A DNA stretch of 64,000 bases from a virus (Duplodnaviria > Caudoviricetes). The notes under the pieces were generated by a model, which ran no database searches, was not told where the DNA came from, and saw nothing but the letters and a program-made list of their open reading frames with translations. The position numbers and the translations under genes are program-made. This document shows positions 1-64,000 of the stretch, one piece after another. The stretch lies in IMG/VR virus record IMGVR_UViG_3300046461_000177, positions 1,400 through 65,399 of that record; one strand, 5' to 3'. Numbering within the stretch: the stretch's first letter is position 1; every line of letters begins with the position of its first letter.

Positions 1-2
1 CA

Positions 3-641
3 ACCAGCACCACCACCAGTGCAACAACGGCCGGAGTTTCGACGGCTGCGCCGGCTCAGCCGTCCGCGGCCACGAGCTCGGCCACCACCGCATCGCCCGT
101 CACCCAGGCGACGCAATCGTCACCAGTGACGTTGGCCGACACGCCGGCGAACCCACCGCCGCTCACCACCGACCCACTCGCGCCGCTCGTCGGGCCGGTG
201 GTCAGCGTCTACGACGGCGACACCCTCACCGTCGTGGTCGGGGGTGAGAAGGAATCCGTCCGGCCGCTCGGCATCGACGCCCCCGAGTTGGAGAACAAGG
301 GGCTCGGCATCGTCGGCGAGTGCTACGGGCCGCAGTCGAAAGACGCTGCCCGAGCGCTGCTCACCGGGACCACTGTGCGGCTCACCGTCGACCCCCAGCA
401 GGGTGACGCCAAGGACGACTACCGCGACCTGCACGGCCGACTCCTGCGGTACGTGCAGGTTCCGCTGGACACCGGCGACATCACCACCGCAACCGACACC
501 GTCGACTTCGGTGACTACCAGATCCGCAGCGGCAACGCATGGGTCTACGAGCAGTACCCGGTCAAACGCACACCGGACTACATGACCGAGATGCAGCAGG
601 CCCAGCAGGACCACGAGGGACTCTGGGCGGCCTGCGAATGA
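3..641 (+). CDS. Thermonuclease (SNase-like) with Ser/Thr/Ala/Pro linker, 5' end outside window
   Basis: Frame open from base 3; motifs VVSVYDGDTL, VRPLGIDAPE, GRLLRYV, GLW typical of SNase family. Confidence 0.85.
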   Translation, partial: TSTTTSATTAGVSTAAPAQPSAATSSATTASPVTQATQSSPVTLADTPANPPPLTTDPLAPLVGPVVSVYDGDTLTVVVGGEKESVRPLGIDAPELENKGLGIVGECYGPQSKDAARALLTGTTVRLTVDPQQGDAKDDYRDLHGRLLRYVQVPLDTGDITTATDTVDFGDYQIRSGNAWVYEQYPVKRTPDYMTEMQQAQQDHEGLWAACE

Positions 642-1108
642 GTCTGCACAGTGCGCACCTGGCCGACCCGGTCGGCGTCCTGCGGCCGGACATCTGCCCC
701 GACTGCCGGGCGCTACTCCCGCAGGTCGCGGCCGACACATTTTCGGGCGTCGAGGTGGCCCAGGCCAACCTCAACCGCGCCGTCTCCGCATGGGCGAACC
801 GGCGCAGCGCCCGCGAGGGTAGCCAGGTCGACATCGACCTGTTCCAGGCGCAGTACCAGTTTCAGATCGCCTGTCAGCGCGCATTCATGGAGACCGCCAA
901 GCCCTACCCGCTGCCCCGCGCGAAGCCGAAGCCGGTACCCGAGTACGTCGTCCCCGAGGCGCCGATGGCCCGCGAGCTGCGCATCGCAAACCTGCTCGCC
1001 GTGGTCAAGTACCCGGCCACCATTCCCCAGGGCGATCGGGTCCGGGTGGTCGCACTCATGCGCGCGCTGGAGATGCTGGGTCTCGATGTGGAGGACCCAC
1101 CGCAGTAG
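638..1108 (+). CDS. Hypothetical protein (CxxC)
   Basis: ATGA overlap with nuclease stop; ends before hairpin. Confidence 0.6.
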   Translation: MSLHSAHLADPVGVLRPDICPDCRALLPQVAADTFSGVEVAQANLNRAVSAWANRRSAREGSQVDIDLFQAQYQFQIACQRAFMETAKPYPLPRAKPKPVPEYVVPEAPMARELRIANLLAVVKYPATIPQGDRVRVVALMRALEMLGLDVEDPPQ

Positions 1109-1147
1109 GCTCGACATCGGACACGTCAGGGACGGCGTGCCGCTCCG

Positions 1148-1182
1148 AAACCCCGGTTGCCCCGTCAGGCAGCCGGGGTTTT
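1148..1182. terminator. Bidirectional terminator-like hairpin
   Basis: AAACCCCGGTTGCC / GGCAGCCGGGGTTT stem between convergent genes. Confidence 0.7.
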
Positions 1183-1380
1183 CTGGCGCAACATACCGAG
1201 CGATTCCAACTCCTCCAGCACCGTCGCCAGGCCGGCCCGGTCGGCGTCCTTGTCGGCATCCCGGAGCGCCGAGAACGGGCAGCCGTTCACCGATCGGCCC
1301 GACGAAACCAGGCTCACCAACCGGGCCGCGTGCTGCTGCGTGCACAGATACTCGATCAGGTCCCCGCGACTCATCGACAT
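1165..1380 (-). CDS. Hypothetical protein
   Basis: 71-aa ORF converging on hairpin. Confidence 0.5.
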   Translation of the reverse strand: MSMSRGDLIEYLCTQQHAARLVSLVSSGRSVNGCPFSALRDADKDADRAGLATVLEELESLGMLRQKTPAA

Positions 1381-1516
1381 AGCGACAGGTTATGCCCAGG
1401 GATCACGCCGGGCAGCGTTCCAGTGCGCCATGAACACCGCGATCCCCCACAGGTAGATCGCCGCCATCGTCGGCTGGCAGTACCACTCGGACCCGTCATC
1501 GGACTCGTTCACCGAC

Positions 1517-1774
1517 TCACCGTAGCGGGGACCGCCAATGCCATATCCGGCCCAGCCAACGCACCGGCCGGACCCGCCGCCGGCGCAACTCCCAGCCCGC
1601 ACCCATGCACGGGCCGCACGGCAGGAACCGGCCGTGCCCGATGTCCAGGATCGCCTTCCGCCGGCGGCACACCGCGCACGCCACGTCGTGGATCACCCAC
1701 GGTCCACCGTCCGTGATCACCACCGGATCGTGCATCGACAGCGTCGGGTAACGGGTCAGGTCAGCGTTGGCCAT
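1517..1774 (-). CDS. Small Cys-rich hypothetical protein (2x CxxC)
   Basis: CAVC...CGPC, phage-like small ORF. Confidence 0.55.
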   Translation of the reverse strand: MANADLTRYPTLSMHDPVVITDGGPWVIHDVACAVCRRRKAILDIGHGRFLPCGPCMGAGWELRRRRVRPVRWLGRIWHWRSPLR

Positions 1775-1903
1775 GCGGGCAGTGTTCCCAGTTAACGGCC
1801 GGTCACTTCCTGGCCAGCCGTCGGATACGTGCGATGAAGTCCTACCCAGGGAGCCTACTTACCCGAGCAGGCCCGTGCCCCGGTAGTTAGCCTGCCTCAC
1901 TTT

Positions 1904-1944
1904 GGGCAGGATATTCCGCAGCGGCCCTAGTCGGCCGATGCGGA
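1904..1944 (-). promoter_or_regulatory. oriT: oriT (MOBP/IncP-type nic site plus inverted repeat)
   Basis: Minus strand reads ATATCCTG^CCC (1914-1904), matching the YATCCTG^Y consensus; IR TCCGCA-G-CGGCC / GGCCG-A-TGCGGA at 1915-1944; directly upstream of mobC-relaxase. Confidence 0.8.
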
Positions 1945-2006
1945 GTTGACAGGGCGAGGATCGAGTGGGAATCTGACGCTGTAGTTGACACCGAGGGGAT
2001 AACCGC

Positions 2007-2375
2007 ATGACGAAGCCGAAGACCAAGGGACCGAAGCGCCACAAGCAGCCCGCCGTGCCCGGCGGCAGGCCCCATCGGGTGCGTGTGCAGCTCACGACGG
2101 CGCAACTCCAAGCGCTGCAACGACTCTCGGACGAGCTTTACATCGGCATCCCGGAGATCCTGATTTCCAGTGCCCTGGACGCTCCGAAGCAGGCCCCGAA
2201 GGCGATGGCCGCGGAGGTCGACGGCATCCGTCGGATCCTCACCGAGGAGTCAGAAAGCCTGCGCAGGATCGCCATGTTCGCGGATGAAAAAAGCTGGTAC
2301 CCGAACGGTTGGGCGAACGTCCACAACTCCATCGAGGAGCGCAACGCGAGGATCGCGAAGTACCTCGGATGCTGA
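2007..2375 (+). CDS. mobC: MobC-like relaxosome accessory protein (RHH)
   Basis: RVRVQLT beta strand plus helices; located between oriT and relaxase. Confidence 0.65.
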   Translation: MTKPKTKGPKRHKQPAVPGGRPHRVRVQLTTAQLQALQRLSDELYIGIPEILISSALDAPKQAPKAMAAEVDGIRRILTEESESLRRIAMFADEKSWYPNGWANVHNSIEERNARIAKYLGC

Positions 2376-2794
2376 CTCCCGAACTGCCGGAGCACTGCCC
2401 GTGCGGCGGCTGGCCCAGCGATCCCGGTGAGCCGATTCCGGAAATCCCCGGGCTCTACAACCATCGCGTGCTGACCCATCCGGTGGCATTCGTCAACGGC
2501 GAGTGGGTGGCGACCGCGGACCTGCCAAGGATCAAGACGACCGCAGAACGAGCGGCCGAGACCGACGCCGAGGAGAAGGGCGCCGAGCGGCTCACCAACG
2601 CCAGGAAAAGCTGGGAGGCGGCCAGAACCACGTCGACCAATGCAGCACTGAACCGGCTGATCGAGATGCACGAGCCACTGATGAATGGCCGGTACGACCT
2701 GTACTGCAATCAGTGCTGGGATGAGGGTGGGTACATGACGTCGTGGCCCTGTGAAAGCTGGCGCATGCTGCTCGTGGTCATGCTCAGGCCATGA
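2369..2794 (+). CDS. Phage-type hypothetical protein (H-x-P...CxxC...WPC)
   Basis: Overlaps mobC stop and relaxase start; C-terminal HEP...CNQCWD...SWPC. Confidence 0.65.
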   Translation: MLTPELPEHCPCGGWPSDPGEPIPEIPGLYNHRVLTHPVAFVNGEWVATADLPRIKTTAERAAETDAEEKGAERLTNARKSWEAARTTSTNAALNRLIEMHEPLMNGRYDLYCNQCWDEGGYMTSWPCESWRMLLVVMLRP

Positions 2795-5313
2795 GTCTGA
2801 TCGTGAAGATCGTGGGCCGCTCGGGTGACCCAGGCGGTCTGATCAACTACCTCGCGAACGACAAGAATCTGCACGAGAACCAGCGGATCGTGGCTGGCAC
2901 CGTGCGGTACCAGGGGCACCTGGACAAGGAACTCGCGCAGCAGGTGGCCGCCGATCTGCGGTTCTATCAGCAGACCACCGGCAAGGTGATGCCGAAGGGC
3001 CACGTCTACCACGTGACCCTGTCGGCGAGCCGGGAGAACGGGCCGATTCCCGACGCCCGGTGGGACGACATCGCGAACGATTTCATGGACGGCATGCGCT
3101 TCACCGGCCCGAACCTGAGTCCGGTGCGCTGGACCGCGGTGAACCATGGCGCCAACGCTTCCGGCGCCGATCACATCCATATCGCGATGAGCCTGGTGCG
3201 GCAGAACGGCCGACAGGTGAACCTCTACAACGACATGGTCCGGGCCTCCGGGGTGGCGACCAGACTGGAACAGAAGTACGGCCTCGGAGTGCTGCAGACC
3301 CGCCTCGCCCTCATCGGTGCTGGCAGTGTTCCGTACACCCACGGCGAGATCAAGCGGGCTGAGCAGGAAGGACGCCCGGAGGCTGATCGGGTGCGTCTGG
3401 AGCGCGACATCCGGGCGCTGGCCGGGCAGGCGCGCAGTGAGGTGGAGTTCATCAAGCTGGTCAAGGACGACGGCCTGCTGATCGCGCCCTTCCCTCGCGA
3501 GAAGGGCCTCGTCAAGGGTTACTCGGTGGCCCTGCCGACCTCTGCCGGCACCCGGCAGGACTGGCTGGCGGGTGGGAAGCTGGCGAAGGATCTGACCCTG
3601 CCACAGCTTCGCCGCCGCTGGCCGGGGACCCCGAATCAGCGGGTCGCAGCACAGCACGCTTGGCGCGGCAGCGAAGCCGGACAGGATCAGGAGCAGCAGG
3701 CGGACGGCGGCACGGAGGTTACCCCGGACGACCTGGCCGAGGCCCTGCAGCAGGCGACTCCGGCGTCGTTCGCGGACCTGTCTCACGACCTGGCGGCGAA
3801 CCTCGCGGCAGCCAGCCGAATGCTGGAGGAGGTGCCGGGCGAACTGGCGGCGGCCAGTCGGGACGCGGGCGCCTGGGCGCAACCGCACGTGCTGCCGGAG
3901 GGCGCTCCGCTGCTGACCCGAGCGGGTGCCCGCCTCTTCGTCCAGGGCCTTGATCCCAGCGGAGAACGCGGCCGGAGCATCATGTTCCGCCAGTTCGCCG
4001 ACACGATGTTGGAGCTGTACCGACTGCATCAGGTGCAACGCCTGAGAGTCGCAACGAGAAGGCAGGTGGGCAGGATGGACGACGCGAATCCGGCGGCGGA
4101 AGTGATGGACGATGGCACCACACTGGCGGCGACGGGTTCGATGCTCGCCGTCATGCAGACAGCACGGAATGAACGGACGGCGATCGAACACGACACTGCC
4201 GCGGACACCGGAGGAGATGGCGAGATGTTCGGCAAGACCAAGGGACAGGGCGAGGCGAAGAGTGGTGGCCTCGACCTGATCGATCGGGACTTCTTCCGCG
4301 ACGCCCGACGCATGGAGCAGGCGCATCGCGCGTCGGTACGGGAGCAGGCCAAGCTGATCGGTATCGGCCCGCCGGCAACCCCGGACCAGATCGAGAGACT
4401 GGAGAAGTTGTCGGAGCAGGTGGGCCTCCCGCTGGATCGGGAGACCCTGGCCGCGGTACGGCAGGACCGCGCGGCGGACATGATCCTGGACTTCGAGTCG
4501 GCCGCGAAGGACTACGGCCTGCCGCCGATCCAGACCGGGCAGTACGAGGCCGTTGTGTCCAAGGTTGTGGGGCCGTACGGCGTCAGCAATGGCGCCGAGG
4601 CCGACGCTTTCCTGGGCGGGCTGGAACGCCGGGCGCAGCTTCGCCAGGAGGCCGCGGACCTTGCCGCCTTCGACGCCGCCCAGGCCGCCGCCAAGAATGC
4701 CGAAGCGCCATGGATCGACCCGGACCACATGGTTGACACGCCGCCCGATGTCGCGGACATGCGGGCCCAACTGGACCACGTCATGGACTGCGGCCCGCTC
4801 CTGAGCGACGCCCAGGTCGTGGAACAGAACCGCAAGATGCACGCCGCCGGCATTCATCCCGTGCCGGTTGTCAATGGCACTGCGCAGGTGTCGCCACCCC
4901 TCCCGACGGAGGGGGCTGCGTACCAATACCGCGCGGCGCCAGCGCGCTCGGACGCGCCAATATATTCGGGGGATCCGCGCAACTGGGAGAACGCGATGGA
5001 CCCGATCAGCAAGCCACAGCGGTATCGGCTGCAGCAGGCCGGGTTCAGTGACGTGGAGATCGGCGAGCTGGCGGGCAAGGGCGAGGCATCGGTCGTGGTG
5101 GGCGCCTACCTGGGTCCTGATACACCGCCGGTGCCGGACCCAGCGCGCGCTCGCGCGGCGTACGACAAGGTGCAGGCCGAGGCCATTGGCGCAGTCTCAG
5201 GGATGGGTACCCCGACCCAGCCGCGGGTAGCGGATCTGCCGTCGCAGACTGCTACTCCGACCATCGCTGCGCCCCAGCAGGCGTCGCGGAAACCTCTGCG
5301 CCCGACGCAGTAA
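2791..5313 (+). CDS. MOBP family relaxase with long C-terminal extension
   Basis: N-terminal LINYL (catalytic Tyr), VYHVTLS, HG...DHIHIAMSLV HUH motif. Confidence 0.9.
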   Translation: MSLIVKIVGRSGDPGGLINYLANDKNLHENQRIVAGTVRYQGHLDKELAQQVAADLRFYQQTTGKVMPKGHVYHVTLSASRENGPIPDARWDDIANDFMDGMRFTGPNLSPVRWTAVNHGANASGADHIHIAMSLVRQNGRQVNLYNDMVRASGVATRLEQKYGLGVLQTRLALIGAGSVPYTHGEIKRAEQEGRPEADRVRLERDIRALAGQARSEVEFIKLVKDDGLLIAPFPREKGLVKGYSVALPTSAGTRQDWLAGGKLAKDLTLPQLRRRWPGTPNQRVAAQHAWRGSEAGQDQEQQADGGTEVTPDDLAEALQQATPASFADLSHDLAANLAAASRMLEEVPGELAAASRDAGAWAQPHVLPEGAPLLTRAGARLFVQGLDPSGERGRSIMFRQFADTMLELYRLHQVQRLRVATRRQVGRMDDANPAAEVMDDGTTLAATGSMLAVMQTARNERTAIEHDTAADTGGDGEMFGKTKGQGEAKSGGLDLIDRDFFRDARRMEQAHRASVREQAKLIGIGPPATPDQIERLEKLSEQVGLPLDRETLAAVRQDRAADMILDFESAAKDYGLPPIQTGQYEAVVSKVVGPYGVSNGAEADAFLGGLERRAQLRQEAADLAAFDAAQAAAKNAEAPWIDPDHMVDTPPDVADMRAQLDHVMDCGPLLSDAQVVEQNRKMHAAGIHPVPVVNGTAQVSPPLPTEGAAYQYRAAPARSDAPIYSGDPRNWENAMDPISKPQRYRLQQAGFSDVEIGELAGKGEASVVVGAYLGPDTPPVPDPARARAAYDKVQAEAIGAVSGMGTPTQPRVADLPSQTATPTIAAPQQASRKPLRPTQ

Positions 5314-5354
5314 TCCGGTAGCGTCAGGGAGTCCCCTTCCCCGGGGCAACACAC

Positions 5355-5393
5355 CAAAGGCCCGATACCAACCCCCCTGGTATCGGGCCTTTG
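5355..5393. terminator. Bidirectional terminator hairpin
   Basis: Perfect 16-bp stem CAAAGGCCCGATACCA / TGGTATCGGGCCTTTG between convergent genes. Confidence 0.85.
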
Positions 5394-5404
5394 TGCTGTC
5401 CGGT

Positions 5405-6004
5405 TCAGCCGGCAAGCGGTGGGAAGTTCACATGCTGACCGGGTCGATCGGGGTGCTGGCTGCAACTGGCCAAGCCGCCACCCTCCGCCCACAACTTCTC
5501 CATCAGCGGGTAGGCGTAAACAGTCAGCCACACGGCCCGTTCGGTCGACGGAACCAGTGGGTCATCCGGCGGTCGGTGAGCCTCGTAGGCGCGCCACAGA
5601 GCTTGGATAACCTCAACCGCTTCGGGGTGCAAGGCCCAGTCCCCGCACCACCGGTAGCCCTGTCCCAACTCGTCCCGCGCGAAAATCCTGGACAGGTATG
5701 CGTGGAAGAACTCAGTGTGGTTGGGGTACTCCGTCGGCGGCCGGGTGGTGACGGTGATCAGGTCGTCCTCGGGGGCGAGGAGCCCGATCGCGGCGACCCG
5801 GTAGACGTAGGTGGTGCTCGGTCTGCAGTTCGGGTCGATGAACTTCCGACCGGAGGTAACGGCCGCGATGCGCTCCATCGGAGCCGGCGGGATGCACCGG
5901 TGGACGACGTAACTGGATGGGATGCCGGGGTCGGTCGCTTCCCGCGACCAGGCCAGCGAGACGGTCTCCCGGCCGCCGTCCGTCACGGTCAGTTTGAGCG
6001 TCAT
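5405..6004 (-). CDS. DUF4913-like conjugation-associated protein with N-terminal FN3-like domain
   Basis: RWCGDWALHPEAV...ALWRAYE...C motif downstream of T4CP; N-terminal VSLAW...STTYVYRVAA. Confidence 0.7.
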   Translation of the reverse strand: MTLKLTVTDGGRETVSLAWSREATDPGIPSSYVVHRCIPPAPMERIAAVTSGRKFIDPNCRPSTTYVYRVAAIGLLAPEDDLITVTTRPPTEYPNHTEFFHAYLSRIFARDELGQGYRWCGDWALHPEAVEVIQALWRAYEAHRPPDDPLVPSTERAVWLTVYAYPLMEKLWAEGGGLASCSQHPDRPGQHVNFPPLAG

Positions 6005-7773
6005 ACGGTCAGCGCCGGGCGGGGTCCGTACATCTCGATGGACCGCTTCACGAGCGCGTCCATCTCGGGATCAAGGAAGTACGGCTCCATCTTGGTGAGC
6101 ACCGGCCGGCCACCGCCGTAGTGGACGATCATCCGCCATTCCGGCAGCGCCGCGATGTCCGATGGGTTGAGAATCGGCACTTCGTGATACTGGGCATTGA
6201 GTGACCTGGAGGCTCGCCCGCCGCCGGTGGTGAAGATGCCGGATGGCGTGCTGTTGCCGGTCGAGTAGGTGCGACGCTCGTAGGGACCGACGATCTTGGA
6301 CAGCTTCTCCAGCAGTTCCATCTCATCGATGCCGCGGCCGTAGAGCCGGTGGGTGGATGCCCCGGAGAGTTTATCCATGCCGTCCTTGCCCCAGGCCGCG
6401 CGGCCTTGTGCCAGGGACTGGAAGATGGCCAGGCAGAGTAACCCCTGGCTGGCGAAGTGGGAGAACCAGTCGGGTAGTGGCTTGATCCTGGCGACGTTCG
6501 CGACCTCGTCCAGGGCGAGCACGCCGGTGGGGTCGATCCGGCCGCCGGGGCAGGTCTTGGCATAGCTACGGGCGGCCTCCGTGATGGCGACGGTGAGCGC
6601 CGCGACCAGCGGCCCGAGGCTGCCGGTGCCCTCCTCGGACAGGCTGATCACCGTGTCGCCCTGGGACCGGACGAACTGGTGCGGGTCGAATTGCGGGCGC
6701 ATGTCGGTGGGGCCGTCCTGCACGATCCAGGCCAACGCCTGGCGGTTGAACAGGAAGTTGATGACCCGCTTGGCGTTGGCGAAGACGCCCCGCTTGGTGT
6801 CCGGATTCAGGTGGAACCCGAAGTCGACGTTGGACGCGGACAGTGCCCAGCCGGCATCCCGCAGGATCCGTACAGGTACACCGCCCTGGTCGGGGTTATT
6901 GATCCAGTACACGACGTCGGTGATCGGCCGACGATCGATAGCGGCTGCCAGTAGGAGTCCAGAGAGCAGGTTGATCCCCTCGGGCTCGAAGAACCCATCG
7001 GTCTTGGCGTCCATGATCCGGGCGGCGTCGGCGAAGATGTTGGCCTGGGTGGTGGCCTTGGTGTCGGCGTCGGCGGCGCATTCGGCGCCGGGTCCGTAGA
7101 TGTAGGTCAACGGGTTCCAGTACCAGGTGGGTTCGACCTCGGCGACCTTCTGCGGATCGAAGCACCAGAACCGGCCCTTCTGCTCCCTGGCGTAGCGGAC
7201 CGCCACGTAAAGGTCAGGCTTGTTGGCTGTGGCGTACGCCCAGCCGGGCGCTTTCAGGACCCACTTGATCACCAGCGCCGAGGTCTTACCCGCACCGGGG
7301 TTCATGACTGCCATGACCGTCGAGCGCCAGTCGGCCCAGAGATCCTTGCCGGTGGCGACCGCCTTACCGAGCGGCAGGCCCACATCAACCCCGGTGGTGT
7401 ATTTCGCGCTGGCATTCTTGGCACGGACGGTTTTCAGGGTCAGTTCCTTGCCGTCGCCCATGAGCTTCGCTCGCGCGTCGATGTGATCCTGGGCTATGCG
7501 TCGTTGTCGCATGGTCATGCCGACGAGAACTACCTGAGCGGCGAATGCGAGCCCGAGCCCGATCGCCAGCGCTGTATGAACGATCCCCCACTCGTCCCAT
7601 GGCGTCGGCTGCAGCTTGGCCCATTTCGCGGGATTCGCGGGGAGCCATTCCGCTGTATTCAGCCAGTGTCCGAGGTGCAATACGCCATAGGTGACGAGGC
7701 CGATCAGGAGCCCCTCCACACCAAGTAGCGTCCAGGTGGGGCCATTTCCGGGCCGGCGCTGGTGAATGCTCAT
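6001..7773 (-). CDS. virD4: Type IV coupling protein (VirD4/TraD/TraG)
   Basis: Two N-terminal TMs, Walker A PGAGKTS, Walker B LALDEVAN, QSLAQ motif. Confidence 0.9.
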   Translation of the reverse strand: MSIHQRRPGNGPTWTLLGVEGLLIGLVTYGVLHLGHWLNTAEWLPANPAKWAKLQPTPWDEWGIVHTALAIGLGLAFAAQVVLVGMTMRQRRIAQDHIDARAKLMGDGKELTLKTVRAKNASAKYTTGVDVGLPLGKAVATGKDLWADWRSTVMAVMNPGAGKTSALVIKWVLKAPGWAYATANKPDLYVAVRYAREQKGRFWCFDPQKVAEVEPTWYWNPLTYIYGPGAECAADADTKATTQANIFADAARIMDAKTDGFFEPEGINLLSGLLLAAAIDRRPITDVVYWINNPDQGGVPVRILRDAGWALSASNVDFGFHLNPDTKRGVFANAKRVINFLFNRQALAWIVQDGPTDMRPQFDPHQFVRSQGDTVISLSEEGTGSLGPLVAALTVAITEAARSYAKTCPGGRIDPTGVLALDEVANVARIKPLPDWFSHFASQGLLCLAIFQSLAQGRAAWGKDGMDKLSGASTHRLYGRGIDEMELLEKLSKIVGPYERRTYSTGNSTPSGIFTTGGGRASRSLNAQYHEVPILNPSDIAALPEWRMIVHYGGGRPVLTKMEPYFLDPEMDALVKRSIEMYGPRPALTV

Positions 7774-7970
7774 TTCTCCTCCGAGGCTTTCAGTAGATCG
7801 GTGACGTCCGACTGCAGGATCCGAACTCGACCTCGGCCCAGCTTGTAGGACGGGATGAGGCCCTTCTTGCGCCAGCGTCTGAGCGTGCGCGTGGTGATCC
7901 GGAGTTGCTCCGCAGCTTCTGCCGTGGTCAGCAGCAGGCCGGTAGGCCCTACACCATGGGACAGGGACAT
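7770..7970 (-). CDS. Excisionase/BldC-like MerR-type HTH DNA-binding protein
   Basis: LLTTAEAAEQLRITTRTLRRW..G.IP...G..RI; RBS GAAGGA. Confidence 0.85.
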   Translation of the reverse strand: MSLSHGVGPTGLLLTTAEAAEQLRITTRTLRRWRKKGLIPSYKLGRGRVRILQSDVTDLLKASEEK

Positions 7971-8015
7971 GTCACTTCCTTCGAGTTGATGGTTGGGTAA
8001 TACCATCCCTTAGAG

Positions 8016-8051
8016 TGACCGCTCTTGTCCACCCTTGACCGGTGTTGACCG
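8016..8051. repeat. Four 10-bp-phased TG(A/T)CC direct repeats in divergent tra promoter region
   Basis: TGACC/TGTCC at 8016, 8026, 8036, 8046. Confidence 0.7.
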
Positions 8052-8112
8052 CCCTTCGCTCCGACTGCTAGTGTCCCTGGAGTATCAACAACCACTCCAC
8101 AGGAGGACCCGA

Positions 8113-8409
8113 ATGTCACTGCCCACACTCGTTGCGAAGGCCCAACTCGCCCTGGCGCCGCCCGATCCGGGCGCGGCCGACCTTCCGGCGAAGGTCAATG
8201 CCGCCGTCGACAAGATCGTCGGAATGTTAATCACCATCGGCGGCATCGTGGCGGTGATCGCCCTGATCGCCGCGTTCATCATGCTGATGATCGGTGAAGA
8301 CAACCGCGGCGGCTCGGGCGGCACCAAGATCATGAAGGTGCTGGCCGGTCTCGGCGGCGTCCTGGGCGCCGGTTCCCTCGTCGGGATCATCTGGACCGCC
8401 GCGGGATGA
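8113..8409 (+). CDS. Pilin-like membrane protein (TrbC/VirB2-like)
   Basis: Strong RBS AGGAGG; about 98 aa with two hydrophobic helices; first gene of tra operon. Confidence 0.7.
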   Translation: MSLPTLVAKAQLALAPPDPGAADLPAKVNAAVDKIVGMLITIGGIVAVIALIAAFIMLMIGEDNRGGSGGTKIMKVLAGLGGVLGAGSLVGIIWTAAG

Positions 8410-9137
8410 GCAAGCTCAGGACCGCGGTAGATGTCGCACCTGCGGCGCCACGACGTACGTGGCGCCGCAGGGTGGTGGACGGCTGGCACGGCCCGGTCGG
8501 TTATGGCGTCACCGCTGTGTTTTTTGTGGTGGTCATCGCGGGCCTGATCTGGATCGTGTTCTTTCCGCCGGGCAAGCCACTGGTGACAGGAACCGGGTCG
8601 ACCCCGGCGCCGGCCACTGCACCTGCCGAGTCCACGCTCACCAGTGATGCCATGCCGTCGCCCGCCGTGGATTGCCCCCCACAGGATCCGATCGAGTTCC
8701 TGCCGGAGCAGGTACTCAGCGAGTCCTACATCACCACCTGGTACCCGGTGGGCGCCATGGCTGCACCCAGCTCACCGGCGGCCGGCCCGACCCAGGCGCG
8801 GCGGTGCTTTGCTCGGACGCCGGAGGGCGCGCTCTATGCGGCGGTCACCAGACTTGCTGAGGAGGCCGCCAATACGGGCCTCGTGCAGCAGGCAGCGGCC
8901 CAGGGTGTCACTGACATCCGATTCAGCGGCTACCGGTGGCAGTCATACACCCCCGACAAGGCGATCGTCGTGGTGCGCTTGGCCGCCTCGAACGGGGTCG
9001 ACACCCACCAAGCCGGGCGCGTGCTGGACGTGACATGGGCCGACAACGACTGGCAAGTAGTCCCGGATGACACCGCAGCCGCCGCGTCCGCCGCGGCCGA
9101 CCCGAAACGCATATACACACCCTGGGGAGGGTCCTGA
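8406..9137 (+). CDS. Bitopic conjugal transfer protein (VirB8-like position)
   Basis: Single TM, Pro/Thr linker, GP...CFARTPEGAL.AA motif seen in actinobacterial tra clusters. Confidence 0.6.
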   Translation: MSKLRTAVDVAPAAPRRTWRRRVVDGWHGPVGYGVTAVFFVVVIAGLIWIVFFPPGKPLVTGTGSTPAPATAPAESTLTSDAMPSPAVDCPPQDPIEFLPEQVLSESYITTWYPVGAMAAPSSPAAGPTQARRCFARTPEGALYAAVTRLAEEAANTGLVQQAAAQGVTDIRFSGYRWQSYTPDKAIVVVRLAASNGVDTHQAGRVLDVTWADNDWQVVPDDTAAAASAAADPKRIYTPWGGS

Positions 9138-10207
9138 TGCTTGCCACCGTGACGCACTTCGTCACTCCGTTCATGGCTGCGGTCGCACGACTGGACCCGG
9201 CTACCGACGCCTGCCTGCAGGCCCGCAACGACCGACCGTTCCTCTGGGCAGTTGTTGACGACATCATCAACGGCGGCGGCCCGCAGAGCTGCTCACCCGC
9301 GCCGGCAACCGTTGTGGGGCAGGCTGTCTGGGGTAGCTCGTTTCAGCCGTTCATCGATGACATGAGGAACGGTGTCGGCGACACCACCAAGACCATGGCG
9401 ACGTTCTGGGTGTCCATGCCTGATCCCGACGTCGGGAACGCGGACACGGGTGTCGCTTCTGATGCTGTCTCGTTCCTGCAGTCCAGCTTGGCGCCGTTCG
9501 TCGGGGCACTCCTGGTGGCCGCCGTGATCATCGGCTGCGTCCGGGCCATGTACGAGAACCGTGGCGGGGAGTTCAGGGACATCATCGCCCTGCTGGTGCG
9601 GTACTTCCTGATCGCCGGCCTGCTCGTGCCGGTGATTGCCTCAACGCTCGTCATCATCCATGAGTCAGCAGCCTGGATCCTGGATAGATCAACGCTTGGA
9701 ACGAAGTTTGCAGAGAACCTCGCCGCACTGTTTTCCAACGGTCAGGGGGTCACCTCGGCGATTATCCTGTTCATCCTGCTGCTTATCGGCGCCCTGGTCG
9801 CCGTTGGTCAAGCCGGCGTGATGATCTTCCGGGCCGGCATCATCATCCTGCGGACCGGGACCATTCTGCTGTCCGTGGCGGTCAGCAACACTGAGACCGG
9901 CAAGGAATCCCTACGCACGGCCGCCGGATCACTGGTCGCCTGGACGATCTACCCGTTCGTTGCGGCCATCGTCTACGCGACCGGGTTTCGATTGATGGGC
10001 ACCGACACGAGCCTTGCGGGAAATGGCATCCTGCAGTGCATTTGGGGCATCGCCGTCATGCTCATGGCGATCTTCGCGCTGCCCGCAACGCTGCGTCTGG
10101 TCTCGCCGGCTGTTGCACCCGCCGCTGGCGGCAAGGGTGTCGGCTCGGCTGTGGCCGGTGCCGCAACCACGTATGTCGTCATGCAGTCGACCGGCCGCGC
10201 CGCCTGA
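9137..10207 (+). CDS. Polytopic T4SS channel protein (VirB6/TrbL-like)
   Basis: Multiple TM helices, ATFWV motif, operon position. Confidence 0.75.
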   Translation: MLATVTHFVTPFMAAVARLDPATDACLQARNDRPFLWAVVDDIINGGGPQSCSPAPATVVGQAVWGSSFQPFIDDMRNGVGDTTKTMATFWVSMPDPDVGNADTGVASDAVSFLQSSLAPFVGALLVAAVIIGCVRAMYENRGGEFRDIIALLVRYFLIAGLLVPVIASTLVIIHESAAWILDRSTLGTKFAENLAALFSNGQGVTSAIILFILLLIGALVAVGQAGVMIFRAGIIILRTGTILLSVAVSNTETGKESLRTAAGSLVAWTIYPFVAAIVYATGFRLMGTDTSLAGNGILQCIWGIAVMLMAIFALPATLRLVSPAVAPAAGGKGVGSAVAGAATTYVVMQSTGRAA

Positions 10208-10245
10208 TCCTCACCTGATTTCCAACCCGAAAGGCACCTTTCGTC

Positions 10246-11805
10246 ATGACCGCTGTCCTGAATCAGCCCCTACCCGACACCGAACTGCCTTACAACTCGC
10301 CTCGGCGGCCGAAAACGCGAGGGTTCGGGCCGTTGGGGATGCTTGGCTCGGCCGTTGTTGCCGTGGGACTGATCTTCGGTGTCATCTTCTCCGTGTTCAT
10401 CAGTCGCCCAGTTGGGCTGGGGATCTTCGCGCTCACGGGCCTCTTCTTCCTCCTGGCGCTGTGGAAAGACCACCATCACCATGGCCCGTTGGAGGAGGCC
10501 GTCGAGCGGTGGGGCTGGTTCCGGCAGCGACTCTCGGGCGGGCATCTCTACATCCCGGGACACATCACGCAGATCGGTGACTGGCCGGTGCCCGGAGTGG
10601 GTGCGAAGTCGACACTCACTCAGGCCGAAGATGTTTTCGGGCACAGCTATGCGTTGATCACCTACCCGCAGGTCGGCCATCACGTACTGAACATGCAGGC
10701 CAATCCAGACGGCGCCGCCCTGGCGGATGCCATCTTTTCCGACCAGCAGGACAGTAAGTTCTCCGAGTGGCAGGCGTCGCTGGGAAACGAGGCTGACCTG
10801 GAGCAGTTGGCGATCACGATGGAGATCGCTCCCGACGCCTATCCCGCCGTCAAGCGGGAGATCGACAAGAACCTGGACAAGGGCGCGCCGGCACTGTCCC
10901 AGCAAATGCTGCAGGACTGCGTCAAGATGTACGCCGGCCAGGGCGGTGCCACGAGTAAGTCGTACATCACCATGACCTTCTCGACGCCGTCCGATGCCGA
11001 CTCGGCCGAGGTCAAGGCCGACGGTGGCGCGGCGGCGATGCGGGAGTCGCTGGCGACCCGCATCCCCGATCTGCTTCGGCCCATTCCTGCGACGGGCGCG
11101 GGACCGGTGACCTTGATGACCGGCGACGACGTGGTCAGGGTGGTGCGCTGCGCATACAACCCAGGCGACCGCGCTCTCTATCAGGAGTTGCACGCCAACG
11201 GGGAGAGTACCCCGGTCATCCTCTGGTCGTCGGCCGGGCCGGCGGGTTCCGAGGAATCCAAGGACTCCTACGAGCACGGCGACGGTCGCTCGATCACTTG
11301 GGGCACTACAGGGTTCATCGGCGCCCAGGTGGCCAGCCGCGTCATGAAACCGCTGGTCAAGGATCCGCCGATGTCGGTGCACACGCTGCGGATCACCTGG
11401 CTCTACAAGCCGATCAGTCCGGCGAAGTCTGGGTTCATTGCCGAGGCTGATCACCGAGCCGCCAAGCAGCGCAAGCGATCTGGCAGTAAGGATCCGTCCG
11501 AGCGAGTGGTCGCCGACGCCGATGCCGCCGCACGCACCCGCAAGGCGGAGGCACAGGGCAAGGGGTTGCTGAACTTCGCTTGCCTGATCACGGCGACCGT
11601 CCTAGAGCAGGATGACGAAGCCGGTACCGCCAAGGCCGTGAAACGGGCCAAGTCCGGCATCGAGCATCAGACCCCAGCCGCGAAGCTACACACCCGCGTC
11701 ATGCGCCGCGCCCAGGCGTATGCATTTGCCCAGGCTTGCGGCTACCTGGGCCTGTCTTCCAGTGCCCATCTTTTCGTCCCCACATCTGTCCGAAAGGCAG
11801 GCTGA
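10246..11805 (+). CDS. PrgI/VirB3-like (SCO6880-type) conjugation protein
   Basis: N-terminal two TMs plus large soluble domain upstream of VirB4 ATPase. Confidence 0.7.
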   Translation: MTAVLNQPLPDTELPYNSPRRPKTRGFGPLGMLGSAVVAVGLIFGVIFSVFISRPVGLGIFALTGLFFLLALWKDHHHHGPLEEAVERWGWFRQRLSGGHLYIPGHITQIGDWPVPGVGAKSTLTQAEDVFGHSYALITYPQVGHHVLNMQANPDGAALADAIFSDQQDSKFSEWQASLGNEADLEQLAITMEIAPDAYPAVKREIDKNLDKGAPALSQQMLQDCVKMYAGQGGATSKSYITMTFSTPSDADSAEVKADGGAAAMRESLATRIPDLLRPIPATGAGPVTLMTGDDVVRVVRCAYNPGDRALYQELHANGESTPVILWSSAGPAGSEESKDSYEHGDGRSITWGTTGFIGAQVASRVMKPLVKDPPMSVHTLRITWLYKPISPAKSGFIAEADHRAAKQRKRSGSKDPSERVVADADAAARTRKAEAQGKGLLNFACLITATVLEQDDEAGTAKAVKRAKSGIEHQTPAAKLHTRVMRRAQAYAFAQACGYLGLSSSAHLFVPTSVRKAG

Positions 11806-11806
11806 A

Positions 11807-12085
11807 ATGTCGCTCGTCAGCACCCCGTATTACGACCTCCACTGCCAGGGCAAGCTGGCCAACCTGCGCCAGCCCGACTGCCCGGCCATCTCCGAGGGCG
11901 GGTTCGACCAGGAGGCGGTCGTCAAGGCCGCGTTGGAGCGTGGCTGGACCGAGACCGGGAAGGGTCACAAGTGCCCTGGCTGCTCGTATGTCGCGGCCGA
12001 AGCGACTGTTGCACCGATGCGCAAGCCACGGCAGAAGTCCAACCCGATCATCGAGGCCGACCAGTTCGGCGGGCAGGACCAGTGA
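11807..12085 (+). CDS. Small Zn-ribbon phage-type protein
   Basis: C...C...A..RGW...HKCPGC pattern; stop overlaps VirB4 GTG. Confidence 0.6.
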   Translation: MSLVSTPYYDLHCQGKLANLRQPDCPAISEGGFDQEAVVKAALERGWTETGKGHKCPGCSYVAAEATVAPMRKPRQKSNPIIEADQFGGQDQ

Positions 12086-13566
12086 GTCCATGGACCCCCC
12101 GGCGCCACCGCAAGGGCGACCTCGTCCTACCAGGCAACCGGGGCTTCGAGGGGCTCGGGGGTGGCGCGTGGAAGTACATGAAGGATCCGGACTGGTTTCG
12201 CGCGACCGGGACCGACCTGGCCGGCTTTACTCCCTGGGTGCGAGGCGGCGGCACCAGTCGGTACGGCATCCCGCTGGGGCCGATCAAGGACTCGGTCGGC
12301 ATCCTGCAGTGCGATCCTAAAGCATGGTTCGAGCGGGCGAAGCTCATCAGCTCAGCCTCGGCGTACGTCGCCGGGCTCAACGGGCTCGGCAAGTCAACCC
12401 TATGCCGGCACTGGATCATCGGATGGGAGGGGTACGGCACCCCGACCCTTGTTCTGGCCGACCTGAAAGGCGAGTACGTCGCCACCATCACTGCGCTCGG
12501 CGGCCAGGTGTTACATCTGGCACCGGGCCGTGATCGACTCAACGTCCTGGACATCACCGAGGCGCAGGAGGCAGCACGGCGGTTGTCGCCAGGTCTGGCC
12601 AGCAAGCTGCTCGCAAGTGCCAAGGCTCGCCGCCAGGCCGCCGTGGAGTCGATGTTCGCGATCGAGTGGGGACATGCGCCCAGCCAAGCGGAATGCTCCA
12701 TCCTTCGCGCCCTGATCAAGACGATGGACCTCACCATCAAGGGTGAGGGAGTCATCCAGGATCTCCTGCGGATCCTGCGGGCGCGGCCCGAGCGGGTCCG
12801 CGCCGCCGCTTTGGATCGCGGTGACGACGCGGTCTACGAGCGGGTTACCGAGAATCTGGAACGGACTCTGGTCGACTGGGTCAGCGGGGGTGGCCTGGGC
12901 ACGATCCTTGCTGGAAAAACCACCACCCGCATCCGCCGGGGCAGGTCGGCGGTCATCGACGTGTCCGAGATCGATGAGGACGACGTGAAACTGCGGGCCG
13001 CGGTGATGGTCGCGTCTTGGTCGGCCGGGTTCGGCATGATCGGCATCGGTCACGCATTGTCCGATGCCGGGCTGGAGCCGTATCGGCCGATCGCGATCCT
13101 CCAGGACGAGCTGCAGTTGGCCCTGCAGATTCCTGGCGTCGCCTCGCGTTACAACGCGCTCACCCGGCTTGACCGCCAGTGGGGGGTCGTCCGGGTCCTG
13201 TGCAGTCATTCTGTCGCGGATCCGCAGACCATTGCGAACCGCGAGGATCGAAAGATGGCCGAGGGATTCTTCGGCCGCTCCGGCGTCAAGGTGCTGTTCG
13301 GCCTGGAGCCATCCGATCTGGACATCATCGAGCGGACCACCAAGCTCACCGGACCTGAGCGCGAATATCTCACCGGCCTGACCACGCCGCCCGGCTATGA
13401 CACGGACGGCACGAAAGGACACCCTGGGCGCGGGTTCGCGCTGGTCAAGGCCGGCAATCGGCCGGGGATTCCGTTTGAGCTAAAAGTCCCGCAGTGCGTG
13501 CTGGACCTGAAACTGCACGACACCAACCAGCATTGGCGAATGTCGGACCGGCGGGTTTCGGCATGA
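12082..13566 (+). CDS. virB4: VirB4-like conjugation ATPase
   Basis: Walker A GLNGLGKS, DLKGEY, Walker B ILQDEL, LTRLDR. Confidence 0.85.
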   Translation: MSPWTPRRHRKGDLVLPGNRGFEGLGGGAWKYMKDPDWFRATGTDLAGFTPWVRGGGTSRYGIPLGPIKDSVGILQCDPKAWFERAKLISSASAYVAGLNGLGKSTLCRHWIIGWEGYGTPTLVLADLKGEYVATITALGGQVLHLAPGRDRLNVLDITEAQEAARRLSPGLASKLLASAKARRQAAVESMFAIEWGHAPSQAECSILRALIKTMDLTIKGEGVIQDLLRILRARPERVRAAALDRGDDAVYERVTENLERTLVDWVSGGGLGTILAGKTTTRIRRGRSAVIDVSEIDEDDVKLRAAVMVASWSAGFGMIGIGHALSDAGLEPYRPIAILQDELQLALQIPGVASRYNALTRLDRQWGVVRVLCSHSVADPQTIANREDRKMAEGFFGRSGVKVLFGLEPSDLDIIERTTKLTGPEREYLTGLTTPPGYDTDGTKGHPGRGFALVKAGNRPGIPFELKVPQCVLDLKLHDTNQHWRMSDRRVSA

Positions 13567-14681
13567 GGTGGCGCCGCTGGCTGGTGGCCGCGTCGCTGCC
13601 AGTGGCGCTGGTTCTCACCGGATGCGGGCCGACTGATCAGATCACGCTGGCTGCATCCTCTTGTAGTACATCTGGATCGGACGAGTCCATCTCGCCGGAG
13701 ATGAACGCCAACGCAAAGGCGATCATCGATGTCGCAGAGAGTTTGGGTCTCGGGCAGCGCGGCGCCGAGGTCGGGGTCGTGGTGGCCAAGACGGAATCCG
13801 GCCTGATAAATGTCGGGTTCGGCGACATTCAGAACGGTGTCATGACCTCCAGCCGGGGGTTGTTCCAGCAGATCCTCGCCTGGTCGCCGAACTCTCCCAA
13901 TGACCGCCTGGACCCCCAGAAGGCTGCCACGATGTTCTTTACCGGTGGTAAGGGCGGGCAGAAGGGGTTGATCGACGTCCCCGGCTGGCAGCAGATGGAC
14001 ATCCCGACCGCCGCGCAGACGGTCCAGCAGTCTGAGTTTGACGGCGTCCATCATCCCTATGCCCAGAACTACAAGGATCAGCTTGACGTGAGCCTGCGGA
14101 TCGTCGCCTCGATCCTGGGTAGCACGGGTGCGACCTGCACCCAGGGAAACACGGTCGTCGCCAATGGGGTCAATGTCACCATCCCCAGTAACCAGTTCGT
14201 TGCGGAGGCTGTGCGCGGCAAGGTGATCCAAGCGCCGACGGCTGGGCTGGCGAAGGGCCTGGCGGCGGGATTCAGTCAGCTTGGATTGCCATACGTTTGG
14301 GGTGGTTCGCCAGCCGACGGTGGCGGACCGGATAACGGTTGCTCCCGGGGTGGGGGTGCCCTCAATTCCTGCGGCAGTGAGATCGGGTTCGACTGCTCGG
14401 GGCTGACGGCCTACGTCCTTGTCGCGGCCGGATACTCAGGTCCGGGCACCAACTCGGGCGTCCAGCGGGCCACCGGCCAGGATGTGTCGTGGGAGCAGGG
14501 GTTGCCGGGTGACATCGTCGGCTTCGAGGGTCACGTCGCGATCTATCTGGGCACGATCGACGGAGTGCGCTACATACTTGAAGCATCAACAGTCGGAGTG
14601 CCGATCCATATCGTCAAGCTGACCCGGACCGACTTCGATGCCTCACTCCATCGACACTGGGCTCCATCTGCGGTTCAGTAG
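13563..14681 (+). CDS. Conjugative cell-wall hydrolase: lysozyme-like domain plus NlpC/P60
   Basis: Signal/lipobox LTGC; TES...GLFQQ domain; LGLPYVWGG, GFDCSGL, GHVAIY. Confidence 0.85.
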   Translation: MRWRRWLVAASLPVALVLTGCGPTDQITLAASSCSTSGSDESISPEMNANAKAIIDVAESLGLGQRGAEVGVVVAKTESGLINVGFGDIQNGVMTSSRGLFQQILAWSPNSPNDRLDPQKAATMFFTGGKGGQKGLIDVPGWQQMDIPTAAQTVQQSEFDGVHHPYAQNYKDQLDVSLRIVASILGSTGATCTQGNTVVANGVNVTIPSNQFVAEAVRGKVIQAPTAGLAKGLAAGFSQLGLPYVWGGSPADGGGPDNGCSRGGGALNSCGSEIGFDCSGLTAYVLVAAGYSGPGTNSGVQRATGQDVSWEQGLPGDIVGFEGHVAIYLGTIDGVRYILEASTVGVPIHIVKLTRTDFDASLHRHWAPSAVQ

Positions 14682-14843
14682 TCCCCGATCCACAGTGGTC
14701 CGCGTGTCGTCGGGTTCGGGCCGAAGATCCCGGCGGCCTGTAGTTCTGCAACAGCCCGGCTCAGCTCATCTTCCGTCGGCGGATGGGTTGGGCCGGGTTT
14801 TTGCCCTGTCGCCTTGTTGACACTCGATGGTATCTTCTCGGGC

Positions 14844-15188
14844 ATGTGGCTCCTCGGTCCCTTCCTGATCATCTACGCGATGTTCAAGTTCTGGCGACTC
14901 ACGGTAACGCTGTTCCTTGTTTCCGTCACCTGGATCCTCATCGCCCAGCACCCCATTATTGGGTACTCGCTGCTGGGTCTGGAGGTCGTTAGTCTGATCT
15001 TCGCCCTTCATGTCCGCGAGCAGGACGGCAACGCCCGCGAGGCGACCAACCTGCAGCGGCGCGTCGAGGCGGACCTCGACCGGCGCGACCGGCGCCTCGA
15101 AGTCGATCGCGCCGGCCGAGCCCAGATGGAACGCCAAGCCGAGTTGGTCGCGGCGGCATTGATCCGAGAGGCACGGAGGCCCAGATGA
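14844..15188 (+). CDS. Membrane protein with coiled-coil tail
   Basis: Hydrophobic N-half; preceded by TGG-TATCTT 7 nt before ATG (leaderless-type promoter). Confidence 0.55.
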   Translation: MWLLGPFLIIYAMFKFWRLTVTLFLVSVTWILIAQHPIIGYSLLGLEVVSLIFALHVREQDGNAREATNLQRRVEADLDRRDRRLEVDRAGRAQMERQAELVAAALIREARRPR

Positions 15189-15397
15189 TCGGCGAAGAGG
15201 AACTCGCCAATCGGTTCAGCTATCACCCGCCGACCCACGACCAGACGCTGGCCTATCAGGAAATCCGGGATCGATGCTTCGTTCTGGCGAAGTTTCTCGA
15301 CCAAGCCTGCCCGGACAGTCGAGAGAAGTCCCTTGCGTTCACCGCGCTTGACGACGTCGTCATGCAGGCCAATGCCTCCATTGCTCGCCATTCCTGA
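15185..15397 (+). CDS. Acb2/Tad1-like hairpin protein (putative cyclic-nucleotide sponge)
   Basis: NRFSYHPP...CPDSREKSLAFTALDDVVMQANASIAR pattern. Confidence 0.65.
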   Translation: MIGEEELANRFSYHPPTHDQTLAYQEIRDRCFVLAKFLDQACPDSREKSLAFTALDDVVMQANASIARHS

Positions 15398-15411
15398 CCT
15401 ACCATGACTCC

Positions 15412-15801
15412 ATGACAGCGGCCCTGCCAGACGAGTCGGCGCACGGAGTCCCCTTCGGCGGCCCGTCAGCCCTGCAGACGGCTTGGCGAATGATGGCCGG
15501 TGGGGCTCCGGAGATCGTGGGCATCCTGACGGACATCGCTCGGCACTCACCGCAGGACTCGACTCGCGTCCAGGCCAGTCTCGGGCTGTTGAAGATGGCT
15601 GGCTTCGGTAGTCCCGACGTCGTCGCGGTTCCGATCGTGCCGCCGCAATTCAATCCGGCCGCGGGGATCGGCGACGGCAAGGAATCATCCGCCCTGCGGA
15701 TTCAGGCCAGGCTCGACAAGTTGCGCGAGTCGACTTACGCCTCCGCTGCGACCACGGACGACGAAGTGGTGGATGCCGAGATCGTGGAGGATCCGTCATA
15801 G
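15412..15801 (+). CDS. Possible terminase small subunit
   Basis: Helical RVQAS..LL..AG motif and acidic tail DEVVDAEIVED; upstream of TerL. Confidence 0.4.
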   Translation: MTAALPDESAHGVPFGGPSALQTAWRMMAGGAPEIVGILTDIARHSPQDSTRVQASLGLLKMAGFGSPDVVAVPIVPPQFNPAAGIGDGKESSALRIQARLDKLRESTYASAATTDDEVVDAEIVEDPS

Positions 15802-15944
15802 CCGGGGCATTCCTGCGAGCCCGTCGAGTCATGAACGAGCCACCGGTATGGATGCGGGCCGTGCGGTTCGCCCCGCGTCAGAGCAGGGCAAGTCGATGGG
15901 TCGTACGTCGGCGGCATGGTTGGTGACAATACCGCCGCGGTCAA

Positions 15945-16250
15945 CTAGAAGTCGACCCATTCCGGCAGGTCAACGGTCTGCCCAGCGAGCGCATGCCCGC
16001 AGTCGGACAGGAACTGAATGCGCCCATCGGTCACAAACGAATGGCACCGCCCCCGCGCAAGGGCGGCCTTTACCTCGTCCGGGGCGTCGTCGCGGGCGAG
16101 GTACTCGACCAGCAGGGACGGAGAGAATGTCGGCGCGTCGAGCGACCTGTTCCATGTCCAGCCATTGGGGCCGGTCCTGATCTGGTGGTAGTCGTCGCAG
16201 CCGGGGCAGTGGAATCCCACATGGTCGCCGTTGTGACGGACCTTAGCCAT
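15945..16250 (-). CDS. DUF6527-like Cys/His protein
   Basis: FHCPGC...WTWN...PTFSPS...CHSFVTDGRIQFLSDC.H.LAGQTV. Confidence 0.7.
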   Translation of the reverse strand: MAKVRHNGDHVGFHCPGCDDYHQIRTGPNGWTWNRSLDAPTFSPSLLVEYLARDDAPDEVKAALARGRCHSFVTDGRIQFLSDCGHALAGQTVDLPEWVDF

Positions 16251-16647
16251 TGGCCTCGTGCTTTCCGGGTGGGTCATCGGGAAGTGGCACGTCAACGACC
16301 ACCGGCGGCCCGGCCACCCCGAGCAGCGGGTCGACCATCGGCGGCTCCTCCAGTACGTCTGCTGGGATCACCGGCGCTTGGTCCGCAGTGGGCTCGACAT
16401 TGATCGCCGGCGGCGGGACCTCGACGGGCTTCACGGCGTTCGGCACCAGCACGGCGCCGATGAGGGTGCAGATCGCGATGGCCGCGGTCAGGTATCCCTT
16501 GTAGGCCCAGTCGTCGGGCACGACCTGCTCGTTGATGATCGTGAGCACGCCGCCGATCGCGACCACGATGCCCTTGGCGTAGCCGAGGATCTTGTCGGGG
16601 GTCAGGTCTGACGTGGACTTGATGACCACCGTTCCGGGCAGGGTCAT
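16243..16647 (-). CDS. Holin-like two-TM protein
   Basis: YAKGIVVAIGG...LIGAVLVPN resembles actinophage holins; Pro-rich tail. Confidence 0.55.
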   Translation of the reverse strand: MTLPGTVVIKSTSDLTPDKILGYAKGIVVAIGGVLTIINEQVVPDDWAYKGYLTAAIAICTLIGAVLVPNAVKPVEVPPPAINVEPTADQAPVIPADVLEEPPMVDPLLGVAGPPVVVDVPLPDDPPGKHEANG

Positions 16648-16925
16648 GCCGGTGCTCCATTCCTGATGACGACCGGCTCGTCCCGCAGGCCCTGCTGGCG
16701 CCGGCGGTACTCGGCGATAGCGTCGATCGGCTGCTGGGCGACTTCCGCGTAACTCTGGGGCACGTTCATTCGCCGGGTCATCTCGATGAGCACCTGCACG
16801 GCGCCGTCGATTTCATCGGGTGCCGCGCCGGCGGCCAGAAACAGGGCAGCTACGGATCGCGCTTCGCCCGGTCCCGCTCTGCGCTCCGGTACCTCGCCAT
16901 CCGCCCTACCGCCGTCGACCTTCAT
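16644..16925 (-). CDS. Hypothetical protein
   Basis: RBS GGAGG; ATGA coupling to holin-like gene. Confidence 0.55.
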   Translation of the reverse strand: MKVDGGRADGEVPERRAGPGEARSVAALFLAAGAAPDEIDGAVQVLIEMTRRMNVPQSYAEVAQQPIDAIAEYRRRQQGLRDEPVVIRNGAPA

Positions 16926-16987
16926 TCGCTTCCTCCCGGTTGACGTTCCGTGATCCCTTTGCACACCGTAGGTGGCAGACTCGTCGC

Positions 16988-18493
16988 ATGCCAGCCGCAG
17001 CCACCGAGGACATGTCCCTGGAGCACCGGGCGGCGCTGATGAGCCCCGAGGAACTCGCTGAACTCCTGGATGGCGTTGACCTGGAGGATCTCGAATGGGA
17101 CTGGCGCTGGAATGGGCGTCCGAGTCAGATCCTGCCGGTCATGCCGGACGAAGGCGGGGAGGACTGGGCGCTGGCGCTGGCACTTGCCGGCCGCGGGTTC
17201 GGGAAAACCCTGATGGGTGCCCAGTGGATCCGCGAGACCGACGCGGCGTGGAAAACACTCGGCCAGGACACCGCCCATCTCCGTGTTGCCCTGCTCGGCA
17301 GGACCAGCGCCGACGTCCGCGACACCATGCTGGAAGGTCCGTCGGGACTGCTGAACGTCTACCCGCCATCGGTGCGTGACCAGGTTGTCTGGACGCCGTC
17401 ACGCCGCCGGGTCGAGTTGCCGAATGGCGGTGTGTGCCTTGCCTTTTCATCGGAGGAGCCATCCCAGCTCCGTGGTCCCGCCTTTCACAGGGGATGGTGT
17501 GATGAGCTGGCGTCCTACAAGCAGATCCGGTCACCTGACGACGACGCCACGGCCTGGGAAAACCTCCGGATCGCCGTCCGGCTCGGTGAACATCCACAGA
17601 TCCTGGCCACCACCACCCCCAAGAGGGTGCCGGTACTTCGGCAGATCCTGGCCCAGGCTGGCCGTGACCCGCGGAAGTACCTCATGCGCCGCGGCCGGAC
17701 CTACGACAACAAGTATCTCGCCGAGGGATACCTCGATGTCCTGACCTCGCTGTACGGCGGCACCGGGCTGGGTCGCCAGGAGCTGGAAGGCGAGATGCTC
17801 GATGACGTCGCTGGGGCGATGACGTCGGAGGCGGTGATCGAGCGGAACCGGGTGAGCAAGCTGCCGCCGAACATCCCGTGGATCAAGCTGGTGAGCATTG
17901 ACCCCTCCGTGGCCGAGCGTCCGCATGACGAGTGCGGCATCGTGGTGATCTACGTCAGCCGGACCTGGCCAGTACTTGGCCGACATGCCTTTGTCGTGGA
18001 CGACTTGTCGTTGCGGGCGAGCCCCACGGTCTGGGCCGACGTCGCCGTCCGGGCAGCGAACGATCACGACGCCACGATCATCGCGGAGACCAACCAGGGG
18101 GCGAACCTCGTGTTCCAGATGCTCCGCCAGGCGGCCGACCACGCCAATCTCCCGATGCCGCCGATGAAAGAGGTCTGGTCGACCAAGGCGAAGGCGGTCA
18201 GAATGGAGCCCGTGGGCGCGGCGTACGACCTCAACCGGATTCATCACGTCGGTGTATTTGCGGACCTGGAATCACAGGCGACGACCTGGACCGCAAACGA
18301 CGCCTACAGCCCCGACCGCCTGGACGCAGATGTCCAGGGCATCGCCAGTGCCTTGTTCCCGGAGGCACTCACCACGGGGGGTGGTGGCGGACGCGGAGGT
18401 CCGGTCAGCATTCTGTCCGCCGCACGGACGCACCTGCCCATCAGTCGAATGGCGGCGCAGGATCGCCGGGTCAGTAGTAGGGGGCTTTGGTGA
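16988..18493 (+). CDS. terL: Terminase large subunit
   Basis: AGRGFGKT Walker A, LRGP, WCDELA Walker B, TTTP, SIDPS nuclease, SPDRLDA. Confidence 0.95.
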   Translation: MPAAATEDMSLEHRAALMSPEELAELLDGVDLEDLEWDWRWNGRPSQILPVMPDEGGEDWALALALAGRGFGKTLMGAQWIRETDAAWKTLGQDTAHLRVALLGRTSADVRDTMLEGPSGLLNVYPPSVRDQVVWTPSRRRVELPNGGVCLAFSSEEPSQLRGPAFHRGWCDELASYKQIRSPDDDATAWENLRIAVRLGEHPQILATTTPKRVPVLRQILAQAGRDPRKYLMRRGRTYDNKYLAEGYLDVLTSLYGGTGLGRQELEGEMLDDVAGAMTSEAVIERNRVSKLPPNIPWIKLVSIDPSVAERPHDECGIVVIYVSRTWPVLGRHAFVVDDLSLRASPTVWADVAVRAANDHDATIIAETNQGANLVFQMLRQAADHANLPMPPMKEVWSTKAKAVRMEPVGAAYDLNRIHHVGVFADLESQATTWTANDAYSPDRLDADVQGIASALFPEALTTGGGGGRGGPVSILSAARTHLPISRMAAQDRRVSSRGLW

Positions 18494-19206
18494 CCACTCC
18501 CGACCAGCCGGAGTCGCCGCCACCCGACCAGCAGGCATCACCCCCACCACCCGAGTCGCCACCCGAAGAGGACTCGGCCCTGATCCCGGCGATCCTGACG
18601 GCCTACGCCATCTACCTAGCCTGGCGAGCCGCGCACAACCGGGAGCCGAAAGGGTGGCGGCAGGTTGCTTCCGCCATCAACCTGCAGGGCCTGATCGGGG
18701 ACCAACTCGGAATGGTTGCGACCCGTGCGTTCCGTTGGCAGCAGCAACAGGCCGGCCGGGCCGGTGACGACCTCTGGCCGTTCGCCGACGAGGCCGTGCG
18801 CGCTGGGATTCAGGCCGGCGTGCAGACCATTGCCGAGGGACTGCTCTGGACGGACACTCATTCCACCGGCGTACCGGCAACCCAGGATGCCGGTGCATCG
18901 GGCGAGGCGACGGCGCCGACGGCGAGCAACCCGCCAACCCTGCTGGCCCAGATGACCGCGCAGGCCGTCGTGAACTCCACGATCTTCGCGGCAGTCTCGG
19001 CCGCCGGGTGGACCAAGAAGACCTGGCACAGTCAAGAAGATGCGAGAGTTCGCCCGACCCACCAGGCGCTCAATGGCACAGTGGCAGCCATGGATGCCGC
19101 GTTCACCTCACCATCCGGTGCCAAGCTGCGGTTTCCGGGCGACCCGCGTGCGCCGATCTCCGAGGTGGCGCATTGCCGGTGCTTCCTGCAGATGGGTCGC
19201 CGATGA
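18490..19206 (+). CDS. MuF-like minor head protein
   Basis: KTWHSQEDARVRPTH...LRFPGDP...CRC. Confidence 0.85.
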   Translation: MTTPDQPESPPPDQQASPPPPESPPEEDSALIPAILTAYAIYLAWRAAHNREPKGWRQVASAINLQGLIGDQLGMVATRAFRWQQQQAGRAGDDLWPFADEAVRAGIQAGVQTIAEGLLWTDTHSTGVPATQDAGASGEATAPTASNPPTLLAQMTAQAVVNSTIFAAVSAAGWTKKTWHSQEDARVRPTHQALNGTVAAMDAAFTSPSGAKLRFPGDPRAPISEVAHCRCFLQMGRR

Positions 19207-19385
19207 CCAATCGCAGATTCTCGGCCGAGGTGCTCGTCCGGGTCCGCTGGCTCCCCATCGCCGTGGCGTTGTTGAGCATCGCCGCGATACTCTGGGTCCT
19301 CATTCAGCCAACCGCGTGGACGTCCTGCCTGGTTCTTGTGGGCGCGGCCATCCCGCTCGCAATCCTCGGGAAGGATTCAGGGTGA
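19203..19385 (+). CDS. Small two-TM membrane protein
   Basis: Hydrophobic, coupled to neighbours. Confidence 0.55.
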   Translation: MTNRRFSAEVLVRVRWLPIAVALLSIAAILWVLIQPTAWTSCLVLVGAAIPLAILGKDSG

Positions 19386-19630
19386 AACTGCACCTGCAAC
19401 TCCAAGAGGCCAAGTACTGGTACGTCAGTCGGCCAAGCGAGCAGCTTCTGCTCTGGTTCGTAGGAAAGCTGCCACGCAAGCTGGTCATGCGGTGCTATTG
19501 CCGGGTCGGCGCCCATGCCACGACTGGGCGATTCGGTAACACCGATACGATCGAGATCACCATGATCGAAGCACTGAAACGCTGGGACGAGCCGAACGAC
19601 GGGAAGATTCCCAGGGTCTCGGCAGTATGA
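19382..19630 (+). CDS. Hypothetical protein
   Basis: GTGA/ATGA coupling both ends. Confidence 0.55.
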   Translation: MKLHLQLQEAKYWYVSRPSEQLLLWFVGKLPRKLVMRCYCRVGAHATTGRFGNTDTIEITMIEALKRWDEPNDGKIPRVSAV

Positions 19631-19923
19631 ACCCGGTGACCCTGGCCCTGGCCACACAGCGCCTGACGCAACTGGTCACCGAGGACGAGCTGACCCGTCC
19701 GATCCGGGAGTCGATCAACCGCTGGGCCAAGGGCGCACCGGACCTCTCGTTCAAGGATCGTGTCGCCGTGCTTGCGAGTTGCCAGGCGTGTATGTCGGTG
19801 TGGGCTGGCGCCGCGGTCCTGGTCGCCAGCCGCTTCCGAGTCGGCCAGCCGCTGGTGCGAATCCTGGCCGGCTCGGGCGTGGCACTTCTGCTCACGGCAG
19901 CGAAGGAACGCCTCGATCGTTGA
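19627..19923 (+). CDS. DUF1360-like membrane protein
   Basis: LAT.RLT.LVT.D.LT.P.R ... CxxC.SVW. Confidence 0.7.
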   Translation: MNPVTLALATQRLTQLVTEDELTRPIRESINRWAKGAPDLSFKDRVAVLASCQACMSVWAGAAVLVASRFRVGQPLVRILAGSGVALLLTAAKERLDR

Positions 19924-19945
19924 CGGTGGGTGCACACTGGTGGCC

Positions 19946-20356
19946 ATGTACGAACCCGGACAGACTGTCAAGCGCTACTGCAGTATCTTCCCGGCGTCCG
20001 CCGCGCCATGGGCACCACCATTGCCGGTCTTGCGGAACGGCGAGGCGCAGTCGGTCATGCTCCGGGTTGTGGTCACGGAGAACTATCTGACGTTTGCCTG
20101 GCAGGCGGGCCAGACGGTCAACCGCCTCGACATCCCAGTCACTGAGGAGGAGGCAGCGCAGATCGGTAGCACTGGTGGTCAGATCGCCGGGTTCACCATC
20201 GGCCGCCGCGGCGGATGCCGCTGCAACGCCAACCTCCTCAATGGCTGGGATCCATTTCCTGGCGTGAACCTGATTGACGCCGGCGCGGCGGCTCCTTCGA
20301 GCACGAGGGATCCGGCGACGTACGGCCTCGTCCCGGCCCGGTATTCGCGCGTTTGA
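19946..20356 (+). CDS. Hypothetical phage protein
   Basis: ORF ahead of portal with GGCRC motif. Confidence 0.55.
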   Translation: MYEPGQTVKRYCSIFPASAAPWAPPLPVLRNGEAQSVMLRVVVTENYLTFAWQAGQTVNRLDIPVTEEEAAQIGSTGGQIAGFTIGRRGGCRCNANLLNGWDPFPGVNLIDAGAAAPSSTRDPATYGLVPARYSRV

Positions 20357-20471
20357 GTGAATCGGGTTGTATCCCTGGGATATTACTAGTAGCATCTCAC
20401 CATCGCTGAGCGGTATCCGCTCGGCGCTTTCGCGTGCCTCCGGAGGGTAATCGGGGCTACTCTTCGTTCCC

Positions 20472-22130
20472 ATGGGTATCTTCCTGCGCGAGTCATCGAC
20501 CCACGCAGCCACTCCGGTGCCCGTCTCGCCCCCGATTGGCGGCAATAACCGGGCTCGCAGCGCGCCCTACAACACCCCTCGTTCGATCGTGGCATCTGCC
20601 GAGCGGATTAACCTGGCTACGGCGACCGTCCAGAATCGGCCGTACGCCGAGTGGCAGCGCGAAGCCTGGATGGCCTACGAGCGCGTCGGCGAGATTCACT
20701 TCGGCTTCAACCTTCTCGCCAACCTGTTGTCCCGGGTAAGGATCTACCCGGCCAGCATCGGGGAGGCCAACGAGGCGCCGGTCGACCTCCGGGTGCGCGG
20801 CGGGACAAAGAAGGTCTCCAGCAAGCTGGCGAAGGCCGCCGAGGCGGCGATGGACGACCTGCAGCGCACCGACTTCGCGTCGATGACCCGGTCGTTCTCA
20901 CTGAACATCTCCGTGCCGGGCGAGTCGTACCTCGTCGGCCCGTGTCCCGCGACGAACGACATGTGGTCGATTCGGTCGGTGGATGAGATCACGGTCCGAG
21001 CCGGTGGTGCCGTGTTGAACTCGACGCGCGCGACTTCGCAGGGACTGGTCACCCTGCCTTCTAACCTGTTCGTCGCCCGGATGTGGCGCCAGCACCCGCG
21101 ATGGTCCCGCGAGCCGGACTCGTCCATGGTGGCGGTAGCGGACTCTGTCGAGGAACTGCTGATGCTGCAGCGCCTCGTTCGTTCGGCGACGCGGTCCCGG
21201 CTCAATGCCGGGCTCCTGTTCGTGCCGGACGGCATCGCTGCCGCCGGTGTGAAGACGACGGCGGAGCCGGTCCTGGAGGAGCCCGGCGACCCGATGGAGG
21301 CGCTGGCCCAACAGTCCACCGTCGACCCGGCCGGACCGTTCATGGCTCAGCTCATGGAATCGATGACGACCCCGATCTCCGACGAGGGGTCTGCATCCGC
21401 TGTCGTCCCCATGCTCGCCACCGGCCCAGGCGAGCTGGGCGCACAGATCAAGCACGTCACGTTCGCCCGGGAGAGCGACCAGTGGCTGGTCGAACGGATC
21501 GACGGGATCCTCAACCGGATCCTGCAGGGTCTGGACATGCCGAAGGAAATCGTGACCGGCCTGCAGCACGTGCGGTACTCCAACGCGGTTGTCATCGATG
21601 AGGGTCTCTACAAGGCGAACATCGAGCCGCTGGCCCTGGTGTATGTGGATGCGCTCACCCAGGTTTATCTCCGGCCGGTACTGCTCGGCCAGGGATTCAC
21701 CGAAGCCGAGTTGGACAACATCGTCGTCTGGTACGACCCATCCGAGATTGTCACCCGGCCGAACAAAGAAGACGAGGCCACCCAGGGCACCGACCGGCTC
21801 CTGCTGTCGCCTGCGGCCTGGCGGCGTGAACACGGTTACCCGGAGTCGGATGCACCCGACGAGGAGGACCTCGCGCTCATGCTGCTGAACAAGATGACCG
21901 CGCTACCGCCGGAGGTCATCACCAAGCTGCTGCAGCAGTCGATGCCGACGATCCTGAAAGACCTGCAGATCACCGACACCACCGTTGGCCCGAACGGGCC
22001 GTCAGACCCGAACCAGGCCACCGGGCAGAGCACGAATCCAAACGTCGTGAAGTTCCCGGCCCAGTCGCCGAACTCCCAGCCGAAGGCCGACCCGCAGCGC
22101 ACAGCGATCCAGCAGGTGGGTGTCAAGTGA
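20472..22130 (+). CDS. Portal protein (cluster-B-like)
   Basis: WQREAW..Y..VGE, RMWRQHPR, RSRL.AGLLFVP, LDMPKEIVTG; position after TerL/MuF. Confidence 0.85.
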   Translation: MGIFLRESSTHAATPVPVSPPIGGNNRARSAPYNTPRSIVASAERINLATATVQNRPYAEWQREAWMAYERVGEIHFGFNLLANLLSRVRIYPASIGEANEAPVDLRVRGGTKKVSSKLAKAAEAAMDDLQRTDFASMTRSFSLNISVPGESYLVGPCPATNDMWSIRSVDEITVRAGGAVLNSTRATSQGLVTLPSNLFVARMWRQHPRWSREPDSSMVAVADSVEELLMLQRLVRSATRSRLNAGLLFVPDGIAAAGVKTTAEPVLEEPGDPMEALAQQSTVDPAGPFMAQLMESMTTPISDEGSASAVVPMLATGPGELGAQIKHVTFARESDQWLVERIDGILNRILQGLDMPKEIVTGLQHVRYSNAVVIDEGLYKANIEPLALVYVDALTQVYLRPVLLGQGFTEAELDNIVVWYDPSEIVTRPNKEDEATQGTDRLLLSPAAWRREHGYPESDAPDEEDLALMLLNKMTALPPEVITKLLQQSMPTILKDLQITDTTVGPNGPSDPNQATGQSTNPNVVKFPAQSPNSQPKADPQRTAIQQVGVK

Positions 22131-22774
22131 CCGACGACGCCCCCACCAGCGCGCTGATCGTCGCAACCCCGACTGCAGGCCAGGCCCCCCTCGCCGATGT
22201 CGAAGATCCGCACATCACCACGCTTTGGTTCGGCGATGCGACAGTGTTGCAGGCCGAGGCGGACGTGCTGACCGGTGTCCAGCAAGCACTGGTCGAGGTC
22301 ACCGGCCGGTACACCGGATTCGAGGCCAGGGTCTCCGGCGTCGCCATGCTCGGCCCGGACAAGGCGTCGGTCCTGCTGATCGAGTCGGCCGAATTGGTGG
22401 AGATCCGCGCCGAGTTGTGCTCCTACCCGGCCGTCGAGGCGGCCTGGCTGATGGCCGATCACCAATTCCCCTGGTGGGTCTGTCATCTCACAGTCGGTTA
22501 TTCGGGGAAGATCCCCGAAAATCCGCCCGAGACTATCCAGTTCGACTCCCTGGCGCTCTGGATGGCCGAGGAGAAGACCCCCTACCCTCTACTCAGCCTC
22601 GGTGTCCCGACCATGGCCGCCGCGCTCATTCCGCCGGTCGAATGCCCCGAGGATCTCCCGATCTGCCTGCAGTACGCAGACGCCCATCCCGATGCTCGTT
22701 GGTACGCGGCGAAGCGGGCCAGCGCCTTCGGCATGAGCGATCGAGTGCCGGCCGTCTGGATGGCTGACGCATGA
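22127..22774 (+). CDS. 2H phosphoesterase (2'-5' RNA ligase / Acb1-like)
   Basis: Two HxT motifs: PHITTLWFG and CHLTVGY. Confidence 0.75.
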   Translation: MTDDAPTSALIVATPTAGQAPLADVEDPHITTLWFGDATVLQAEADVLTGVQQALVEVTGRYTGFEARVSGVAMLGPDKASVLLIESAELVEIRAELCSYPAVEAAWLMADHQFPWWVCHLTVGYSGKIPENPPETIQFDSLALWMAEEKTPYPLLSLGVPTMAAALIPPVECPEDLPICLQYADAHPDARWYAAKRASAFGMSDRVPAVWMADA

Positions 22775-25323
22775 CGGGCTTCCCGCTGACCATGACCGGT
22801 TGGGACCGGACCTACCAGCCACCGCGGTCACTGCGCAGCGCAGTGGCCATGAACACCACGGCGTGGGACCTGTTCCGCTACCAGGAGCCAGGTGTCGCTC
22901 GGGAGTGGGCCACGACGACCCTCGACTCCCTCCTTGCGTCTGTCGATTCCCAGGCCGCAGAGGCGCTGGGCTGCACCGATTGTCAGGACACCGGCTACTA
23001 CGGGGTGCCCTGCCCCGATGACGAGGACATGCTCGTCGGCCTGGTCCGGCGCATCGGCAACGAGAAGCACGAGACCCTGGCCGCCGACGGCTCCTGGGCA
23101 CCATGGCTCGGTGAGTCACCGCTGGAGATCCTCACCCTCGACCTCGCCGGTGATCTAGCGGCGGCCATCACCGGCGGGGCCTGCGGCCTTGTGCGCCGCT
23201 ACCTGATGCCGCGGGCGTTCCTGCCGCCGGCGCCGGTTCTATCGGCCGCCCCACTGTCGGACGCTCTTATGTCCCTTGTAAGCCCCCAGCCCCCAGGGAG
23301 CACTGAATCTTCTGATAACGATTGGGTAACGTATGCCGTCGTTGACGAGTTGGATCCCGGCGCCGTTCTGGATCTGGTGCATCTACGCGCTGCAGGCGGC
23401 TCAGTCGAGCTGGAACGCTACGACGAGGATTGCTCCTGGACACCGGACTCCAGTCTCCTGACGGAGAACGGACTGCCCACGGTTCGGCTGACCGATAGTC
23501 AGCTTGCTGATGTCCAGGAGCAGATGAATCCTAGCAGGATAACTGCGGCGGCCGAGGATCACCTCCCGCCGCACCCGAAGTGCAAGTACTGCTCGGCGGC
23601 GGCCACCAAGCGGATCCTGCACTCCGAGGGCATGGCTTACATCCCCGTCTGTGATGACCACCTGGACAAGGGCAAGGCTGACGCCGCCGCTTGCGTGCCA
23701 TACGGCGACCCGGATCCGTCGAATATCAACTGGATCCACGACATCAAGGCATCTGCAGCACTCGTCGCGGACGCACCCCTGACGGTCTCGCCAAACCCGA
23801 AGGCCGAGAAGCTCAGGCGCTACTGGTCGACCGGCCGCGGTGCCGCCAAGATTCGCTGGAATACGCCCGGTGACTGGAAGCGGTGCTATGCCCACCTGTC
23901 CAAGTACATGGGCACCCGGGCCAAGGGCTATTGCCAGAACCTCCACAAGCGTAACGACCACGTCTGGACCGGCGACCGGCGTAACCCCGGCGGGAATGGG
24001 CACCACGGTCGTGGGCTATTCAGCAGCACGTCACCCGAGGAGTCGCTCCTGGCCTCGGTCCGCTCCGGCCAGTGGGGTCGGGACAAGGAAAGGAATACCG
24101 ATATGCCCCTGGCGATGGAACTGCTGGAAGACGGCATCTACTACGAGGGCGACGACGATAACGCGGGCATCCTGCGAACTCTCACCGCCGGCGGATTCCC
24201 CGTGGCACCGCCGGACGAGTGGTATGCCGATCCGAAACTACCCGGCCCGACGCCGATGGTGGTCGATGACGACGGTCGGGTCTACGGCCATCTCGCGACC
24301 TGGGACGTCACCCACATCGGCATGGCTGGCGCGACCCACGCGCCTCGGTCGCCGTCGAACTACGCCTACTTCCTGACCGGGTCGCTGAAAACTGCGTCCG
24401 GCAAGAGCGTCAATGTCGGCCAGCTCACCCTGGCCGGTGGGCACGCCGACATCAACGGCAATGCCCAGGCCGCGGTGCAGCACTACGACGACACCAACTC
24501 GGCCGTCGCTGACGTCATGGTCGGCGAGGACCAGTTCGGCATCTGGGCCGCAGGCGGCATGCGGCCGAACGTCACCCCGGAGCAGGTGCGGGTCTTCCGG
24601 GCCTCACCGCCGTCCGGCGACTGGCGGCCGATCAATGGTCATCTGGAGATGGTGGCCTGTTGCTCGGTGAATGTGCCGGGCTTCATGAATGTGCGACCGA
24701 CCGCCCGCGTGGCCGGCGGCGCCGTGCTTGCGCTGGTCGCCGCCGGTACCCGGGAGTTGAACGAGATCCGGCATGCCATGCTCGCCAGCACTGCTGTTGT
24801 CGCACGGCTGGAAACGCTGGAGGCTCGGGTCGACCAACTGGCACCAACCGAGCCGGCCGCCGCAGCAGAGCCGGTCATCGCCACCCCGGAACCCGAGACA
24901 CTCACGACCGAGCCCCCTGTCGTCGCCACTACCCCGGAGCCAGCGGCCGTAGAGCCTCCGGTGACCGCCGAGCCGATCGCTGAGTCGCCACCGGCGTCGG
25001 ACGAGCCTGATGTGCCAGAACTCAGCCCCGAAGAGGTTGCGCGGGCCGACCGCATTGCCAGGGTCCGATCGGCGATCCTCGCCGAGAAGCGGGCGGCTCT
25101 GCGTGCCCGAGTCAACGCCCCGGCCCCGACCATGGCGGCGATGGCCAGCACGGTCAAGGGCACCGACAGCTTCCCGATCTCCGACGTCGCCAGCCTCAAA
25201 AGGGCGATCATGGCGTTCGGTCGAGCCGGGGACAAGGCGGCAGCCAAGAAGCACATCGTCTCGATGGCCTACAAGTTGAAGCGCCCGGACCTCATCCCCT
25301 CGAACTGGAAGACCTCGAAATGA
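22771..25323 (+). CDS. Multidomain capsid maturation protease / head assembly fusion protein
   Basis: KIRW.TPGDW.RC motif, GRVYGHLA.W...HIG, SPPSGDWR, Pro/Glu scaffold-like stretch, C-terminal SFPI...GRA...HI. Confidence 0.7.
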   Translation: MTGFPLTMTGWDRTYQPPRSLRSAVAMNTTAWDLFRYQEPGVAREWATTTLDSLLASVDSQAAEALGCTDCQDTGYYGVPCPDDEDMLVGLVRRIGNEKHETLAADGSWAPWLGESPLEILTLDLAGDLAAAITGGACGLVRRYLMPRAFLPPAPVLSAAPLSDALMSLVSPQPPGSTESSDNDWVTYAVVDELDPGAVLDLVHLRAAGGSVELERYDEDCSWTPDSSLLTENGLPTVRLTDSQLADVQEQMNPSRITAAAEDHLPPHPKCKYCSAAATKRILHSEGMAYIPVCDDHLDKGKADAAACVPYGDPDPSNINWIHDIKASAALVADAPLTVSPNPKAEKLRRYWSTGRGAAKIRWNTPGDWKRCYAHLSKYMGTRAKGYCQNLHKRNDHVWTGDRRNPGGNGHHGRGLFSSTSPEESLLASVRSGQWGRDKERNTDMPLAMELLEDGIYYEGDDDNAGILRTLTAGGFPVAPPDEWYADPKLPGPTPMVVDDDGRVYGHLATWDVTHIGMAGATHAPRSPSNYAYFLTGSLKTASGKSVNVGQLTLAGGHADINGNAQAAVQHYDDTNSAVADVMVGEDQFGIWAAGGMRPNVTPEQVRVFRASPPSGDWRPINGHLEMVACCSVNVPGFMNVRPTARVAGGAVLALVAAGTRELNEIRHAMLASTAVVARLETLEARVDQLAPTEPAAAAEPVIATPEPETLTTEPPVVATTPEPAAVEPPVTAEPIAESPPASDEPDVPELSPEEVARADRIARVRSAILAEKRAALRARVNAPAPTMAAMASTVKGTDSFPISDVASLKRAIMAFGRAGDKAAAKKHIVSMAYKLKRPDLIPSNWKTSK

Positions 25324-25490
25324 CCGAACCCGCGCCCGGCCGCCAACTCTACGAATTGAAACTCACCGCCAGCGGTTTCGTCAGCGACGCCGACGGCAAT
25401 GTCATCAGCGGGGACGTTCCCGTTGAGTTCGAGACAATCACCGTCACCGAGGATCAGGCTCGGGCAATCCTCGAAGGGAATGACCAGTAA
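25320..25490 (+). CDS. Small hypothetical virion protein (56 aa)
   Basis: MTEPAPGRQLYELKLTASG...; ATGA and TAATG coupling. Confidence 0.55.
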   Translation: MTEPAPGRQLYELKLTASGFVSDADGNVISGDVPVEFETITVTEDQARAILEGNDQ

Positions 25491-25894
25491 TGGCTGTAGG
25501 ACTCGCCGCGGCGACCGCGAATGGTTGGCTGAACACTCTGGGATCGGGGGCCTCGGCAGGAACCTCGTTCACGGCGTTCGCCGGATCGTTCAGCAAACTC
25601 CACACTGCCGACCCCGGCGCCGCTGGCGCTACAGCGGCAGCAGTGGGGTCGGCCACCCGTGTGGCCACGAGTTTCGCCGCCGCGTCTGGCGGCTCGAAGG
25701 CGATGAACGGCACCCTGCCGGTCTGGACCAACGGCGGCACGTCGGAGACGATCTCGCACATCTCACTGTGGGACGCCATCTCGGCCGGCAACTTCGTCCT
25801 CTCCGGTGCACTGACCACCCCGCAGGCATGGGCCTCCGGCAATACGTTCACGCTGTCCAGTCTGACCGTGTCGCTCGCGCCGGTCGCCGCGTAG
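25490..25894 (+). CDS. Virion structural protein (fibre/decoration-associated)
   Basis: LHTADPG...TISH..LWDA..AGNF motif common in phage structural modules. Confidence 0.65.
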   Translation: MAVGLAAATANGWLNTLGSGASAGTSFTAFAGSFSKLHTADPGAAGATAAAVGSATRVATSFAAASGGSKAMNGTLPVWTNGGTSETISHISLWDAISAGNFVLSGALTTPQAWASGNTFTLSSLTVSLAPVAA

Positions 25895-25910
25895 CAGGGG
25901 AGGTGACCCG

Positions 25911-26699
25911 ATGACGATGCTTACTCCTGACGACCCCGGATCGGGTCGCCTGTTCTTCTGGACACGGCAGGGCATTTCGCTGCAGCAGCTCTACGACATC
26001 ATCGCGGAGGTTATCGCCCAGTCACCGGGCGGAGATGGCACCGGCGGCGGCGGGGCGCCGTTCACCGGCGAGATCACCGCCGACCAAATCAAGGACGCGA
26101 CTGACGTCGGCCAAGCGGTCCTGACGGCGGTCGGCGCAACGTTCTCGGACCGTCAGCAGGCATCTCGCGATGCGATGAACGCCGGGACGTCCGACCTCGT
26201 CATCGGCACCGTCGCGGGCACGGCGGCCGATGGCGGGCTTGTTCAGTCGATGATCGCTGCCGGGATCGCCGTTCCGCCGAACGGCACCACCGGGCGTGCC
26301 GTGTTCGCGGGCGAAACCCCAACCGACGTCAAAACGGTCCTATCCCTGGAGAACGTCGACAACACCGCAGACAAGGACAAGCCAGCCTCCGACGCCCAGT
26401 TGTTCGCCATCCAGCAAGCAATCGGTACCGCGTCGCAGACCTTCGTGCTCGACTCGGAGCGGAATGTCGCCAACGGCGTAGCCGGGTTGGGCACAGACGG
26501 CAAGGTCACCATCTCGGTCCTCCCGTCGTCGGTGGCCCTGGTCAACAGGCAGGACTCATCCACCGGCGCCTGGCCCCCCCGCCCATCCTGGCCGGGGCCA
26601 ATTCTGTGGATCGGTGCATCGACCGCACCGGGCGGCGGAACGACGACCAGCGGTACGGGCATGGTCGACGGGCTCGATCTCGAATTGCTCGGCTCGTGA
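25911..26699 (+). CDS. Fibre-like minor structural protein
   Basis: LENVDNTADKDKP.S and ANGVAGLG.DGKV fibre motifs. Confidence 0.65.
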   Translation: MTMLTPDDPGSGRLFFWTRQGISLQQLYDIIAEVIAQSPGGDGTGGGGAPFTGEITADQIKDATDVGQAVLTAVGATFSDRQQASRDAMNAGTSDLVIGTVAGTAADGGLVQSMIAAGIAVPPNGTTGRAVFAGETPTDVKTVLSLENVDNTADKDKPASDAQLFAIQQAIGTASQTFVLDSERNVANGVAGLGTDGKVTISVLPSSVALVNRQDSSTGAWPPRPSWPGPILWIGASTAPGGGTTTSGTGMVDGLDLELLGS

Positions 26700-26742
26700 G
26701 GGCCGTGTGGGCACCGGTGGCATCTCGCGCAGGTGCTTCCTG

Positions 26743-26883
26743 ATGGCGTCCTGGCAGGTGGGTTTCTACAAGGGTGGTCAGCTCTTGATTCGGGGTCGAT
26801 CACCGATCCCGATCGACACTGCGCCGCCACCCACTGGCGGCTTCGGTATTGCACCATTCGGCACCGCACCATTCGGACAGTAA
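26743..26883 (+). CDS. Small peptide with GxAPFG repeats
   Basis: MASWQVG...GGFGIAPFGTAPFGQ. Confidence 0.4.
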   Translation: MASWQVGFYKGGQLLIRGRSPIPIDTAPPPTGGFGIAPFGTAPFGQ

Positions 26884-26895
26884 GGACCCACATAC

Positions 26896-28326
26896 ATGGC
26901 CACGCTGCAGATCCCGTCCGTTGCGGATGGCGAGAGCGGTTGGAGCGCCAAGCTCCGCTCTGATCTGGTTGCGCTGAACAACGACATCGCGGCCAACTCG
27001 GCGGCGATCTCCGCGCTGTCCGGGGTTGGTACCAGCTCGCCGTTCGGTGCACTGGTCAACGTGAAGGATTACGGGGCCGTGGGCAACGGGTCGACCGATG
27101 ACACGGTGGCGATCAAGGCCGCTCGGGACGTCGTCATCGCATCCAAGAATCCGAATGGACATTGCAACAAAGCTCTGTATTTCCCGGCGGGCAAGTACCG
27201 GGTCACCCAGCCGGGCGCTCTGCTGGACACGCCGGATGCCGCCGGCGGCGCCCAGACGCAGATCAAGTCGTTCTACATCATCGGGGACGGAAAGCGCCGG
27301 AGCCAGGTCTACTACGACTACAGCGCCGCCGCCGCCGTGGGCAAGCACCCGGCCAGCAACGCGCTGCTGATCCTGGGCAACCGGGTCAACCAGTTCCGAG
27401 TGCGAGACATCGGATTCCTGTCGGTCAATGCGTCAAACACCTGTTTCTTCTTCTTTAGCCGGACCGGGACCGGTAGCGGCACCGGTGCCGCATATCCCGA
27501 GTACGGGTCAGGCAATAACCAGGACATCCAGTTTGACGACGTCGAGATCGGCGGCAACTGGCGCTGGGGAATCCTGCTGGACGGTGACGTCACGACGAAC
27601 CTGAACTCCGAGTTCTTCACCAAGTCGCTGTGCACCACTGTGTCGAGCACCTTTCCGAACGACGGCACCGGCGCGTTTTTCATGTGCGGCTACACGGCGT
27701 TCGCCACGAACGACCAGATGGACCAGATGGTCAACTACAGCTTCGTTGACAGCAAGATCGAGGTGAAAGCTGGGGACCTGTTCGTATTCAACCGCGGCGG
27801 TGTCGTCAGCTTCCGCGGCGGCTCCTACATCCAGGGCATCGGGGATAACACCGGGGCGCTCGGCGGCGGGGCCTTTTTCAAGGTCAACGACGTCTCGTTT
27901 CACAACGCCGGCGCGATGAACGCCCAGTTTCACTCGATCCGCTTCGAGCTGCGCAACACCCTGTCGCGGCTGTTCGATGTCAAGGGCTGGTACGGCGAGG
28001 GTGCGCACATCTCTCTCTACGATTGCAACGACGCAGGCCATGCGTTCACGACGGACGGCCCGCTGACCAACTCTGGGATCTTCCGAACCCACAACGGATC
28101 GATCCCACAGGTCCGCGCGATCAACTGCTACTTCGGTGGGTATTGGACGGTGCTCGGGGGGCAGACCTCCTACGGGCGCTTGAAGTTCGACCAGTGCGGT
28201 TTTTACAACTGGAAGGGTGGTAGCGGCACCGTTGCCGCGGCGAACACCTTCGTGCGTTATGACACCGCGACCGCCCCAAAGGTCACCTACATCGACTGCC
28301 CCAACGTCGCCAACGCATCGAACTGA
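26896..28326 (+). CDS. Pectate-lyase-superfamily beta-helix tailspike / depolymerase
   Basis: VNVKDYGAVGNGSTDDT.AI..A, LYFPAGKYRVT. Confidence 0.8.
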   Translation: MATLQIPSVADGESGWSAKLRSDLVALNNDIAANSAAISALSGVGTSSPFGALVNVKDYGAVGNGSTDDTVAIKAARDVVIASKNPNGHCNKALYFPAGKYRVTQPGALLDTPDAAGGAQTQIKSFYIIGDGKRRSQVYYDYSAAAAVGKHPASNALLILGNRVNQFRVRDIGFLSVNASNTCFFFFSRTGTGSGTGAAYPEYGSGNNQDIQFDDVEIGGNWRWGILLDGDVTTNLNSEFFTKSLCTTVSSTFPNDGTGAFFMCGYTAFATNDQMDQMVNYSFVDSKIEVKAGDLFVFNRGGVVSFRGGSYIQGIGDNTGALGGGAFFKVNDVSFHNAGAMNAQFHSIRFELRNTLSRLFDVKGWYGEGAHISLYDCNDAGHAFTTDGPLTNSGIFRTHNGSIPQVRAINCYFGGYWTVLGGQTSYGRLKFDQCGFYNWKGGSGTVAAANTFVRYDTATAPKVTYIDCPNVANASN

Positions 28327-28338
28327 TCGGCAGGATTC

Positions 28339-29745
28339 ATGGCACCCGCAAAGGTCGGCACCGCGCTCCAGTTCGTTGACACGAGCGCGGCTATCACGAC
28401 TCGGAACACGCCAGCGCTCCCGGCTGGCCTGGTGACCGGCAACATCATCACCTTCCATCTGTCGGGCGGGTCCAGTAGTGGCTCTCATCAGGTCGTGTCC
28501 AGCGGTGGGTTCATCACCTGGACACAGCTTGACGCCCTGACGACGGTCGCAGGTCTGCTCGACACGATGTGGATCGGGCTGGTGACGTCGAACTCGGCGG
28601 CCTCGTCGGTGTGTGCGGTCACGGCGAAGGATTCCACCGGCACGCTCATCGGCACCCGGATGTGGGGGCGGCTGCAGTGCTGGTCCGGGATGGATAGCTC
28701 CGGCACCGGTGGTATGAACGTCGTCAATCAGTACGCCAAGTCCATCAGTGGCACTTCGGCAAACAACGTCGTCACACCGAATACCCCAGCAACGACAGTC
28801 CCCAACTGTGTCCTGTGGTCTGCGGCCACGGGCGCGCGCAGTACAGCTCCTGCGATCAACTCCATCACCTATGAGGGCGGCACACCGGATGCCGTCTCGC
28901 CCTTGGCAGGAGGGAATGCCGATTCGGGCTCGGCGGTATCGGCGGACCTTGCTCCGATCACGTCCGGCGCGACACCCGGCGGCAAGACCTTCGCATTTTT
29001 CGACGCCACCCCGGCCGCCGTCAACGGCTCGCCGCGATCAGGCTGGACGCTGGCGCTCGCCCCGACCCCCACGGCACCGACCGTCACGGCGGCTATCGAC
29101 CAGACGGACCCGGCAACCGGGGTGCTCCTTACCCTGTCGGGAACGGTCACCGGTTCCGCGACATCCCGACTCTGGCGGGTTGTTTCCGGCCCGGCCAGCC
29201 CGTCGATCACCAACAGCACGACGAACACGGCGACCGTGACGCCCAGCGTTGCGGGCACCTACGTGTTCGGCTTCACGGCCACGAACGCTACGGGCACGTC
29301 ACCCGAGCAGACCGTGACGGCATACGTGCATCCGGCAGACGGCGCCGACGTGCCGGTGGTATCGGTGACGCTGCCATCTGCCTGGACGGTGTTCCCGTCC
29401 GGGACGGCACTGGCCAACGTCAACGACACCGATCCGACGACGGGCATTCAAAATGCCAGCGGTACGCCACTGCACACCGACAAGGCAACTCTGGTGTTCG
29501 CCCCGATGGGGCCGGGCACCATCTCGTTCGACCTGTACTCGTTCTATGTGACGACCGGTGTCACCGGCCGGGCGATCGTCTACAAGCCGGACGGCACGAC
29601 GCAGGTCTACCCGGCCAGCGGTGGGCATGACTGGACGCCGACAACCACGGAGGCGCTGCACACGGTCACCCTGGATGCGACAGCGCTCGCCAGTCTCACC
29701 ACCGTTGACCGGCGTGCGCTGGTCGTGAAGATTTCGGCGCAATGA
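28339..29745 (+). CDS. Virion adhesin with PKD/Ig-like domain
   Basis: TLSGTVT...W..VSGP...AGTYVFGFTATN PKD pattern. Confidence 0.65.
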   Translation: MAPAKVGTALQFVDTSAAITTRNTPALPAGLVTGNIITFHLSGGSSSGSHQVVSSGGFITWTQLDALTTVAGLLDTMWIGLVTSNSAASSVCAVTAKDSTGTLIGTRMWGRLQCWSGMDSSGTGGMNVVNQYAKSISGTSANNVVTPNTPATTVPNCVLWSAATGARSTAPAINSITYEGGTPDAVSPLAGGNADSGSAVSADLAPITSGATPGGKTFAFFDATPAAVNGSPRSGWTLALAPTPTAPTVTAAIDQTDPATGVLLTLSGTVTGSATSRLWRVVSGPASPSITNSTTNTATVTPSVAGTYVFGFTATNATGTSPEQTVTAYVHPADGADVPVVSVTLPSAWTVFPSGTALANVNDTDPTTGIQNASGTPLHTDKATLVFAPMGPGTISFDLYSFYVTTGVTGRAIVYKPDGTTQVYPASGGHDWTPTTTEALHTVTLDATALASLTTVDRRALVVKISAQ

Positions 29746-30203
29746 GCTACCAGGTCACCCGAGCGGTCGGCCGTGCGACCAACCGGACCTTCGTCGTCAC
29801 CCATGTCGTTGGCCGCGCCACGAGCGACCGAAGTTACCGGGTAACCCGTGTCGTCGGCCGGGCTACAGGCATGGGTGGATCGACAGGCACCTGGAAGGTG
29901 ACCCGCGCGGTCGGCCGGGCGCAGGCAGGTTCCGTACCGTCCGGGCCGCTCGCAGAACCCTTTGATCTCGTGGCGCTCGGGGACGGGGTGTGGGTCCAGA
30001 CCGGCGGCCCAGCAGTCACGCTGACCGCGTCGGGTGTGTTCGTGGCGCCGGCGCTCCCGAACGGTGCCGATCTGACGTTCCAGTCCGGCCCCATTTCCGC
30101 CTCGATCCATATCAACCCACACACGGTGTTCGGCACCAAGAGCACGTTCCCGGACCCTCTATACGTTTCGCCGCGCTCCGAACCGAGACCGACCGTCACC
30201 TGA
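29742..30203 (+). CDS. Structural protein with four VT(R/H)(A/V)VGRA repeats
   Basis: N-terminal repeats, then WVQTGGPAVTL PKD-like segment. Confidence 0.6.
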   Translation: MSYQVTRAVGRATNRTFVVTHVVGRATSDRSYRVTRVVGRATGMGGSTGTWKVTRAVGRAQAGSVPSGPLAEPFDLVALGDGVWVQTGGPAVTLTASGVFVAPALPNGADLTFQSGPISASIHINPHTVFGTKSTFPDPLYVSPRSEPRPTVT

Positions 30204-30235
30204 CGGCCTACGCTTCGACATGGAGGGAGTCCCAT

Positions 30236-30559
30236 ATGCCGCTGAACATCGGGTACATCGAGCTTGGTGGTGGCGGTGTCGTCGCCCGTGTCTACTACGA
30301 CGCCACCTTCACCCCGGTTGGCGATGACCAACCGTTGATCAACGGACCGCGCGGGTTCTGCCTCGACCTGACGAACGTGTCAGGCGCGAATGCGAAGGTC
30401 ACCGTGTTCGGACTGACAGGCAACCCGCAGGTCATCACCATCGGCCAGGGTGACCCTGTCACCGGCGGACCCGTGGCAGGACGTTCGAGGACAGCCGCGC
30501 AGTTGGCGGCGTTCGGGTTCACCACACGTGGCGATGCCGGCCAGATTTCGATCGAATAG
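30236..30559 (+). CDS. Hypothetical virion protein
   Basis: RBS GGAGGGAG. Confidence 0.6.
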   Translation: MPLNIGYIELGGGGVVARVYYDATFTPVGDDQPLINGPRGFCLDLTNVSGANAKVTVFGLTGNPQVITIGQGDPVTGGPVAGRSRTAAQLAAFGFTTRGDAGQISIE

Positions 30560-30574
30560 CCGTGATGATCGTGG

Positions 30575-31294
30575 GTGGTTCTTATCGCTAAGTGGATCAA
30601 CCATGTGACCATCGCTGCGCCGCGGAACGCGACGACAACACACACGGTGAATCCCAACTCTGGGACGACATCGTCGGGGACGTTGTTCTCTCCCACAGCG
30701 GGGAACCTGCTCGTCTGCCTAGCGGAGGGTGGGGTGACGTCCACCACGCCAGCAGGGTGGACGCTTCCAACTGGTGGATCGGCTGTTAACAGTTCAGGCT
30801 TGTATTTGTGGTGGATCACCGCGGCCGGTGGCGACACGTTCACCACGACGCATAACGGTTCCAATTACCCCGTGGTGTTCGATTTCTACGAGTTCCCAGC
30901 CGGGTCGACGTTCGTCAAGGCAGCGGCGGCAACAGCGGTCGCGAATACGTCATCCGCTGGGCCGACGATCTCATCCCTGACCGGGACGAACCTGATCTGC
31001 GGTTCGCTCGGGCATAACATACCAACGGGTGCGACGGGTCCGTCCGTGGTGTGGGGATCCGGCACTGAGCTACTGGACGTCAACACTCTGTTCTCCACCA
31101 CGGACGGGTACCTGTACTCACTGGCTTACCTCGAAGATTCCGTGCTGACCTCTACCAGCATGAGCACCACCGTTACGGTCAGCGGCGGCACGGCGACAAC
31201 CAATGAACGGTTGATCTTCGCGGTGAACGTCGCGGCCGGTGGAGCACCAGCCATTCCCCCGATTCTTGTCATGCAAACCAGAAGGGCCTACTAA
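30575..31294 (+). CDS. Beta-rich virion protein
   Basis: PTAGNLLV...TPAGWT domain. Confidence 0.6.
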   Translation: MVLIAKWINHVTIAAPRNATTTHTVNPNSGTTSSGTLFSPTAGNLLVCLAEGGVTSTTPAGWTLPTGGSAVNSSGLYLWWITAAGGDTFTTTHNGSNYPVVFDFYEFPAGSTFVKAAAATAVANTSSAGPTISSLTGTNLICGSLGHNIPTGATGPSVVWGSGTELLDVNTLFSTTDGYLYSLAYLEDSVLTSTSMSTTVTVSGGTATTNERLIFAVNVAAGGAPAIPPILVMQTRRAY

Positions 31295-31734
31295 TGTCCA
31301 AGTTCGTAGCCGGGCTGACAACAGCGGCAGGATCAACTACGCTGCCGGTCGCCGCGCTGGTCGGCGGCACAGGTGCCCGAATCCGTATCAGCGAGATCGG
31401 GGTATTCAACACCACCGCAACTGCGTGCAACCTTGTCCTGTGCAGGTTGTCAACCGCCGGCACGCCGGGCACCGCCGCGACGTCACGGCTCACGGACATG
31501 GGCGACGGCGCGACCGCAGTGGGCACGCTCCGCAACACCTACACATCCACGGCTCCGACAACGACAGAGTTGGGGATCGGATTCCCCCTTGGCGCAGCCA
31601 TTGGATCTGGGATCGTACTGGCCTTCCCCGACGACGTGCTAACGATCGACAAGGTCGCTAACGCGGGGATCGGGTTCCTGGTGGAGTCCGGAACGGGGCA
31701 GGCAGTAAGGCTATGGGTGCGGTGGAACGAGTAA
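31294..31734 (+). CDS. Hypothetical virion protein
   Basis: TAATG coupling. Confidence 0.6.
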   Translation: MSKFVAGLTTAAGSTTLPVAALVGGTGARIRISEIGVFNTTATACNLVLCRLSTAGTPGTAATSRLTDMGDGATAVGTLRNTYTSTAPTTTELGIGFPLGAAIGSGIVLAFPDDVLTIDKVANAGIGFLVESGTGQAVRLWVRWNE

Positions 31735-31779
31735 TCGGTGGTCGTACTGTCCTGATCTAGGTAGGCAAGGAGGTGGTCC

Positions 31780-34700
31780 GTGAGCAGGTATCTGCGCTAC
31801 GGCACTCCCCAGCCCGCTCAGGTCGCAGGCGGCGGTACGCGAATCATTCGCCCTGCGGCAAGTGTCGTTGCATCATCGCAACCGGCAGTCGTTGCGGTCA
31901 CCGCAACGGTCACCGCCGATGGCATTGTCGGCGAGTCGACCAGCGCCGCGGTGTCCATCAGTGCAACCGTCGCAGCTTCCGGCGTAATCGGAGTCTCCAC
32001 CGGCGCCACGGTTGCAATCACGGCCAGTGTGTCCGCCATCGGCACCGGCCCTGGCGGGGTCACCCCACTGGGCTACGTCACCCTAGGCGATGCAGCGAAC
32101 ACCACTACACATACCACCACCGCACTGCCCACTGGCCTTCAGGTTGGTGATGCAGTTTTCGTGGGCATGGTCGGTGGGGCGAACACGTGGGATCACCGTG
32201 TCCAGTCGCTGGGTGGTGACATCACCTGGACCCAGGTCATGGTGGAGAACTCGGCCGCCGGTCACCTGTCGTCAATCTGGCGGGGCGACGTCACCAGTAC
32301 CAGCGCCAGCGGAAGCACCCTGGACCTGGATGCACTTTCGGCTTCTGTCGTGCAGTCCACGAAGCTATCGGTGGTGGGTGTAGCTGTTCGCGGCCTGGCG
32401 GCGATCGACAAGTTCGACGGAAATGTTTCCGCCACCAGCAATGTCAACACGGTGACGCCGGTACTAGCAGCCACCGCAGCAGCTTCCGATGTCTTGCTGT
32501 CCTTCGTGATGGCCTCCAGGGCGACCACCAACAACACGGCATTCACTTACGACGGCGGCCCCGTCGATGCCATGGCGTTCTCGGCCGATGGTGGTTCCGG
32601 CGTCCATGGTGTTGGCCTTAAAATCGACTTGACGCCGATCACGGCTGGCTCGACCCCTGGTGGGCATACCTTCACGGCCGACGTTGGTGGCACTCCTCGG
32701 TCGTCGTACTCGATCGCTGTCGCACTTCCGGCCACGCCCACCTCCGATGCCACTGTGCCGATCGCGGCCAGCGTTATCAGTGCAGGAAGCACCGGTATCA
32801 CTGGTGCTGCAGCCGTTGCGGTTACAGCGACAATCACTGCTAGTGGCACGGTCGGCCGGCTCAGCGGCGGCTCGGTACCCATTACCGCAACGACAATCAC
32901 CGCTGGGTCGGTTGCGACCTCATCCTCGGCCTCTGTTGCCACCACGGCGTCTATTACTGCAGCGGGGGTCGTCGGAAGGTCCACCGGGGCGTCCGTCTCG
33001 ACTACTGTCTCGACCACGGCATCTGGCTCCGTGGCGGCAACCGGTGCGACCGTCGTCGGCACCACCGTCACCACTGTGGCCAGCGGTGCGGCAAACCTGA
33101 CCGGCACCGCGGCGGTGGCGACCACTGCGGCCGTAACCAGCACGGGCAGTACCGGCCGCAGCGCCGGTGCGACGGCTTCAGTGGCTGTCTCTGTCGCTGC
33201 CTCCGGGGCCACCGGTCTCTCGTCCGGCGCCAATGTTGCGACTACGGCGAACACGGCCGTGGCGGGTTCGACTGTGTTGTCAGGGTCGGCCGCTGCTGCG
33301 ACTACCGCAACAATCACCCCCACCGGCGTGGTTGGCCTCTCCAGCGGCGCCGCCGTGCCGGTCACGGCTACGGTCGCGCTTGCCGGGTCGACGGCCCTGA
33401 CCGGCGCCACCACGCTTCCCATCTCGGCGACGATCACCGCCGCAGGCACTGTGGGGAAGGTCGGCGCCGCATCGGTCGCAACGGCCGTCAGTATCATTAC
33501 CGCCGGCGTGGTCGGCCTCAGTGGCAGTGTCAGCGTCGCGATCACCGCAAGTGTTTCGGACACCGGATCCGCGGACCTGTCCAGGACCGCGAGCCTGGCC
33601 ATTACCGCGTCCGTGTCGACCAGCGGCACGACCGTGCTCACTCAGACCTCGACCGTTCCGATCAGCGTCACCACCACTGCGACCGGCAACGTCGCGACTT
33701 CGTCCGGCGCGGTGGTTGCGATCGCTGCTTCCGTCGCTGGCGTGGGAGCGGCCAGCAGGACCGGTGCAGCGGCGCTGGCAGTCACGGTCACGGTCGCAGC
33801 CACCGGCGTCGTCACCTCCGGGCTGTCCGGGACCGCTGCGGTTACGACTACGGCAAACATCACGGCCGCAGGCAATGTCGCGACATCGTCGAGTGTTGTC
33901 GTTGCTACCACAACCACCATCACTCCAGGTCTGACCGTCGGCCGCAGTACCAGCGCGGGCGTCCCCGTCACTGCCGCAGTGGTTGCCACTGGCAGTGCGT
34001 CCAGAACCGGTACGGCAACGATCGCCACGACCGCCTCCGTCGTGGCCGCCGGAGTCGTTGGCGTATCAGGGTCAGTCGCGGTTATCGCAACAGCCAGTGT
34101 GGTCGCCTCCGGTAGTGCCGGCCTGACCACCACCGCAGCAGCCGTTGCCACCACCGCAACCGTGACGGCTGCAGGTTCGGTCACCGCTGGGCTCGCCAGC
34201 AGTGCCAGCCGGGCAACGGTGGTCACGGTCGCCAGTGCTGGCCAGGTCGGAACCTCCAGCGACGTGGCCATCGGCGTCGGCGTGACCGTCGCGAGCACTG
34301 GCACTACCGCAACCAGCCGAGGCGCCACCGTCGCCACCACGGCTGCGATCGTCGCCGCCGGCTTGCGCGGCACCACCACCGGATCAACCGTCGCGGTCGT
34401 CGCAACCGTCACAGCCACCGGCTTGGTTGGTCAGCCGGGCGGCGCCAGTGTTCCCGTCACGGCGCTGATCACCGCCACCGGCCAGGTGTCCGTTACTGGC
34501 GCCGTCTCGGTCCCGGTTGCTGTCGATGTAATCGCGACGGGCTCCGTGCAGGTCACGACCCCGCCGACATCCAAGGGCATCACGTTCACGCTGATCGCGA
34601 CCGGCGTGGTCGGCATGAGTTCGGCCGTGGCGGTGGTCATCTCGACCGGTATCGATGTCACCGGCAAGCTGACCGGCGGAACGGTGGCGGCGCCGGTCAC

Positions 34701-35004
34701 GGTGACAGTGATCGCGAGCGGTGCGGTTGCCACGTCAGCCGGCGCCATCGTCGCGATCGACGTAGGACTGCAACTCGACGGTGTGATCCGGGGACTGTCG
34801 CTCTATCACGGCCCGAAGATCACCGTCGGCTCGCCGGAGGACTCTCCACTGGACGTGCGCCCAGCGCGCAGATCACTGGTCGGCGTTGGCCGCATCTCGG
34901 TGGGGCGTTTCGGCGCAGGCTCGCCGACGACTGGCGGACCTACGATTGGCGGACCGCGCAGGCCGCGAACGGTCGGCACACCCAACGACGCCAATAGGGG
35001 ATAG
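31780..35004 (+). CDS. Long Ala/Thr/Val/Ser/Gly repeat fibre protein
   Basis: About 19-aa periodic A.V...A.V.A.G repeats with inserted globular domain; RBS AAGGAGG. Confidence 0.7.
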   Translation: MSRYLRYGTPQPAQVAGGGTRIIRPAASVVASSQPAVVAVTATVTADGIVGESTSAAVSISATVAASGVIGVSTGATVAITASVSAIGTGPGGVTPLGYVTLGDAANTTTHTTTALPTGLQVGDAVFVGMVGGANTWDHRVQSLGGDITWTQVMVENSAAGHLSSIWRGDVTSTSASGSTLDLDALSASVVQSTKLSVVGVAVRGLAAIDKFDGNVSATSNVNTVTPVLAATAAASDVLLSFVMASRATTNNTAFTYDGGPVDAMAFSADGGSGVHGVGLKIDLTPITAGSTPGGHTFTADVGGTPRSSYSIAVALPATPTSDATVPIAASVISAGSTGITGAAAVAVTATITASGTVGRLSGGSVPITATTITAGSVATSSSASVATTASITAAGVVGRSTGASVSTTVSTTASGSVAATGATVVGTTVTTVASGAANLTGTAAVATTAAVTSTGSTGRSAGATASVAVSVAASGATGLSSGANVATTANTAVAGSTVLSGSAAAATTATITPTGVVGLSSGAAVPVTATVALAGSTALTGATTLPISATITAAGTVGKVGAASVATAVSIITAGVVGLSGSVSVAITASVSDTGSADLSRTASLAITASVSTSGTTVLTQTSTVPISVTTTATGNVATSSGAVVAIAASVAGVGAASRTGAAALAVTVTVAATGVVTSGLSGTAAVTTTANITAAGNVATSSSVVVATTTTITPGLTVGRSTSAGVPVTAAVVATGSASRTGTATIATTASVVAAGVVGVSGSVAVIATASVVASGSAGLTTTAAAVATTATVTAAGSVTAGLASSASRATVVTVASAGQVGTSSDVAIGVGVTVASTGTTATSRGATVATTAAIVAAGLRGTTTGSTVAVVATVTATGLVGQPGGASVPVTALITATGQVSVTGAVSVPVAVDVIATGSVQVTTPPTSKGITFTLIATGVVGMSSAVAVVISTGIDVTGKLTGGTVAAPVTVTVIASGAVATSAGAIVAIDVGLQLDGVIRGLSLYHGPKITVGSPEDSPLDVRPARRSLVGVGRISVGRFGAGSPTTGGPTIGGPRRPRTVGTPNDANRG

Positions 35005-35006
35005 AC

Positions 35007-35303
35007 ATGGCCTCCTGTACCGCACGAGCGTTCGTCACCCTGGGTCGGGCCGACCGGACTACCATCTCCTGGCCGGTCACCGGTGTCGCTGACACCGACA
35101 GTGCTGACGTGTCCCTGGAGGGCGGTCCGTGGTGGCCGCTGGAAGTCGGGGTCGGCACGGTTACCGGTTATTTCGCTGGGCCTGATTTCGTGACACCCGG
35201 TACCGCGCATGTGGTTTCGGTTACTTCTCACGCGGAGATCCGAGTGTCCAACGCTGACATCTCCGAGACCTTCGATGGCGGGTTCATTCAGCTCGTGCCC
35301 TGA
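35007..35303 (+). CDS. Hypothetical virion protein
   Basis: ORF closing fibre block. Confidence 0.55.
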   Translation: MASCTARAFVTLGRADRTTISWPVTGVADTDSADVSLEGGPWWPLEVGVGTVTGYFAGPDFVTPGTAHVVSVTSHAEIRVSNADISETFDGGFIQLVP

Positions 35304-35307
35304 AATG

Positions 35308-35336
35308 TGGACAGTATCCGGAACCGGATGTACGGT
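35308..35336 (+). promoter_or_regulatory. SigA-like promoter for major capsid with palindromic spacer
   Basis: TGGACA-17-TACGGT; ATCCGG-AA-CCGGAT palindrome in spacer. Confidence 0.55.
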
Positions 35337-35424
35337 GCGTAACGAGCGCCCCGCCGGTCGGTGAACACCCCCGCCTTGTGAGTACCTCTGAGGATGGTCC
35401 GTTGTTGACCCCTGGAGGACCCGA

Positions 35425-37194
35425 ATGGCTCTCGACATCGCGGCGGCGTACGCCCGGCTCGCAGAACTCACCCCCGCCGAACTCGCCTCGCTGAGTCAGG
35501 CACTCAACGACGCATTCATCGCGGCCGACGCCGATGACGACGTCGACATCGCCAAGCTGGAGGAGATCGCGACCCAGTTCGACGCCGTCCGGGCACGGAT
35601 CGCCGAGCCCGCACCGCCTCCTCCGGTCGCCGAGCCGGTCACCCCCGCAGCGCCGGTCGCAGCCACGGAGCCCGAGAAGCCGGCTGAGCCTGTGGTCGAG
35701 GCTCCGGTCGCGGTCACCGAGACCCTCGCCCCTGCGCAGGAGACCATCACCGTCCCTCCGCTGGAAGCAACGACCAGCACCACTGTCACCGAGACCCCTG
35801 CACCCGCAGCGGAAGTCACCACCATCACCCCCGAAGCCCCAGCCGCTGCCGAAGTTCAGGAAGGACTCCCCGTGGCCGCAAGTGCAAGCACCACCGTCGC
35901 TGTTCCACGAGGCGCGGAGCCCGTTGTCGCCAGCGGCCCGAGCAACCACGTCTTCGCCGGACACGGCATCAACGGCTTCACCGCCGGTGAGGAGATCGCC
36001 GACGGCAAGAAGTTCGGTGAGGCCCTCGCCACCCGGATCAACTCGCTGCTGCGGCTCAACGGCGGCGACGGCGAGCAGGTCGTCATCGCCTCGATCAAGG
36101 CCCCGGCGCCCGACGATCGCACGCTCTCCATGGGTGACGCGCTCGGCAATGGCGACAAGATCCGCGCCGTCATCGACCAGGACGCCATGGTCGAGGGCAA
36201 CGGCGCCAACGCGCTCGTCGCGTCCGGCGGCTGCTGCGCCCCCCTGGTCACCAAGTACGACCTGTGGGACAACGGTGGCGACACCTCCCGCCCGGTCAAG
36301 GATTCCCTCGCGGGCTTCCGGGCCGACCGCGGCGGCATCCGGTTCTTTGCCGGGCCGGTATTGGCCGACCTCGAAGGCGCGGTTGGGTTCTGGACCTGCA
36401 CCGACGACGCCAACGCGGACGCGGCGACGCCGTCCACCTGGAAGGTCTGCGCGCGGATCAACTGCCCGCCGGAGCAGACGGCGGAACTGCAGGCCGTGAC
36501 GATGTGTCTTACCTTCGGCGTCCTGCAGACCCGGATCTTCCCGGAGCTGGCGGTCGCCAACAACAAGATGCTGCTGGTCGCGCAGGCCCGCATCGCCGAC
36601 GCCGCCCTGCTCGCGCAGATCAAGGCCGGCTCCACGGCGGTCACCGACGGCGGCACCCCGTGGGGCGCCGTGCGCGACCTGATGAACTCGCTGTCCCGGG
36701 CGTCGATGTACTACCGGGATCGCTACCGGATCAAGACCGCGCCGCTGCGGGCGATCTTCCCCTCCTGGGTCCTGGAGCTGATGCGTACCGAGCTGATGAC
36801 CGGCCCGGACTGGGGTCGGGATTTCAGTCGCCACTACGGAGTCTCCGAGGACGAGGTGCGCTCGTTCTTCGCCAGCAGGAACATCAACGTCACCTTCACC
36901 CAGGATTCCTCGGCGCCAGCCACCCTGGGTGGCGGGTTCTTCCCGGCGATCTCCGGCGCGGCCCTGCCGGCGTTCCCGACCACCGTGCAGTGGGCACTGT
37001 TCCCCGAGGGCGCCTGGCTGTTCCTCGACGGCGGCCAGCTCGACCTCGGCATCGTCCGGGATTCGACCTTGGTCCGGACGAATGATTACATGCAGTTCAG
37101 CGAGACCTTCGAGGCCGCGGCGCATATCGGCGGCGAGTCCCTCTGGGTCACGTCCACCGTCTCCGTGTCCGGCCAGTACCCGACCGCGGTCTGA
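35425..37194 (+). CDS. Major capsid (hexamer) protein with N-terminal scaffold region
   Basis: LVASGGCCAP, RGGIRF, CLTFG, FPEL, LDGGQLDLGIVRDSTL..NDY..F.ETFE as in cluster-B-like capsids. Confidence 0.85.
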   Translation: MALDIAAAYARLAELTPAELASLSQALNDAFIAADADDDVDIAKLEEIATQFDAVRARIAEPAPPPPVAEPVTPAAPVAATEPEKPAEPVVEAPVAVTETLAPAQETITVPPLEATTSTTVTETPAPAAEVTTITPEAPAAAEVQEGLPVAASASTTVAVPRGAEPVVASGPSNHVFAGHGINGFTAGEEIADGKKFGEALATRINSLLRLNGGDGEQVVIASIKAPAPDDRTLSMGDALGNGDKIRAVIDQDAMVEGNGANALVASGGCCAPLVTKYDLWDNGGDTSRPVKDSLAGFRADRGGIRFFAGPVLADLEGAVGFWTCTDDANADAATPSTWKVCARINCPPEQTAELQAVTMCLTFGVLQTRIFPELAVANNKMLLVAQARIADAALLAQIKAGSTAVTDGGTPWGAVRDLMNSLSRASMYYRDRYRIKTAPLRAIFPSWVLELMRTELMTGPDWGRDFSRHYGVSEDEVRSFFASRNINVTFTQDSSAPATLGGGFFPAISGAALPAFPTTVQWALFPEGAWLFLDGGQLDLGIVRDSTLVRTNDYMQFSETFEAAAHIGGESLWVTSTVSVSGQYPTAV

Positions 37195-37229
37195 TCACCC
37201 TCCTACTAACCTGAGAAGGGAGATCGACC

Positions 37230-38390
37230 ATGGCAGGGTATGTGCAGGACAACTCGGCTTCGGTCCGGGGCGTCGCGCTCCGGGCCACCCGCCTCACGGC
37301 CGACGGCTCACCCGCCGCCGGCGGTGCCGACGGTTGCGATTCGTACATCACCGGTGGGTTCATCAAGTTCACGTTCACACCGGTGTACTCCACTGGCGAC
37401 GAGATCGAGGTCAAGAACGCCGCTGGCGAGGTCTGCGTCTATTTCAAGATGCCGGACACGATGAAGAATGTCACCTTCAACCTCGAAATCTGCGACCCTG
37501 ACCCGGTTCTCACGCAGATGCTGGTCGGCGGCGACGTGCTCACCGCCGCCTACAACTCCAACCTGGCGCCGCCCGGAATGACCGTTGGGCAGATCGCCGC
37601 AGTCGGCTACGCGGCCGAAGCGATCGGCGTGGAGGCCACTCCGTACGGCGTGGCGCTGGAAGTCTGGGCGCAGGCCGTTGTCGGTGGCAAGGCTGCCAAC
37701 ACGGCGCCTTACTGGCACTACGTTTTCCCGTATGTCACGTTCCGGCTCGACGGCGACCGCGTCGTTGAGAACGGCGCGCTTGCAACGGTGTTCGTCGGAA
37801 CCGGCGGCGGTAACGCGGCCTTCGGTACTGGTCCCAATCTCGATACCACCGGCGTCACGCCGTCGCCGTCGAGCACTGCTTGGGACTGGGCGTTCCCGTC
37901 GTTCACCGACCGGCCCTACCTCTACGCGCGGTCTGTCGACGCGCCGGTGGGCCTGCGCGGGTGCTTCGTGAACCTGGGGATTCCTCTGACAGCCATTACG
38001 GCTGGGATCCCGGCCACGCTGACGCCGGTCAACGGGACGCGGCCCGCCGACCTCGCAGCACTGACGCTGGCTGGGGCGCTGGGCAACGTCGCGAGTTGGA
38101 CCGCAGGACAGTACGTGGTCTTGGGTGATGGCTCGGAAGCCTATTGGGATGGCAACTCATGGGAGCAGGGGCGTAAGGCCGCTTCGGTCATTACGGCCAC
38201 TACCGCGACGATGGGCACTCCAGGTTTCTACGGTCCGACGGGCGCAGCGAACCCTGCCAACCTCGCGGCCATGTCCTCGATCACGGCTATTCCAACGACC
38301 GCGTGGACGACGGGGACCTATGTAAACGTGGCCGACGGGACCCGGGCGAACTGGTCGGGCACCGCCTGGGCCGCGGGTGCCCACGCATAG
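37230..38390 (+). CDS. Major tail tube protein with two C-terminal accessory repeats
   Basis: RATRL..DG, GDEIEVKNAAGEVCV, LEICDPDP; 2x W..G.YV...DG..A.W.G..W. Confidence 0.8.
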   Translation: MAGYVQDNSASVRGVALRATRLTADGSPAAGGADGCDSYITGGFIKFTFTPVYSTGDEIEVKNAAGEVCVYFKMPDTMKNVTFNLEICDPDPVLTQMLVGGDVLTAAYNSNLAPPGMTVGQIAAVGYAAEAIGVEATPYGVALEVWAQAVVGGKAANTAPYWHYVFPYVTFRLDGDRVVENGALATVFVGTGGGNAAFGTGPNLDTTGVTPSPSSTAWDWAFPSFTDRPYLYARSVDAPVGLRGCFVNLGIPLTAITAGIPATLTPVNGTRPADLAALTLAGALGNVASWTAGQYVVLGDGSEAYWDGNSWEQGRKAASVITATTATMGTPGFYGPTGAANPANLAAMSSITAIPTTAWTTGTYVNVADGTRANWSGTAWAAGAHA

Positions 38391-38404
38391 CGTTTCGTAC
38401 CAAA

Positions 38405-38447
38405 CTCTCTCGCCGGACGTGTACCCGGCAAGCGTTCGGCGAGAGGG
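38405..38447. terminator. Hairpin after major tail gene
   Basis: CTCTCTCGCCGGACG / CGTTCGGCGAGAGGG stem. Confidence 0.6.
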
Positions 38448-38496
38448 GCACTCTGCTGATGGGGATGGAGGTTCGGTGGTATCGCGCACGTCTCCA

Positions 38497-39090
38497 TCAC
38501 TCCACGTGAGCCCAGGTAGCCCGGCGCAGCAAGGCACTCAGGGCGGGTTGCTTGATACCGAACTCCGCAGCCAGATCAACTTGACGCTCACCGCCCGCCG
38601 CATATCGCATGCGAATCTCGCGGACTTCGTCAATGGTCAGTTTAGTCGCGTGATTCTTCGCGCCGAGCATGGCCGTTCCATCGCGCACTTGGTCCAGCCA
38701 CTGCTCATTTCCGGTCCGCCACGACAGATGGGCGCCGTTGTAGCAGAGTCGATCGTGGCACGGTCCATGCGCCGCAGTTTTACCCGCAGGTCGCGGGCCG
38801 TGCCACGCCAAGCATGCAAGATGGTGCACGCCAAACTGCTGGCCGTTGATCTCCACGGCACCGTACCCCCGGGAAACTTTCCCAAAGGGCCACAGCTTGC
38901 ATCCATCTTGCTCGACATACACAGTGTTGTAGAAAAACTCGGCTCTATTGCCGGGGACTCTCAATGGGCCGCCGTGAAGCGGATCGCCATGGCGCAGCCA
39001 TCGCATGTAGTGAACGTTGCACATGCCTTGGGTGAGTCGGGATACGTCCACATGGTTCGGGTCGGGGATCGAGCAGATAAGATCGGCCAT
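38497..39090 (-). CDS. HNH homing endonuclease with C-terminal HTH
   Basis: C..W...GYG...HH.AC..WHG..P....AH.PC....C.N..HL.W; KLT...V.EIR...LA.EFGI. Confidence 0.85.
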   Translation of the reverse strand: MADLICSIPDPNHVDVSRLTQGMCNVHYMRWLRHGDPLHGGPLRVPGNRAEFFYNTVYVEQDGCKLWPFGKVSRGYGAVEINGQQFGVHHLACLAWHGPRPAGKTAAHGPCHDRLCYNGAHLSWRTGNEQWLDQVRDGTAMLGAKNHATKLTIDEVREIRMRYAAGGERQVDLAAEFGIKQPALSALLRRATWAHVE

Positions 39091-39167
39091 GTCGCTCCTT
39101 CGCAGCGTCCGGACTCAGGGCCGTTGGCGCGGCGCCTGAGTCATTTAGTTTACCAGGGTGGGACACT

Positions 39168-39980
39168 ATGATGTGGCTCGACGGAACCAACCCAGCCGTC
39201 CGCTCAGCCGTCGCATCAGGGGCCTGGGGTCGCGCCCCGCACAGCGAGCACGGCCACCAGATTCCAACTCCCCCAACGATCGACACGATCGCGACATCCC
39301 TCGACGTCGCCAGCGACATCCTCACCCGACTGACCGCGTTCGCGGTTCATCCCGCAATCGCCGTCGAGGAGGACTTCGTCGCGGCACCCAGGGTGACCAA
39401 GCTGTATCCCTCGTTCTCTCCGGTGCGATCGATCACGTCGGTGACCAGGCTCGCGGTGGCCGGTTCGTCGGACATCCAGCCGACGGGTTGGACGTCGTTC
39501 GGTGGGGCGATCTACTTCTCACCGGACTGCAGTGCGCTCTATGACGACTGGTTCCGGGGCTGGTGCGGCCACTGTGCCCCAGCCCGGGACTTCCTGCGGG
39601 TCGCCTACCATGCCGGCTCCACGATCACGGCCAGTGCCCGCCAGGCGGTCATCGCGCTGGCTCACGACATCTGGCTGGACGGTGTCGGCTGCGATGAGTG
39701 CGGCCTCCCGGAGCGCACGACCAACGTGACCCGCGAGGGCATCTCGTACAACATGGGTGACCCGAGCGATCCGCTCGGCGGCGCCCTGACCGGCATCCCT
39801 GCGGTCGACGTCTGGATCAAGGCCGTGAACCCCAAGCGGGCCGTCACGTCCGCCGGCGTCTGGTCCCCGGATAGTCCGCCGCCGGTGGTCCGCAGCGTCA
39901 AGACCGCTCGGCCCGAGTGGGGCAGCACGGTTAACCTGTTCGGTGACGTCTCAGTGAACATCACTACGGCGTCCGCATGA
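39168..39980 (+). CDS. Head-to-tail adaptor
   Basis: C.LP.R.T.VTREGISY, TGIP.VD.WI..VNP. Confidence 0.75.
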   Translation: MMWLDGTNPAVRSAVASGAWGRAPHSEHGHQIPTPPTIDTIATSLDVASDILTRLTAFAVHPAIAVEEDFVAAPRVTKLYPSFSPVRSITSVTRLAVAGSSDIQPTGWTSFGGAIYFSPDCSALYDDWFRGWCGHCAPARDFLRVAYHAGSTITASARQAVIALAHDIWLDGVGCDECGLPERTTNVTREGISYNMGDPSDPLGGALTGIPAVDVWIKAVNPKRAVTSAGVWSPDSPPPVVRSVKTARPEWGSTVNLFGDVSVNITTASA

Positions 39981-40119
39981 TGTCCGCCCGCGAGCCCGGC
40001 CTCGTCGGCGGCAGTTCCCTGGAATGCGACGGCGCACCCATGCTGGGCGTGAACGCCACCAGGGAGTCCGATCCCCCCGCGTTCGCGCGGTCGGGGCCAC
40101 GGGGGCGTGGGGGGCATCG

Positions 40120-40641
40120 GTGACGGAGGTCATTTACACCAGGGGCGAGAATCCTGACTACTCGTCGGCGCCGATCCAGCCGCGCGTGGCGACGCTGATG
40201 TCCATGTGCCAGGAGGTGCTGGCCCGGCTGCGGAACGTCGCCGCGGAGGCCGGCATCAAACTACCTGACCGTCAGTTCGTGCACATGACGACGGCGCCTC
40301 TCGACTGCGAGCAGGTGGCTGTGGTTTTCAACGGCTGGGTGGGCGAGCCCGCCGTACAGGACATGGTCGTCTGTACCCAGTTCCGCTGGTGCGCGCAGAT
40401 CGGCGTCGCGATCAGCCGCTGCACCCCGGCGATCCCGGGTCGGACATCAGCGGCACCCAAGGTCGAGCAGATGAACGCCGCAGCGCAGATCGCCTCCGAC
40501 GACGCAGAGCTGCTGATCGCACTGGCCATGGGCTTCGGGGAGTTCGGCGCCGACCTGAATATCACCGCCCAGGAGCCGGAGGGCGGCTACCAGGCCGTCA
40601 CCCTCAGCGTCCGCCTGCCCGCCTTCGGAGGGCTGGGCTGA
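40120..40641 (+). CDS. Tail terminator-like protein
   Basis: DC.Q, .RC.P, PEGG motif; position. Confidence 0.55.
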   Translation: MTEVIYTRGENPDYSSAPIQPRVATLMSMCQEVLARLRNVAAEAGIKLPDRQFVHMTTAPLDCEQVAVVFNGWVGEPAVQDMVVCTQFRWCAQIGVAISRCTPAIPGRTSAAPKVEQMNAAAQIASDDAELLIALAMGFGEFGADLNITAQEPEGGYQAVTLSVRLPAFGGLG

Positions 40642-41084
40642 TGGCCCAGGTGACGATCATCCTGTACCGACCGGTGATCGACTTCATGAAAAGCTGGGAA
40701 GGCGACATCGGCCTAGCCGTGCACCGGCTGGCCGACAATATCGCCGTGGCCCAGCGGGTTTTCGCGCCCAAGAAAACGGGCCGCCTGGTGGAGAGCATCT
40801 CGGTCGGCGCTCGTAGCAACTGGCCGCGCGGCATCCAGATTTCCGTCGGCGCCAACCCTTCGCGCGGCACGAGCAAGAAGGGTTACGCCTGGTGGACCAG
40901 TGAGGGCGCATTGCCCCACCCCATCGACCCGAAGCCACGCAACAAGACCGGGGAGTTGGTCTTTTTCTGGGCAAAGGTCGGTCATGTCGTGCGGCTGAAA
41001 CACGTAAACCACCCCGGCATTCGCAACCCCAGTCACTGGGTCATGCGCGGCGGGGAGGCCGGCGTGGCAGGCTGGTTCGGTTAG
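40641..41084 (+). CDS. HK97 gp10-like neck / tail completion protein
   Basis: AP.KTGRL..SI, EG..PH.I, V.HPG. Confidence 0.7.
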   Translation: MAQVTIILYRPVIDFMKSWEGDIGLAVHRLADNIAVAQRVFAPKKTGRLVESISVGARSNWPRGIQISVGANPSRGTSKKGYAWWTSEGALPHPIDPKPRNKTGELVFFWAKVGHVVRLKHVNHPGIRNPSHWVMRGGEAGVAGWFG

Positions 41085-41120
41085 TCCCAACAATCGCAGT
41101 ACCGATGAGATGGAGATGGC

Positions 41121-41564
41121 ATAGCACACAAATCGTTCCGGCGGGCACAAAATCTGGACCCGATCGTCTTCGATGTTCCTGGGCCGGACGGGGGCGAGGT
41201 CACCTTCCACTGTGAGAACGAGATTCCCGGTGGGGTGGTGTTCGCCTTCATCGAGGAGCAGGACGAAGGCAAGGACGCGAACGCACTGACCGCGGTCTGG
41301 GACCTGTTCGACGCTGCGATCGTGGATGACGAGATCGAGCTGTTCCACACGATGGCGAAGTCCAAGGCCAAGAACCAGGGAATCCCGATGAGCATCCTCA
41401 TGGAGTTGGCGACCTGGCTGACGGAGCAGTACAGCGCCCGCCCTACTGGGCCGACCTCGGTAGATGGGCAATCAGCGAAACCGTCTGGGTCGGCCTCGAC
41501 GGGTGGTGCCTTGCGCGCGGTCACGACCTACTCAAAACCGGAGCCGGGCGTGCTTACAACCTGA
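41121..41564 (+). CDS. Tail assembly chaperone (short form; probable ATA start)
   Basis: GGAG 5 nt before in-frame ATA-GCA-CAC-AAA-TCG-TTC; WL.EQYSARPT motif; upstream of TMP. Confidence 0.7.
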   Translation: MAHKSFRRAQNLDPIVFDVPGPDGGEVTFHCENEIPGGVVFAFIEEQDEGKDANALTAVWDLFDAAIVDDEIELFHTMAKSKAKNQGIPMSILMELATWLTEQYSARPTGPTSVDGQSAKPSGSASTGGALRAVTTYSKPEPGVLTT

Positions 41565-41722
41565 TAGAGACCTACCTCGCCACCACCGGCGAGGACACCG
41601 AGGGCTGGAAGGCGGCCCAACTGCAGTTCGCCCGGATCACCAAGCGGATCAGGGATTTCGAGAAGGACCCGCAAGCCGCACTGGACGCCATGGACGTGGC
41701 GCCACATCTCGCGAACAGATAG
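41441..41722 (+). CDS. Tail assembly chaperone -1 frame extension
   Basis: Open -1 frame PYWADLGRWA...W..LDGW...G.DL...R.YNLI ending just before TMP. Confidence 0.6.
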   Translation, partial: PYWADLGRWAISETVWVGLDGWCLARGHDLLKTGAGRAYNLIETYLATTGEDTEGWKAAQLQFARITKRIRDFEKDPQAALDAMDVAPHLANR

Positions 41723-41734
41723 GAGGCGAGTCCC

Positions 41735-44700
41735 TTGCCCATCGTTGGCGAAGCCATTATCCGGGTGAGGGTTTCGTCCAGCCAGCTTGCTTCCGACATC
41801 CGCAACGCCGTCCGTGACGGCTTCCGCGCCACCGACAAGGACATCGACTCCGAGGGCGAGCGCCTCGGGAAGCGGTTCAGCAACTCCATCGGCAACGGAA
41901 TACGGGACCGGGAGGACGGGCTCGGCCAGAACATCAGCTCGTCCGTCCGGCGCAGCACCATCGCGGCTGGCAGTCGAGTGGATGATCATGGCGCAACGCT
42001 GGGCCGCCGGTTCAGTAATGCCGTCGGCAGCGGTGTCCGGGACAACGAGGACCGTCTCGGCACGTCGGTCGACAACTCGATACGGCGCATCGGTCGGCGG
42101 GCCGGGACCAGCATCGGGTCGAACATCAGCGGTGCTCTGCGAGCGGCGAGCCCCAGCCTGCAGCAGGCCGGTGCGCAGGTTGGTGCGCAGGCTGGGCAGG
42201 CGATCCAGAACGGCATCACGCGGAACGTCAACCGGAACCGTGGCGGCATCCTGAGCCAGTTCCACGGGCTCGGGAAGGACATCGGCCAGTCGTTCAATCT
42301 GGGTATCGGTGCAGCCCGGATGGGCCCGGCGGTCATCGCCGCCCTGATCGCGATCGGCCCGTCCCTCATCTCAGGGGTCGGTGCGATCCTCACGGCGGTA
42401 CTGGCGGATGTCATCAACTTCGCCGCCGCCATCGGACCCGGTCTTGCGGGCGGTATCGGGCTCGGCCTGGCCGGGATCTCGACCCTGGCGCTCAATCTCG
42501 GCTTGTTGAAGCTGGCTTTCGGCGGAAATACCGCTCAGGCCAAGGCTTTCAAAGCCGAGGTGAACACTCTCAAAGAGACCCTGACGGCGTCCTTTGCGCC
42601 GCAAGTCCTGTCCGGGTTCACCGATGCAGTCAAGACCCTGGGCAGCACGCTACTACCGGCGGTCAATGACGAACTCAAAGCGACCGGCACAGCCATGGGC
42701 GACATCGCCCGCGGCCTCGCCGCCACGGTCACCAGTAGTGCCAACCTGGGGCGGATCAAGGGAATCCTGGCCACCAACACCACGTTCCTGCAGAACTTCG
42801 GTCAGGGGCTCAATGGGATCGCCACCTCGTTCCTGATCCTGTTCAATGCGTCCAAGCCGTTCGTGGACTTCCTGGGCACCTCGATCAAGCGGTTCGGAGA
42901 GTGGGCTTCGGCCAGTCTCGCGGTCTCAGAGGCCAACGGAAGTCTTGCCACTTGGATGGACGGCATGCTTGCGTCGTTCAAGGATCTCGCGAGGATCGTC
43001 GCGAACTTCGGCGGCGGTCTGCGGAACATCTTCCGGGCGGCTGCTCCGGCCGGACAGTCCCTTTTGGACTCCATTCGTGGCATTGCGGAGCGGTTCCACG
43101 CCTGGACATCCGATACCACCAATATGGCGCGGATGGAGGCGTTTTTCACCAAGGCCAGGACCCTTGCCAGCAAGGTCTACGACCTGCTGGGGGCGATCTT
43201 CACGGCGGGTGGGAGAGCTTTCGAGGGGATGGATCTCGGCCCGATCCTGCACGCGCTGGATGTCCTGAAAGACACCGTGGCACCGGCCATCGCCCGGATC
43301 TTCAAGCAGATCCAGACAGCCGTCGGGCCAAGCCTCGTCAAGATTTTCGACAACCTTGGCGTCACCTTCACCAAGATCGCCGACTCCGGCGTGATCGGCA
43401 AAGTGGCCGAGGCGGTCGGCGCCCTGTTCCTCGCCCTGTCCAACCTCTTTGCGACCGACTTCGGGGCGCAGATCGCCGGCCTTGGGCTGGCTTTCTTGCT
43501 GTTCGGTGGCATCCTGAAACCGATCATCGAGGTCCTCGGCGTCCTGGGTCGGTTCGTGCCCGTCCTCGCTGGCCTCTCTGCGCCAGTCCTGGCAGTAGTT
43601 GCCGCGTTCGCCGCGGCCGCGGGGGTGTTCCTTCTCGCCTGGACCAATTCGGAGAAGTTCCGCGCCGCGGTCGAGGAGATGGGCACGACCCTCCGAGAGA
43701 AACTCGCGCCGATCGTGGAGGTCGTCGGCGAGAGTTTCGGTCGCCTGTGGGAGGCCATCCAGCGGCTGGGCAAGGCGCTCGGCGATTTCCTGGCGCCGAT
43801 CATCAAGAACATCATCACGCCGGTGCTGGTCGCCCTCGGGGACATCATCGGCGGGGTCCTGGCGGTCGTCCTGGAGAACCTCACCCTGCTGGCGGACTTC
43901 CTGACCGGAGTGATCAGCGGCGACTGGCAGCCCTTCGCGGACGAGTTGCGGCGGCTGCAACTCCTCATCCAGGGCTGGTGGATCGACTTCGTCAACTGGT
44001 TCTCCGGGGCCTGGGACACGTTCTGGAATGACACCCTGCCCAAGGCTTGGGAGGACTTTAAGACGGAGTTCGCCAGGCAATGGGACGAGTACTGGACAGT
44101 TGTCATTCCTCGCACGTGGGATCAATTCGCCACGGCGATGAGTGATGCGTGGGATCAGTTCTGGAATACAGACTTGCCGAACCTCTGGGACACGTTCAGC
44201 ACCTGGTTCAGTGCCCAGTGGCACGACGCGCTGGAACGTGACATCCCCGGTACTTGGGACGCCTTCGTCGCGAACGTCGGACCGAGTTGGGACACGTTCT
44301 GGAACGACACACTGCCCCATGCCTGGGACATCTTCAAAGAGAAGATGAACACGTTCTGGACGGTCGACCTACCGGGTGTGCTCACGACCGCACTGAACGG
44401 CATCCAGACGTTTTTTGCCGATTTCTGGACGACGACCATTCCGAATATCTTCACCGATTTCACCGACAAGTTCCGGCCGCTCTGGGATAAATGGTGGGGT
44501 GAGGTGTCGACCGGCTGGCTGAATGATTTTAGCTTCGCCGACGAGTGGCCGAAGTTCTGGAGCGAGACGGTACCCAAGGCATTCGACAACTTCTCATCAT
44601 CCTTCGGCGCGACTTGGGATAATTTCTGGCAGGTCACCCTGCCCAACGCGGCAGGGCAACTCGGCATCAACCTGTTGAACGAGATCGATGACCTGACCAG

Positions 44701-46123
44701 CGATCTCGGCACCTGGCTCAGTGGCCTGGGTAGCGGCTTCGGCGCGGACTGGGATGAGTTCTGGAACGTCACCTTGCCGAACGCGGTCGGCCAACTCGGG
44801 ATCGATGTCCTGAACTCGCTGACCGACTTCGGGCCGGGGCTCGGGACGTGGTTCACCACCTGGACGACCAACCTGGGTACCGAGTGGATGACCTTCTGGC
44901 AAACGACCCTGCCGGGCTTCGTCAGTGGACTCTGGACCGGCGTCAATACCGAGCTGGACACCATGACCACCAACATCGGCAACTGGTTCAGTGGCTGGAC
45001 CAGTTCGTTCGGCACTAGCTGGAACGACTTCTGGGGCACCACCCTGCCGGACTTCATGGTCTCCCTCACCGTCAAGGGTGCGGACCCACTGGAGGCGTTC
45101 AAGACCATGGTCAGCGGTAAGTGGGACGAGTTCACCACCTGGTTCGGCGGACTGTGGGACAAGTTCTGGGGGACGGACCTGCCCGACAAGGTGGACCCCG
45201 TAACACCTGCCGTGGCTGGGAAGTGGGAAGAGTTCAAGGCGATGCTCAGCGGCAAGTGGCAGGAGTTCAAGGACTGGCTCGGTGGCCTGTGGGACAGCTT
45301 CTGGGGCAGCGACCTGCCGAACAAGGTGGATCAGGTCACCCCCGCTGTTTCGACCAAACTGGACGTCCTGAAAGGCATGATCAATCAGAAGTGGGAGGAC
45401 ATCAAGAGCGGCGTCGGGCAGAAGATCGATGAACTCAAAGCGAGCATCTCTCAGCAGTGGGAGGACATCAAGACTGCCGTCATGGGAAAGGTCAACAGCC
45501 TGATCACGGACGTCAATAACCTGTTCACCGGCTGGGGGTTCCCAGACATCGGCGCCCTCCTGCAGGAGCACATTGTCAAGCCGTTCCAGACAGCCTGGGA
45601 GGACATCTCCAGACTGGTCGGCCAGATCACCGGCGCCACTAATGTTCTCAACACCGCGAAGTCCGCCCTGGACTCCGCGAACGCAGCTTTGGGTAACGCG
45701 GTGGCAGGCACTCCGGTGGCCAATCCACAGTTCGTCACCACCACTCGGTCGGTCGCCGGGAGTAATGCAGTCAGGAGTGTTCTCGGTTGGGAGGGCATCG
45801 GCGGCGGCCTGCTCCGGGCGCTACAGGCCATGCCGGGCCTTGCCACCGGCGGTATCGTCCCGGCGACCCCCGGCGGCAGCGTCTTCCGACTCGCCGAAGC
45901 CGGACGGCCCGAGCGCGTGGAGCCACTGGATAGCTCAGGGCTGTCCAACCGGGACCGGGCCATGATCAAGAGCATCGTTGGGGCCACCGTCTCGATGATG
46001 TCCGGCGGCGGGGTCAACGTGGACGTGACCATCGGAGAGAAGGGCCTCGACCAGTTCGTGACGCAAACCATCCGGCGTGAGGAATCGAACACCGCCCGGC
46101 GATACAAGGCGGTCAAGCGATGA
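41735..46123 (+). CDS. Tape measure protein
   Basis: 1462 aa, IVGEA.IRV start, Trp-periodic W..FW..LP repeats, LATGG...AEAG.PE.V.PL end. Confidence 0.95.
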   Translation: MPIVGEAIIRVRVSSSQLASDIRNAVRDGFRATDKDIDSEGERLGKRFSNSIGNGIRDREDGLGQNISSSVRRSTIAAGSRVDDHGATLGRRFSNAVGSGVRDNEDRLGTSVDNSIRRIGRRAGTSIGSNISGALRAASPSLQQAGAQVGAQAGQAIQNGITRNVNRNRGGILSQFHGLGKDIGQSFNLGIGAARMGPAVIAALIAIGPSLISGVGAILTAVLADVINFAAAIGPGLAGGIGLGLAGISTLALNLGLLKLAFGGNTAQAKAFKAEVNTLKETLTASFAPQVLSGFTDAVKTLGSTLLPAVNDELKATGTAMGDIARGLAATVTSSANLGRIKGILATNTTFLQNFGQGLNGIATSFLILFNASKPFVDFLGTSIKRFGEWASASLAVSEANGSLATWMDGMLASFKDLARIVANFGGGLRNIFRAAAPAGQSLLDSIRGIAERFHAWTSDTTNMARMEAFFTKARTLASKVYDLLGAIFTAGGRAFEGMDLGPILHALDVLKDTVAPAIARIFKQIQTAVGPSLVKIFDNLGVTFTKIADSGVIGKVAEAVGALFLALSNLFATDFGAQIAGLGLAFLLFGGILKPIIEVLGVLGRFVPVLAGLSAPVLAVVAAFAAAAGVFLLAWTNSEKFRAAVEEMGTTLREKLAPIVEVVGESFGRLWEAIQRLGKALGDFLAPIIKNIITPVLVALGDIIGGVLAVVLENLTLLADFLTGVISGDWQPFADELRRLQLLIQGWWIDFVNWFSGAWDTFWNDTLPKAWEDFKTEFARQWDEYWTVVIPRTWDQFATAMSDAWDQFWNTDLPNLWDTFSTWFSAQWHDALERDIPGTWDAFVANVGPSWDTFWNDTLPHAWDIFKEKMNTFWTVDLPGVLTTALNGIQTFFADFWTTTIPNIFTDFTDKFRPLWDKWWGEVSTGWLNDFSFADEWPKFWSETVPKAFDNFSSSFGATWDNFWQVTLPNAAGQLGINLLNEIDDLTSDLGTWLSGLGSGFGADWDEFWNVTLPNAVGQLGIDVLNSLTDFGPGLGTWFTTWTTNLGTEWMTFWQTTLPGFVSGLWTGVNTELDTMTTNIGNWFSGWTSSFGTSWNDFWGTTLPDFMVSLTVKGADPLEAFKTMVSGKWDEFTTWFGGLWDKFWGTDLPDKVDPVTPAVAGKWEEFKAMLSGKWQEFKDWLGGLWDSFWGSDLPNKVDQVTPAVSTKLDVLKGMINQKWEDIKSGVGQKIDELKASISQQWEDIKTAVMGKVNSLITDVNNLFTGWGFPDIGALLQEHIVKPFQTAWEDISRLVGQITGATNVLNTAKSALDSANAALGNAVAGTPVANPQFVTTTRSVAGSNAVRSVLGWEGIGGGLLRALQAMPGLATGGIVPATPGGSVFRLAEAGRPERVEPLDSSGLSNRDRAMIKSIVGATVSMMSGGGVNVDVTIGEKGLDQFVTQTIRREESNTARRYKAVKR

Positions 46124-48342
46124 TCAAGTGCGAGCCTCGCGTCGACCAGGGCCTGATGCGGATCACCGGGACCACCCCGAACGGCAACGCCACGGTCACC
46201 CGCGAGGTCGACGGCCTGACACCGGTCCTGCTGCGTGGAGGGATCCGGACCATCAGCACCGGCGGCATCTCGATGGACGACACGGAGGCCCCGCTGGGCG
46301 TGCCCCTGACGTACCGGGTGGCAGTCAGTGGGATCTCATCGCCGGACCGGGTTGTCCAGCAGAATCTGGCGCTCACCCCGACATTCCTGCACGGCGTGCA
46401 GGGCTGGCTGGCCGGCAGTGGTGCTGGCCGATCTCTGGTTGTCGAGGCCGACTCGACCGCCCACTCCGCTTCGGTGGGGCATTTCATCGGCAGTACCGCG
46501 GGGGTGGCGCCGCCGGCCGCGCCAACCCTGGTCGGGCATGTCGACTCCACGGTGTTCGTCTCCGCGAACTACACGCTCACCCCGCCGACGTCGGGCGGCA
46601 CCGCCATTGCGACCGGCGACTGGATGCTACTGGTGCACCAGCAGCTTGCCTCGGCGGCGACCCCTACGGTGGCCGCCGGGTGGACCTTGACCGACGACAC
46701 AACATCCGGAACCATTCGGCAGGTCGTTTGGTCGCAGAAACGCACCGCCGGTGACCAGACCGGGGCGGTGGGCTACACGGTCACGACCGGTACTGGCGCG
46801 AGTGCCATCGGCACGCTGCTCTGGATCCGCGGAGCTACCCAGGATCAGATCGTGAAGACGCCCGTCACAGTTGCCAATGGCGCAGGCAATCAGCTATTCA
46901 CCGCCACGACATCGGTCAGCCGACCCCATTTGACGCTGTCGTTCATGAGCGCCAGTATGGGCGCGCTCGGTGTCATCCCGGTCTCCGGCTCGGTCACCGG
47001 CGGAACCTTCCAGTACGCCAGGAGCGCGGTAGGTAACCCGCGCACGCTGGCGGTCATCGCGGACTCTGCGGCGAACGCGGGCGATACCCGGCAGGCCGTG
47101 GTCGACTACGGCGACACCGTCGCTTCGGGTGTCGCACTGCAATTGAGCCTGCAGGTCTCGGCCAGCCTGACCAACCGCATCATTGCTCGCGGCAAGCTGG
47201 CAGCCCTTCCCGGCTCTCCGCAGCCGTATGTGCTCACCGGGCGGCTGCGGTTCAACACTGTCACGCTGAACGACTGGCAGGACATCAAGACCTTCGGAAC
47301 CTGGCAGCAGGTCAAGACGAGCAAGGGGACCTGGCTCGGGGTCCGGGGTTCCGCATCGGTCGATACCGATGAGTTCCTATCCTTGTTCCTGTCGATCGTG
47401 GATCCGGGCACCGGGAACGACTACATCACCCCGGTCCGGATCTACAACATAACCGGGTCGAGACTCAACACCTGGATTGACTTCTCGGCACTATTCAGCA
47501 CCGCTACCGCGATTCCATCCACAGCGGAGTTGAGGCTCTTCCATGGAACCAACGTCGCGGAGTACGCCACCGACATCTGGCTGGATGAGGTCGGGGTGAC
47601 GCCGGGTGCCCAGTTTTTCGGGCACCCCTCGCTGTACTGGTTCGACGGCGACACCCCAGTGCCAGCCGACCCGGCCTCCTATCCGCAGCCCGGTTTTGTC
47701 GCGGACTCGTCCGACTCCTCGATCACCTGGACCGGCACGGTGGGTAACTCGGTGTCGGTGTTCACTGGCCCGAGCGCGATGCATGCCGTCACGACCTGTC
47801 AACTGGACGAGTCGGACAGTGCTCGGATCCTGCCCTGCGAGCCAGTGCTGATCTCGGATCCGGTGAACGTCACCCTGGCCATCTGGATGGGCCTGATTCA
47901 CATCGACGCGCTGGTCCACCCGTCCAAGCAGGCGATCCATCAGATCATCAATCGAGCCGCACCGGTGGCGATCTCGCAGGTGCGAGGCTGGGAAACCGGC
48001 CAGATCACCCTGCTGACCATGAACATGGACCAGCGCAAGCAGGTGCTCAACGTCATCTCCTCTGGGCGAATCGTTTTGCTGCGCAACCCGATTCCCGACT
48101 ACCCGGAGAACAACTGGTATCTCGCGCTCGGCGACATCACCGAGGACCGACCGGTGCCGAACCAGCGGGTCACCGTGCGCGAGTGGACTCTGCCGTTTGT
48201 CCGGGTCGAGCGACCCAGTGGTCTCATCGAGGCCGGCGGTGGCCGGACCTGGCAGCAGATCAAGGATCTCGGCACCTGGCAGACCGTGCGGGACACCAAC
48301 CAAGACTGGCTGTCGGTGCTCGTCGGAACCTCGGTGTCCTGA
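46120..48342 (+). CDS. Minor tail (Dit-like) protein with inserted beta-sandwich domains
   Basis: D.EAPLGVP.TY, WFDGDTP, R.W.LPFV.V.RP; follows TMP. Confidence 0.75.
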   Translation: MIKCEPRVDQGLMRITGTTPNGNATVTREVDGLTPVLLRGGIRTISTGGISMDDTEAPLGVPLTYRVAVSGISSPDRVVQQNLALTPTFLHGVQGWLAGSGAGRSLVVEADSTAHSASVGHFIGSTAGVAPPAAPTLVGHVDSTVFVSANYTLTPPTSGGTAIATGDWMLLVHQQLASAATPTVAAGWTLTDDTTSGTIRQVVWSQKRTAGDQTGAVGYTVTTGTGASAIGTLLWIRGATQDQIVKTPVTVANGAGNQLFTATTSVSRPHLTLSFMSASMGALGVIPVSGSVTGGTFQYARSAVGNPRTLAVIADSAANAGDTRQAVVDYGDTVASGVALQLSLQVSASLTNRIIARGKLAALPGSPQPYVLTGRLRFNTVTLNDWQDIKTFGTWQQVKTSKGTWLGVRGSASVDTDEFLSLFLSIVDPGTGNDYITPVRIYNITGSRLNTWIDFSALFSTATAIPSTAELRLFHGTNVAEYATDIWLDEVGVTPGAQFFGHPSLYWFDGDTPVPADPASYPQPGFVADSSDSSITWTGTVGNSVSVFTGPSAMHAVTTCQLDESDSARILPCEPVLISDPVNVTLAIWMGLIHIDALVHPSKQAIHQIINRAAPVAISQVRGWETGQITLLTMNMDQRKQVLNVISSGRIVLLRNPIPDYPENNWYLALGDITEDRPVPNQRVTVREWTLPFVRVERPSGLIEAGGGRTWQQIKDLGTWQTVRDTNQDWLSVLVGTSVS

Positions 48343-49451
48343 TGCTCAAAGCCTCAGCCCTGATGCAGGAGGCGGCTCGGTTCTCCCGAACCCTGTCGTC
48401 CCGCGTGGACATCTACTCCGGCACGAAGATCCTGTACCAGAACGTGCCGGTTACCACCGGCCAGCTCGTTGCGGACCGTGGCAGTTCTACCCGCCTCAAC
48501 TGCAACGTCACCCTGGCTCTGCAGCGGAATGAGGGTCAGGACATCAACGTCCAGAAGTGCCGATTCAAGGCGTACCGGGGGATCGAGTCCATCGGGGTCG
48601 CCGAGCGCTTCCAGATGGGCGAGTTCCGGGTGGATGAGTTGACTCGGGATGAGACCGGCGTCATCCAGTTGACCGGTGCCGGCCTGGAGTCCTACGTCAT
48701 CGACGCCCGGTTCATCCGGCCGCGGACACCACCCAAGGGCACGTCCACCATCGCCTTCATCGTCACACTGATTCAGGAGGCGCTGCCGTCGGTTCCGATC
48801 CGGATCCTGGCAACGACGGACCGGCTCATCACCGCGACGGCGCCGTGGGATTCGGAGCGCTGGGATGCAATCACAGCCCTGGCGGATTCGGTCAATGCCG
48901 AGGTCTTCTGCAACGCCAATGGTGAGTTCGTCATCGCCGACGCGCCGGACCTGGTGAACCAGGCACCGGTCTACCTGATCAACGAGGGTGACGAGGGTGT
49001 GCTGATCCACCGCAAGACCAAGGACACCCGTGACCAGGTCTACAACGCCGTGTCGTCGTCCGGGTCATCGTCGGACCCGAACGTGCTGCCGGTGTGGGGC
49101 TGGGCCTACGACAATGATCCGACGTCGCCGACGTACTACTTCGCCGACCCGCTGCAGGGCGGGTTCGGTCAGGTGCCGCGCTTCTACGAGTCCCAGTTTT
49201 TCAACACCGACGCCCAGGCTCAGCGCGTCGCGAACAACCTGCTCGCGCAGTCATTGGCGGCGAACTCCACGATCACGTTCAACACGGTCCCACTGGGCTT
49301 CCTGGAGGTCGGTGACACGGTGACGGTGGAACTGATCGATGCCACCTACGAGAATCACCTGATCCAGAAGTCCACGGTCACGCTGGAGATCGACGGTGAC
49401 ATGGCCGTCGAAACCCTGTCTTCCAAGGTGATTGCACGGGCGGTGCTCTGA
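48342..49451 (+). CDS. Minor tail / baseplate hub (DUF5047-like)
   Basis: RWDAI..LA, YNAV, FG.VPRFY.S, LEVGD. Confidence 0.8.
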   Translation: MLKASALMQEAARFSRTLSSRVDIYSGTKILYQNVPVTTGQLVADRGSSTRLNCNVTLALQRNEGQDINVQKCRFKAYRGIESIGVAERFQMGEFRVDELTRDETGVIQLTGAGLESYVIDARFIRPRTPPKGTSTIAFIVTLIQEALPSVPIRILATTDRLITATAPWDSERWDAITALADSVNAEVFCNANGEFVIADAPDLVNQAPVYLINEGDEGVLIHRKTKDTRDQVYNAVSSSGSSSDPNVLPVWGWAYDNDPTSPTYYFADPLQGGFGQVPRFYESQFFNTDAQAQRVANNLLAQSLAANSTITFNTVPLGFLEVGDTVTVELIDATYENHLIQKSTVTLEIDGDMAVETLSSKVIARAVL

Positions 49452-50125
49452 TGGATCTGGCAGCGGCACTGGTGGTCGACCCCGGCGTGAAGTGGATCAT
49501 CGGGAGAGTTACCGCCATCACCGGCGAGACATTGACGATGGTTTATCGCGGCGGCCTCGTTACCAACGTCGGCGTCATGGACCAGTACACCCCGAAGGTC
49601 GGCGACGTCGTCCACGTCCTGTCCTCCGACACCAACGGCATGATCGCACTGGGCTCGAACACCCAGACCACGACACCGCCAGTGACGCCGGCACCTCGCG
49701 CGCCGGTGACTGTGGCCTCGACGTCAGTTGCCACGTATACCCTCTCGACCGGAACCTGGCAGACCGGGTCGCTGATCGAGTCACCTGATCAGGTCGGCTG
49801 CTGGTTCTATCCGGGCATGGCCACCACGCCCGGCGCGGGTATCCAGCCGTTGGCGTCGCTGTCGATCCGGGTCACGGCGCAGACTGCGACCCCACTGGAG
49901 TTCGTCCTGCACGCCTCCGCCGACCCCACGGGCGTCCTCGTGACCACCGGCTCGTACCGCATCGCCGCGCCGCCATTACTGACACCCACCGACGTGCGAC
50001 TCCCCCTGGAATGGGCGCCGCTGCTGATCCGTGGCCAGGCGCTCGGGGTCGGCGTCGGCGGGGGAGACTACACCGCCATCTTTACCGGCAGTTCCGGTTT
50101 GTTGACCTTTACACCGCTGACGTAG
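49451..50125 (+). CDS. Minor tail protein
   Basis: YTPKVGDVV.VL OB-like motif. Confidence 0.7.
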   Translation: MDLAAALVVDPGVKWIIGRVTAITGETLTMVYRGGLVTNVGVMDQYTPKVGDVVHVLSSDTNGMIALGSNTQTTTPPVTPAPRAPVTVASTSVATYTLSTGTWQTGSLIESPDQVGCWFYPGMATTPGAGIQPLASLSIRVTAQTATPLEFVLHASADPTGVLVTTGSYRIAAPPLLTPTDVRLPLEWAPLLIRGQALGVGVGGGDYTAIFTGSSGLLTFTPLT

Positions 50126-50157
50126 TCCATGCTTGACCGAGAACAAGGGAGATCGTA

Positions 50158-50937
50158 GTGAAGCTACTCGATGCGGCGACGGTGAACCCGCAGGACCGCA
50201 TGGCCAACCACTGGCAGATGGGCTACAAAGGCGTCTCCCGGGAGTGCGCCGTCTCGGTGGAGCTGCAGGTCCCCTGCCCACCGGACTCGTCCACCGCGGC
50301 CTGGGATGCGACGGTGACGCCACTGATCGGCACCGTCACCTCCACCAAGACGCAGTACGACGTCACGCCCGTGCCGATCCGGTACTACCTCCGACAGTCG
50401 GTCTCCTGTGAGCAGGACGACGACAAGGATTGGTTCACCGAGGCGGTCATCGCTAAGACGGACTACGCCGTGAGTCGGGCACTGGTCATGGAGACCCCCA
50501 CCGGGGCGGACACCTGGGTCGGCGCGGCGGGGGTGCAGTCCGTATCACTGGCTGGCAATACGGCGGCGAACTGGAGGACCGCGGTCGCCGCGGCGCGGAA
50601 GCTCTGGGTGCACTCGGTGGTCTCCCGCAACGAACACCCGATCCTGCACGTGCCGCCGCTGCTGGCTGGCGATCTCCTCGGCGCTGGCCTGCTGCAGATC
50701 AACGGACCGGAGGAGGTCGACTCGATCTGGGGCGACAGGGTCGTCATCTCCGACGGCTATGACGACCCGGCCACGCCGCATGTGTTTTTCACGGGCGAGA
50801 TCATCGTCCGGCTGTCCGAATTGGACGAGGAGGGTGGCGTCGGGTACGACCACCGGATCAACGAGTACAGCCTAGAGGCACACCGTTGGGCCGCGATCGA
50901 CCTGGCACCGTGCGCGATCGTGCGAGTTGGTGCGTGA
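50158..50937 (+). CDS. Probable capsid pentamer / second capsid protein
   Basis: LLDAAT...W..G......C, ILHVPP, WGD.VV...GY, TG.I.V pattern recalled from cluster-B pentamer proteins. Confidence 0.55.
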   Translation: MKLLDAATVNPQDRMANHWQMGYKGVSRECAVSVELQVPCPPDSSTAAWDATVTPLIGTVTSTKTQYDVTPVPIRYYLRQSVSCEQDDDKDWFTEAVIAKTDYAVSRALVMETPTGADTWVGAAGVQSVSLAGNTAANWRTAVAAARKLWVHSVVSRNEHPILHVPPLLAGDLLGAGLLQINGPEEVDSIWGDRVVISDGYDDPATPHVFFTGEIIVRLSELDEEGGVGYDHRINEYSLEAHRWAAIDLAPCAIVRVGA

Positions 50938-51191
50938 TGGAAACCATCACCGAAATTATCCCTCGCGAACCGACTGTGCCGGACCGGCCTCTGGACGACG
51001 CGATTCTCGCCTACCTGGCCGACGGCGAGGCGCGGGAGCTGCAACAGATCACCAAGGCCGTCGGCGGCACCACGCACAACGTGCACGCTCGCGCGCAGTC
51101 CCTGGTGAAGCGCGGCCTGCTCGCCTGGCATCGGAACCCCGTCGTCCAGCGCGGGCCGGGAGCCTCCACCTACCAGCTTGCGGAGCGCTGA
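50937..51191 (+). CDS. Winged-helix DNA-binding protein
   Basis: IL.YL...I.KAVG....V....LVKRGL....Y. Confidence 0.65.
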   Translation: METITEIIPREPTVPDRPLDDAILAYLADGEARELQQITKAVGGTTHNVHARAQSLVKRGLLAWHRNPVVQRGPGASTYQLAER

Positions 51192-51194
51192 GTC

Positions 51195-51734
51195 ATGGAC
51201 ACCTCAGTTTTGCTCCGACAGGCCCGCGACGGCGAACATGACTTGCAATTCATGGCCGCCGTGCTCAGCGCCACCACCACCGCCCGGCCCGGGGCGCCCC
51301 GCTGGACCGAGCTGACCGTCTACCGACTACCCCTGGCCGGCGAGACCGCAGAGCCGCGCGGTGGGTATGTCGTCAGCAAGGTAGGGCGATCCCTAGTTGC
51401 CCACCGAGCGGCCAGTCAGTGCGCGCGTGGCCGGATCCTCGACTCCGTCGGCGATGGCCTGCGGGACGACCTGGACTGGGTCGCCTGTCTGAACTGCCGT
51501 CCGAATCTCAGTGACCCGTCCACGGTCCTGGAGACCACCCGGTGCCAGGTGCTGCAGGCCCGCACGGCTGCGGACCTCATCCAGGTACTGCTCCGCGGCC
51601 GACCCGGTAGTCCTGCGGCGGTCAGCATTACCGGCATCGTCGCCGAGACCATCACCCAGGTCCGCCGGGCCGATGCCGACTTTGACAGCTACTGCGGAAC
51701 GCACCTGGCGCCGCACAAGGGAGTGAATGCCTGA
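51195..51734 (+). CDS. Hypothetical phage protein
   Basis: RWTEL.VYR...YVV..VGRS, C..C.P. Confidence 0.6.
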   Translation: MDTSVLLRQARDGEHDLQFMAAVLSATTTARPGAPRWTELTVYRLPLAGETAEPRGGYVVSKVGRSLVAHRAASQCARGRILDSVGDGLRDDLDWVACLNCRPNLSDPSTVLETTRCQVLQARTAADLIQVLLRGRPGSPAAVSITGIVAETITQVRRADADFDSYCGTHLAPHKGVNA

Positions 51735-52261
51735 TGGGCGCAACACCGAACCTCGGCCTCCCATGGCCGGAACTGCCGACCCAGGCCGACGGCCCTGCAG
51801 CGTTCCAGGCACTGGCCACGGCCACCGAGAACAAGATGACCACCTTCATTACCCGGTCATCGTGGAACAGTGACATCGGCGTCGCCGCCCCGCCTGGCAC
51901 GCAAGTAGCTCTATTCAATCAGGACACTGCGGCGGCGGCCATTGGTTGGTGCTGGATAGACGTGCAGGTAAACATCACCGTGGGCGACCCGGCCGCCGGT
52001 GGGGGGATTCCTAACGTTGGAGGGGTGCTTATCATCTCTGGACAGAATCTGAGTCAGGAGTTGCGCCGGTTTAGATGGCATAGCAACCACCGTTCATGGA
52101 TCTTCTCGGCGGGCGGCGGTTGTGCCATGGCCCTGCCCGCCAGTGTCAGCGTCATCAATATCCAGGTCATTATGGTCGTCGATAGCGGCAGTGCTCCTAC
52201 CGGTGCACAGGGGGTTCAATACAACGTTGGATTGACCCAGTTCGGCGCCGCACGCGGCTAA
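51734..52261 (+). CDS. Minor tail / receptor-binding protein
   Basis: MG.TPNLGLP.P.....D.P..FQALA N-terminus typical of actinophage tail tip proteins. Confidence 0.7.
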   Translation: MGATPNLGLPWPELPTQADGPAAFQALATATENKMTTFITRSSWNSDIGVAAPPGTQVALFNQDTAAAAIGWCWIDVQVNITVGDPAAGGGIPNVGGVLIISGQNLSQELRRFRWHSNHRSWIFSAGGGCAMALPASVSVINIQVIMVVDSGSAPTGAQGVQYNVGLTQFGAARG

Positions 52262-52413
52262 GATGCGTCCGACTGGGTGACGTGGGGAATACTGGTTCCA
52301 CTAGGCAACACCCGAAACTCCACTAGCCGGGAGTGGGCGAGCCGCAGGGGCCGGAACATGATCGGTGCTTTGAGACCCGCCCGCAACGACGCCGGGGGGG
52401 CCGGTGGTGACTC

Positions 52414-52710
52414 GTGATGATGGCGCGACGCAAGCCGACGTTCACTGAGGTCCGGACCGCCCTGCTGTTCGTGGGCGGATTGGCCGGGGTGGGTTATGTG
52501 ACGTTGATCGATCAGACCGATCGACCGACGCTGTTGATTCTGTTCGGTGCGATGATGGGCCTGCCGCTATTCCTGCGCTCGGACGAGAAGCATCCGCCGC
52601 CGGTCATCGCGGTCCCTCCCCCGCCGCAGATCCTTCCGCAGCCGGGTGACCCCTCCAACTCGCCGTCGTCGCCGGGACAATCCACGTCCACCCCGGCAGG
52701 CGGCCCATGA
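52414..52710 (+). CDS. Two-TM membrane protein (holin-like)
   Basis: LLF.GGL.G...RPTLLILFGAMMGLP. Confidence 0.6.
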   Translation: MMMARRKPTFTEVRTALLFVGGLAGVGYVTLIDQTDRPTLLILFGAMMGLPLFLRSDEKHPPPVIAVPPPPQILPQPGDPSNSPSSPGQSTSTPAGGP

Positions 52711-52991
52711 CAGTCCGACACCAAGCGCACCGCGCGTGCGTCATCATTCGCGCATACCCGGAATCCTCGTTCTGGCTGATGACCTGTGCCACGCTGGCGG
52801 CAGGACTGGAGCGGAATCTCTGGACACTGGTTCCGCTCCTGGTAATTCAGTTCGTCACCGTGCTGCATGTGGTGCGGCGAATGTGGGCACCACCAATCGT
52901 GATCACAGTGCACCCCAAGAGCGGCCAGATCATCCTCCCGCCGCAGCCCAAGGCTCCAGAGATCGAGAGGCATCGACATGCCCGACATTGA
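52707..52991 (+). CDS. Membrane protein
   Basis: Hydrophobic core, coupled. Confidence 0.5.
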   Translation: MTVRHQAHRACVIIRAYPESSFWLMTCATLAAGLERNLWTLVPLLVIQFVTVLHVVRRMWAPPIVITVHPKSGQIILPPQPKAPEIERHRHARH

Positions 52992-53415
52992 GGGTCACGC
53001 GGATCCGGCACTGGCCGAGGCGGTGATCGCGGACAAGGCCATCAGTCAGACAGCGAAGGGCGCTGAGCCCACTGAGGGTGACCTGGCGGCGTTCCGGGCC
53101 GAGTACTACGACCGACACAAGGCCGGGCAGCGGCGGGACCGCCAACTGATGTTCGTGTTTGCCCTCCTCGTGGCCGCCTTTGTCCTGCTGGCCTACCGGA
53201 CGGAGTCGACCGACGCCAGGCTCTCGAATGGGTTCTACGACGCCTGTGTGAAGCGGAACGACACCTCGACGGCGATCAACCAGGTGCGGCAGGTGTTCAT
53301 CGACCGGATCGCCCAGGGCGCCGGCGGACAGACTCCTGACGGCAAGGTCGCCATCGCCCAGTTGCAGTCATTCCTGCAGCCCCTGGAGGACTGCGGACAG
53401 GACCCGCGGCAATGA
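52978..53415 (+). CDS. Single-TM protein, Cys-pair paralog 1
   Basis: TM, YDACVKRN, C-terminal C. Confidence 0.65.
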   Translation: MPDIEGHADPALAEAVIADKAISQTAKGAEPTEGDLAAFRAEYYDRHKAGQRRDRQLMFVFALLVAAFVLLAYRTESTDARLSNGFYDACVKRNDTSTAINQVRQVFIDRIAQGAGGQTPDGKVAIAQLQSFLQPLEDCGQDPRQ

Positions 53416-53732
53416 GTGGCGACAGCAGGGCCGAGGAGACCATCCCCTGGCACGACCCGGAGCACCCGGCCGTGAAGTATGAGCGGCGCCGCAAGGTCGA
53501 CCGCGAGTTGAAGCGACTGCGCCAGCAGTTCATTTTCCTGTTCGTCCTGCTGGTCGCCAGCATGGTGCTGGTGACCATCAGCCAGCAGTTGAACGCCAAC
53601 CGTATCGAATACGCCCGGTACGACCTCTGTATCCAGCGGCAGGCCGAGATCGAGGCATACAACCAGCAGAACCAGGGGAAGGTGCCCCCATTTCCGGTGG
53701 CCTCATGCGGTGCAGACCCCCGAACGGACTAG
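53412..53732 (+). CDS. Single-TM protein, Cys-pair paralog 2
   Basis: TM, YDLCIQRQ, C-terminal C. Confidence 0.65.
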   Translation: MSGDSRAEETIPWHDPEHPAVKYERRRKVDRELKRLRQQFIFLFVLLVASMVLVTISQQLNANRIEYARYDLCIQRQAEIEAYNQQNQGKVPPFPVASCGADPRTD

Positions 53733-53734
53733 CC

Positions 53735-54145
53735 ATGGCCGACGCGAGCGCCGAAACGTTCCACGTCCACGGGAAAACCCCCGTGGCGGTCGAGGTCGAG
53801 CACATCATGGACGAGCGGGCACGTCACTTCGAGGCGCGCTGGGATAAGCGGACAACCACCGTGAACCGGCGGCTGCTGTTCCTGTTCATCGTGATGTTCT
53901 CGGCCATCGGGTACTTCGCCTACCGCGGTGAGCAGGCCGACGATCGGATCAAGACCGACGCCTACGAGACCTGCAAGGCCCGCGTCGAGCAGCTCAACGC
54001 CTACAACCAGGCCATGCCAGCGGCCATCGCCCAGATCGTCAACTCCGCGAACCCCGGCATGGACGGCGCCAGCCAGACCCAACTCGTGGCGGCGCTCACC
54101 CTGCAGCTACAGGTGCCACCACCGGTCTGCGTGGCCCCGTCATGA
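53735..54145 (+). CDS. Single-TM protein, Cys-pair paralog 3
   Basis: TM, YETCKARV, C-terminal C. Confidence 0.65.
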   Translation: MADASAETFHVHGKTPVAVEVEHIMDERARHFEARWDKRTTTVNRRLLFLFIVMFSAIGYFAYRGEQADDRIKTDAYETCKARVEQLNAYNQAMPAAIAQIVNSANPGMDGASQTQLVAALTLQLQVPPPVCVAPS

Positions 54146-54420
54146 AGATATGGACGCCGGAGGTCAGCCCGCTGGTCATGCGCCGGTTCAACGGCTTCTC
54201 GGTCATCTTCTGGATCGTCATGACGCCGGTCTCGATCCTCACCGGCTGGTCCCAGTCGGTCACGTTCGTGACGCTGCTGTCGACCTGGGCTCTGGTCATG
54301 TCCTCCCTGGGCGCCTGGCAGTCGTCCCGTGTCGAGGTCGAGATGGGCGACTCCGACGTGGCCAGCGAGGTCGTGGAGGCCATCGTGGAGAAAACCGAGA
54401 TCAACCCAGGGACGACCTGA
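54142..54420 (+). CDS. Two-TM membrane protein
   Basis: W..SV.FV..LS.WALV motif. Confidence 0.65.
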   Translation: MKIWTPEVSPLVMRRFNGFSVIFWIVMTPVSILTGWSQSVTFVTLLSTWALVMSSLGAWQSSRVEVEMGDSDVASEVVEAIVEKTEINPGTT

Positions 54421-54809
54421 TGGATGACTACGAACGCAGGTTCATTCCTTCGAGGATCATCGACGGTGACACGATCACGACGGATCTGGTCGACCTGGGC
54501 TACCACCAGGCCGCCTACAAGGGCATCGAGTACCGCCTCCATGGACTGAACTGTCCGGAGAAGAATCGGGCCGCTACGAAGGCGGCCGGCATGGCTGCGA
54601 AGGCGTTCACCGCAGCCTGGTGCAAGGAACACCTGCACGGCGGCAAGTATCTCGTCGCCCGGACCGTCAAGGTGCCCGGCGAGGATGGCGCCCTGACGCT
54701 GACCGACTCGTTCGGTCGGTATATCGCCACCATCCTGTGCACCGAGGGGCATGAGCTGAACCAGGCCCTGATCGATTCCGGCAACGCGGTCGTGAAGGAC
54801 TACGGGTGA
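54420..54809 (+). CDS. Thermonuclease (SNase-like)
   Basis: IIDGDTI, VDLG, RLHGLNCPE, DSFGRYIA, LNQALI..G.A. Confidence 0.85.
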   Translation: MDDYERRFIPSRIIDGDTITTDLVDLGYHQAAYKGIEYRLHGLNCPEKNRAATKAAGMAAKAFTAAWCKEHLHGGKYLVARTVKVPGEDGALTLTDSFGRYIATILCTEGHELNQALIDSGNAVVKDYG

Positions 54810-55024
54810 CCGGGCACGTCTACCTGTCGACGGCCTGCTGGCACGCGGCCATCGCGGAGGACCAGGAGGTCATCGACGCCTTTCATGCAAGGTGTCGAGC
54901 CTCTTGCAAGTTCTGCCATGCACCCTGCTACTGCGACTGTCACGGCCGGGAACGACGGGAGGCGACCATCCCCCGTCCGGCGCCGCGCGGCGTTACAGTA
55001 GCTACCGAGGGTCAACCCAAGTAA
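54806..55024 (+). CDS. Small Cys/His-rich protein
   Basis: H.YLSTAC.H...CKFC.APC.C.CH. Confidence 0.6.
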   Translation: MTGHVYLSTACWHAAIAEDQEVIDAFHARCRASCKFCHAPCYCDCHGRERREATIPRPAPRGVTVATEGQPK

Positions 55025-55040
55025 CCCGTTGGAGTCAACA

Positions 55041-55235
55041 GTGACGAACATCCTGCCGCCGGACGTGTCGGCGGCCATTCGGGACAAGCTCGTCCCCGGC
55101 TATGAGACCGACCCCAGCGCCGTCGGCGTCAATCGGGAGGTCGCCCCCGAGGCTGTCGATGACAGGTCGTGGACCGAGGTTCACAACCTCACCGAGGACG
55201 ACGTCGCTGAGCTGACCGGGGAGCAGGTCTCGTGA
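55041..55235 (+). CDS. Small acidic protein
   Basis: RBS GGAG, GTGA coupling to lysin. Confidence 0.5.
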   Translation: MTNILPPDVSAAIRDKLVPGYETDPSAVGVNREVAPEAVDDRSWTEVHNLTEDDVAELTGEQVS

Positions 55236-55831
55236 TCTTGCCCAGCGGGGCCTCGACAACGGACTACAGCCGCCTTGCCAACTCCAAGGGATGGGGTTCG
55301 GGATGGCCCGCCTGCGGTGGCATGGCGGGCAATATCGTCCAGGTCAAGCTGTCTCGATCCGGCACGAGCATCGCCGGTGGCGTGCACCGCGGCATCGCGG
55401 AATTGTTCACGCTGATCGGCAATGAGATCGAGCGACGCGGCTATATGTTCCATCCCGGCTGGTGTTGGGGCGCGGAGTGCAGAGCCATCTCTGGATCGAA
55501 CACTCCGAGCAACCATTCCTGGGGCCTCGCGGTCGACATCAACGCGCCGAACAATCCGTACACGAGCAGTGGTGTCCATGACATTCCCGACTGGGCCTAT
55601 AACCTGTTCCGCTCTTACGGATTCGGCTGCGGCGCAGACTATTCCGGCAAGAAAGACTGGATGCATGTCGAGGCGCTCGGGACGCCGTCCGACATGGCCA
55701 TCATGACCAGCCTGGCCCGCCAGAACCTTGCGGGCGGCGGCCCAGTCGTCGTGCCGCCGGACCCCAGCAAGCCGCCCGTTGTCGTCCCCTCTGGGCACCC
55801 GTTCCTCAACCAACTCTTGCACTGGAGCTGA
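55232..55831 (+). CDS. Endolysin, M15 family peptidase
   Basis: R.I.GS..PSNHSWGLAVDIN, DWMHVE. Confidence 0.85.
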   Translation: MILPSGASTTDYSRLANSKGWGSGWPACGGMAGNIVQVKLSRSGTSIAGGVHRGIAELFTLIGNEIERRGYMFHPGWCWGAECRAISGSNTPSNHSWGLAVDINAPNNPYTSSGVHDIPDWAYNLFRSYGFGCGADYSGKKDWMHVEALGTPSDMAIMTSLARQNLAGGGPVVVPPDPSKPPVVVPSGHPFLNQLLHWS

Positions 55832-55837
55832 TCGACA

Positions 55838-56359
55838 ATGGCAGACAACGTCGTTATCTACTACGTCGGATGGCACGGCACCATCTATGAATGCAACCTC
55901 CTCAGTGGCACCTACTGGGGGGTCCCCAGCATGGACCGGCTCGGAGCGCGACGGCGGGCTCTGGACTGGGCAGGCATCCCCTGGAAGGACTGGCCGCACG
56001 GTGAGCCAGCGAACATGGACGAGTTCGGTGTTGAGCTGCTCATCGGCAACTCCCGTGGCGTCGGGAACGGTGTCAACCGAATCCTGTTCGGCGGCGGCAG
56101 AGCAGACGGCGGGGATCGGCTCGGGGACCTCTGGGGCCAGGGCGGGGACATCTCCGGCAAGCTGGACCGCATCCTCAGTGCCCTACAAGTGCCCGTTCCG
56201 CCGCCGCCCGCACCACCGACGTACACCGTCAAGGCCGGCGACTCTCTCGGTGCCATTGCGAAAGCCACAGGGCACACCGTCCAGGAGCTGCAGACCTGGA
56301 ACAACATCGCTGACCCGAACAACATCTCCATCGGTCAGGTCTTGAAACTCACCCCTTGA
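55838..56359 (+). CDS. LysM-domain cell-wall-binding protein
   Basis: YTVKAGDSLGAIA......EL..WNNI.DPN.I.IGQVL. Confidence 0.85.
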   Translation: MADNVVIYYVGWHGTIYECNLLSGTYWGVPSMDRLGARRRALDWAGIPWKDWPHGEPANMDEFGVELLIGNSRGVGNGVNRILFGGGRADGGDRLGDLWGQGGDISGKLDRILSALQVPVPPPPAPPTYTVKAGDSLGAIAKATGHTVQELQTWNNIADPNNISIGQVLKLTP

Positions 56360-56892
56360 CGACCCCGGTAGCCGACAAGCGTGATGACTACCGGGGTGAG
56401 ATCGATCGGGCCGTCGAACAGTTCGGCGCCGACCGCCAGTGGTCGGCCGCGCAACTCGCGAAGGCGAAACGGATTTGCTATCGCGTAGTATTCACGGAGA
56501 GTGACTTTCGTAACCTTGCTAACAAGTCAGTACCCGAGTCGATCAAGGTCATCCCGAACGACGGCTACGGCAAGGATCTGGACAGCACAGGGCTCTACCA
56601 ACAGCGTGAATCCCAAGGCTGGGGAACGGTTATCGGGTCCATGGATCCGTTCACCGCGACCGTCCGATTCCTGACCGAGATGTTGAAATACGCGCCGAAC
56701 TGGCTAACGGACAACGAGTCCAGTAGCGCGCAGCGGGTCCAGCGGTCACAGTTCGATGCCGTGCGCATCGATCCGGCCACCGGACTGCCGTACCCCTTTG
56801 GCGCGAACTACCAGGCCCGCAGTGCCCAGGTCGACGCCCTCGAAGCCGATCGCCTCTTCTTTCAACACGGCGCGAAAGTAGGCGGTGCGTGA
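56356..56892 (+). CDS. Lysozyme/transglycosylase-like lysin domain
   Basis: TES..RNLAN..VPES, DS.GLYQQR..GWG, MDP..A...F, QRVQRS. Confidence 0.75.
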   Translation: MTTPVADKRDDYRGEIDRAVEQFGADRQWSAAQLAKAKRICYRVVFTESDFRNLANKSVPESIKVIPNDGYGKDLDSTGLYQQRESQGWGTVIGSMDPFTATVRFLTEMLKYAPNWLTDNESSSAQRVQRSQFDAVRIDPATGLPYPFGANYQARSAQVDALEADRLFFQHGAKVGGA

Positions 56893-56938
56893 ACGCCCGA
56901 TCACCGGTACGGTTTACCTCGACGGCCGGAGGGTACTG

Positions 56939-57439
56939 ATGGCAACAGGCAATATCTCGATCACGGTCGATGGACTCGGCCAGGTGGCCGAGACGGTCAA
57001 CACGGTGGCGGCAATGCTCGCCACCCTCACAGTGAAGGTGGACAAGCTCGTGTCATCCGCAGAACAGATCAGCGCGAACCTCGACAACATCTCGGGGGAC
57101 ATCGACGGCCTCCAGGGCAGCGTCCAGACGCTGCAGCAGGCCAACACCGCCCTCCAGGCCCAGGTCGACGCCCTGCCCGCCGAGGTGGCCACCCAGGTCT
57201 CCGCGGCCCTGGATCAGCAGAACGCGGCCCTGCAGGCGGTCGTACAGAAGTCCCAGGCCCTCGCGGACCGCATCCCGGATTCCACGACTCCTGACCAGCC
57301 GGCGCCGCCGACCGACACCCCCCCGACCGATCAGCCGCCCACGGATACCCCCCCGGTGGACCAGCCCCCGACGGACAACCCGCCCGCAGACAACCCACCG
57401 GCGGACAATCCCAACCCCGCTGGTGACGTCAACGTCTAA
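56939..57439 (+). CDS. Coiled-coil protein with Pro/Asp pentapeptide repeats
   Basis: Heptad region then (T/A/V)D(T/Q/N)PP repeats. Confidence 0.65.
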   Translation: MATGNISITVDGLGQVAETVNTVAAMLATLTVKVDKLVSSAEQISANLDNISGDIDGLQGSVQTLQQANTALQAQVDALPAEVATQVSAALDQQNAALQAVVQKSQALADRIPDSTTPDQPAPPTDTPPTDQPPTDTPPVDQPPTDNPPADNPPADNPNPAGDVNV

Positions 57440-57451
57440 CCGACGCTGCCC

Positions 57452-57493
57452 GAGAGCCCGGTCGCTTGCCACTACTGGCGCGGCCGGGCTTTC
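57452..57493. terminator. Terminator at convergence of late and leftward arms
   Basis: GAGAGCCCGGTCGC..GCCA / TGGC GCGGCCGGGCTTTC stem. Confidence 0.65.
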
Positions 57494-57498
57494 CGCTA

Positions 57499-57816
57499 TC
57501 AGGAGACCGCGCGCTCGTGTGCCAGTTCATAGTCGGCGCGGTTGCGATACATCAGCGGACAGCCCTTGTGGTCCTCCATGCGAACCGTTCCGTCCTGGCG
57601 GAAGACGATCCCCACACCACGCTCGAAGGTGAACGAGTAGCCCATGTACCGCGGCGCGCCGTCGTCATCGATTCGGTCCGCTAGGCGTCGCAGCCGCTCA
57701 CCGATCCAGTGTCTCACCGGGTGGTAGCCACGATGATCAGGCCGATGAGCACCCCCGTCAATACGGCCAACGAACCGATCAGGCACGATACGACCAGTCG
57801 CATCGCCTGATCGCAC
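57499..57816 (-). CDS. Hypothetical phage protein
   Basis: SFTFE.G.G..FR.DG...GCPL.Y motif. Confidence 0.6.
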   Translation of the reverse strand: MRSGDATGRIVPDRFVGRIDGGAHRPDHRGYHPVRHWIGERLRRLADRIDDDGAPRYMGYSFTFERGVGIVFRQDGTVRMEDHKGCPLMYRNRADYELAHERAVS

Positions 57817-57832
57817 GTCAGCGCTTTCCTCT

Positions 57833-58153
57833 TCACTCGGAGTCGGCCTCGGTGAAGTGGCCGGTGTCGCTAGTGAGGGTGCCGGCGAAGTACGTCAGGG
57901 CCACGAACAGGTTCTTGAATGCCGACCGGTGAATCAGCAGGCCGTCGACTTCGATCACGTCGACCCCCCGCACTGCCTCTTCCTGAGCCTTGCGAGTGAA
58001 GGCCACTAGATCCCACCCGTAGATGGTCGCCTCCTGGCCGGATGACTCGTCAACGATGACGAGCAGGTCGTCAACCTGCTGAACGAGCAGGTTCTCAGAG
58101 ATGCGCACGACGGCCTTCCATGAAGCGTTGAATGATCTGGGTCTCACGCTCAT
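57833..58153 (-). CDS. Hypothetical protein
   Basis: ORF in leftward operon. Confidence 0.5.
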   Translation of the reverse strand: MSVRPRSFNASWKAVVRISENLLVQQVDDLLVIVDESSGQEATIYGWDLVAFTRKAQEEAVRGVDVIEVDGLLIHRSAFKNLFVALTYFAGTLTSDTGHFTEADSE

Positions 58154-58177
58154 CGCAGACCCGCAGGTCGATGGCGG

Positions 58178-59182
58178 TCAGGCCGAAGCGACGGCCCGCA
58201 GGTTCATCGTCTTCGGCCGTGCAGGCAAACCAAGGTTGGGTGTCGTGGCCTCGCTGGCCAGCACCACCGGCCGCGGCGTGCGTGTGTCGACCGCTTCCAG
58301 GGTTGCCGTGTTCCGGATCTCCCGCAGGTCGAGGTCCAGTTTGGCTGGCATGGCGACCAGGTCGTTCGCGGTGCGCGCAAAGGCCAAGCCAGGGTCCTCG
58401 CCGGCCTCCAGTGCCTCGCGGGCGGATGTCAGTGCTCGTTCTCCCACGCCCTCCAGGTAGCGACCGCGGGTGTCCTGACGGATCGCCTGGGCCAGCGCGT
58501 TCGCGTCTGCCGGGTTTGCCCCGTGTGCCCACGCGCCCAAACCGTACTCCGCCGGCTCGACGCGGCGCAGGGGGAACTCCGTATCGGCCTCGATGACAAG
58601 CTGGCCGCGCTCCCGCAGGACCGCGGTAACCGTCTCGGCGTCGTGCGCAGCGCCGTCGTTGACCTGGTCCAGGATCGCCTTACCGACGTTCTCATGGAAG
58701 GCGTCGGTGAACTCGTTCCGCACGGTCTGTAGGGCAGGCAGGGCCTCGTCCGACACCATGGCCGCGCCAAGCAGGCCGGTCTCGTTGTAGTCGCGGGTCT
58801 CCTGCAGTGTCGGCGGTTCGATGTCGACGGCCAGGTAGCGCTGCATCTCGACCTTCTCGGCCGCGGCCTCGGCCTTGCGGTCGAGGTCTTGCAATTCTCG
58901 CGCGCGCTGCTGCTCCGCCTTCTGGTCCCAGTTGGCGAGTCGGTCGCTGTCGTCGGACCACCCGTCCGTTGCCATGTCCGGCGCCTTCTCTCTGTGCTTC
59001 ATCCACTCCCTTAGAGTGGGCAGTGGGTGGTCGGCGACCCATTCCTTGTACTCGGTGTCGTACCCCAGGCTGGCATTTGCGGCCAGGGTCTCCTGCCGCT
59101 CGCGCTCCTGACGGTAGTCGTTCACCCAGTTACGGTGGCCGCATGTCGCAGCGCATCCGTGCATTCCAGGTGGGCAGCCCAT
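58178..59182 (-). CDS. DnaB N-terminal-domain-like protein with N-terminal extension
   Basis: E..LLGA.M......F....H..V..AI.......D..TV...L...G; no Walker motifs. Confidence 0.55.
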   Translation of the reverse strand: MGCPPGMHGCAATCGHRNWVNDYRQERERQETLAANASLGYDTEYKEWVADHPLPTLREWMKHREKAPDMATDGWSDDSDRLANWDQKAEQQRARELQDLDRKAEAAAEKVEMQRYLAVDIEPPTLQETRDYNETGLLGAAMVSDEALPALQTVRNEFTDAFHENVGKAILDQVNDGAAHDAETVTAVLRERGQLVIEADTEFPLRRVEPAEYGLGAWAHGANPADANALAQAIRQDTRGRYLEGVGERALTSAREALEAGEDPGLAFARTANDLVAMPAKLDLDLREIRNTATLEAVDTRTPRPVVLASEATTPNLGLPARPKTMNLRAVASA

Positions 59183-59238
59183 GTGACTCCTCTCGGGTGG
59201 GGTAATGTCCCGAGCGTAGCATCCCGCAGCGTCAACAG

Positions 59239-59625
59239 CTAGTCCGTGGGTGCAATCGGAGTGCCGGTGACGATAACCTCGACCCGTGCCTCGCCCTTGA
59301 CGTATTCGATGCGCGGCATGAGCTTCGTCATCCATTTCGGAATATCATCCGGCGTCACCCCAGCGTCGACCAGGCCATCACAGATGGCCTTGAAGTCGTA
59401 CATGGGGTTCTCCTCGTCGCGGCGCTTGCGGTCCGGGACGGTCCACACCATCTCAACGATGCAGTGCTCCAGTGGCGGGATCAAAGCCGCTGTAGCCGCG
59501 TTCATCGCCCACTCCCGGCACCGGGCAATCGCCTTCGCCTTCACGGCCCAGTGGGGGCGATCGTTCATCGACTGGAGAGGCTTGGTCCACTCGGGCCGGA
59601 GAGTCCAGGTCTCAATGGCTACCAC
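59239..59625 (-). CDS. RusA-like Holliday junction resolvase
   Basis: N.R.HW, RRD..N....KA.CDGLVDAG...DD. Confidence 0.75.
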   Translation of the reverse strand: MVAIETWTLRPEWTKPLQSMNDRPHWAVKAKAIARCREWAMNAATAALIPPLEHCIVEMVWTVPDRKRRDEENPMYDFKAICDGLVDAGVTPDDIPKWMTKLMPRIEYVKGEARVEVIVTGTPIAPTD

Positions 59626-59840
59626 GAGTACGACAATCCACCAGCACGCGCGATCTCCAGCCCGTTGTTCCCGGACCGTGCCGCCTCGCAGGGCCACGGC
59701 GTCTGCAAGCCGTCATCCCAGCAGACCGTACAGATCCAGGAGTGTGGCTCGCCCAGGCCATCCCAGTGCGGTTGGTGATAGGCGGCTGGCAATGCTTGCC
59801 GTTGCGCGTAGTTCAACTCCTCTGGAACGATGATCGCCAT
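59619..59840 (-). CDS. Small phage protein (H-x-P...CxxC...WPC)
   Basis: HQP...CTVCWD...WPC. Confidence 0.6.
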   Translation of the reverse strand: MAIIVPEELNYAQRQALPAAYHQPHWDGLGEPHSWICTVCWDDGLQTPWPCEAARSGNNGLEIARAGGLSYSW

Positions 59841-60085
59841 CAGAGCAGGTCCAGTTCCGCCTGCAGGAGCGCGAGCCGGAGATCCGGGTCCTCCAGCAGG
59901 GTCTCACGCTCGCAGGCGTCGGGCTTACGGGTGGCACCGTGCCCGATGTAGATCGAGAACTGGGCGCATGACTCGCAGATCATGATGGCGCCCGGTTCGG
60001 TTGTGTCGGCGCCCAGGATCGTTTCGGATTCCCGGTTGATTACCCCGCAGTACGGGCAACCGCCGGGCGGCAAGATGTTCACCAT
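59840..60085 (-). CDS. Zn-ribbon hypothetical protein
   Basis: CPYC...CESC. Confidence 0.55.
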   Translation of the reverse strand: MVNILPPGGCPYCGVINRESETILGADTTEPGAIMICESCAQFSIYIGHGATRKPDACERETLLEDPDLRLALLQAELDLL

Positions 60086-60270
60086 TCGGGGAAGTTCCCT
60101 TCCAGACGGAAGTACTCAGCGGCGTGATACGGGCCATCAGCGTGCCGGCTCCGGCCCGAGTAGTCGAACTCCTCATCGCCACGCTGGACCGCCTGGCGTG
60201 CTTCGCCACGGTCGCCGGCGTACTCGTCAGCGTCCGGGCCACAGTCCCAGGTGGCTGGGATCTTCGCCAT
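60079..60270 (-). CDS. Hypothetical protein
   Basis: RBS GAGGAG. Confidence 0.5.
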   Translation of the reverse strand: MAKIPATWDCGPDADEYAGDRGEARQAVQRGDEEFDYSGRSRHADGPYHAAEYFRLEGNFPEW

Positions 60271-60452
60271 CACTTGCTCCTCTCGGTGGATGATTCGCGG
60301 ACCGTCAGCGACACCTGCACAAGCGCAATGAAGAGGAGCAGAACCCCACCCACCGTCCGCAGCCAACTGTCCTGCGTCATGGTCAGGAACACGACCGCGA
60401 TGGTGACGCTGGCCAAGCACAGCGCGAGCTGCAGCTTCACTCGCCGTGTCAT
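60270..60452 (-). CDS. Small two-TM protein
   Basis: Hydrophobic, coupled. Confidence 0.5.
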   Translation of the reverse strand: MTRRVKLQLALCLASVTIAVVFLTMTQDSWLRTVGGVLLLFIALVQVSLTVRESSTERSK

Positions 60453-60655
60453 CGCATCCATTCCTGTTCGTCGCCTTCGAGCGCCATCTCGGTCATGTAC
60501 GCCAGGTAGAGCTGGCCATCGCGGCGCATGGTGATCAGCCTCTGACCGGGATAGACGTCCTCGTACAGTGGTGCGACAGCATTCGCAGCCAACTCGGCGC
60601 GCGCCGGATTGTCGCCCACCCAGAACATCGCCATCACCTCCATGCGCATTCTCAT
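60449..60655 (-). CDS. Hypothetical protein
   Basis: ATGA coupling. Confidence 0.5.
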   Translation of the reverse strand: MRMRMEVMAMFWVGDNPARAELAANAVAPLYEDVYPGQRLITMRRDGQLYLAYMTEMALEGDEQEWMR

Positions 60656-60879
60656 GCCTCACCACCGAAGCCATGCGGATTCCACTGCTCGCGTGTCCGG
60701 ATCGAGTCGATCTCCAGAAGCAGCCTCCGTCCCCAGTCGTCCGGCTTGCCGGTCTGTGACTCCGTGACGTCGATCTGCATCGAGATCCGCTCTCGGGCCT
60801 CGAATAGCACTCTGGAGAGGTCACGCGATGACGTATTCATCAGATACCAGGAGGGGCCGATCTGCGGGCTCGCGCTCAT
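60652..60879 (-). CDS. Hypothetical protein
   Basis: ATGA coupling. Confidence 0.55.
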   Translation of the reverse strand: MSASPQIGPSWYLMNTSSRDLSRVLFEARERISMQIDVTESQTGKPDDWGRRLLLEIDSIRTREQWNPHGFGGEA

Positions 60880-61073
60880 CCATTGGCCCCGATCTCGGTG
60901 CTACCGCCGCGGCGCTTGCTGGACAACCGGATCTTGCCCGGTGCCAGCGGCTCGTAGATCAGCACGCCACTGACGATCGTGTCGCCGGTCAGTGGGTTGT
61001 GCTCGAAGGTCATGCCGCCGGAGACGTACACGCGGGCACTGGTCTTGGCGGCTGGGATCGGCTGGTCGCTCAC
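60876..61073 (-). CDS. Hypothetical protein
   Basis: GTGA coupling, RBS GGTGGAG. Confidence 0.5.
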   Translation of the reverse strand: MSDQPIPAAKTSARVYVSGGMTFEHNPLTGDTIVSGVLIYEPLAPGKIRLSSKRRGGSTEIGANG

Positions 61074-61222
61074 ATCTCCACCTCGAACTCGACCTTGCAG
61101 TCCGCGCACCGGGCCACGACGTAATCCCCTTCGTCGTCCAGGATCTCGTGCGGCCCGTCGCTCTCGCATTCCGGGCACGGGCCGACGATCGTGTCCGGCC
61201 GGACCACTCGCAGATTCCTCAC
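61070..61222 (-). CDS. Small Zn-ribbon protein MRNLRVV...CPEC...CADC
   Basis: 50-aa ORF coupled at both ends. Confidence 0.55.
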   Translation of the reverse strand: MRNLRVVRPDTIVGPCPECESDGPHEILDDEGDYVVARCADCKVEFEVEM

Positions 61223-61224
61223 GC
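61202..61224. repeat. 23-bp direct repeat copy 1 (GACCACTCGCAGATTCCTCACGC)
   Basis: Identical to 63696-63718. Confidence 0.9.
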
Positions 61225-61911
61225 TGCCTCCTGATTTTCGAGCCACCCGAGCAGTTTCGGGAGATTGATGTCTGGGCCGAACGACACGTAGGTGCCGTCG
61301 ACCGAATCGCAGCCAATGGATGCGGCATAGTCGAACCGCATCTTAGAGTTCACCCGGCCCATGTGGACCTCTTTGCCGTGCCGCTTGGCTTCGGCAATGA
61401 GTCGGCGGGCAACCTCTCCCAGCTTCCATTCGGTCACCGGGAGGTTGCAATGCGGGCACCTGGGCCGATGGTTCCTTGGCGGCTTGGGTGCGTCGATCGG
61501 CCGGGTGTAGCTGCACGGGAGGCATTCCTGCGTGCCGCCGATGAACAGAACGTCAAACTCATCCCACGGCACAACGGTGCGCTCGATCCCGTTCTGGGCG
61601 ACGAATGCGGCCGGCACGCCCAGTGCGCGGATCTTCGGCAACCATGGACGGGATCTGACGAGGGTCGCCGCTGCGTCGCCGACCACGTCGGGAGCTGTCG
61701 CAAACCGGCACCGTTCCAACGGTTTGGTCTGCAGCCAGGCCAGCCATTCCTCGTCACCGGGGTAGCCCTTGCCGAAGCAGCCATTGTCGGCGCAGAACCA
61801 GGCGCCCTCGGGTGTCAGGTTGCCCTGGACTGGGGTGGTGATGCAGTCGATCAGGCCGGCGCTCATGGCCGCCCGGACGGACGGCGTCGACGGGTTTGCG
61901 AAATAGCGCAT
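61219..61911 (-). CDS. TGT-fold / DpdA-like deazaguanine DNA transglycosylase candidate
   Basis: DNGCF, APDVVGD, LFIGG, VHMGRVN, DSVDGT; last gene of que operon. Confidence 0.6.
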   Translation of the reverse strand: MRYFANPSTPSVRAAMSAGLIDCITTPVQGNLTPEGAWFCADNGCFGKGYPGDEEWLAWLQTKPLERCRFATAPDVVGDAAATLVRSRPWLPKIRALGVPAAFVAQNGIERTVVPWDEFDVLFIGGTQECLPCSYTRPIDAPKPPRNHRPRCPHCNLPVTEWKLGEVARRLIAEAKRHGKEVHMGRVNSKMRFDYAASIGCDSVDGTYVSFGPDINLPKLLGWLENQEAA

Positions 61912-61914
61912 GCG

Positions 61915-62595
61915 TCAGTGTCCACGCTCATCAGCCCAGGCGAGTAGGTGGAGGCGGTGGCTGGCATTGATTCCGAGAGCAGCAGCGGCGCCCGCGATCG
62001 TCGGCCACCTCCCTCCGACCTCGTCAGTGGTTTGTCCTTCCGGCATAACCCACGTTCGATCCCTTGCCCAGCCCCAAGCCTGTGCCGACGCGGCTGCGCC
62101 GACAACGTCATCCGGTGTCTGGGCCACGACTTTTAGGAATGCCGCAGGGACGCTGGGCCACCCACTCCAGGGAGCAGGGTTGCGGCCGTGGTGATCACCC
62201 GCGTGCGGCATCTTCGGCGACACGGCGATTAGGTCACAGCAAGCGCGGGTGATCGCGAATGGCGCGATGGTGCCGTTCGTCTCTAGGTGCACCGAATACC
62301 GAACTTTGAGTTGCGTCATCAACTGAGCCCAGAGCGGGTTTCGCTGATGGAGCAGTGGCTCGCCGCCGGTGACCACCACGATCTCCGCAGCCGGTAACGC
62401 TTGCAGGATCTCTTCGATGGTCATCGGGGTGATCTCTTTGCGAAGGTCGAACCTCGAACCGTCCCAGGAGTACGGGGTGTCGCACCAGGAGCAGGAGAGA
62501 TTGCAGCCACCGAGGCGCAGGAAAACGGCATTGCGCCCGGCCGCAGGCCCCTCGCCCTGCAGGGTTGGGCCGAAGATTTCCACGACAGGGATCAC
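61915..62595 (-). CDS. queE: 7-carboxy-7-deazaguanine synthase (radical SAM)
   Basis: EIFGPTLQGEG, GCNLSCSWCDT, TGGEP, ETNG, VSPK, RLH. Confidence 0.95.
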   Translation of the reverse strand: MIPVVEIFGPTLQGEGPAAGRNAVFLRLGGCNLSCSWCDTPYSWDGSRFDLRKEITPMTIEEILQALPAAEIVVVTGGEPLLHQRNPLWAQLMTQLKVRYSVHLETNGTIAPFAITRACCDLIAVSPKMPHAGDHHGRNPAPWSGWPSVPAAFLKVVAQTPDDVVGAAASAQAWGWARDRTWVMPEGQTTDEVGGRWPTIAGAAAALGINASHRLHLLAWADERGH

Positions 62596-62951
62596 TGCAG
62601 ACCCCGATAGGTGGCCCACGTCTTGGGTGACTCGGACCAGGAGACAGCAGAGACCGGCCACATCTCCCGATCGCACCACTGGTAGAGGTAGGCCGCCATG
62701 TTTTCGGCCGTCGGGTTGAACGACACGGCCTCATTGAGGTGTCGGTGGTCGAACGACTCCTCCAGGAACTTGCCGAACACCGACAACTCGCCGTAGTCCA
62801 GAACCATACCGACGTCATTCACCGGTCCGGTCAGTTCCACTCGCACGATCACGTTATGACCGTGCAGCCGGGCGCACTGATGTCCCTCCGGCAGTCCATT
62901 GAGTTGGTGCGAGATGCTGATTGTGAAGTCCTTGGTGATGGTGGCGATCAT
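62592..62951 (-). CDS. queD: 6-carboxytetrahydropterin synthase
   Basis: SH.L, C.RLHGHN, DH.HLN, PTAEN.A, ES..T.A. Confidence 0.95.
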   Translation of the reverse strand: MIATITKDFTISISHQLNGLPEGHQCARLHGHNVIVRVELTGPVNDVGMVLDYGELSVFGKFLEESFDHRHLNEAVSFNPTAENMAAYLYQWCDREMWPVSAVSWSESPKTWATYRGLQ

Positions 62952-63598
62952 GCTGACACCCCGGCGTCGGCGAACGCCTCGGCGCGCTCGACGCAGGCAC
63001 CGCACTCCCCGCAGGCCAGTGCACGGCCCTCGTAGCAGGAGTAGGAAAGGTCAAGCGGCGCGCCGAGTTGCAGCCCGAGGCGCACGACCTCGGTCTTACT
63101 GATCCCGAGGAACGGTGCCCGGATCGAAACAGCCCCCTCCGTTGCTAGTCCGACGGCCACGTCGGCTGCGTCGATGAAGTCCGGCCGGCAGTCCGGGTAG
63201 ACGGGCAGGTCACCGCCGTGAACCCCGATCACCACGGCGCTGCGGCCCTGAGACTGGGCAATGCCGGCGGCTGCCATGAGCAGGGTCGCGTTCCGATTGG
63301 GGACGATCGTAGCGGCCATAGCCGGGTCGGCATAGTGCCCGTGTGGCACCGGAACGGCAGCGTCCGTCAGTGACGACCGCACCAAGGCGCCCCAGCTCGT
63401 CAGGTCGAGCACGTAGTGCGGGACGCCGTAGTGGGCGGCGATGACCCGCGCCCGGCTCAGTTCCAGTCGGTGACGCTGGCCGTAGCTGACCGACAGGGCG
63501 GCCGGACGCGAATCCCAGTCCATCTCGACGGCGAGTGCGACCAGCGAATCAAGGCCGCCGGACAGTAGGACCAGGGGACCTGCAGAGTTGGTTGTCAT
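62948..63598 (-). CDS. queC: 7-cyano-7-deazaguanine synthase
   Basis: LSGGLDS, YGQRH, VPNRN, YPDCRP, SCY...CGECGAC.ER. Confidence 0.95.
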   Translation of the reverse strand: MTTNSAGPLVLLSGGLDSLVALAVEMDWDSRPAALSVSYGQRHRLELSRARVIAAHYGVPHYVLDLTSWGALVRSSLTDAAVPVPHGHYADPAMAATIVPNRNATLLMAAAGIAQSQGRSAVVIGVHGGDLPVYPDCRPDFIDAADVAVGLATEGAVSIRAPFLGISKTEVVRLGLQLGAPLDLSYSCYEGRALACGECGACVERAEAFADAGVSA

Positions 63599-63625
63599 TG
63601 GTTCCTCTCGGTGGGGTGTTCCACC

Positions 63626-63654
63626 AACCTACACTTCCCCTGGGTTTATGTCAA
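63626..63654 (-). promoter_or_regulatory. SigA-type promoter of que cassette
   Basis: TTGACA-17-TAGGTT, then GAGAGG RBS before queC. Confidence 0.75.
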
Positions 63655-63695
63655 CAGCGGAGCTAGGGCAGAAGCCCTCTCATCTGTTCCAACTC

Positions 63696-63718
63696 GACCA
63701 CTCGCAGATTCCTCACGC
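63696..63718. repeat. 23-bp direct repeat copy 2
   Basis: Identical to 61202-61224. Confidence 0.9.
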
Positions 63719-64000
63719 CGGTAGTCCCTCCTGCCCCAAGTGTTGCTTCATCCGGGCTGCGATTAGTGGCAGGTAGTCACACTCGCGCTCGATGCCGATG
63801 GACTTAAATCCCTCCAGGTGGGCTGCCTCCAAAGTGGTGCCGGTGCCCGCGAACGGGTCGAGCACGGTGCCACCGTTGGGGGTGACCAGCTTCACCAGCC
63901 AGCGCATGAGTGTGAGTGGTTTGACGGTTGGGTGTGCGATGCCGTCAACTTTCGGCCGCTCTTTGGTTGGTGCTTTGGCGACGTAGAAGAATCGTGACGC
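63713..64000 (-). CDS. N4/N6 DNA methyltransferase, C-terminal part (5' outside window)
   Basis: HPTVKP..LMRWL, VLDPFAGTGTT, IGIE. Confidence 0.9.
   Translation of the reverse strand, partial: ASRFFYVAKAPTKERPKVDGIAHPTVKPLTLMRWLVKLVTPNGGTVLDPFAGTGTTLEAAHLEGFKSIGIERECDYLPLIAARMKQHLGQEGLPA

Follow-up and report, generated by a model that had tools for sequence, protein, structure and literature searches.

Conjugation-type transfer genes directly upstream of the packaging genes in a siphovirus-like phage genome from soil and rhizosphere metagenomes

The window, which is the whole stretch of DNA analysed here, comprises 64,000 nt of the IMG/VR record IMGVR_UViG_3300046461_000177 (record positions 1,400-65,399). 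The source record is a linear 65.4-kb contig, classified as viral in IMG/VR and estimated with CheckV to be about 88% complete, about 12% of the genome being missing. Terminal repeats are absent from the contig, which leaves unsupported the idea, raised in a preliminary description of this DNA, that the whole contig is one circular replicon. A DNA methylase gene is truncated by the right contig end; a Logan contig extends 1.5 kb beyond the left end, and the T4SS block begins only about 3.3 kb from that end. Of the 20 soil or rhizosphere runs listed, 15 contained half or more of the words of window positions 10001-20000.

Sequence analysis identified an actinobacterial plasmid-type conjugation set at 1.9-14.7 kb of the window. 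It is preceded by the 3' part (1-641, plus strand) of a gene for a secreted or lipoprotein homologue of staphylococcal nuclease (Pfam SNase, 2.1e-10), whose start lies outside the window, 235 nt ahead of it (genome position 1165); a 42% identical homologue adjoins the relaxase gene in a 107-kb relative (L093, the locus of phage G004). A candidate oriT was located on the minus strand (1904-1944), in intergenic DNA ahead of the MobC-relaxase operon: an inverted repeat (arms 1915-1926 and 1933-1944, 11 of 12 positions matching) followed by ATATCCTGC. Only the hairpin and this motif suggest an oriT; the 7-mer by itself is unspecific, with 33 matches in the window, and the candidate motif was not found in distant relatives.

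The MobC-like relaxosome accessory protein (2007-2375, plus) had no match in Pfam, NCBIfam or PHROG and was recognised by its 31% identity, over 91 aa, to the protein annotated as MobC in plasmid pYJND-1 (pairwise E 3e-10). It is followed by a small protein (2369-2794, plus) whose C-terminal part carries a CxxCWD...WPCE motif, with a paralogous motif encoded on the minus strand of the right arm at 59619-59840 (40% identical over 35 aa, pairwise E 1e-5), and by an 840-aa relaxase (2791-5313, plus), placed by family alignment in the MobA/VirD2 superfamily as MOBP-like. The relaxase itself gave no Pfam match, and its NCBIfam scores (TraI_MobP 6.9e-6, MobB 4.8e-6) lie under the cut-off. The catalytic tyrosine and histidine triad were recognised through family members, the window protein being sub-cut-off: PF03432 was matched by 65 of the 66 aligned, and Y20, H119, H128 and H130 are invariant across the alignment. 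Identity to a MOBP-typed plasmid relaxase is 29% over 491 aa.

Two genes on the minus strand encode a DUF4913 protein (5405-6004; Pfam 2e-17) and a coupling protein (T4CP) of the VirD4/TraG family (6001-7773). The T4CP matched Pfam TraG-D_C (6e-25; 88 bits, cut-off 22) and T4SS-DNA_transf (1.7e-17; 63.9 bits, cut-off 20.1), has two predicted TM helices at its N-terminus and is 62% identical to its homologue in L010, a diverged 21-kb metagenome contig. DUF4913 proteins are the usual partners of actinobacterial T4CPs, and the pairing is also present in pYJND-1.

The genes of the putative mating channel all lie on the plus strand. A TrbC/VirB2-like pilin with hydrophobic segments (8113-8409; Pfam TrbC 5.9e-11) is followed in the MPF operon by a bitopic membrane protein with one TM helix (8406-9137; 44% identical in L010) and by a polytopic protein with six predicted TM helices and no family match (9137-10207; 56% in L010), which is a candidate VirB6-like protein by topology only. 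GGAGGACCCGAATG is common to the pilin gene and the capsid gene start. Next comes an SCO6880-family protein (10246-11805; NCBIfam NF042935, 2.4e-83) with two N-terminal TM helices, whose gene is always found upstream of the ATPase gene, pYJND-1 having the identical order. Of the candidates for VirB6-, VirB3- or VirB8-like parts, recognised by topology (six TM helices in one, one in another and two in the SCO6880-family protein), a family model matched the SCO6880-family protein alone.

Of the labels in the preliminary description, that of a pilin is borne out by the TrbC match and that of a VirB4-like gene by fold. The ORF at 11807-12085, taken there as VirB3-like, encodes a small Cys-rich Zn-ribbon-like protein with no TM helix (homologues: 76% in L010, 56% in L002); the SCO6880-family protein is the better candidate for a VirB3-like role.

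The VirB4-like T4SS ATPase (12178-13566) contains Walker A (GLNGLGKST) and Walker B (ILQDE) motifs and gave no Pfam match. Its sequence evidence is weak (CD1110 family, 1.1e-5; profile against PDB 4AG5, 0.0014). When an AF2 model (pLDDT 78.9) was compared by Foldseek, the top match was VirB4 4AG5 (E 1.8e-12, TM 0.75 on target), and the modelled fold assigns the protein to the VirB4 family. A search with this ATPase matched 419 actinobacterial plasmid records and 0 GenBank phage records. The last gene of the block codes for a lipoprotein cell-wall hydrolase (13563-14681; lipobox LTGC), with a clear NlpC/P60 domain (Pfam NlpC_P60 9.1e-10; 38.9 bits, cut-off 23) and a weak lysozyme-like domain (SLT_3, 0.0088); homologues are 65% identical in L010 and 53% in L093.

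In the mobC-like, relaxase, DUF4913, T4CP and pilin genes, 18 of 21 variants, drawn from 40 listed of 381 population differences, were synonymous, a pattern indicating purifying selection on the transfer genes.

The hydrolase gene ends at 14681 and the terminase ORF opens at 16820, with a likely start at 16988, which leaves a gap of 2.1-2.3 kb, in agreement with the earlier figure of about 2.3 kb. The gap holds, on the plus strand, genes for a protein with a TM segment (14814-15188), a variable small ORF (15185-15397) and a conserved acidic protein (15412-15801), which is a small-terminase candidate by position only. No family match was obtained for these three genes; homologues of the 14814-15801 genes were found upstream of TerL in L002, L010, L012 and L093. 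Two minus-strand genes (15945-16647) encode a DUF6527/phrog_3362 protein (Pfam 1.2e-11; phrog_3362 2.8e-32) and a protein with two TM helices.

No seam was apparent at this junction. Neither PF00589 nor PF00239 was matched in six frames of the contig, PF00589 was matched in none of three relatives, and no direct repeats bracketing the T4SS block were found, which bears out the previous statement that the junction is free of integrase and att-like repeats. Composition runs without a break along the contig and codon usage of the modules is correlated (r 0.95-0.98). A phage-family gene (phrog_3362) inside the junction and a protein of the relaxase operon with a paralogue in the right arm also count against a seam.

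The large terminase (16820-18493, plus; an identical 501-aa protein is on record) matched Terminase_6N (1.8e-14), Terminase_6C (1e-4) and phrog_2. It is followed on the same strand by a MuF-like head morphogenesis protein (18487-19206; phrog_3517, 9.6e-20), the portal (20472-22130; phrog_776, 6.2e-96), an 850-aa head-associated protein resembling a MuF/portal fusion (22771-25323; phrog_859 3.7e-62, phrog_18402 4.6e-48) and the HK97-type major capsid protein (MCP; 35425-37194; phrog_777, 3.5e-74), which is about 43% identical or less to actinophage capsid proteins (762 records). The tail module (37230-50937, plus), with the major tail protein, matched phrog_792 (1.4e-21), phrog_783 (1.8e-21), phrog_305 (2.6e-45) and phrog_1887 (1.5e-59); it includes a head-tail adaptor (39168-39980; PHROG match), a tape measure protein (41735-46123; TMP families) and two further tail proteins (46120-48342 and 48183-49451; PHROG matches). 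Large terminase, portal and MCP are thus all present, as in Caudoviricetes, and tail tube, tape measure and distal tail proteins correspond to a siphovirus-type tail; no sheath family was matched among the scanned proteins. Small terminase, protease and scaffold were not identified with confidence, the one "protease" PHROG match falling on the 850-aa protein.

Lysis enzymes are encoded at 55232-56892 (plus): an M15 peptidase, an endolysin-type binding domain and a lysozyme-like domain (Peptidase_M15_4 4.8e-12, phrog_380 6e-10, phrog_2810 1.6e-15). The right arm (57833-64000, minus) encodes DnaB-N-like, RusA-like resolvase and phrog_15826 proteins, QueE, QueD, QueC and the 3' part of the methylase. 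The gene sets for virion, lysis and DNA modification appear intact. Pfam, PHROG and NCBIfam matches, together with the relaxase family alignment and the ATPase fold, confirm the initial observation of a conjugation set beside a tailed-phage morphogenesis set.

Searches for maintenance genes in the roughly 88%-complete contig revealed no lysogeny, partition or recognisable plasmid-replication gene: ParB_N and CbiA/ParA had no match in six frames, and no Rep family was seen among the scanned proteins. Neither the replication and partition genes of a phage-plasmid nor the integrase and bounding att repeats of an ICE or a phage-ICE tandem were found in the contig, from which about 12% of the genome is missing.

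Relatives with the same linkage, which the preliminary description had proposed to look for, were found. L010 is collinear with the window from T4CP to portal, with protein identities of 44-80%. The T4SS genes, junction and TerL are bridged by Logan contigs of three other studies (X8 record 27, X2 record 7 and X4 record 20), in support of contiguity across the junction. In G004, a 107-kb IMG/VR phage (TerL 62%, portal 54% and MCP 67% identical), the hydrolase gene, the 15412-like gene and TerL are adjacent, the remaining T4SS genes lying alongside; there the block is bordered by about 14 kb of other DNA and, at its opposite end, by TerL, portal and MCP. Phage DNA flanking the T4SS block on both sides is seen only in this relative. 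Its ATPase is 39% identical and separate from the clade of the window's ATPase, and its MPF operon differs in orientation from that of the window.

Five further contigs (102,261, 69,882, 53,799, 58,363 and 106,247 bp) appear to carry relatives of both ATPase and TerL, as judged from the agreeing length in bp and source of the ATPase and TerL records. Along these contigs ATPase identity (100, 78, 60, 59 and 51%) declines with that of TerL (100, at least 90, 81, 85 and 75%), and their ATPases form with that of L010 one clade, split from plasmid and cellular ATPases with SH-aLRT support of 100%. The linkage is not universal: in L012 (TerL 58%) the 10 kb upstream of TerL contain no T4SS gene, and L002 (TerL 77%) has just two T4SS remnants in the 3.8 kb available. 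As controls, T4SS-block genes were found at only 2 of the first 89 loci fetched and at none of 80 loci from species genomes that surround a distant TerL relative; no close TerL relative was found in 185,579 species genomes. The collinearity of L010, the bridging contigs, the adjacency in G004 and the lack of integrase and att repeats identify transfer and virion genes as parts of a single element, as had been supposed, with conserved linkage.

These findings suggest that the window is probably most of the genome of an uncultured siphovirus-like phage of high-GC soil and rhizosphere bacteria (Actinomycetota), carrying as a fixed, selected part an apparently complete conjugation module of the actinobacterial plasmid type directly upstream of its packaging genes. 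The metagenomic origin of a contig without terminal repeats could also point to a chimera of a plasmid or ICE fragment and a phage fragment; this is extremely improbable given the absence of a compositional break, and was rejected on the collinearity of L010, the bridging contigs and the G004 adjacency. Rather unlikely, too, is a phage-ICE tandem, or a conjugative plasmid or ICE harbouring a prophage that may be defective or domesticated, the virion genes being in either case a separate functional unit. In favour of it are the incomplete state of the contig and the near-identical element on the 102-kb contig; phage-ICE tandems number 612 cases in seven phyla according to PMC13651849, and a fusion-derived conjugative phage-plasmid of E. 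coli has been described (SegMantX, 10.1101/2025.03.14.643293). Against this stand the absence of integrase from contig and three relatives (PF00589) and of att-like repeats, a junction kept from 100% down to 62% TerL identity, the position of the block in G004, the intact look of the virion, lysis and DNA-modification sets, the lack of close TerL relatives in species genomes and the viral placement by IMG/VR.

Alternatively, the T4SS may have been co-opted for protein secretion, DNA release or uptake, competitor exclusion or mobilisation of other DNA, the phage spreading only as particles. This is a minor possibility, slightly ahead of the plasmid or ICE with a prophage. T4SS exaptation for other roles is known (PMC3548315, PMC12857230), a long-lived donor is not evident, as no lysogeny or maintenance gene was found, and phage-linked ATPases occupy several tree positions, as expected for swapped and not co-adapted modules. 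However, the DNA-specific parts are all retained (relaxase with catalytic tyrosine and histidine triad, MobC-like protein, T4CP and oriT-like site) and their variation is mostly synonymous.

If the module of this phage serves its own transfer, MobC and relaxase would nick the candidate oriT in a cell carrying the element; the T4CP, with DUF4913, would pass the relaxase-bound single strand to a channel built of SCO6880 protein, VirB4-like ATPase, six-TM protein and pilin-like protein, and the lipoprotein hydrolase would open the wall. As an alternative, TerL would package the same genome via the portal into long-tailed capsids, to be released by the lysins. That either route works, when each would be used and in which state the donor would carry the element are inferences. 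More tentatively, and somewhat short of an even chance, an entire lineage of tailed phages of soil actinobacteria could use conjugation as a second infection route, with its own relaxase and T4SS, bypassing receptor specificity, the T4SS modules being repeatedly swapped with the plasmid and ICE pool. Such conjugation might possibly take place even while an infection is productive, with no classical lysogeny involved.

Phages and conjugative elements count as distinct vehicles of horizontal gene transfer, each with its own host range, donor cost and cargo limits. A conserved phage lineage with its own relaxase and T4SS would break this division, would open to a virus a route into new hosts that does not depend on receptors, and would alter how virus/plasmid classifiers and host-range predictions treat such contigs. 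Test material should be obtainable, a near-identical element being present in many soil and rhizosphere samples.

Relaxase-dependent T4SSs are described for actinobacterial conjugative plasmids and T4SS-type ICEs (Ghinet et al. 2011, PMC3218068). The Paenarthrobacter plasmid pYJND-1 (NZ_CP053550.1) has the same families as the window, in partly shared order: SCO6880-family protein, ATP/GTP-binding (VirB4-like) ATPase, TraM-recognition T4CP, DUF4913, MOBP relaxase and MobC. Actinobacterial plasmid proteins are about 41% (ATPase), 29% (relaxase) and 31% (MobC) identical to those of the window. Unlike in these plasmids and ICEs, the module of the window lies beside TerL in a tailed-phage genome, its T4CP-DUF4913 pair is on the other strand, and its contig yielded neither plasmid replication or partition genes nor an integrase.

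Phage-plasmids (P1, N15, SSU5; Pfeifer et al. 2021, PMC7969092; PMC12282955) are likewise hybrids of phage and plasmid-type genes. They are defined there by plasmid replication and partition in lysogeny, of which no genes were found in the window, whose plasmid-type part is instead a conjugation system; according to a 2025 review, conjugative phage-plasmids and prophages were not known. Phage-ICE tandems (Huang et al. 2026, PMC13651849) resemble the window in the physical linkage of phage genes to conjugation genes, which could allow joint transfer. Those arise by site-specific accretion, keep their integrases and are not hybrid elements according to the authors, whereas the search for an integrase or att repeats was negative for the window, whose junction is retained in diverged relatives.

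Conjugation-like transfer has been reported for the Streptococcus pyogenes prophage Phi1207.3 (PMC4260502). The terms relaxase, type IV and coupling protein are absent from its text, so that no such genes are named there; the window differs in its full set of relaxase, T4CP and VirB4 genes. E. coli p1002-1 (SegMantX, 10.1101/2025.03.14.643293) unites a conjugation system and phage-plasmid genes in one replicon, described as having arisen when two replicons, both known from closely related isolates, fused. The lineage of the window, in contrast, has diverged and its linkage is old, with identities of 62-100% for TerL and 39-100% for the ATPase (39% in G004, 51-100% in the other linked contigs).

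The conjugation block (1.9-14.7 kb) contains most of the gene set ascribed to it in the preliminary description: the T4CP, pilin and hydrolase were identified by Pfam, the ATPase by fold and the relaxase by its aligned family. The T4CP (6001-7773, minus strand) matched TraG-D_C (6e-25) and T4SS-DNA_transf (1.7e-17) and has two N-terminal TM helices. DUF4913 proteins are the usual partners of T4CPs in actinobacteria, and one is encoded on the same strand at 5405-6004 (Pfam, 2e-17). On the plus strand lie the pilin (8113-8409; TrbC/VirB2, 5.9e-11), a 519-aa protein of the SCO6880 family (10246-11805; 2.4e-83) and the hydrolase (13563-14681; NlpC/P60, 9.1e-10), which bears a lipobox and, at its N-terminus, a weakly matching lysozyme-like domain and was the only one of ten scanned T4SS-block proteins to match a PHROG.

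No Pfam match was obtained for the ATPase (12178-13566). Its structure was modelled with AlphaFold2 from 30 homologues (mean pLDDT 78.9), and the top Foldseek match of the model was VirB4 of Thermoanaerobacter (4AG5; E 1.8e-12, TM-score 0.75 on the target), with HerA, TrwB and TrwK ranking below it; the gene product is, as modelled, a VirB4-fold ATPase. Searches of PDB sequences with phmmer gave no useful match for the ATPase or the relaxase.

The relaxase candidate (840 aa) matched NCBIfam models below threshold only (TraI_MobP, 6.9e-6; MobB, 4.8e-6), and the Pfam Relaxase model matched neither this protein nor any of the six frames of the record. A full-library phmmer search yielded 1,344 relatives at E <= 0.001; PF03432 was matched by 65 of the 66 that were aligned (best E 3.5e-20), and Y20, H119, H128 and H130 are invariant in this alignment. 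With the MOBP-typed relaxase of the Paenarthrobacter plasmid pYJND-1 the protein shares 29% identity across 491 residues, and the 122-aa protein encoded upstream of it is 31% identical to the annotated MobC of the same plasmid. A lipoprotein-type staphylococcal nuclease (genome 1165-2040; window up to 641) adjoins the relaxase operon. The same neighbourhood occurs in a 107-kb relative (nuclease identity 42%), and the nuclease seems to be part of the transfer module.

Two further names did not fare equally well. The putative VirB6-like gene codes for six predicted TM helices, the one feature behind that name; a VirB3-like role was rejected for the small ORF 11807-12085, in which no TM helix is predicted. 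Between genes, directly upstream of the MobC-like gene, the minus strand carries an inverted repeat (11/12) and then ATATCCTGC, and we regard this site (1904-1944) as a candidate oriT. By itself, the 7-mer ATATCCTGC has 33 matches in the window (about 15 expected), and no conserved nic-like site was found upstream of the distant relaxases at three loci of relatives (L093-L095).

The phage morphogenesis and lysin set was likewise recovered by Pfam and PHROG searches. It comprises TerL (Terminase_6N, 1.8e-14), a MuF-like protein of the head/packaging set (PHROG match), the portal (phrog_776, 6.2e-96), a large head-associated protein of 850 aa (PHROG match), the major capsid protein (phrog_777, 3.5e-74), a tail tube protein, a head-tail adaptor, a tape measure of 1,462 aa, tail proteins and, for lysis, an M15 peptidase and two lysin-domain proteins. 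No small terminase, protease or scaffold could be named among the genes. The capsid protein matched 762 GenBank phage records at about 43% identity or less, all of them actinophages or unclassified. The right arm (minus strand) codes for a DnaB-N-like protein, a RusA-like resolvase, QueC, QueD, QueE and a strong phrog_15826 protein.

Several other features were observed among these genes. Between the portal and the 850-aa protein lies a gene (22127-22774) whose product resembles 2H phosphoesterases (2_5_RNA_ligase2, 2.3e-5, below the cut-off); the gene is kept at three loci of relatives (L002, L003 and L012). Upstream of the capsid gene, amid head genes, 26896-29745 codes for a PKD-domain protein and for one resembling pectate lyases (Pect-lyase_RHGA_epim, 2.1e-11; tail fibre/spike PHROGs). 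An ORF of 1,074 aa (31780-35004), which separates the head genes from the capsid gene, matched nothing in Pfam or PHROG. Two families of diverged in-frame repeats occur in the tape measure gene (44012-45481): six 50-nt copies beginning TGGGA..TTCTGGAA and three 48-nt copies. A perfect 23-bp direct repeat (61202-61224 and 63696-63718) flanks the phrog_15826/QueE/QueD/QueC genes and could mark a mobile or recombining cassette. Several close TerL relatives (among P0126, P0145, P0146, P0158, P0188 and P0230) are 680-860 aa long with Hint/intein Pfam domains, and the TerL match at locus L013 is split by about 780 bp; an insert of this type is absent from the TerL of the window.

Contiguity across the junction, between the hydrolase gene and TerL, was borne out by independent material. 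L010, a diverged metagenome contig of 21,002 bp (13.8 kb compared), is collinear with window 6.0-21.0 kb. Identities on the T4SS side were 62% for the T4CP, 44% for the 8406-protein, 56% for the 6-TM protein, 48% for SCO6880, 76% for the small Cys protein, 62% for the ATPase and 65% for the hydrolase; on the phage side they were 55-56% for three junction genes, 80% for TerL, 76% for MuF and 56% for the portal. The pilin gave no tblastn match in L010. The region is also bridged by Logan contigs from sequencing runs of three other studies: X8 record 27 (genome 15698-18428) runs from the hydrolase into TerL, X2 record 7 spans 10114-17904 and X4 record 20 spans 7129-16568. A 10-kb junction stretch is present in 20 soil or rhizosphere runs, 15 of which hold at least half of its words; no RNA dataset was among the runs listed.

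Within the junction sits a phage-family gene (phrog_3362, 2.8e-32). The X4 contig replaces a 225-bp stretch (15169-15395; genome 16568-16794) by 19 other letters, so that this is a variable locus; it contains a small ORF (15185-15397) labelled Acb2-like in the preliminary description. Directly upstream of TerL, the X2 and X4 contigs end at genome 17904 and resume at 18059 (window 16505-16660), a spot that X8 record 27 crosses, which suggests that these 155 bp are polymorphic or assembly-resistant.

The same linkage appears to recur in other relatives. Five further contigs, on which ATPase and TerL relatives were paired by identical length and source, were inferred to carry both genes: 102,261 bp (JGI; both about 100%), 69,882 bp (ENA; ATPase 78%, TerL within the >=90% cluster), 53,799 bp (Logan; 60% and 81%), 58,363 bp (Logan; 59% and 85%) and 106,247 bp (JGI; 51% and 75%). 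No further IMG/VR contig came up with the T4CP pattern or the narrow ATPase pattern; the broader ATPase profile found three records of 107,206, 94,637 and 87,200 bp, none with a tyrosine recombinase match. The first of these, G004, shares TerL (62%), portal (54%) and MCP (67%) with the window and keeps the row hydrolase (53%), 15412-like gene, TerL and MuF, while its remaining T4SS genes, relaxase and nuclease adjoin this row in the opposite orientation. Since L010 is collinear, contigs of other studies bridge the junction, soil runs share it and ATPase and TerL relatives pair, the conjugation block and the phage genes are one element.

In species genomes, none of the 80 control loci around distant relatives of TerL has a T4SS-block gene; among the first 89 loci, only L010 (seven genes) and L002 (two genes) do. 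Of the block, L002 (TerL 77%) shows just the small Cys-rich gene and a gene with a lysozyme-like domain in the 3.8 kb that precede its TerL. These two genes (L002:521-1762) are reversed in order relative to the window with no ATPase between them, and may be either the remnant of a lost T4SS or part of a rearranged one continuing past the contig end.

In the ATPase trees, the group containing the window (P0001-P0015) was split from the sequences of plasmids and cells at an SH-aLRT of 100% and included all six TerL-linked rows, whereas the three IMG/VR ATPases were placed outside it, in the midst of plasmid and cellular sequences. At least five changes on the tree are needed for the label "phage-linked". 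The trees were built quickly and have long branches and a midpoint root; we take them to indicate several exchanges of modules rather than to date these. The ATPase family is a standard component of actinobacterial plasmids, with matches in 419 PLSDB records (Rhodococcus 91, Streptomyces 60, Arthrobacter 50) and in none of the GenBank phage collection. The T4CP had only two matches in GenBank phages, at 27% coverage, in unannotated faecal contigs. Megablast found nothing for window 1-25000 among plasmids or for 15001-40000 among phages; a single TerL query of species genomes also found nothing, and a TerL profile found relatives at 41% identity or less only.

The window comes from a single linear IMG/VR virus record of 65,399 bp (bases 1400-65399), for which CheckV gives 88% completeness. 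G+C is about 65% with no compositional step at 14-17 kb, and no tRNA was found in the window. The view of the record as one circular replicon was not upheld. The record has no direct or inverted terminal repeats, a DNA methylase gene is cut at its right end (N6_N4_Mtase, 2e-18, profile positions 159-219 of 221) and a Logan contig from another study exceeds its left end by 1,509 bases; it is therefore a large fragment rather than a closed replicon. At least about 12% of the genome is unseen, and since phages with related capsid proteins have genomes of 100-190 kb, the real genome may be well above the 74 kb implied by CheckV.

As had been proposed, the transfer genes are all intact ORFs, in both the window and L010. 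In the 40 best-supported of 381 differences, chosen by the read-comparison tool, 21 fall in the mobC-like, relaxase, DUF4913, T4CP and pilin genes, and 18 of these 21 are synonymous, which points to purifying selection on these genes. Searches of the record (about 88% complete) gave no integrase, no ParA or ParB and no protein for plasmid replication, and classification as a phage-plasmid was dropped because neither replication nor partition genes were found. The lifestyle of the element (temperate, plasmid-like or lytic) matters here, since conjugation requires a living donor.

Gene sets of both kinds are thus carried by a single element, in conserved adjacency and with the transfer genes under selection. 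It is a hybrid element with phage and conjugation genes, and we infer that it may move by both routes. For conjugation, the relaxase and MobC would cut one strand at the candidate oriT, the relaxase-bound strand would be passed by the T4CP and DUF4913 to a channel of VirB4, SCO6880, 6-TM protein and pilin, and the lipoprotein hydrolase would open the wall for this channel. Alternatively, the same genome would be packaged by TerL and let out by the lysins. That the T4SS has instead been co-opted for a role other than transfer is unlikely.

Somewhat less probable still is that a prophage resides in a plasmid or ICE, or that phage and ICE form a tandem. In agreement with the preliminary description of a junction free of integrase and att-like repeats, PF00589 and PF00239 had no match in any frame of the record and no direct repeat brackets the block in the window; codon usage is equal across the modules (r 0.95-0.98). 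The pilin and capsid genes have a 14-nt start region in common, GGAGGACCCGAATG (8097-8120 and 35409-35432), which suggests that the two structural proteins have a strong translation signal in common, and a CxxCWD...WPCE motif is common to the small protein of the relaxase operon and a right-arm gene. Together these features argue against a tandem or insertion origin. An assembly chimera is most improbable, given the collinear L010 and the bridging contigs of three studies.

No description of a tailed phage with a relaxase and a VirB4-type T4SS was found in the literature searched. According to a 2025 review, neither a conjugative phage-plasmid nor a conjugative prophage was known. Comparable elements may be listed in Supplementary Table S4 of PMC7969092, on phages with plasmid features including CONJscan matches, and in Supplementary Table 3 of a preprint naming "conjugative phage-plasmids" (10.64898/2025.12.20.690322). 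Actinobacteria are known to have T4SS-type ICEs (PMC3218068). The E. coli p1002-1 is described as a conjugative phage-plasmid formed via fusion (SegMantX preprint, 10.1101/2025.03.14.643293), and Phi1207.3 is termed a "conjugative prophage" in a paper that names neither a relaxase nor a type IV system nor a coupling protein (PMC4260502). Phage-ICE tandems are described as accretions that keep their integrases and explicitly not as hybrids (PMC13651849), in contrast to the present element, with its unmatched integrase families. The element is a further variant among the known hybrid mobile elements.

Follow-up and report, generated by a model that had tools for sequence, protein, structure and literature searches.

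A 23-nt direct repeat around a queC-queD-queE-dpdA-like block in a soil phage is probably the scar of a single illegitimate crossover

Four genes of a predicted 7-deazaguanine DNA-modification pathway lie, in the 64,000-nt stretch of phage DNA analyzed here (the window), between two exact copies of a 23-nt sequence, GACCACTCGCAGATTCCTCACGC, and we consider a single illegitimate crossover between two related phages, with a microhomology of 2 nt, the probable origin of this repeat. The copies are found at positions 61202–61224 (copy A) and 63696–63718 (copy B), with a spacing of 2494 nt, and they enclose a promoter-like site, queC, queD, queE, and a gene for a "DpdA-like" protein whose predicted fold best matches a tRNA-guanine transglycosylase (TGT), as an initial annotation of the sequence had claimed for the gene content. 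The repeat is the longest exact direct repeat of the 65,399-nt viral contig, the runners-up having 18 and 17 nt, and a search of the 64-kb window with up to three mismatches allowed returned the same number of matches, two, which was reached in 0 of 100 shuffled sequences.

On the minus strand, which carries all the genes discussed here, each copy reads GCG TGA, with the TGA stop codon of the upstream gene overlapping the start of GTG AGG AAT CTG CGA GTG GTC (MRNLRVV), and thus combines a stop codon, a GAGGAA Shine-Dalgarno-like motif, and two in-frame GTG codons. At copy A, the stop codon is that of the dpdA-like gene, and the GTG starts a small gene for a Zn-ribbon protein (ZnR; 61070–61222, 50 aa, CPEC...CADC), which has only sub-threshold zinc-finger matches in Pfam and NCBIfam. 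An alternative GTG at 61207, chosen by some gene callers, gives a 45-aa form; the ZnR stop codon overlaps the GTG of the next gene, and the ZnR start region is kept across 13 variants. At copy B, the stop codon (TGA, 63713–63715) belongs to an N6/N4 DNA methyltransferase (PF01555, 2e-18; phrog_67, 1.4e-31), of which the 3′ part is present (63713–64000), the gene being cut by the contig end that is also the window end. The GTG of this copy opens a stub of 17 codons (63663–63716), VRNLRVVELEQMRGLLP followed by a stop codon, whose first seven codons are those of the ZnR start. The initial annotation had described both the composition of the repeat and the contrast between a stub behind the methyltransferase and an intact Zn-ribbon gene at the other copy, and translation bears this out. 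Past the 23-mer, ZnR continues with CGGCCGGAC... and the stub with GAGTTGGAA..., so that an identity of 23 out of 23 positions is followed by no visible similarity, and the last 10 codons of the stub with its stop codon (63663–63695) are unrelated to ZnR and are common to a relative in metagenome run X9. The stub is a leftover ZnR start, and its sharp edge indicates a joint, since a decayed gene duplicate would keep residual similarity.

The first gene of the block, queC (62948–63598), encodes a 7-cyano-7-deazaguanine synthase of 216 aa (PF06508, 7.6e-58; TIGR00364, 176.9 bits at a cut-off of 150.3). It consists of the QueC domain alone, and a phage QueC without an amidotransferase fusion predicts 7-cyano-7-deazaguanine (dPreQ0) as the modified base. 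The stop codon of queC overlaps in an ATGA with queD (62592–62951), which encodes a 6-carboxytetrahydropterin synthase (PF01242, 5.1e-28) that scores above the Pfam cut-off (97.9 bits) and slightly under that of TIGR03367 (84.2 bits, cut-off 89.25). For queE (61915–62595), encoding a radical-SAM 7-carboxy-7-deazaguanine synthase, we chose as start the GTG at 62595, in a GTGA overlap with the stop codon of queD; the protein matches PF04055 (Radical_SAM, 1.5e-10) above the cut-off and the QueE-like family phrog_2076 (4.5e-56), and the NCBIfam QueE models match below their cut-offs. Such 4-nt overlaps, ATGA or GTGA, join the gene string throughout.

The DpdA-like protein (61219–61911, 230 aa) belongs to phrog_15826 (7.9e-82) and has no Pfam or NCBIfam match, PF01702 included, and the profile of its family found no match among PDB sequences. 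Its predicted model (pLDDT 90.1) is a TIM barrel with the tRNA-guanine transglycosylase 3unt_A as best VIA match (Z 14.4, rmsd 2.9, 192 aligned), and the top 15 structures include Cap10, archaeosine TGT, DpdA (7ui4_A, Z 13.5), and QTRT2, but epimerases, aldolases, and other TIM-barrel enzymes score within 1 Z of these transglycosylase matches. Comparison with three canonical phage DpdAs by hhalign gave a probability of 3.4% and paired DNGxF...APDVVGD with DSGAF...LDVIGD. The protein has a CxxC...CxxC insertion that is absent from 9 of 11 aligned relatives, and its homologues are labeled DpdA-like or queuine tRNA-ribosyltransferase in 12 of the 23 matching phage records. As no canonical TGT or DpdA (PF01702) is found in the 65,399-nt record (88% complete), the phrog_15826 protein is the sole transglycosylase candidate in it, and we regard its assignment as putative. 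FolE (PF01227) likewise has no match in this record; its function could be supplied by a host enzyme or by a gene in the missing part. The block is expected to be a module of the preQ0 pathway with a putative transglycosylase, and dPreQ0 in the phage DNA is predicted to serve as anti-restriction protection. The location of the gene directly behind queCDE lends circumstantial support to a role of this unstudied family in preQ0 insertion into DNA.

The phage is an uncultured soil phage known from metagenome sequence, and we compared the window with public metagenome contigs of four runs (X4, X8, X9, and X11; 32 of 209 aligned pieces and 24 of 197 loose ends are listed), which may mix strains and drop rare variants. 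The queCDE/dpdA-like block is present in all four runs. Runs X8, X9, and X11, whose run shares near 0.5 had made them candidates for an empty site, were rejected as such, as the coverage was low (X8) or the flanks divergent (X9 and X11) and the cassette was present. In X9, the block has a different upstream neighbor: one contig (record 29) covers 62718–63697 with 6 differences in 980 nt and continues from the inner edge of copy B with more than 255 unlike letters, and no second 23-mer is found at this edge among the matches listed. The X9 depth is about 2 over the methyltransferase versus about 7 over the cassette. Thirty loose X9 letters, the consensus of one contig read by hand, extend the frame of the stub tail by 10 sense codons that all end in G or C; the GC3 of the window's gene candidates is 0.75–0.94, these having been picked at a GC3 of at least 0.75. 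The open, GC3-rich frame would thus fit with an upstream gene in X9 whose genuine 3′ end is the stub tail.

At the other end of the block, a second X9 contig (record 27, 61072–62052, 25 differences in 981 nt) contains the dpdA-like gene, the 23-mer region, and ZnR without interruption, and the X9 ZnR also begins with MRNLRVV. The ZnR start therefore follows the dpdA-like gene in both lineages, as a single crossover predicts; had the block been inserted into an empty site, this agreement would be coincidental. Over 61072–63697, X9 differs at 31 of 2329 compared nucleotides (98.7% identity), in contrast to 134 differences in 957 nt (86%) at 59709–60287 and 60654–61031, and 60441–60653 is replaced in X9 by 13 other letters; X11 is 87% identical at 60652–61057 and 95–100% identical at 61066–63950. 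The block of high identity thus begins in both relatives at the ZnR stop codon (around 61072) and runs through the cassette, indicating that ZnR travels with it, and in X9 it ends exactly at 63697. Such steps in identity, with the module edges falling at gene ends, are usual in mosaic phage genomes. X11 shares the X9-type cassette allele (common differences at 63146, 63344, 63584, 63621, and 63657), yet one of its contigs (record 7) extends out of the cassette into copy B, of which it keeps at least 15 nt unchanged, and both upstream contexts therefore recombine freely and do not fix the order of events. An excess of depth in the bin 61076–61259, seemingly due to short matches of contigs from other organisms (loose ends at 61125, 61159, and 61166), was left out of the analysis.

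A single crossover would account for this arrangement as follows. Both parents would have carried the same small ZnR with its start region, preceded by different upstream genes. Parent 1, of the X9 kind, would have had the order geneX, promoter-like site, queC, queD, queE, dpdA-like, ZnR, and in parent 2, which we infer, the methyltransferase would have been followed directly by ZnR, an arrangement not observed among the relatives examined. With this direction of the event, codon 7 of the ZnR of parent 2 (...GTG GTC) would have been fused to the last 10 codons of geneX of parent 1, the two bases TC at the joint being common to both parents. The recombinant would then consist of methyltransferase, 23-mer, 10-codon geneX tail, promoter-like site, queCDE, dpdA-like, 23-mer, and intact ZnR, with a doubled ZnR start, the first copy of which leads into the dead stub of 17 codons. 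As such a crossover is unequal, 23 nt of a gene start are kept twice and the joint is directly readable; the 23-mer itself is, in our best reading, without a dedicated function. The C-terminal tails of relatives of the DpdA-like protein and the methyltransferase are variable and often end in Ala-Ala-stop, so that the GCG TGA of the repeat is possibly native to both upstream genes.

The non-coding gap at 63599–63662 is the sole sizeable one in this gene string, and it houses the sequence TTGACA-17-TAGGTT (63626–63654, minus strand), 27 nt upstream of the queC ATG. The pattern TTGACA-N16-18-TANNNT has this single match in the window, at an expectation of 0.15; as at least one match occurred in 15 of 100 shuffled sequences and a stricter sigma-70 scan did not list the site, we call it promoter-like only. 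Of four terminator-like sites in 57000–64000, none lies at or near either block end; one is located within queE, on the strand opposite to the gene. An Rfam search of the same region (E up to 1) returned as sole match a weak sRNA at 60005–60069, outside the block, and no preQ1 riboswitch, and the RNA fold around stub and leader is not unusually stable (z-score −0.98). Transcription of the block would be shared with the leftward early genes, with a possible contribution of a promoter of its own, and would read into ZnR through the GTGA overlap.

No cassette-less relative with a single copy of the repeat was found in the collections searched or in the four metagenome runs. The exact 23-mer had no match in the viral, genome, and metagenome contig collections. 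The ZnR protein gave no locus in viral contigs, its alignment gave 488 pattern matches with none confirmed in metagenome contigs and two loci with chance matches of 14 residues only in genome contigs, and tblastn against 50,697 phage records returned no match. Megablast of 60400–64000 against phages found a sole match of 46 nt, in ReqiPine5. Homologues of ZnR, queC, queD, or queE flanked none of 80 IMG/VR loci of methyltransferase relatives (58–79% identity) and none of 22 IMG/VR loci of DpdA-like relatives (33–61% identity), and these loci therefore carry no synteny information. These null results describe the collections searched, from which near relatives may be missing, not absence in nature.

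The initial annotation had interpreted the block as a recently inserted, potentially excisable module that switches modification on or off. Recombination between the copies would indeed, by construction, restore the coupling of methyltransferase and ZnR, and the origin of the arrangement from a recombination event stands. The switch is not supported: no recombinase, transposase, integrase, or homing endonuclease was detected by Pfam, NCBIfam, or PHROG among the four ORFs of the block, none adjoins it, and the list of inverted repeats contains no pair at its ends. Nor is the exchanged unit the stretch between the repeats, as the block includes ZnR in X9 and X11 and has another neighbor beyond 63697 in X9. 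Recency is not supported either: 23 identical bases are uninformative at an allelic divergence of 1–3%, and block and flanks do not differ in G+C content, leaving no composition signal. The proposed deletion junction, a joint skipping 2494 nt, was not seen among the matches listed in the contigs of the four runs, which is weak evidence as contigs drop rare variants. Short-homology recombination or replication slippage at the repeat could still occasionally delete the block; such a deletion would be rare and irreversible.

Morons, reportedly the term of Hendrix and colleagues for a promoter-gene-terminator unit inserted between phage genes, resemble the block in that extra genes with their own promoter-like site stand between two otherwise coupled genes, but the block has no distal terminator, overlaps the next gene by GTGA, and shares the G+C content of its flanks. 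The primary papers on mosaicism are said to be those of Hendrix, Pedulla, Susskind and Botstein, and Clark. Two models, illegitimate recombination and exchange at boundary or linker sequences, are contrasted in the introduction of PMC3029335. Edges at gene boundaries, identity steps (98.7% versus 86%), and a 2-nt microhomology agree with the former, and the 23 nt of gene start kept twice set this joint apart from most mosaic joints, which leave no duplication. LRRHood, a Cluster C1 mycobacteriophage, offers a close parallel: four genes spanning 1.35 kb lie there between 29-bp direct repeats located at gene ends, relatives have one repeat copy only (the empty site), and the authors explain the arrangement by recombination with another phage (Pope et al., 2011, PLoS One 6:e16329, PMC3029335). 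Both cases share a short exact repeat (23 versus 29 nt) at gene ends, a four-gene block without an internal recombinase, and an actinobacteriophage-type genome. However, the relatives of LRRHood are described with an empty site, whereas here the X9 relative has the block with a different upstream neighbor, and a 10-codon foreign tail lies inside the repeat-bounded stretch; both differences argue for an illegitimate joint rather than an exchange within the repeat.

Exchange at a boundary sequence would mean that the 23-mer, perhaps with the Shine-Dalgarno-like CAGGAGG upstream of it, is a conserved linker, within which the block was inserted between methyltransferase and ZnR by homologous recombination with the help of host or phage recombinases, and from which it could be lost in the same way, leaving the population polymorphic for it. 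This corresponds to the idea of the initial annotation without the switch. The position of the repeat exactly at stop/start overlaps, the clean methyltransferase–ZnR junction that recombination of the copies restores, the ZnR start region kept in 13 variants, and the similar interpretation of the LRRHood repeats (PMC3029335) speak for it, and CAGGAGG is found in both upstream genes, 2 nt (dpdA-like) or 8 nt (methyltransferase) before the GCG of the repeat; the shared GCG and CAGGAGG could reflect a longer, older boundary sequence, which would favor homologous exchange at a linker. We nevertheless regard this as rather unlikely, as a pure linker exchange leaves the stub tail (63663–63695) between copy B and the promoter-like site unexplained, the X9 homology stops at the inner edge of copy B without a second 23-mer there, neither an empty site nor the 2494-nt skip was found in the runs among the matches listed, and the absence of the 23-mer from three contig collections indicates that it is not a widespread linker. 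Selection could instead have kept the duplicated start as a common translation-initiation or operator site, through which translation would be coupled behind both the methyltransferase and the dpdA-like gene, with the stub as a coupling or leader ORF for the cassette. The stop codon, Shine-Dalgarno-like motif, and two GTGs within the 23-mer, the 4-nt overlaps of the gene string, and the stretch of copy B retained in X11 would suit such a role, but the stub ends 64 nt before queC with the promoter-like site in between, the block contains no RNA family or unusually stable fold, X9 manages without copy B, and the genome has two copies only, which together make this explanation improbable.

We give very little credence to a self-mobile element, be it a transposon or a homing or integron-type cassette, with a 23-nt target duplication. 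A direct repeat around a discrete gene block would suit such an element, but the 2.5 kb encode QueC, QueD, QueE, and the DpdA-like protein and no transposase, integrase, or homing endonuclease, and they differ from transposons with target-site duplications also in the lack of terminal inverted repeats; the X9 context shows that no fixed terminus of an element exists at the left end. Target duplications made by known transposases are, moreover, generally shorter than 23 nt. An assembly artefact, in which a chimeric contig joins two strain variants at the shared 23-mer, is just as hard to believe, even though several variants co-occur in the metagenome sampled and the contig ends within the methyltransferase gene. 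Assembler word sizes usually exceed 23 nt, and an independent X4 contig (63683–63833, 151 nt, 0 differences) connects the stub tail with the methyltransferase across copy B, although its 13 letters on the side of the stub fall short of the 31 required of a bridging record. X11 record 7 reaches out of the cassette into copy B, and copy A is spanned by X9 record 27 and X11 record 4 (61066–61296).

Among phage dPreQ0 DNA-modification clusters, that of Rosebush (gp2–gp6), as presented by Hutinet et al. (2019, PMC6884629), resembles the block in its contiguous queC-queD-queE of the same order, its QueC without an amidotransferase fusion, its actinobacterial-type host range, and its high G+C content. 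In the gene orders of Rosebush, Sonali, and the IMG/VR locus L105, a canonical DpdA lies upstream of queC and FolE downstream of queE, whereas here the phrog_15826 protein takes the place downstream of queE; Sonali encodes both kinds of transglycosylase-like gene. A more far-reaching view, which we hold to be quite unlikely, is that the queCDE/dpdA-like block is a free-standing accessory module, which a natural soil-phage population gains and loses through short-homology recombination at the conserved ZnR start, and, separately, that phrog_15826 is a sixth, uncharacterized DpdA subfamily. If it were true, sister phages would differ only in 7-deazaguanine modification, as a presence/absence polymorphism tuned to host restriction pressure, and the phrog_15826 protein could act as sole DNA transglycosylase.

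In conclusion, the repeat reveals no new mobility mechanism or regulatory switch, and block loss by short-homology recombination is possible, with none seen in the contigs of the four runs. Most phage mosaic joints bear no trace of how they were formed; here, a gene start kept twice and ten codons that would stem from the donor's upstream gene allow the proposed event to be reconstructed to the base. On our preferred reading, a crossover between two related phages, the case would illustrate with textbook clarity the transfer of an anti-restriction DNA-modification module from one phage to another.

The block formed by a promoter-like site, queC, queD, queE and a dpdA-like gene is bracketed by two copies of a 23-mer, copy A at 61202–61224 and copy B at 63696–63718, which are identical at 23 of 23 positions and spaced 2494 nt apart. 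Only these two matches occur in the 64-kb window at up to 3 mismatches, no shuffle gave two, and the 23-mer is the longest exact direct repeat of the whole contig, the next being 18 and 17 nt long; the exact direct repeat over stop/start sites described in the initial annotation is thus real. Read along the − strand, the 23-mer comprises GCG TGA overlapping GTG AGG AAT CTG CGA GTG GTC. Copy A contains the end of the dpdA-like gene and the start of a 50-aa Zn-ribbon gene (ZnR), and copy B the end of the methyltransferase gene and the start of a 17-codon ORF, VRNLRVVELEQMRGLLP*, whose last 10 codons and stop (the stub tail) are not those of ZnR. On related contigs, gene callers differ on the ZnR start, the 50-aa form beginning at the first GTG and a 45-aa form at the second; we favor the first because the neighboring genes of the string are all coupled through ATGA or GTGA overlaps. 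In the IMG/VR locus L030 (~5264–5330), a methyltransferase with 78% identity is followed by a GTGA-overlapping ORF that starts with MRCATCRVEFD, resembling the ZnR C-terminal CADCKVEFEVE; tblastn gave no match, and the resemblance may be due to chance.

No close relative of the region was found in the viral, genome and metagenome contig collections or phage records searched, which may leave out near records. The 13 ZnR variants in the protein database (P0001–P0013, 84–100% identical, two 90% clusters) come from metagenome assemblies and are encoded on roughly 29 public contigs, the longest of 102,261 nt. The run index lists 24 metagenome runs from soil, rhizosphere and roots that contain part of 58500–64000; eight of them have at least half of its sampled words, and three of these eight (X1–X3) may be the source. 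Contigs of four public runs (X4, X8, X9 and X11) were compared with the window, covering the 32 of 209 pieces and 24 of 197 loose ends listed. The initial annotation had regarded the cassette as a potentially excisable on/off switch and proposed a search for the deletion junction; the cassette is present in all four runs and no contig among the pieces listed skips the 2494 nt, which does not support such a switch. Mechanically, the two copies could still recombine to delete the block, a loss that would be rare and could run in one direction only.

The same contigs bear on the repeat itself. A 151-nt contig of X4 (63683–63833, 0 differences) starts with 13 nt of the stub tail, crosses copy B and enters the methyltransferase, record 7 of X11 (63394–63710) reaches into copy B from the cassette side, and copy A is spanned by record 27 of X9 and record 4 of X11. 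The repeat is therefore not an artefact of one assembly, an outcome that the initial annotation had considered, and an assembly chimera is unlikely. X9 pieces match the window at 62718–63697 (6 differences in 980 nt, 99.4%), at 62328–62695 (0 in 368 nt, 100%) and, with ZnR and the dpdA-like gene, at 61072–62052 (25 in 981 nt, 97.5%), and at 60654–61031 (53 in 378 nt) and 59709–60287 (81 in 579 nt) with 86% identity each, so that the well-conserved block extends from the ZnR stop codon to 63697. Beyond 63697, the 2,989-nt X9 contig (record 29) diverges, with over 255 further letters that do not match the window, and X9 depth is ~2 over the methyltransferase vs ~7 over the cassette. That position is base 2 of copy B, so at this edge X9 shares the stub tail but neither the 23-mer nor the methyltransferase. 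On reading by hand, 30 loose X9 letters (among the loose ends listed) give ten sense codons in the stub-tail frame, all ending in G or C; window gene candidates were selected at a GC3 of at least 0.75 and range from 0.75 to 0.94. This open, G/C-ending frame suggests that in X9 the stub tail forms the authentic 3′ terminus of a gene lying upstream, geneX. In X11, the cassette allele is of the X9 type (five differences in common) and the flank at 60652–61057 is divergent as in X9 (87% identity), yet X11 extends into copy B, and another X11 contig covers the methyltransferase without differences; therefore, both upstream contexts circulate. X9 also lacks the small gene at 60449–60655 (213 nt at 60441–60653 replaced by 13 other letters), and in X9 the gene following ZnR has its initial 40 nt (61032–61071) swapped for 139 other letters, both changes being further mosaic joints at gene ends of the string.

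The repeat and the X9 and X11 contexts are consistent with a single crossover that was unequal and illegitimate. One parent, with ZnR after the methyltransferase, would have recombined with a parent carrying geneX, the promoter-like site, queCDE, the dpdA-like gene and ZnR. In the product, codon 7 of the first ZnR and the geneX codon eleventh from the end would flank the joint, at which the two share TC. Such a crossover would account for the abrupt end of identity between the two contexts after GTGGTC, the 34 unrelated bases that separate copy B from the promoter-like site, the ZnR start after the dpdA-like gene in both lineages, and the absence of mobility genes (family searches) and of inverted repeats at the ends of the block. 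A transposon-like element is unlikely, as is a duplicate selected for a regulatory role. A pure insertion through homologous exchange in a conserved linker, which corresponds to the picture in the initial annotation, is possible but less likely; it gives no account of the stub tail and leaves the X9 breakpoint unexplained. The broader claim of a recombinationally acquired module is supported.

Family profile matches bear out the annotated queC, queD and queE between the repeats, and the identities of their products are well supported. The identity of the fourth gene is less certain, and we kept the label at DpdA-like because profile, annotation, model, structure and hhalign results are mixed. 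Pfam and NCBIfam searches with the protein gave no match, and it matches phrog_15826 ("unknown function") at 7.9e-82. In cultured phages, 23 places are homologous to it, 12 of them annotated as DpdA-like tRNA-guanine transglycosylase (TGT) or queuine tRNA-ribosyltransferase. Modeled with AlphaFold on an alignment of 12 sequences, the protein is a TIM barrel (mean pLDDT 90.1), for which the structural search against representatives gave a TGT as best match (Z 14.4, rmsd 2.9, 192 aligned), with Cap10, archaeosine TGT, the DNA preQ0 insertase DpdA (Z 13.5) and QTRT2 also among the top 15. Unrelated TIM barrels score within 1 Z, and with Foldseek alone the matches were generic TIM barrels and TGT ranked fifth. 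The hhalign probability against three canonical phage DpdAs is only 3.4%, and the alignment pairs the family's invariant DNGxF and APDVVGD with the canonical DSGAF and LDVIGD. As a side lead, phrog_15826 proteins may be DNA transglycosylases. A ~32-residue CxxC...CxxC insertion (61480–61575, residues ~128–159), common to the window's protein and two of 11 aligned relatives (L002 and L003) and modeled at lower confidence (pLDDT 68–85), may represent an optional zinc-binding subdomain.

In Rosebush, Sonali and the IMG/VR locus L105, a TGT-type DpdA is encoded upstream of queC and FolE after queE, whereas profile searches found neither in the 65.4-kb record, which is 88% complete (CheckV estimate). 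Arthrobacter phage Sonali (L108, 6001–6618 and 8988–9878) has both a canonical DpdA, adjoining queC-D-E-folE, and a phrog_15826 homolog ~3 kb upstream that is 54% identical to the window's DpdA-like protein (61219–61911, −). No queC, queD or queE occurs in the fetched flanks of any of 22 IMG/VR homologs (33–61% identity), and among the cases examined only the window has a phrog_15826-type gene directly behind queCDE. In Rosebush DNA, dPreQ0 amounts to ~28% of G, whereas measurement gave no dPreQ0 in Orion, which has DpdA alone (Hutinet et al., 2019, PMC6884629); DpdA1-4 and bDpdA were defined later (Hutinet et al., 2023, PMC10516641). The main texts of both papers do not name the phrog_15826-type carriers Sonali and ReqiPine5.

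The window covers bases 1400–65399 of a 65,399-nt IMG/VR virus record, which is classed as linear and has a G+C content of 65%. Terminase, portal, major head, major tail, tape measure and endolysin-like genes lie on the + strand (16.8–57.4 kb), and a tightly packed − strand string that starts at 57.7 kb and reaches the contig end includes a RusA-like resolvase, several small ORFs, a protein with a sub-threshold DnaB N-terminal domain match, the cassette region and the DNA methyltransferase, truncated by the contig end. The promoter of the initial annotation stands in part: TTGACA-17-TAGGTT (63626–63654, −), found by pattern scan in the string's one sizeable non-coding gap, is the window's single match to TTGACA-N16-18-TANNNT (0.15 expected), but a stricter sigma-70 consensus scan does not pick it up. 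Neither end of the block coincides with any of the four terminator-like sites in 57000–64000, RNA family and fold scans found no riboswitch or notable RNA structure in the cassette region, and the G+C content of the block does not differ from its flanks. The left 16 kb contain conjugation-type genes (5405–7773, −; 13494–14681, +; 3–641, +), namely those of a TraG/TraD-type IV coupling protein (PF12696, 6e-25; PF02534, 1.7e-17), DUF4913, an NlpC/P60 hydrolase and a staphylococcal-nuclease homolog, most large ORFs there being without a family; the record may be that of a phage carrying cargo of a plasmid or ICE-like type, or of a prophage beside an integrative element.

Joints of this kind have precedents. 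Mycobacteriophage LRRHood carries 1.35 kb with four genes between 29-bp direct repeats at gene ends, of which its relatives have a single copy, and Island3 has a ~50-bp duplication next to an inserted gene; illegitimate versus boundary-sequence recombination is discussed in the same study (Pope et al., 2011, PMC3029335). The cassette joint is a well-resolved, fresh example of an already known type of phage mosaic joint.
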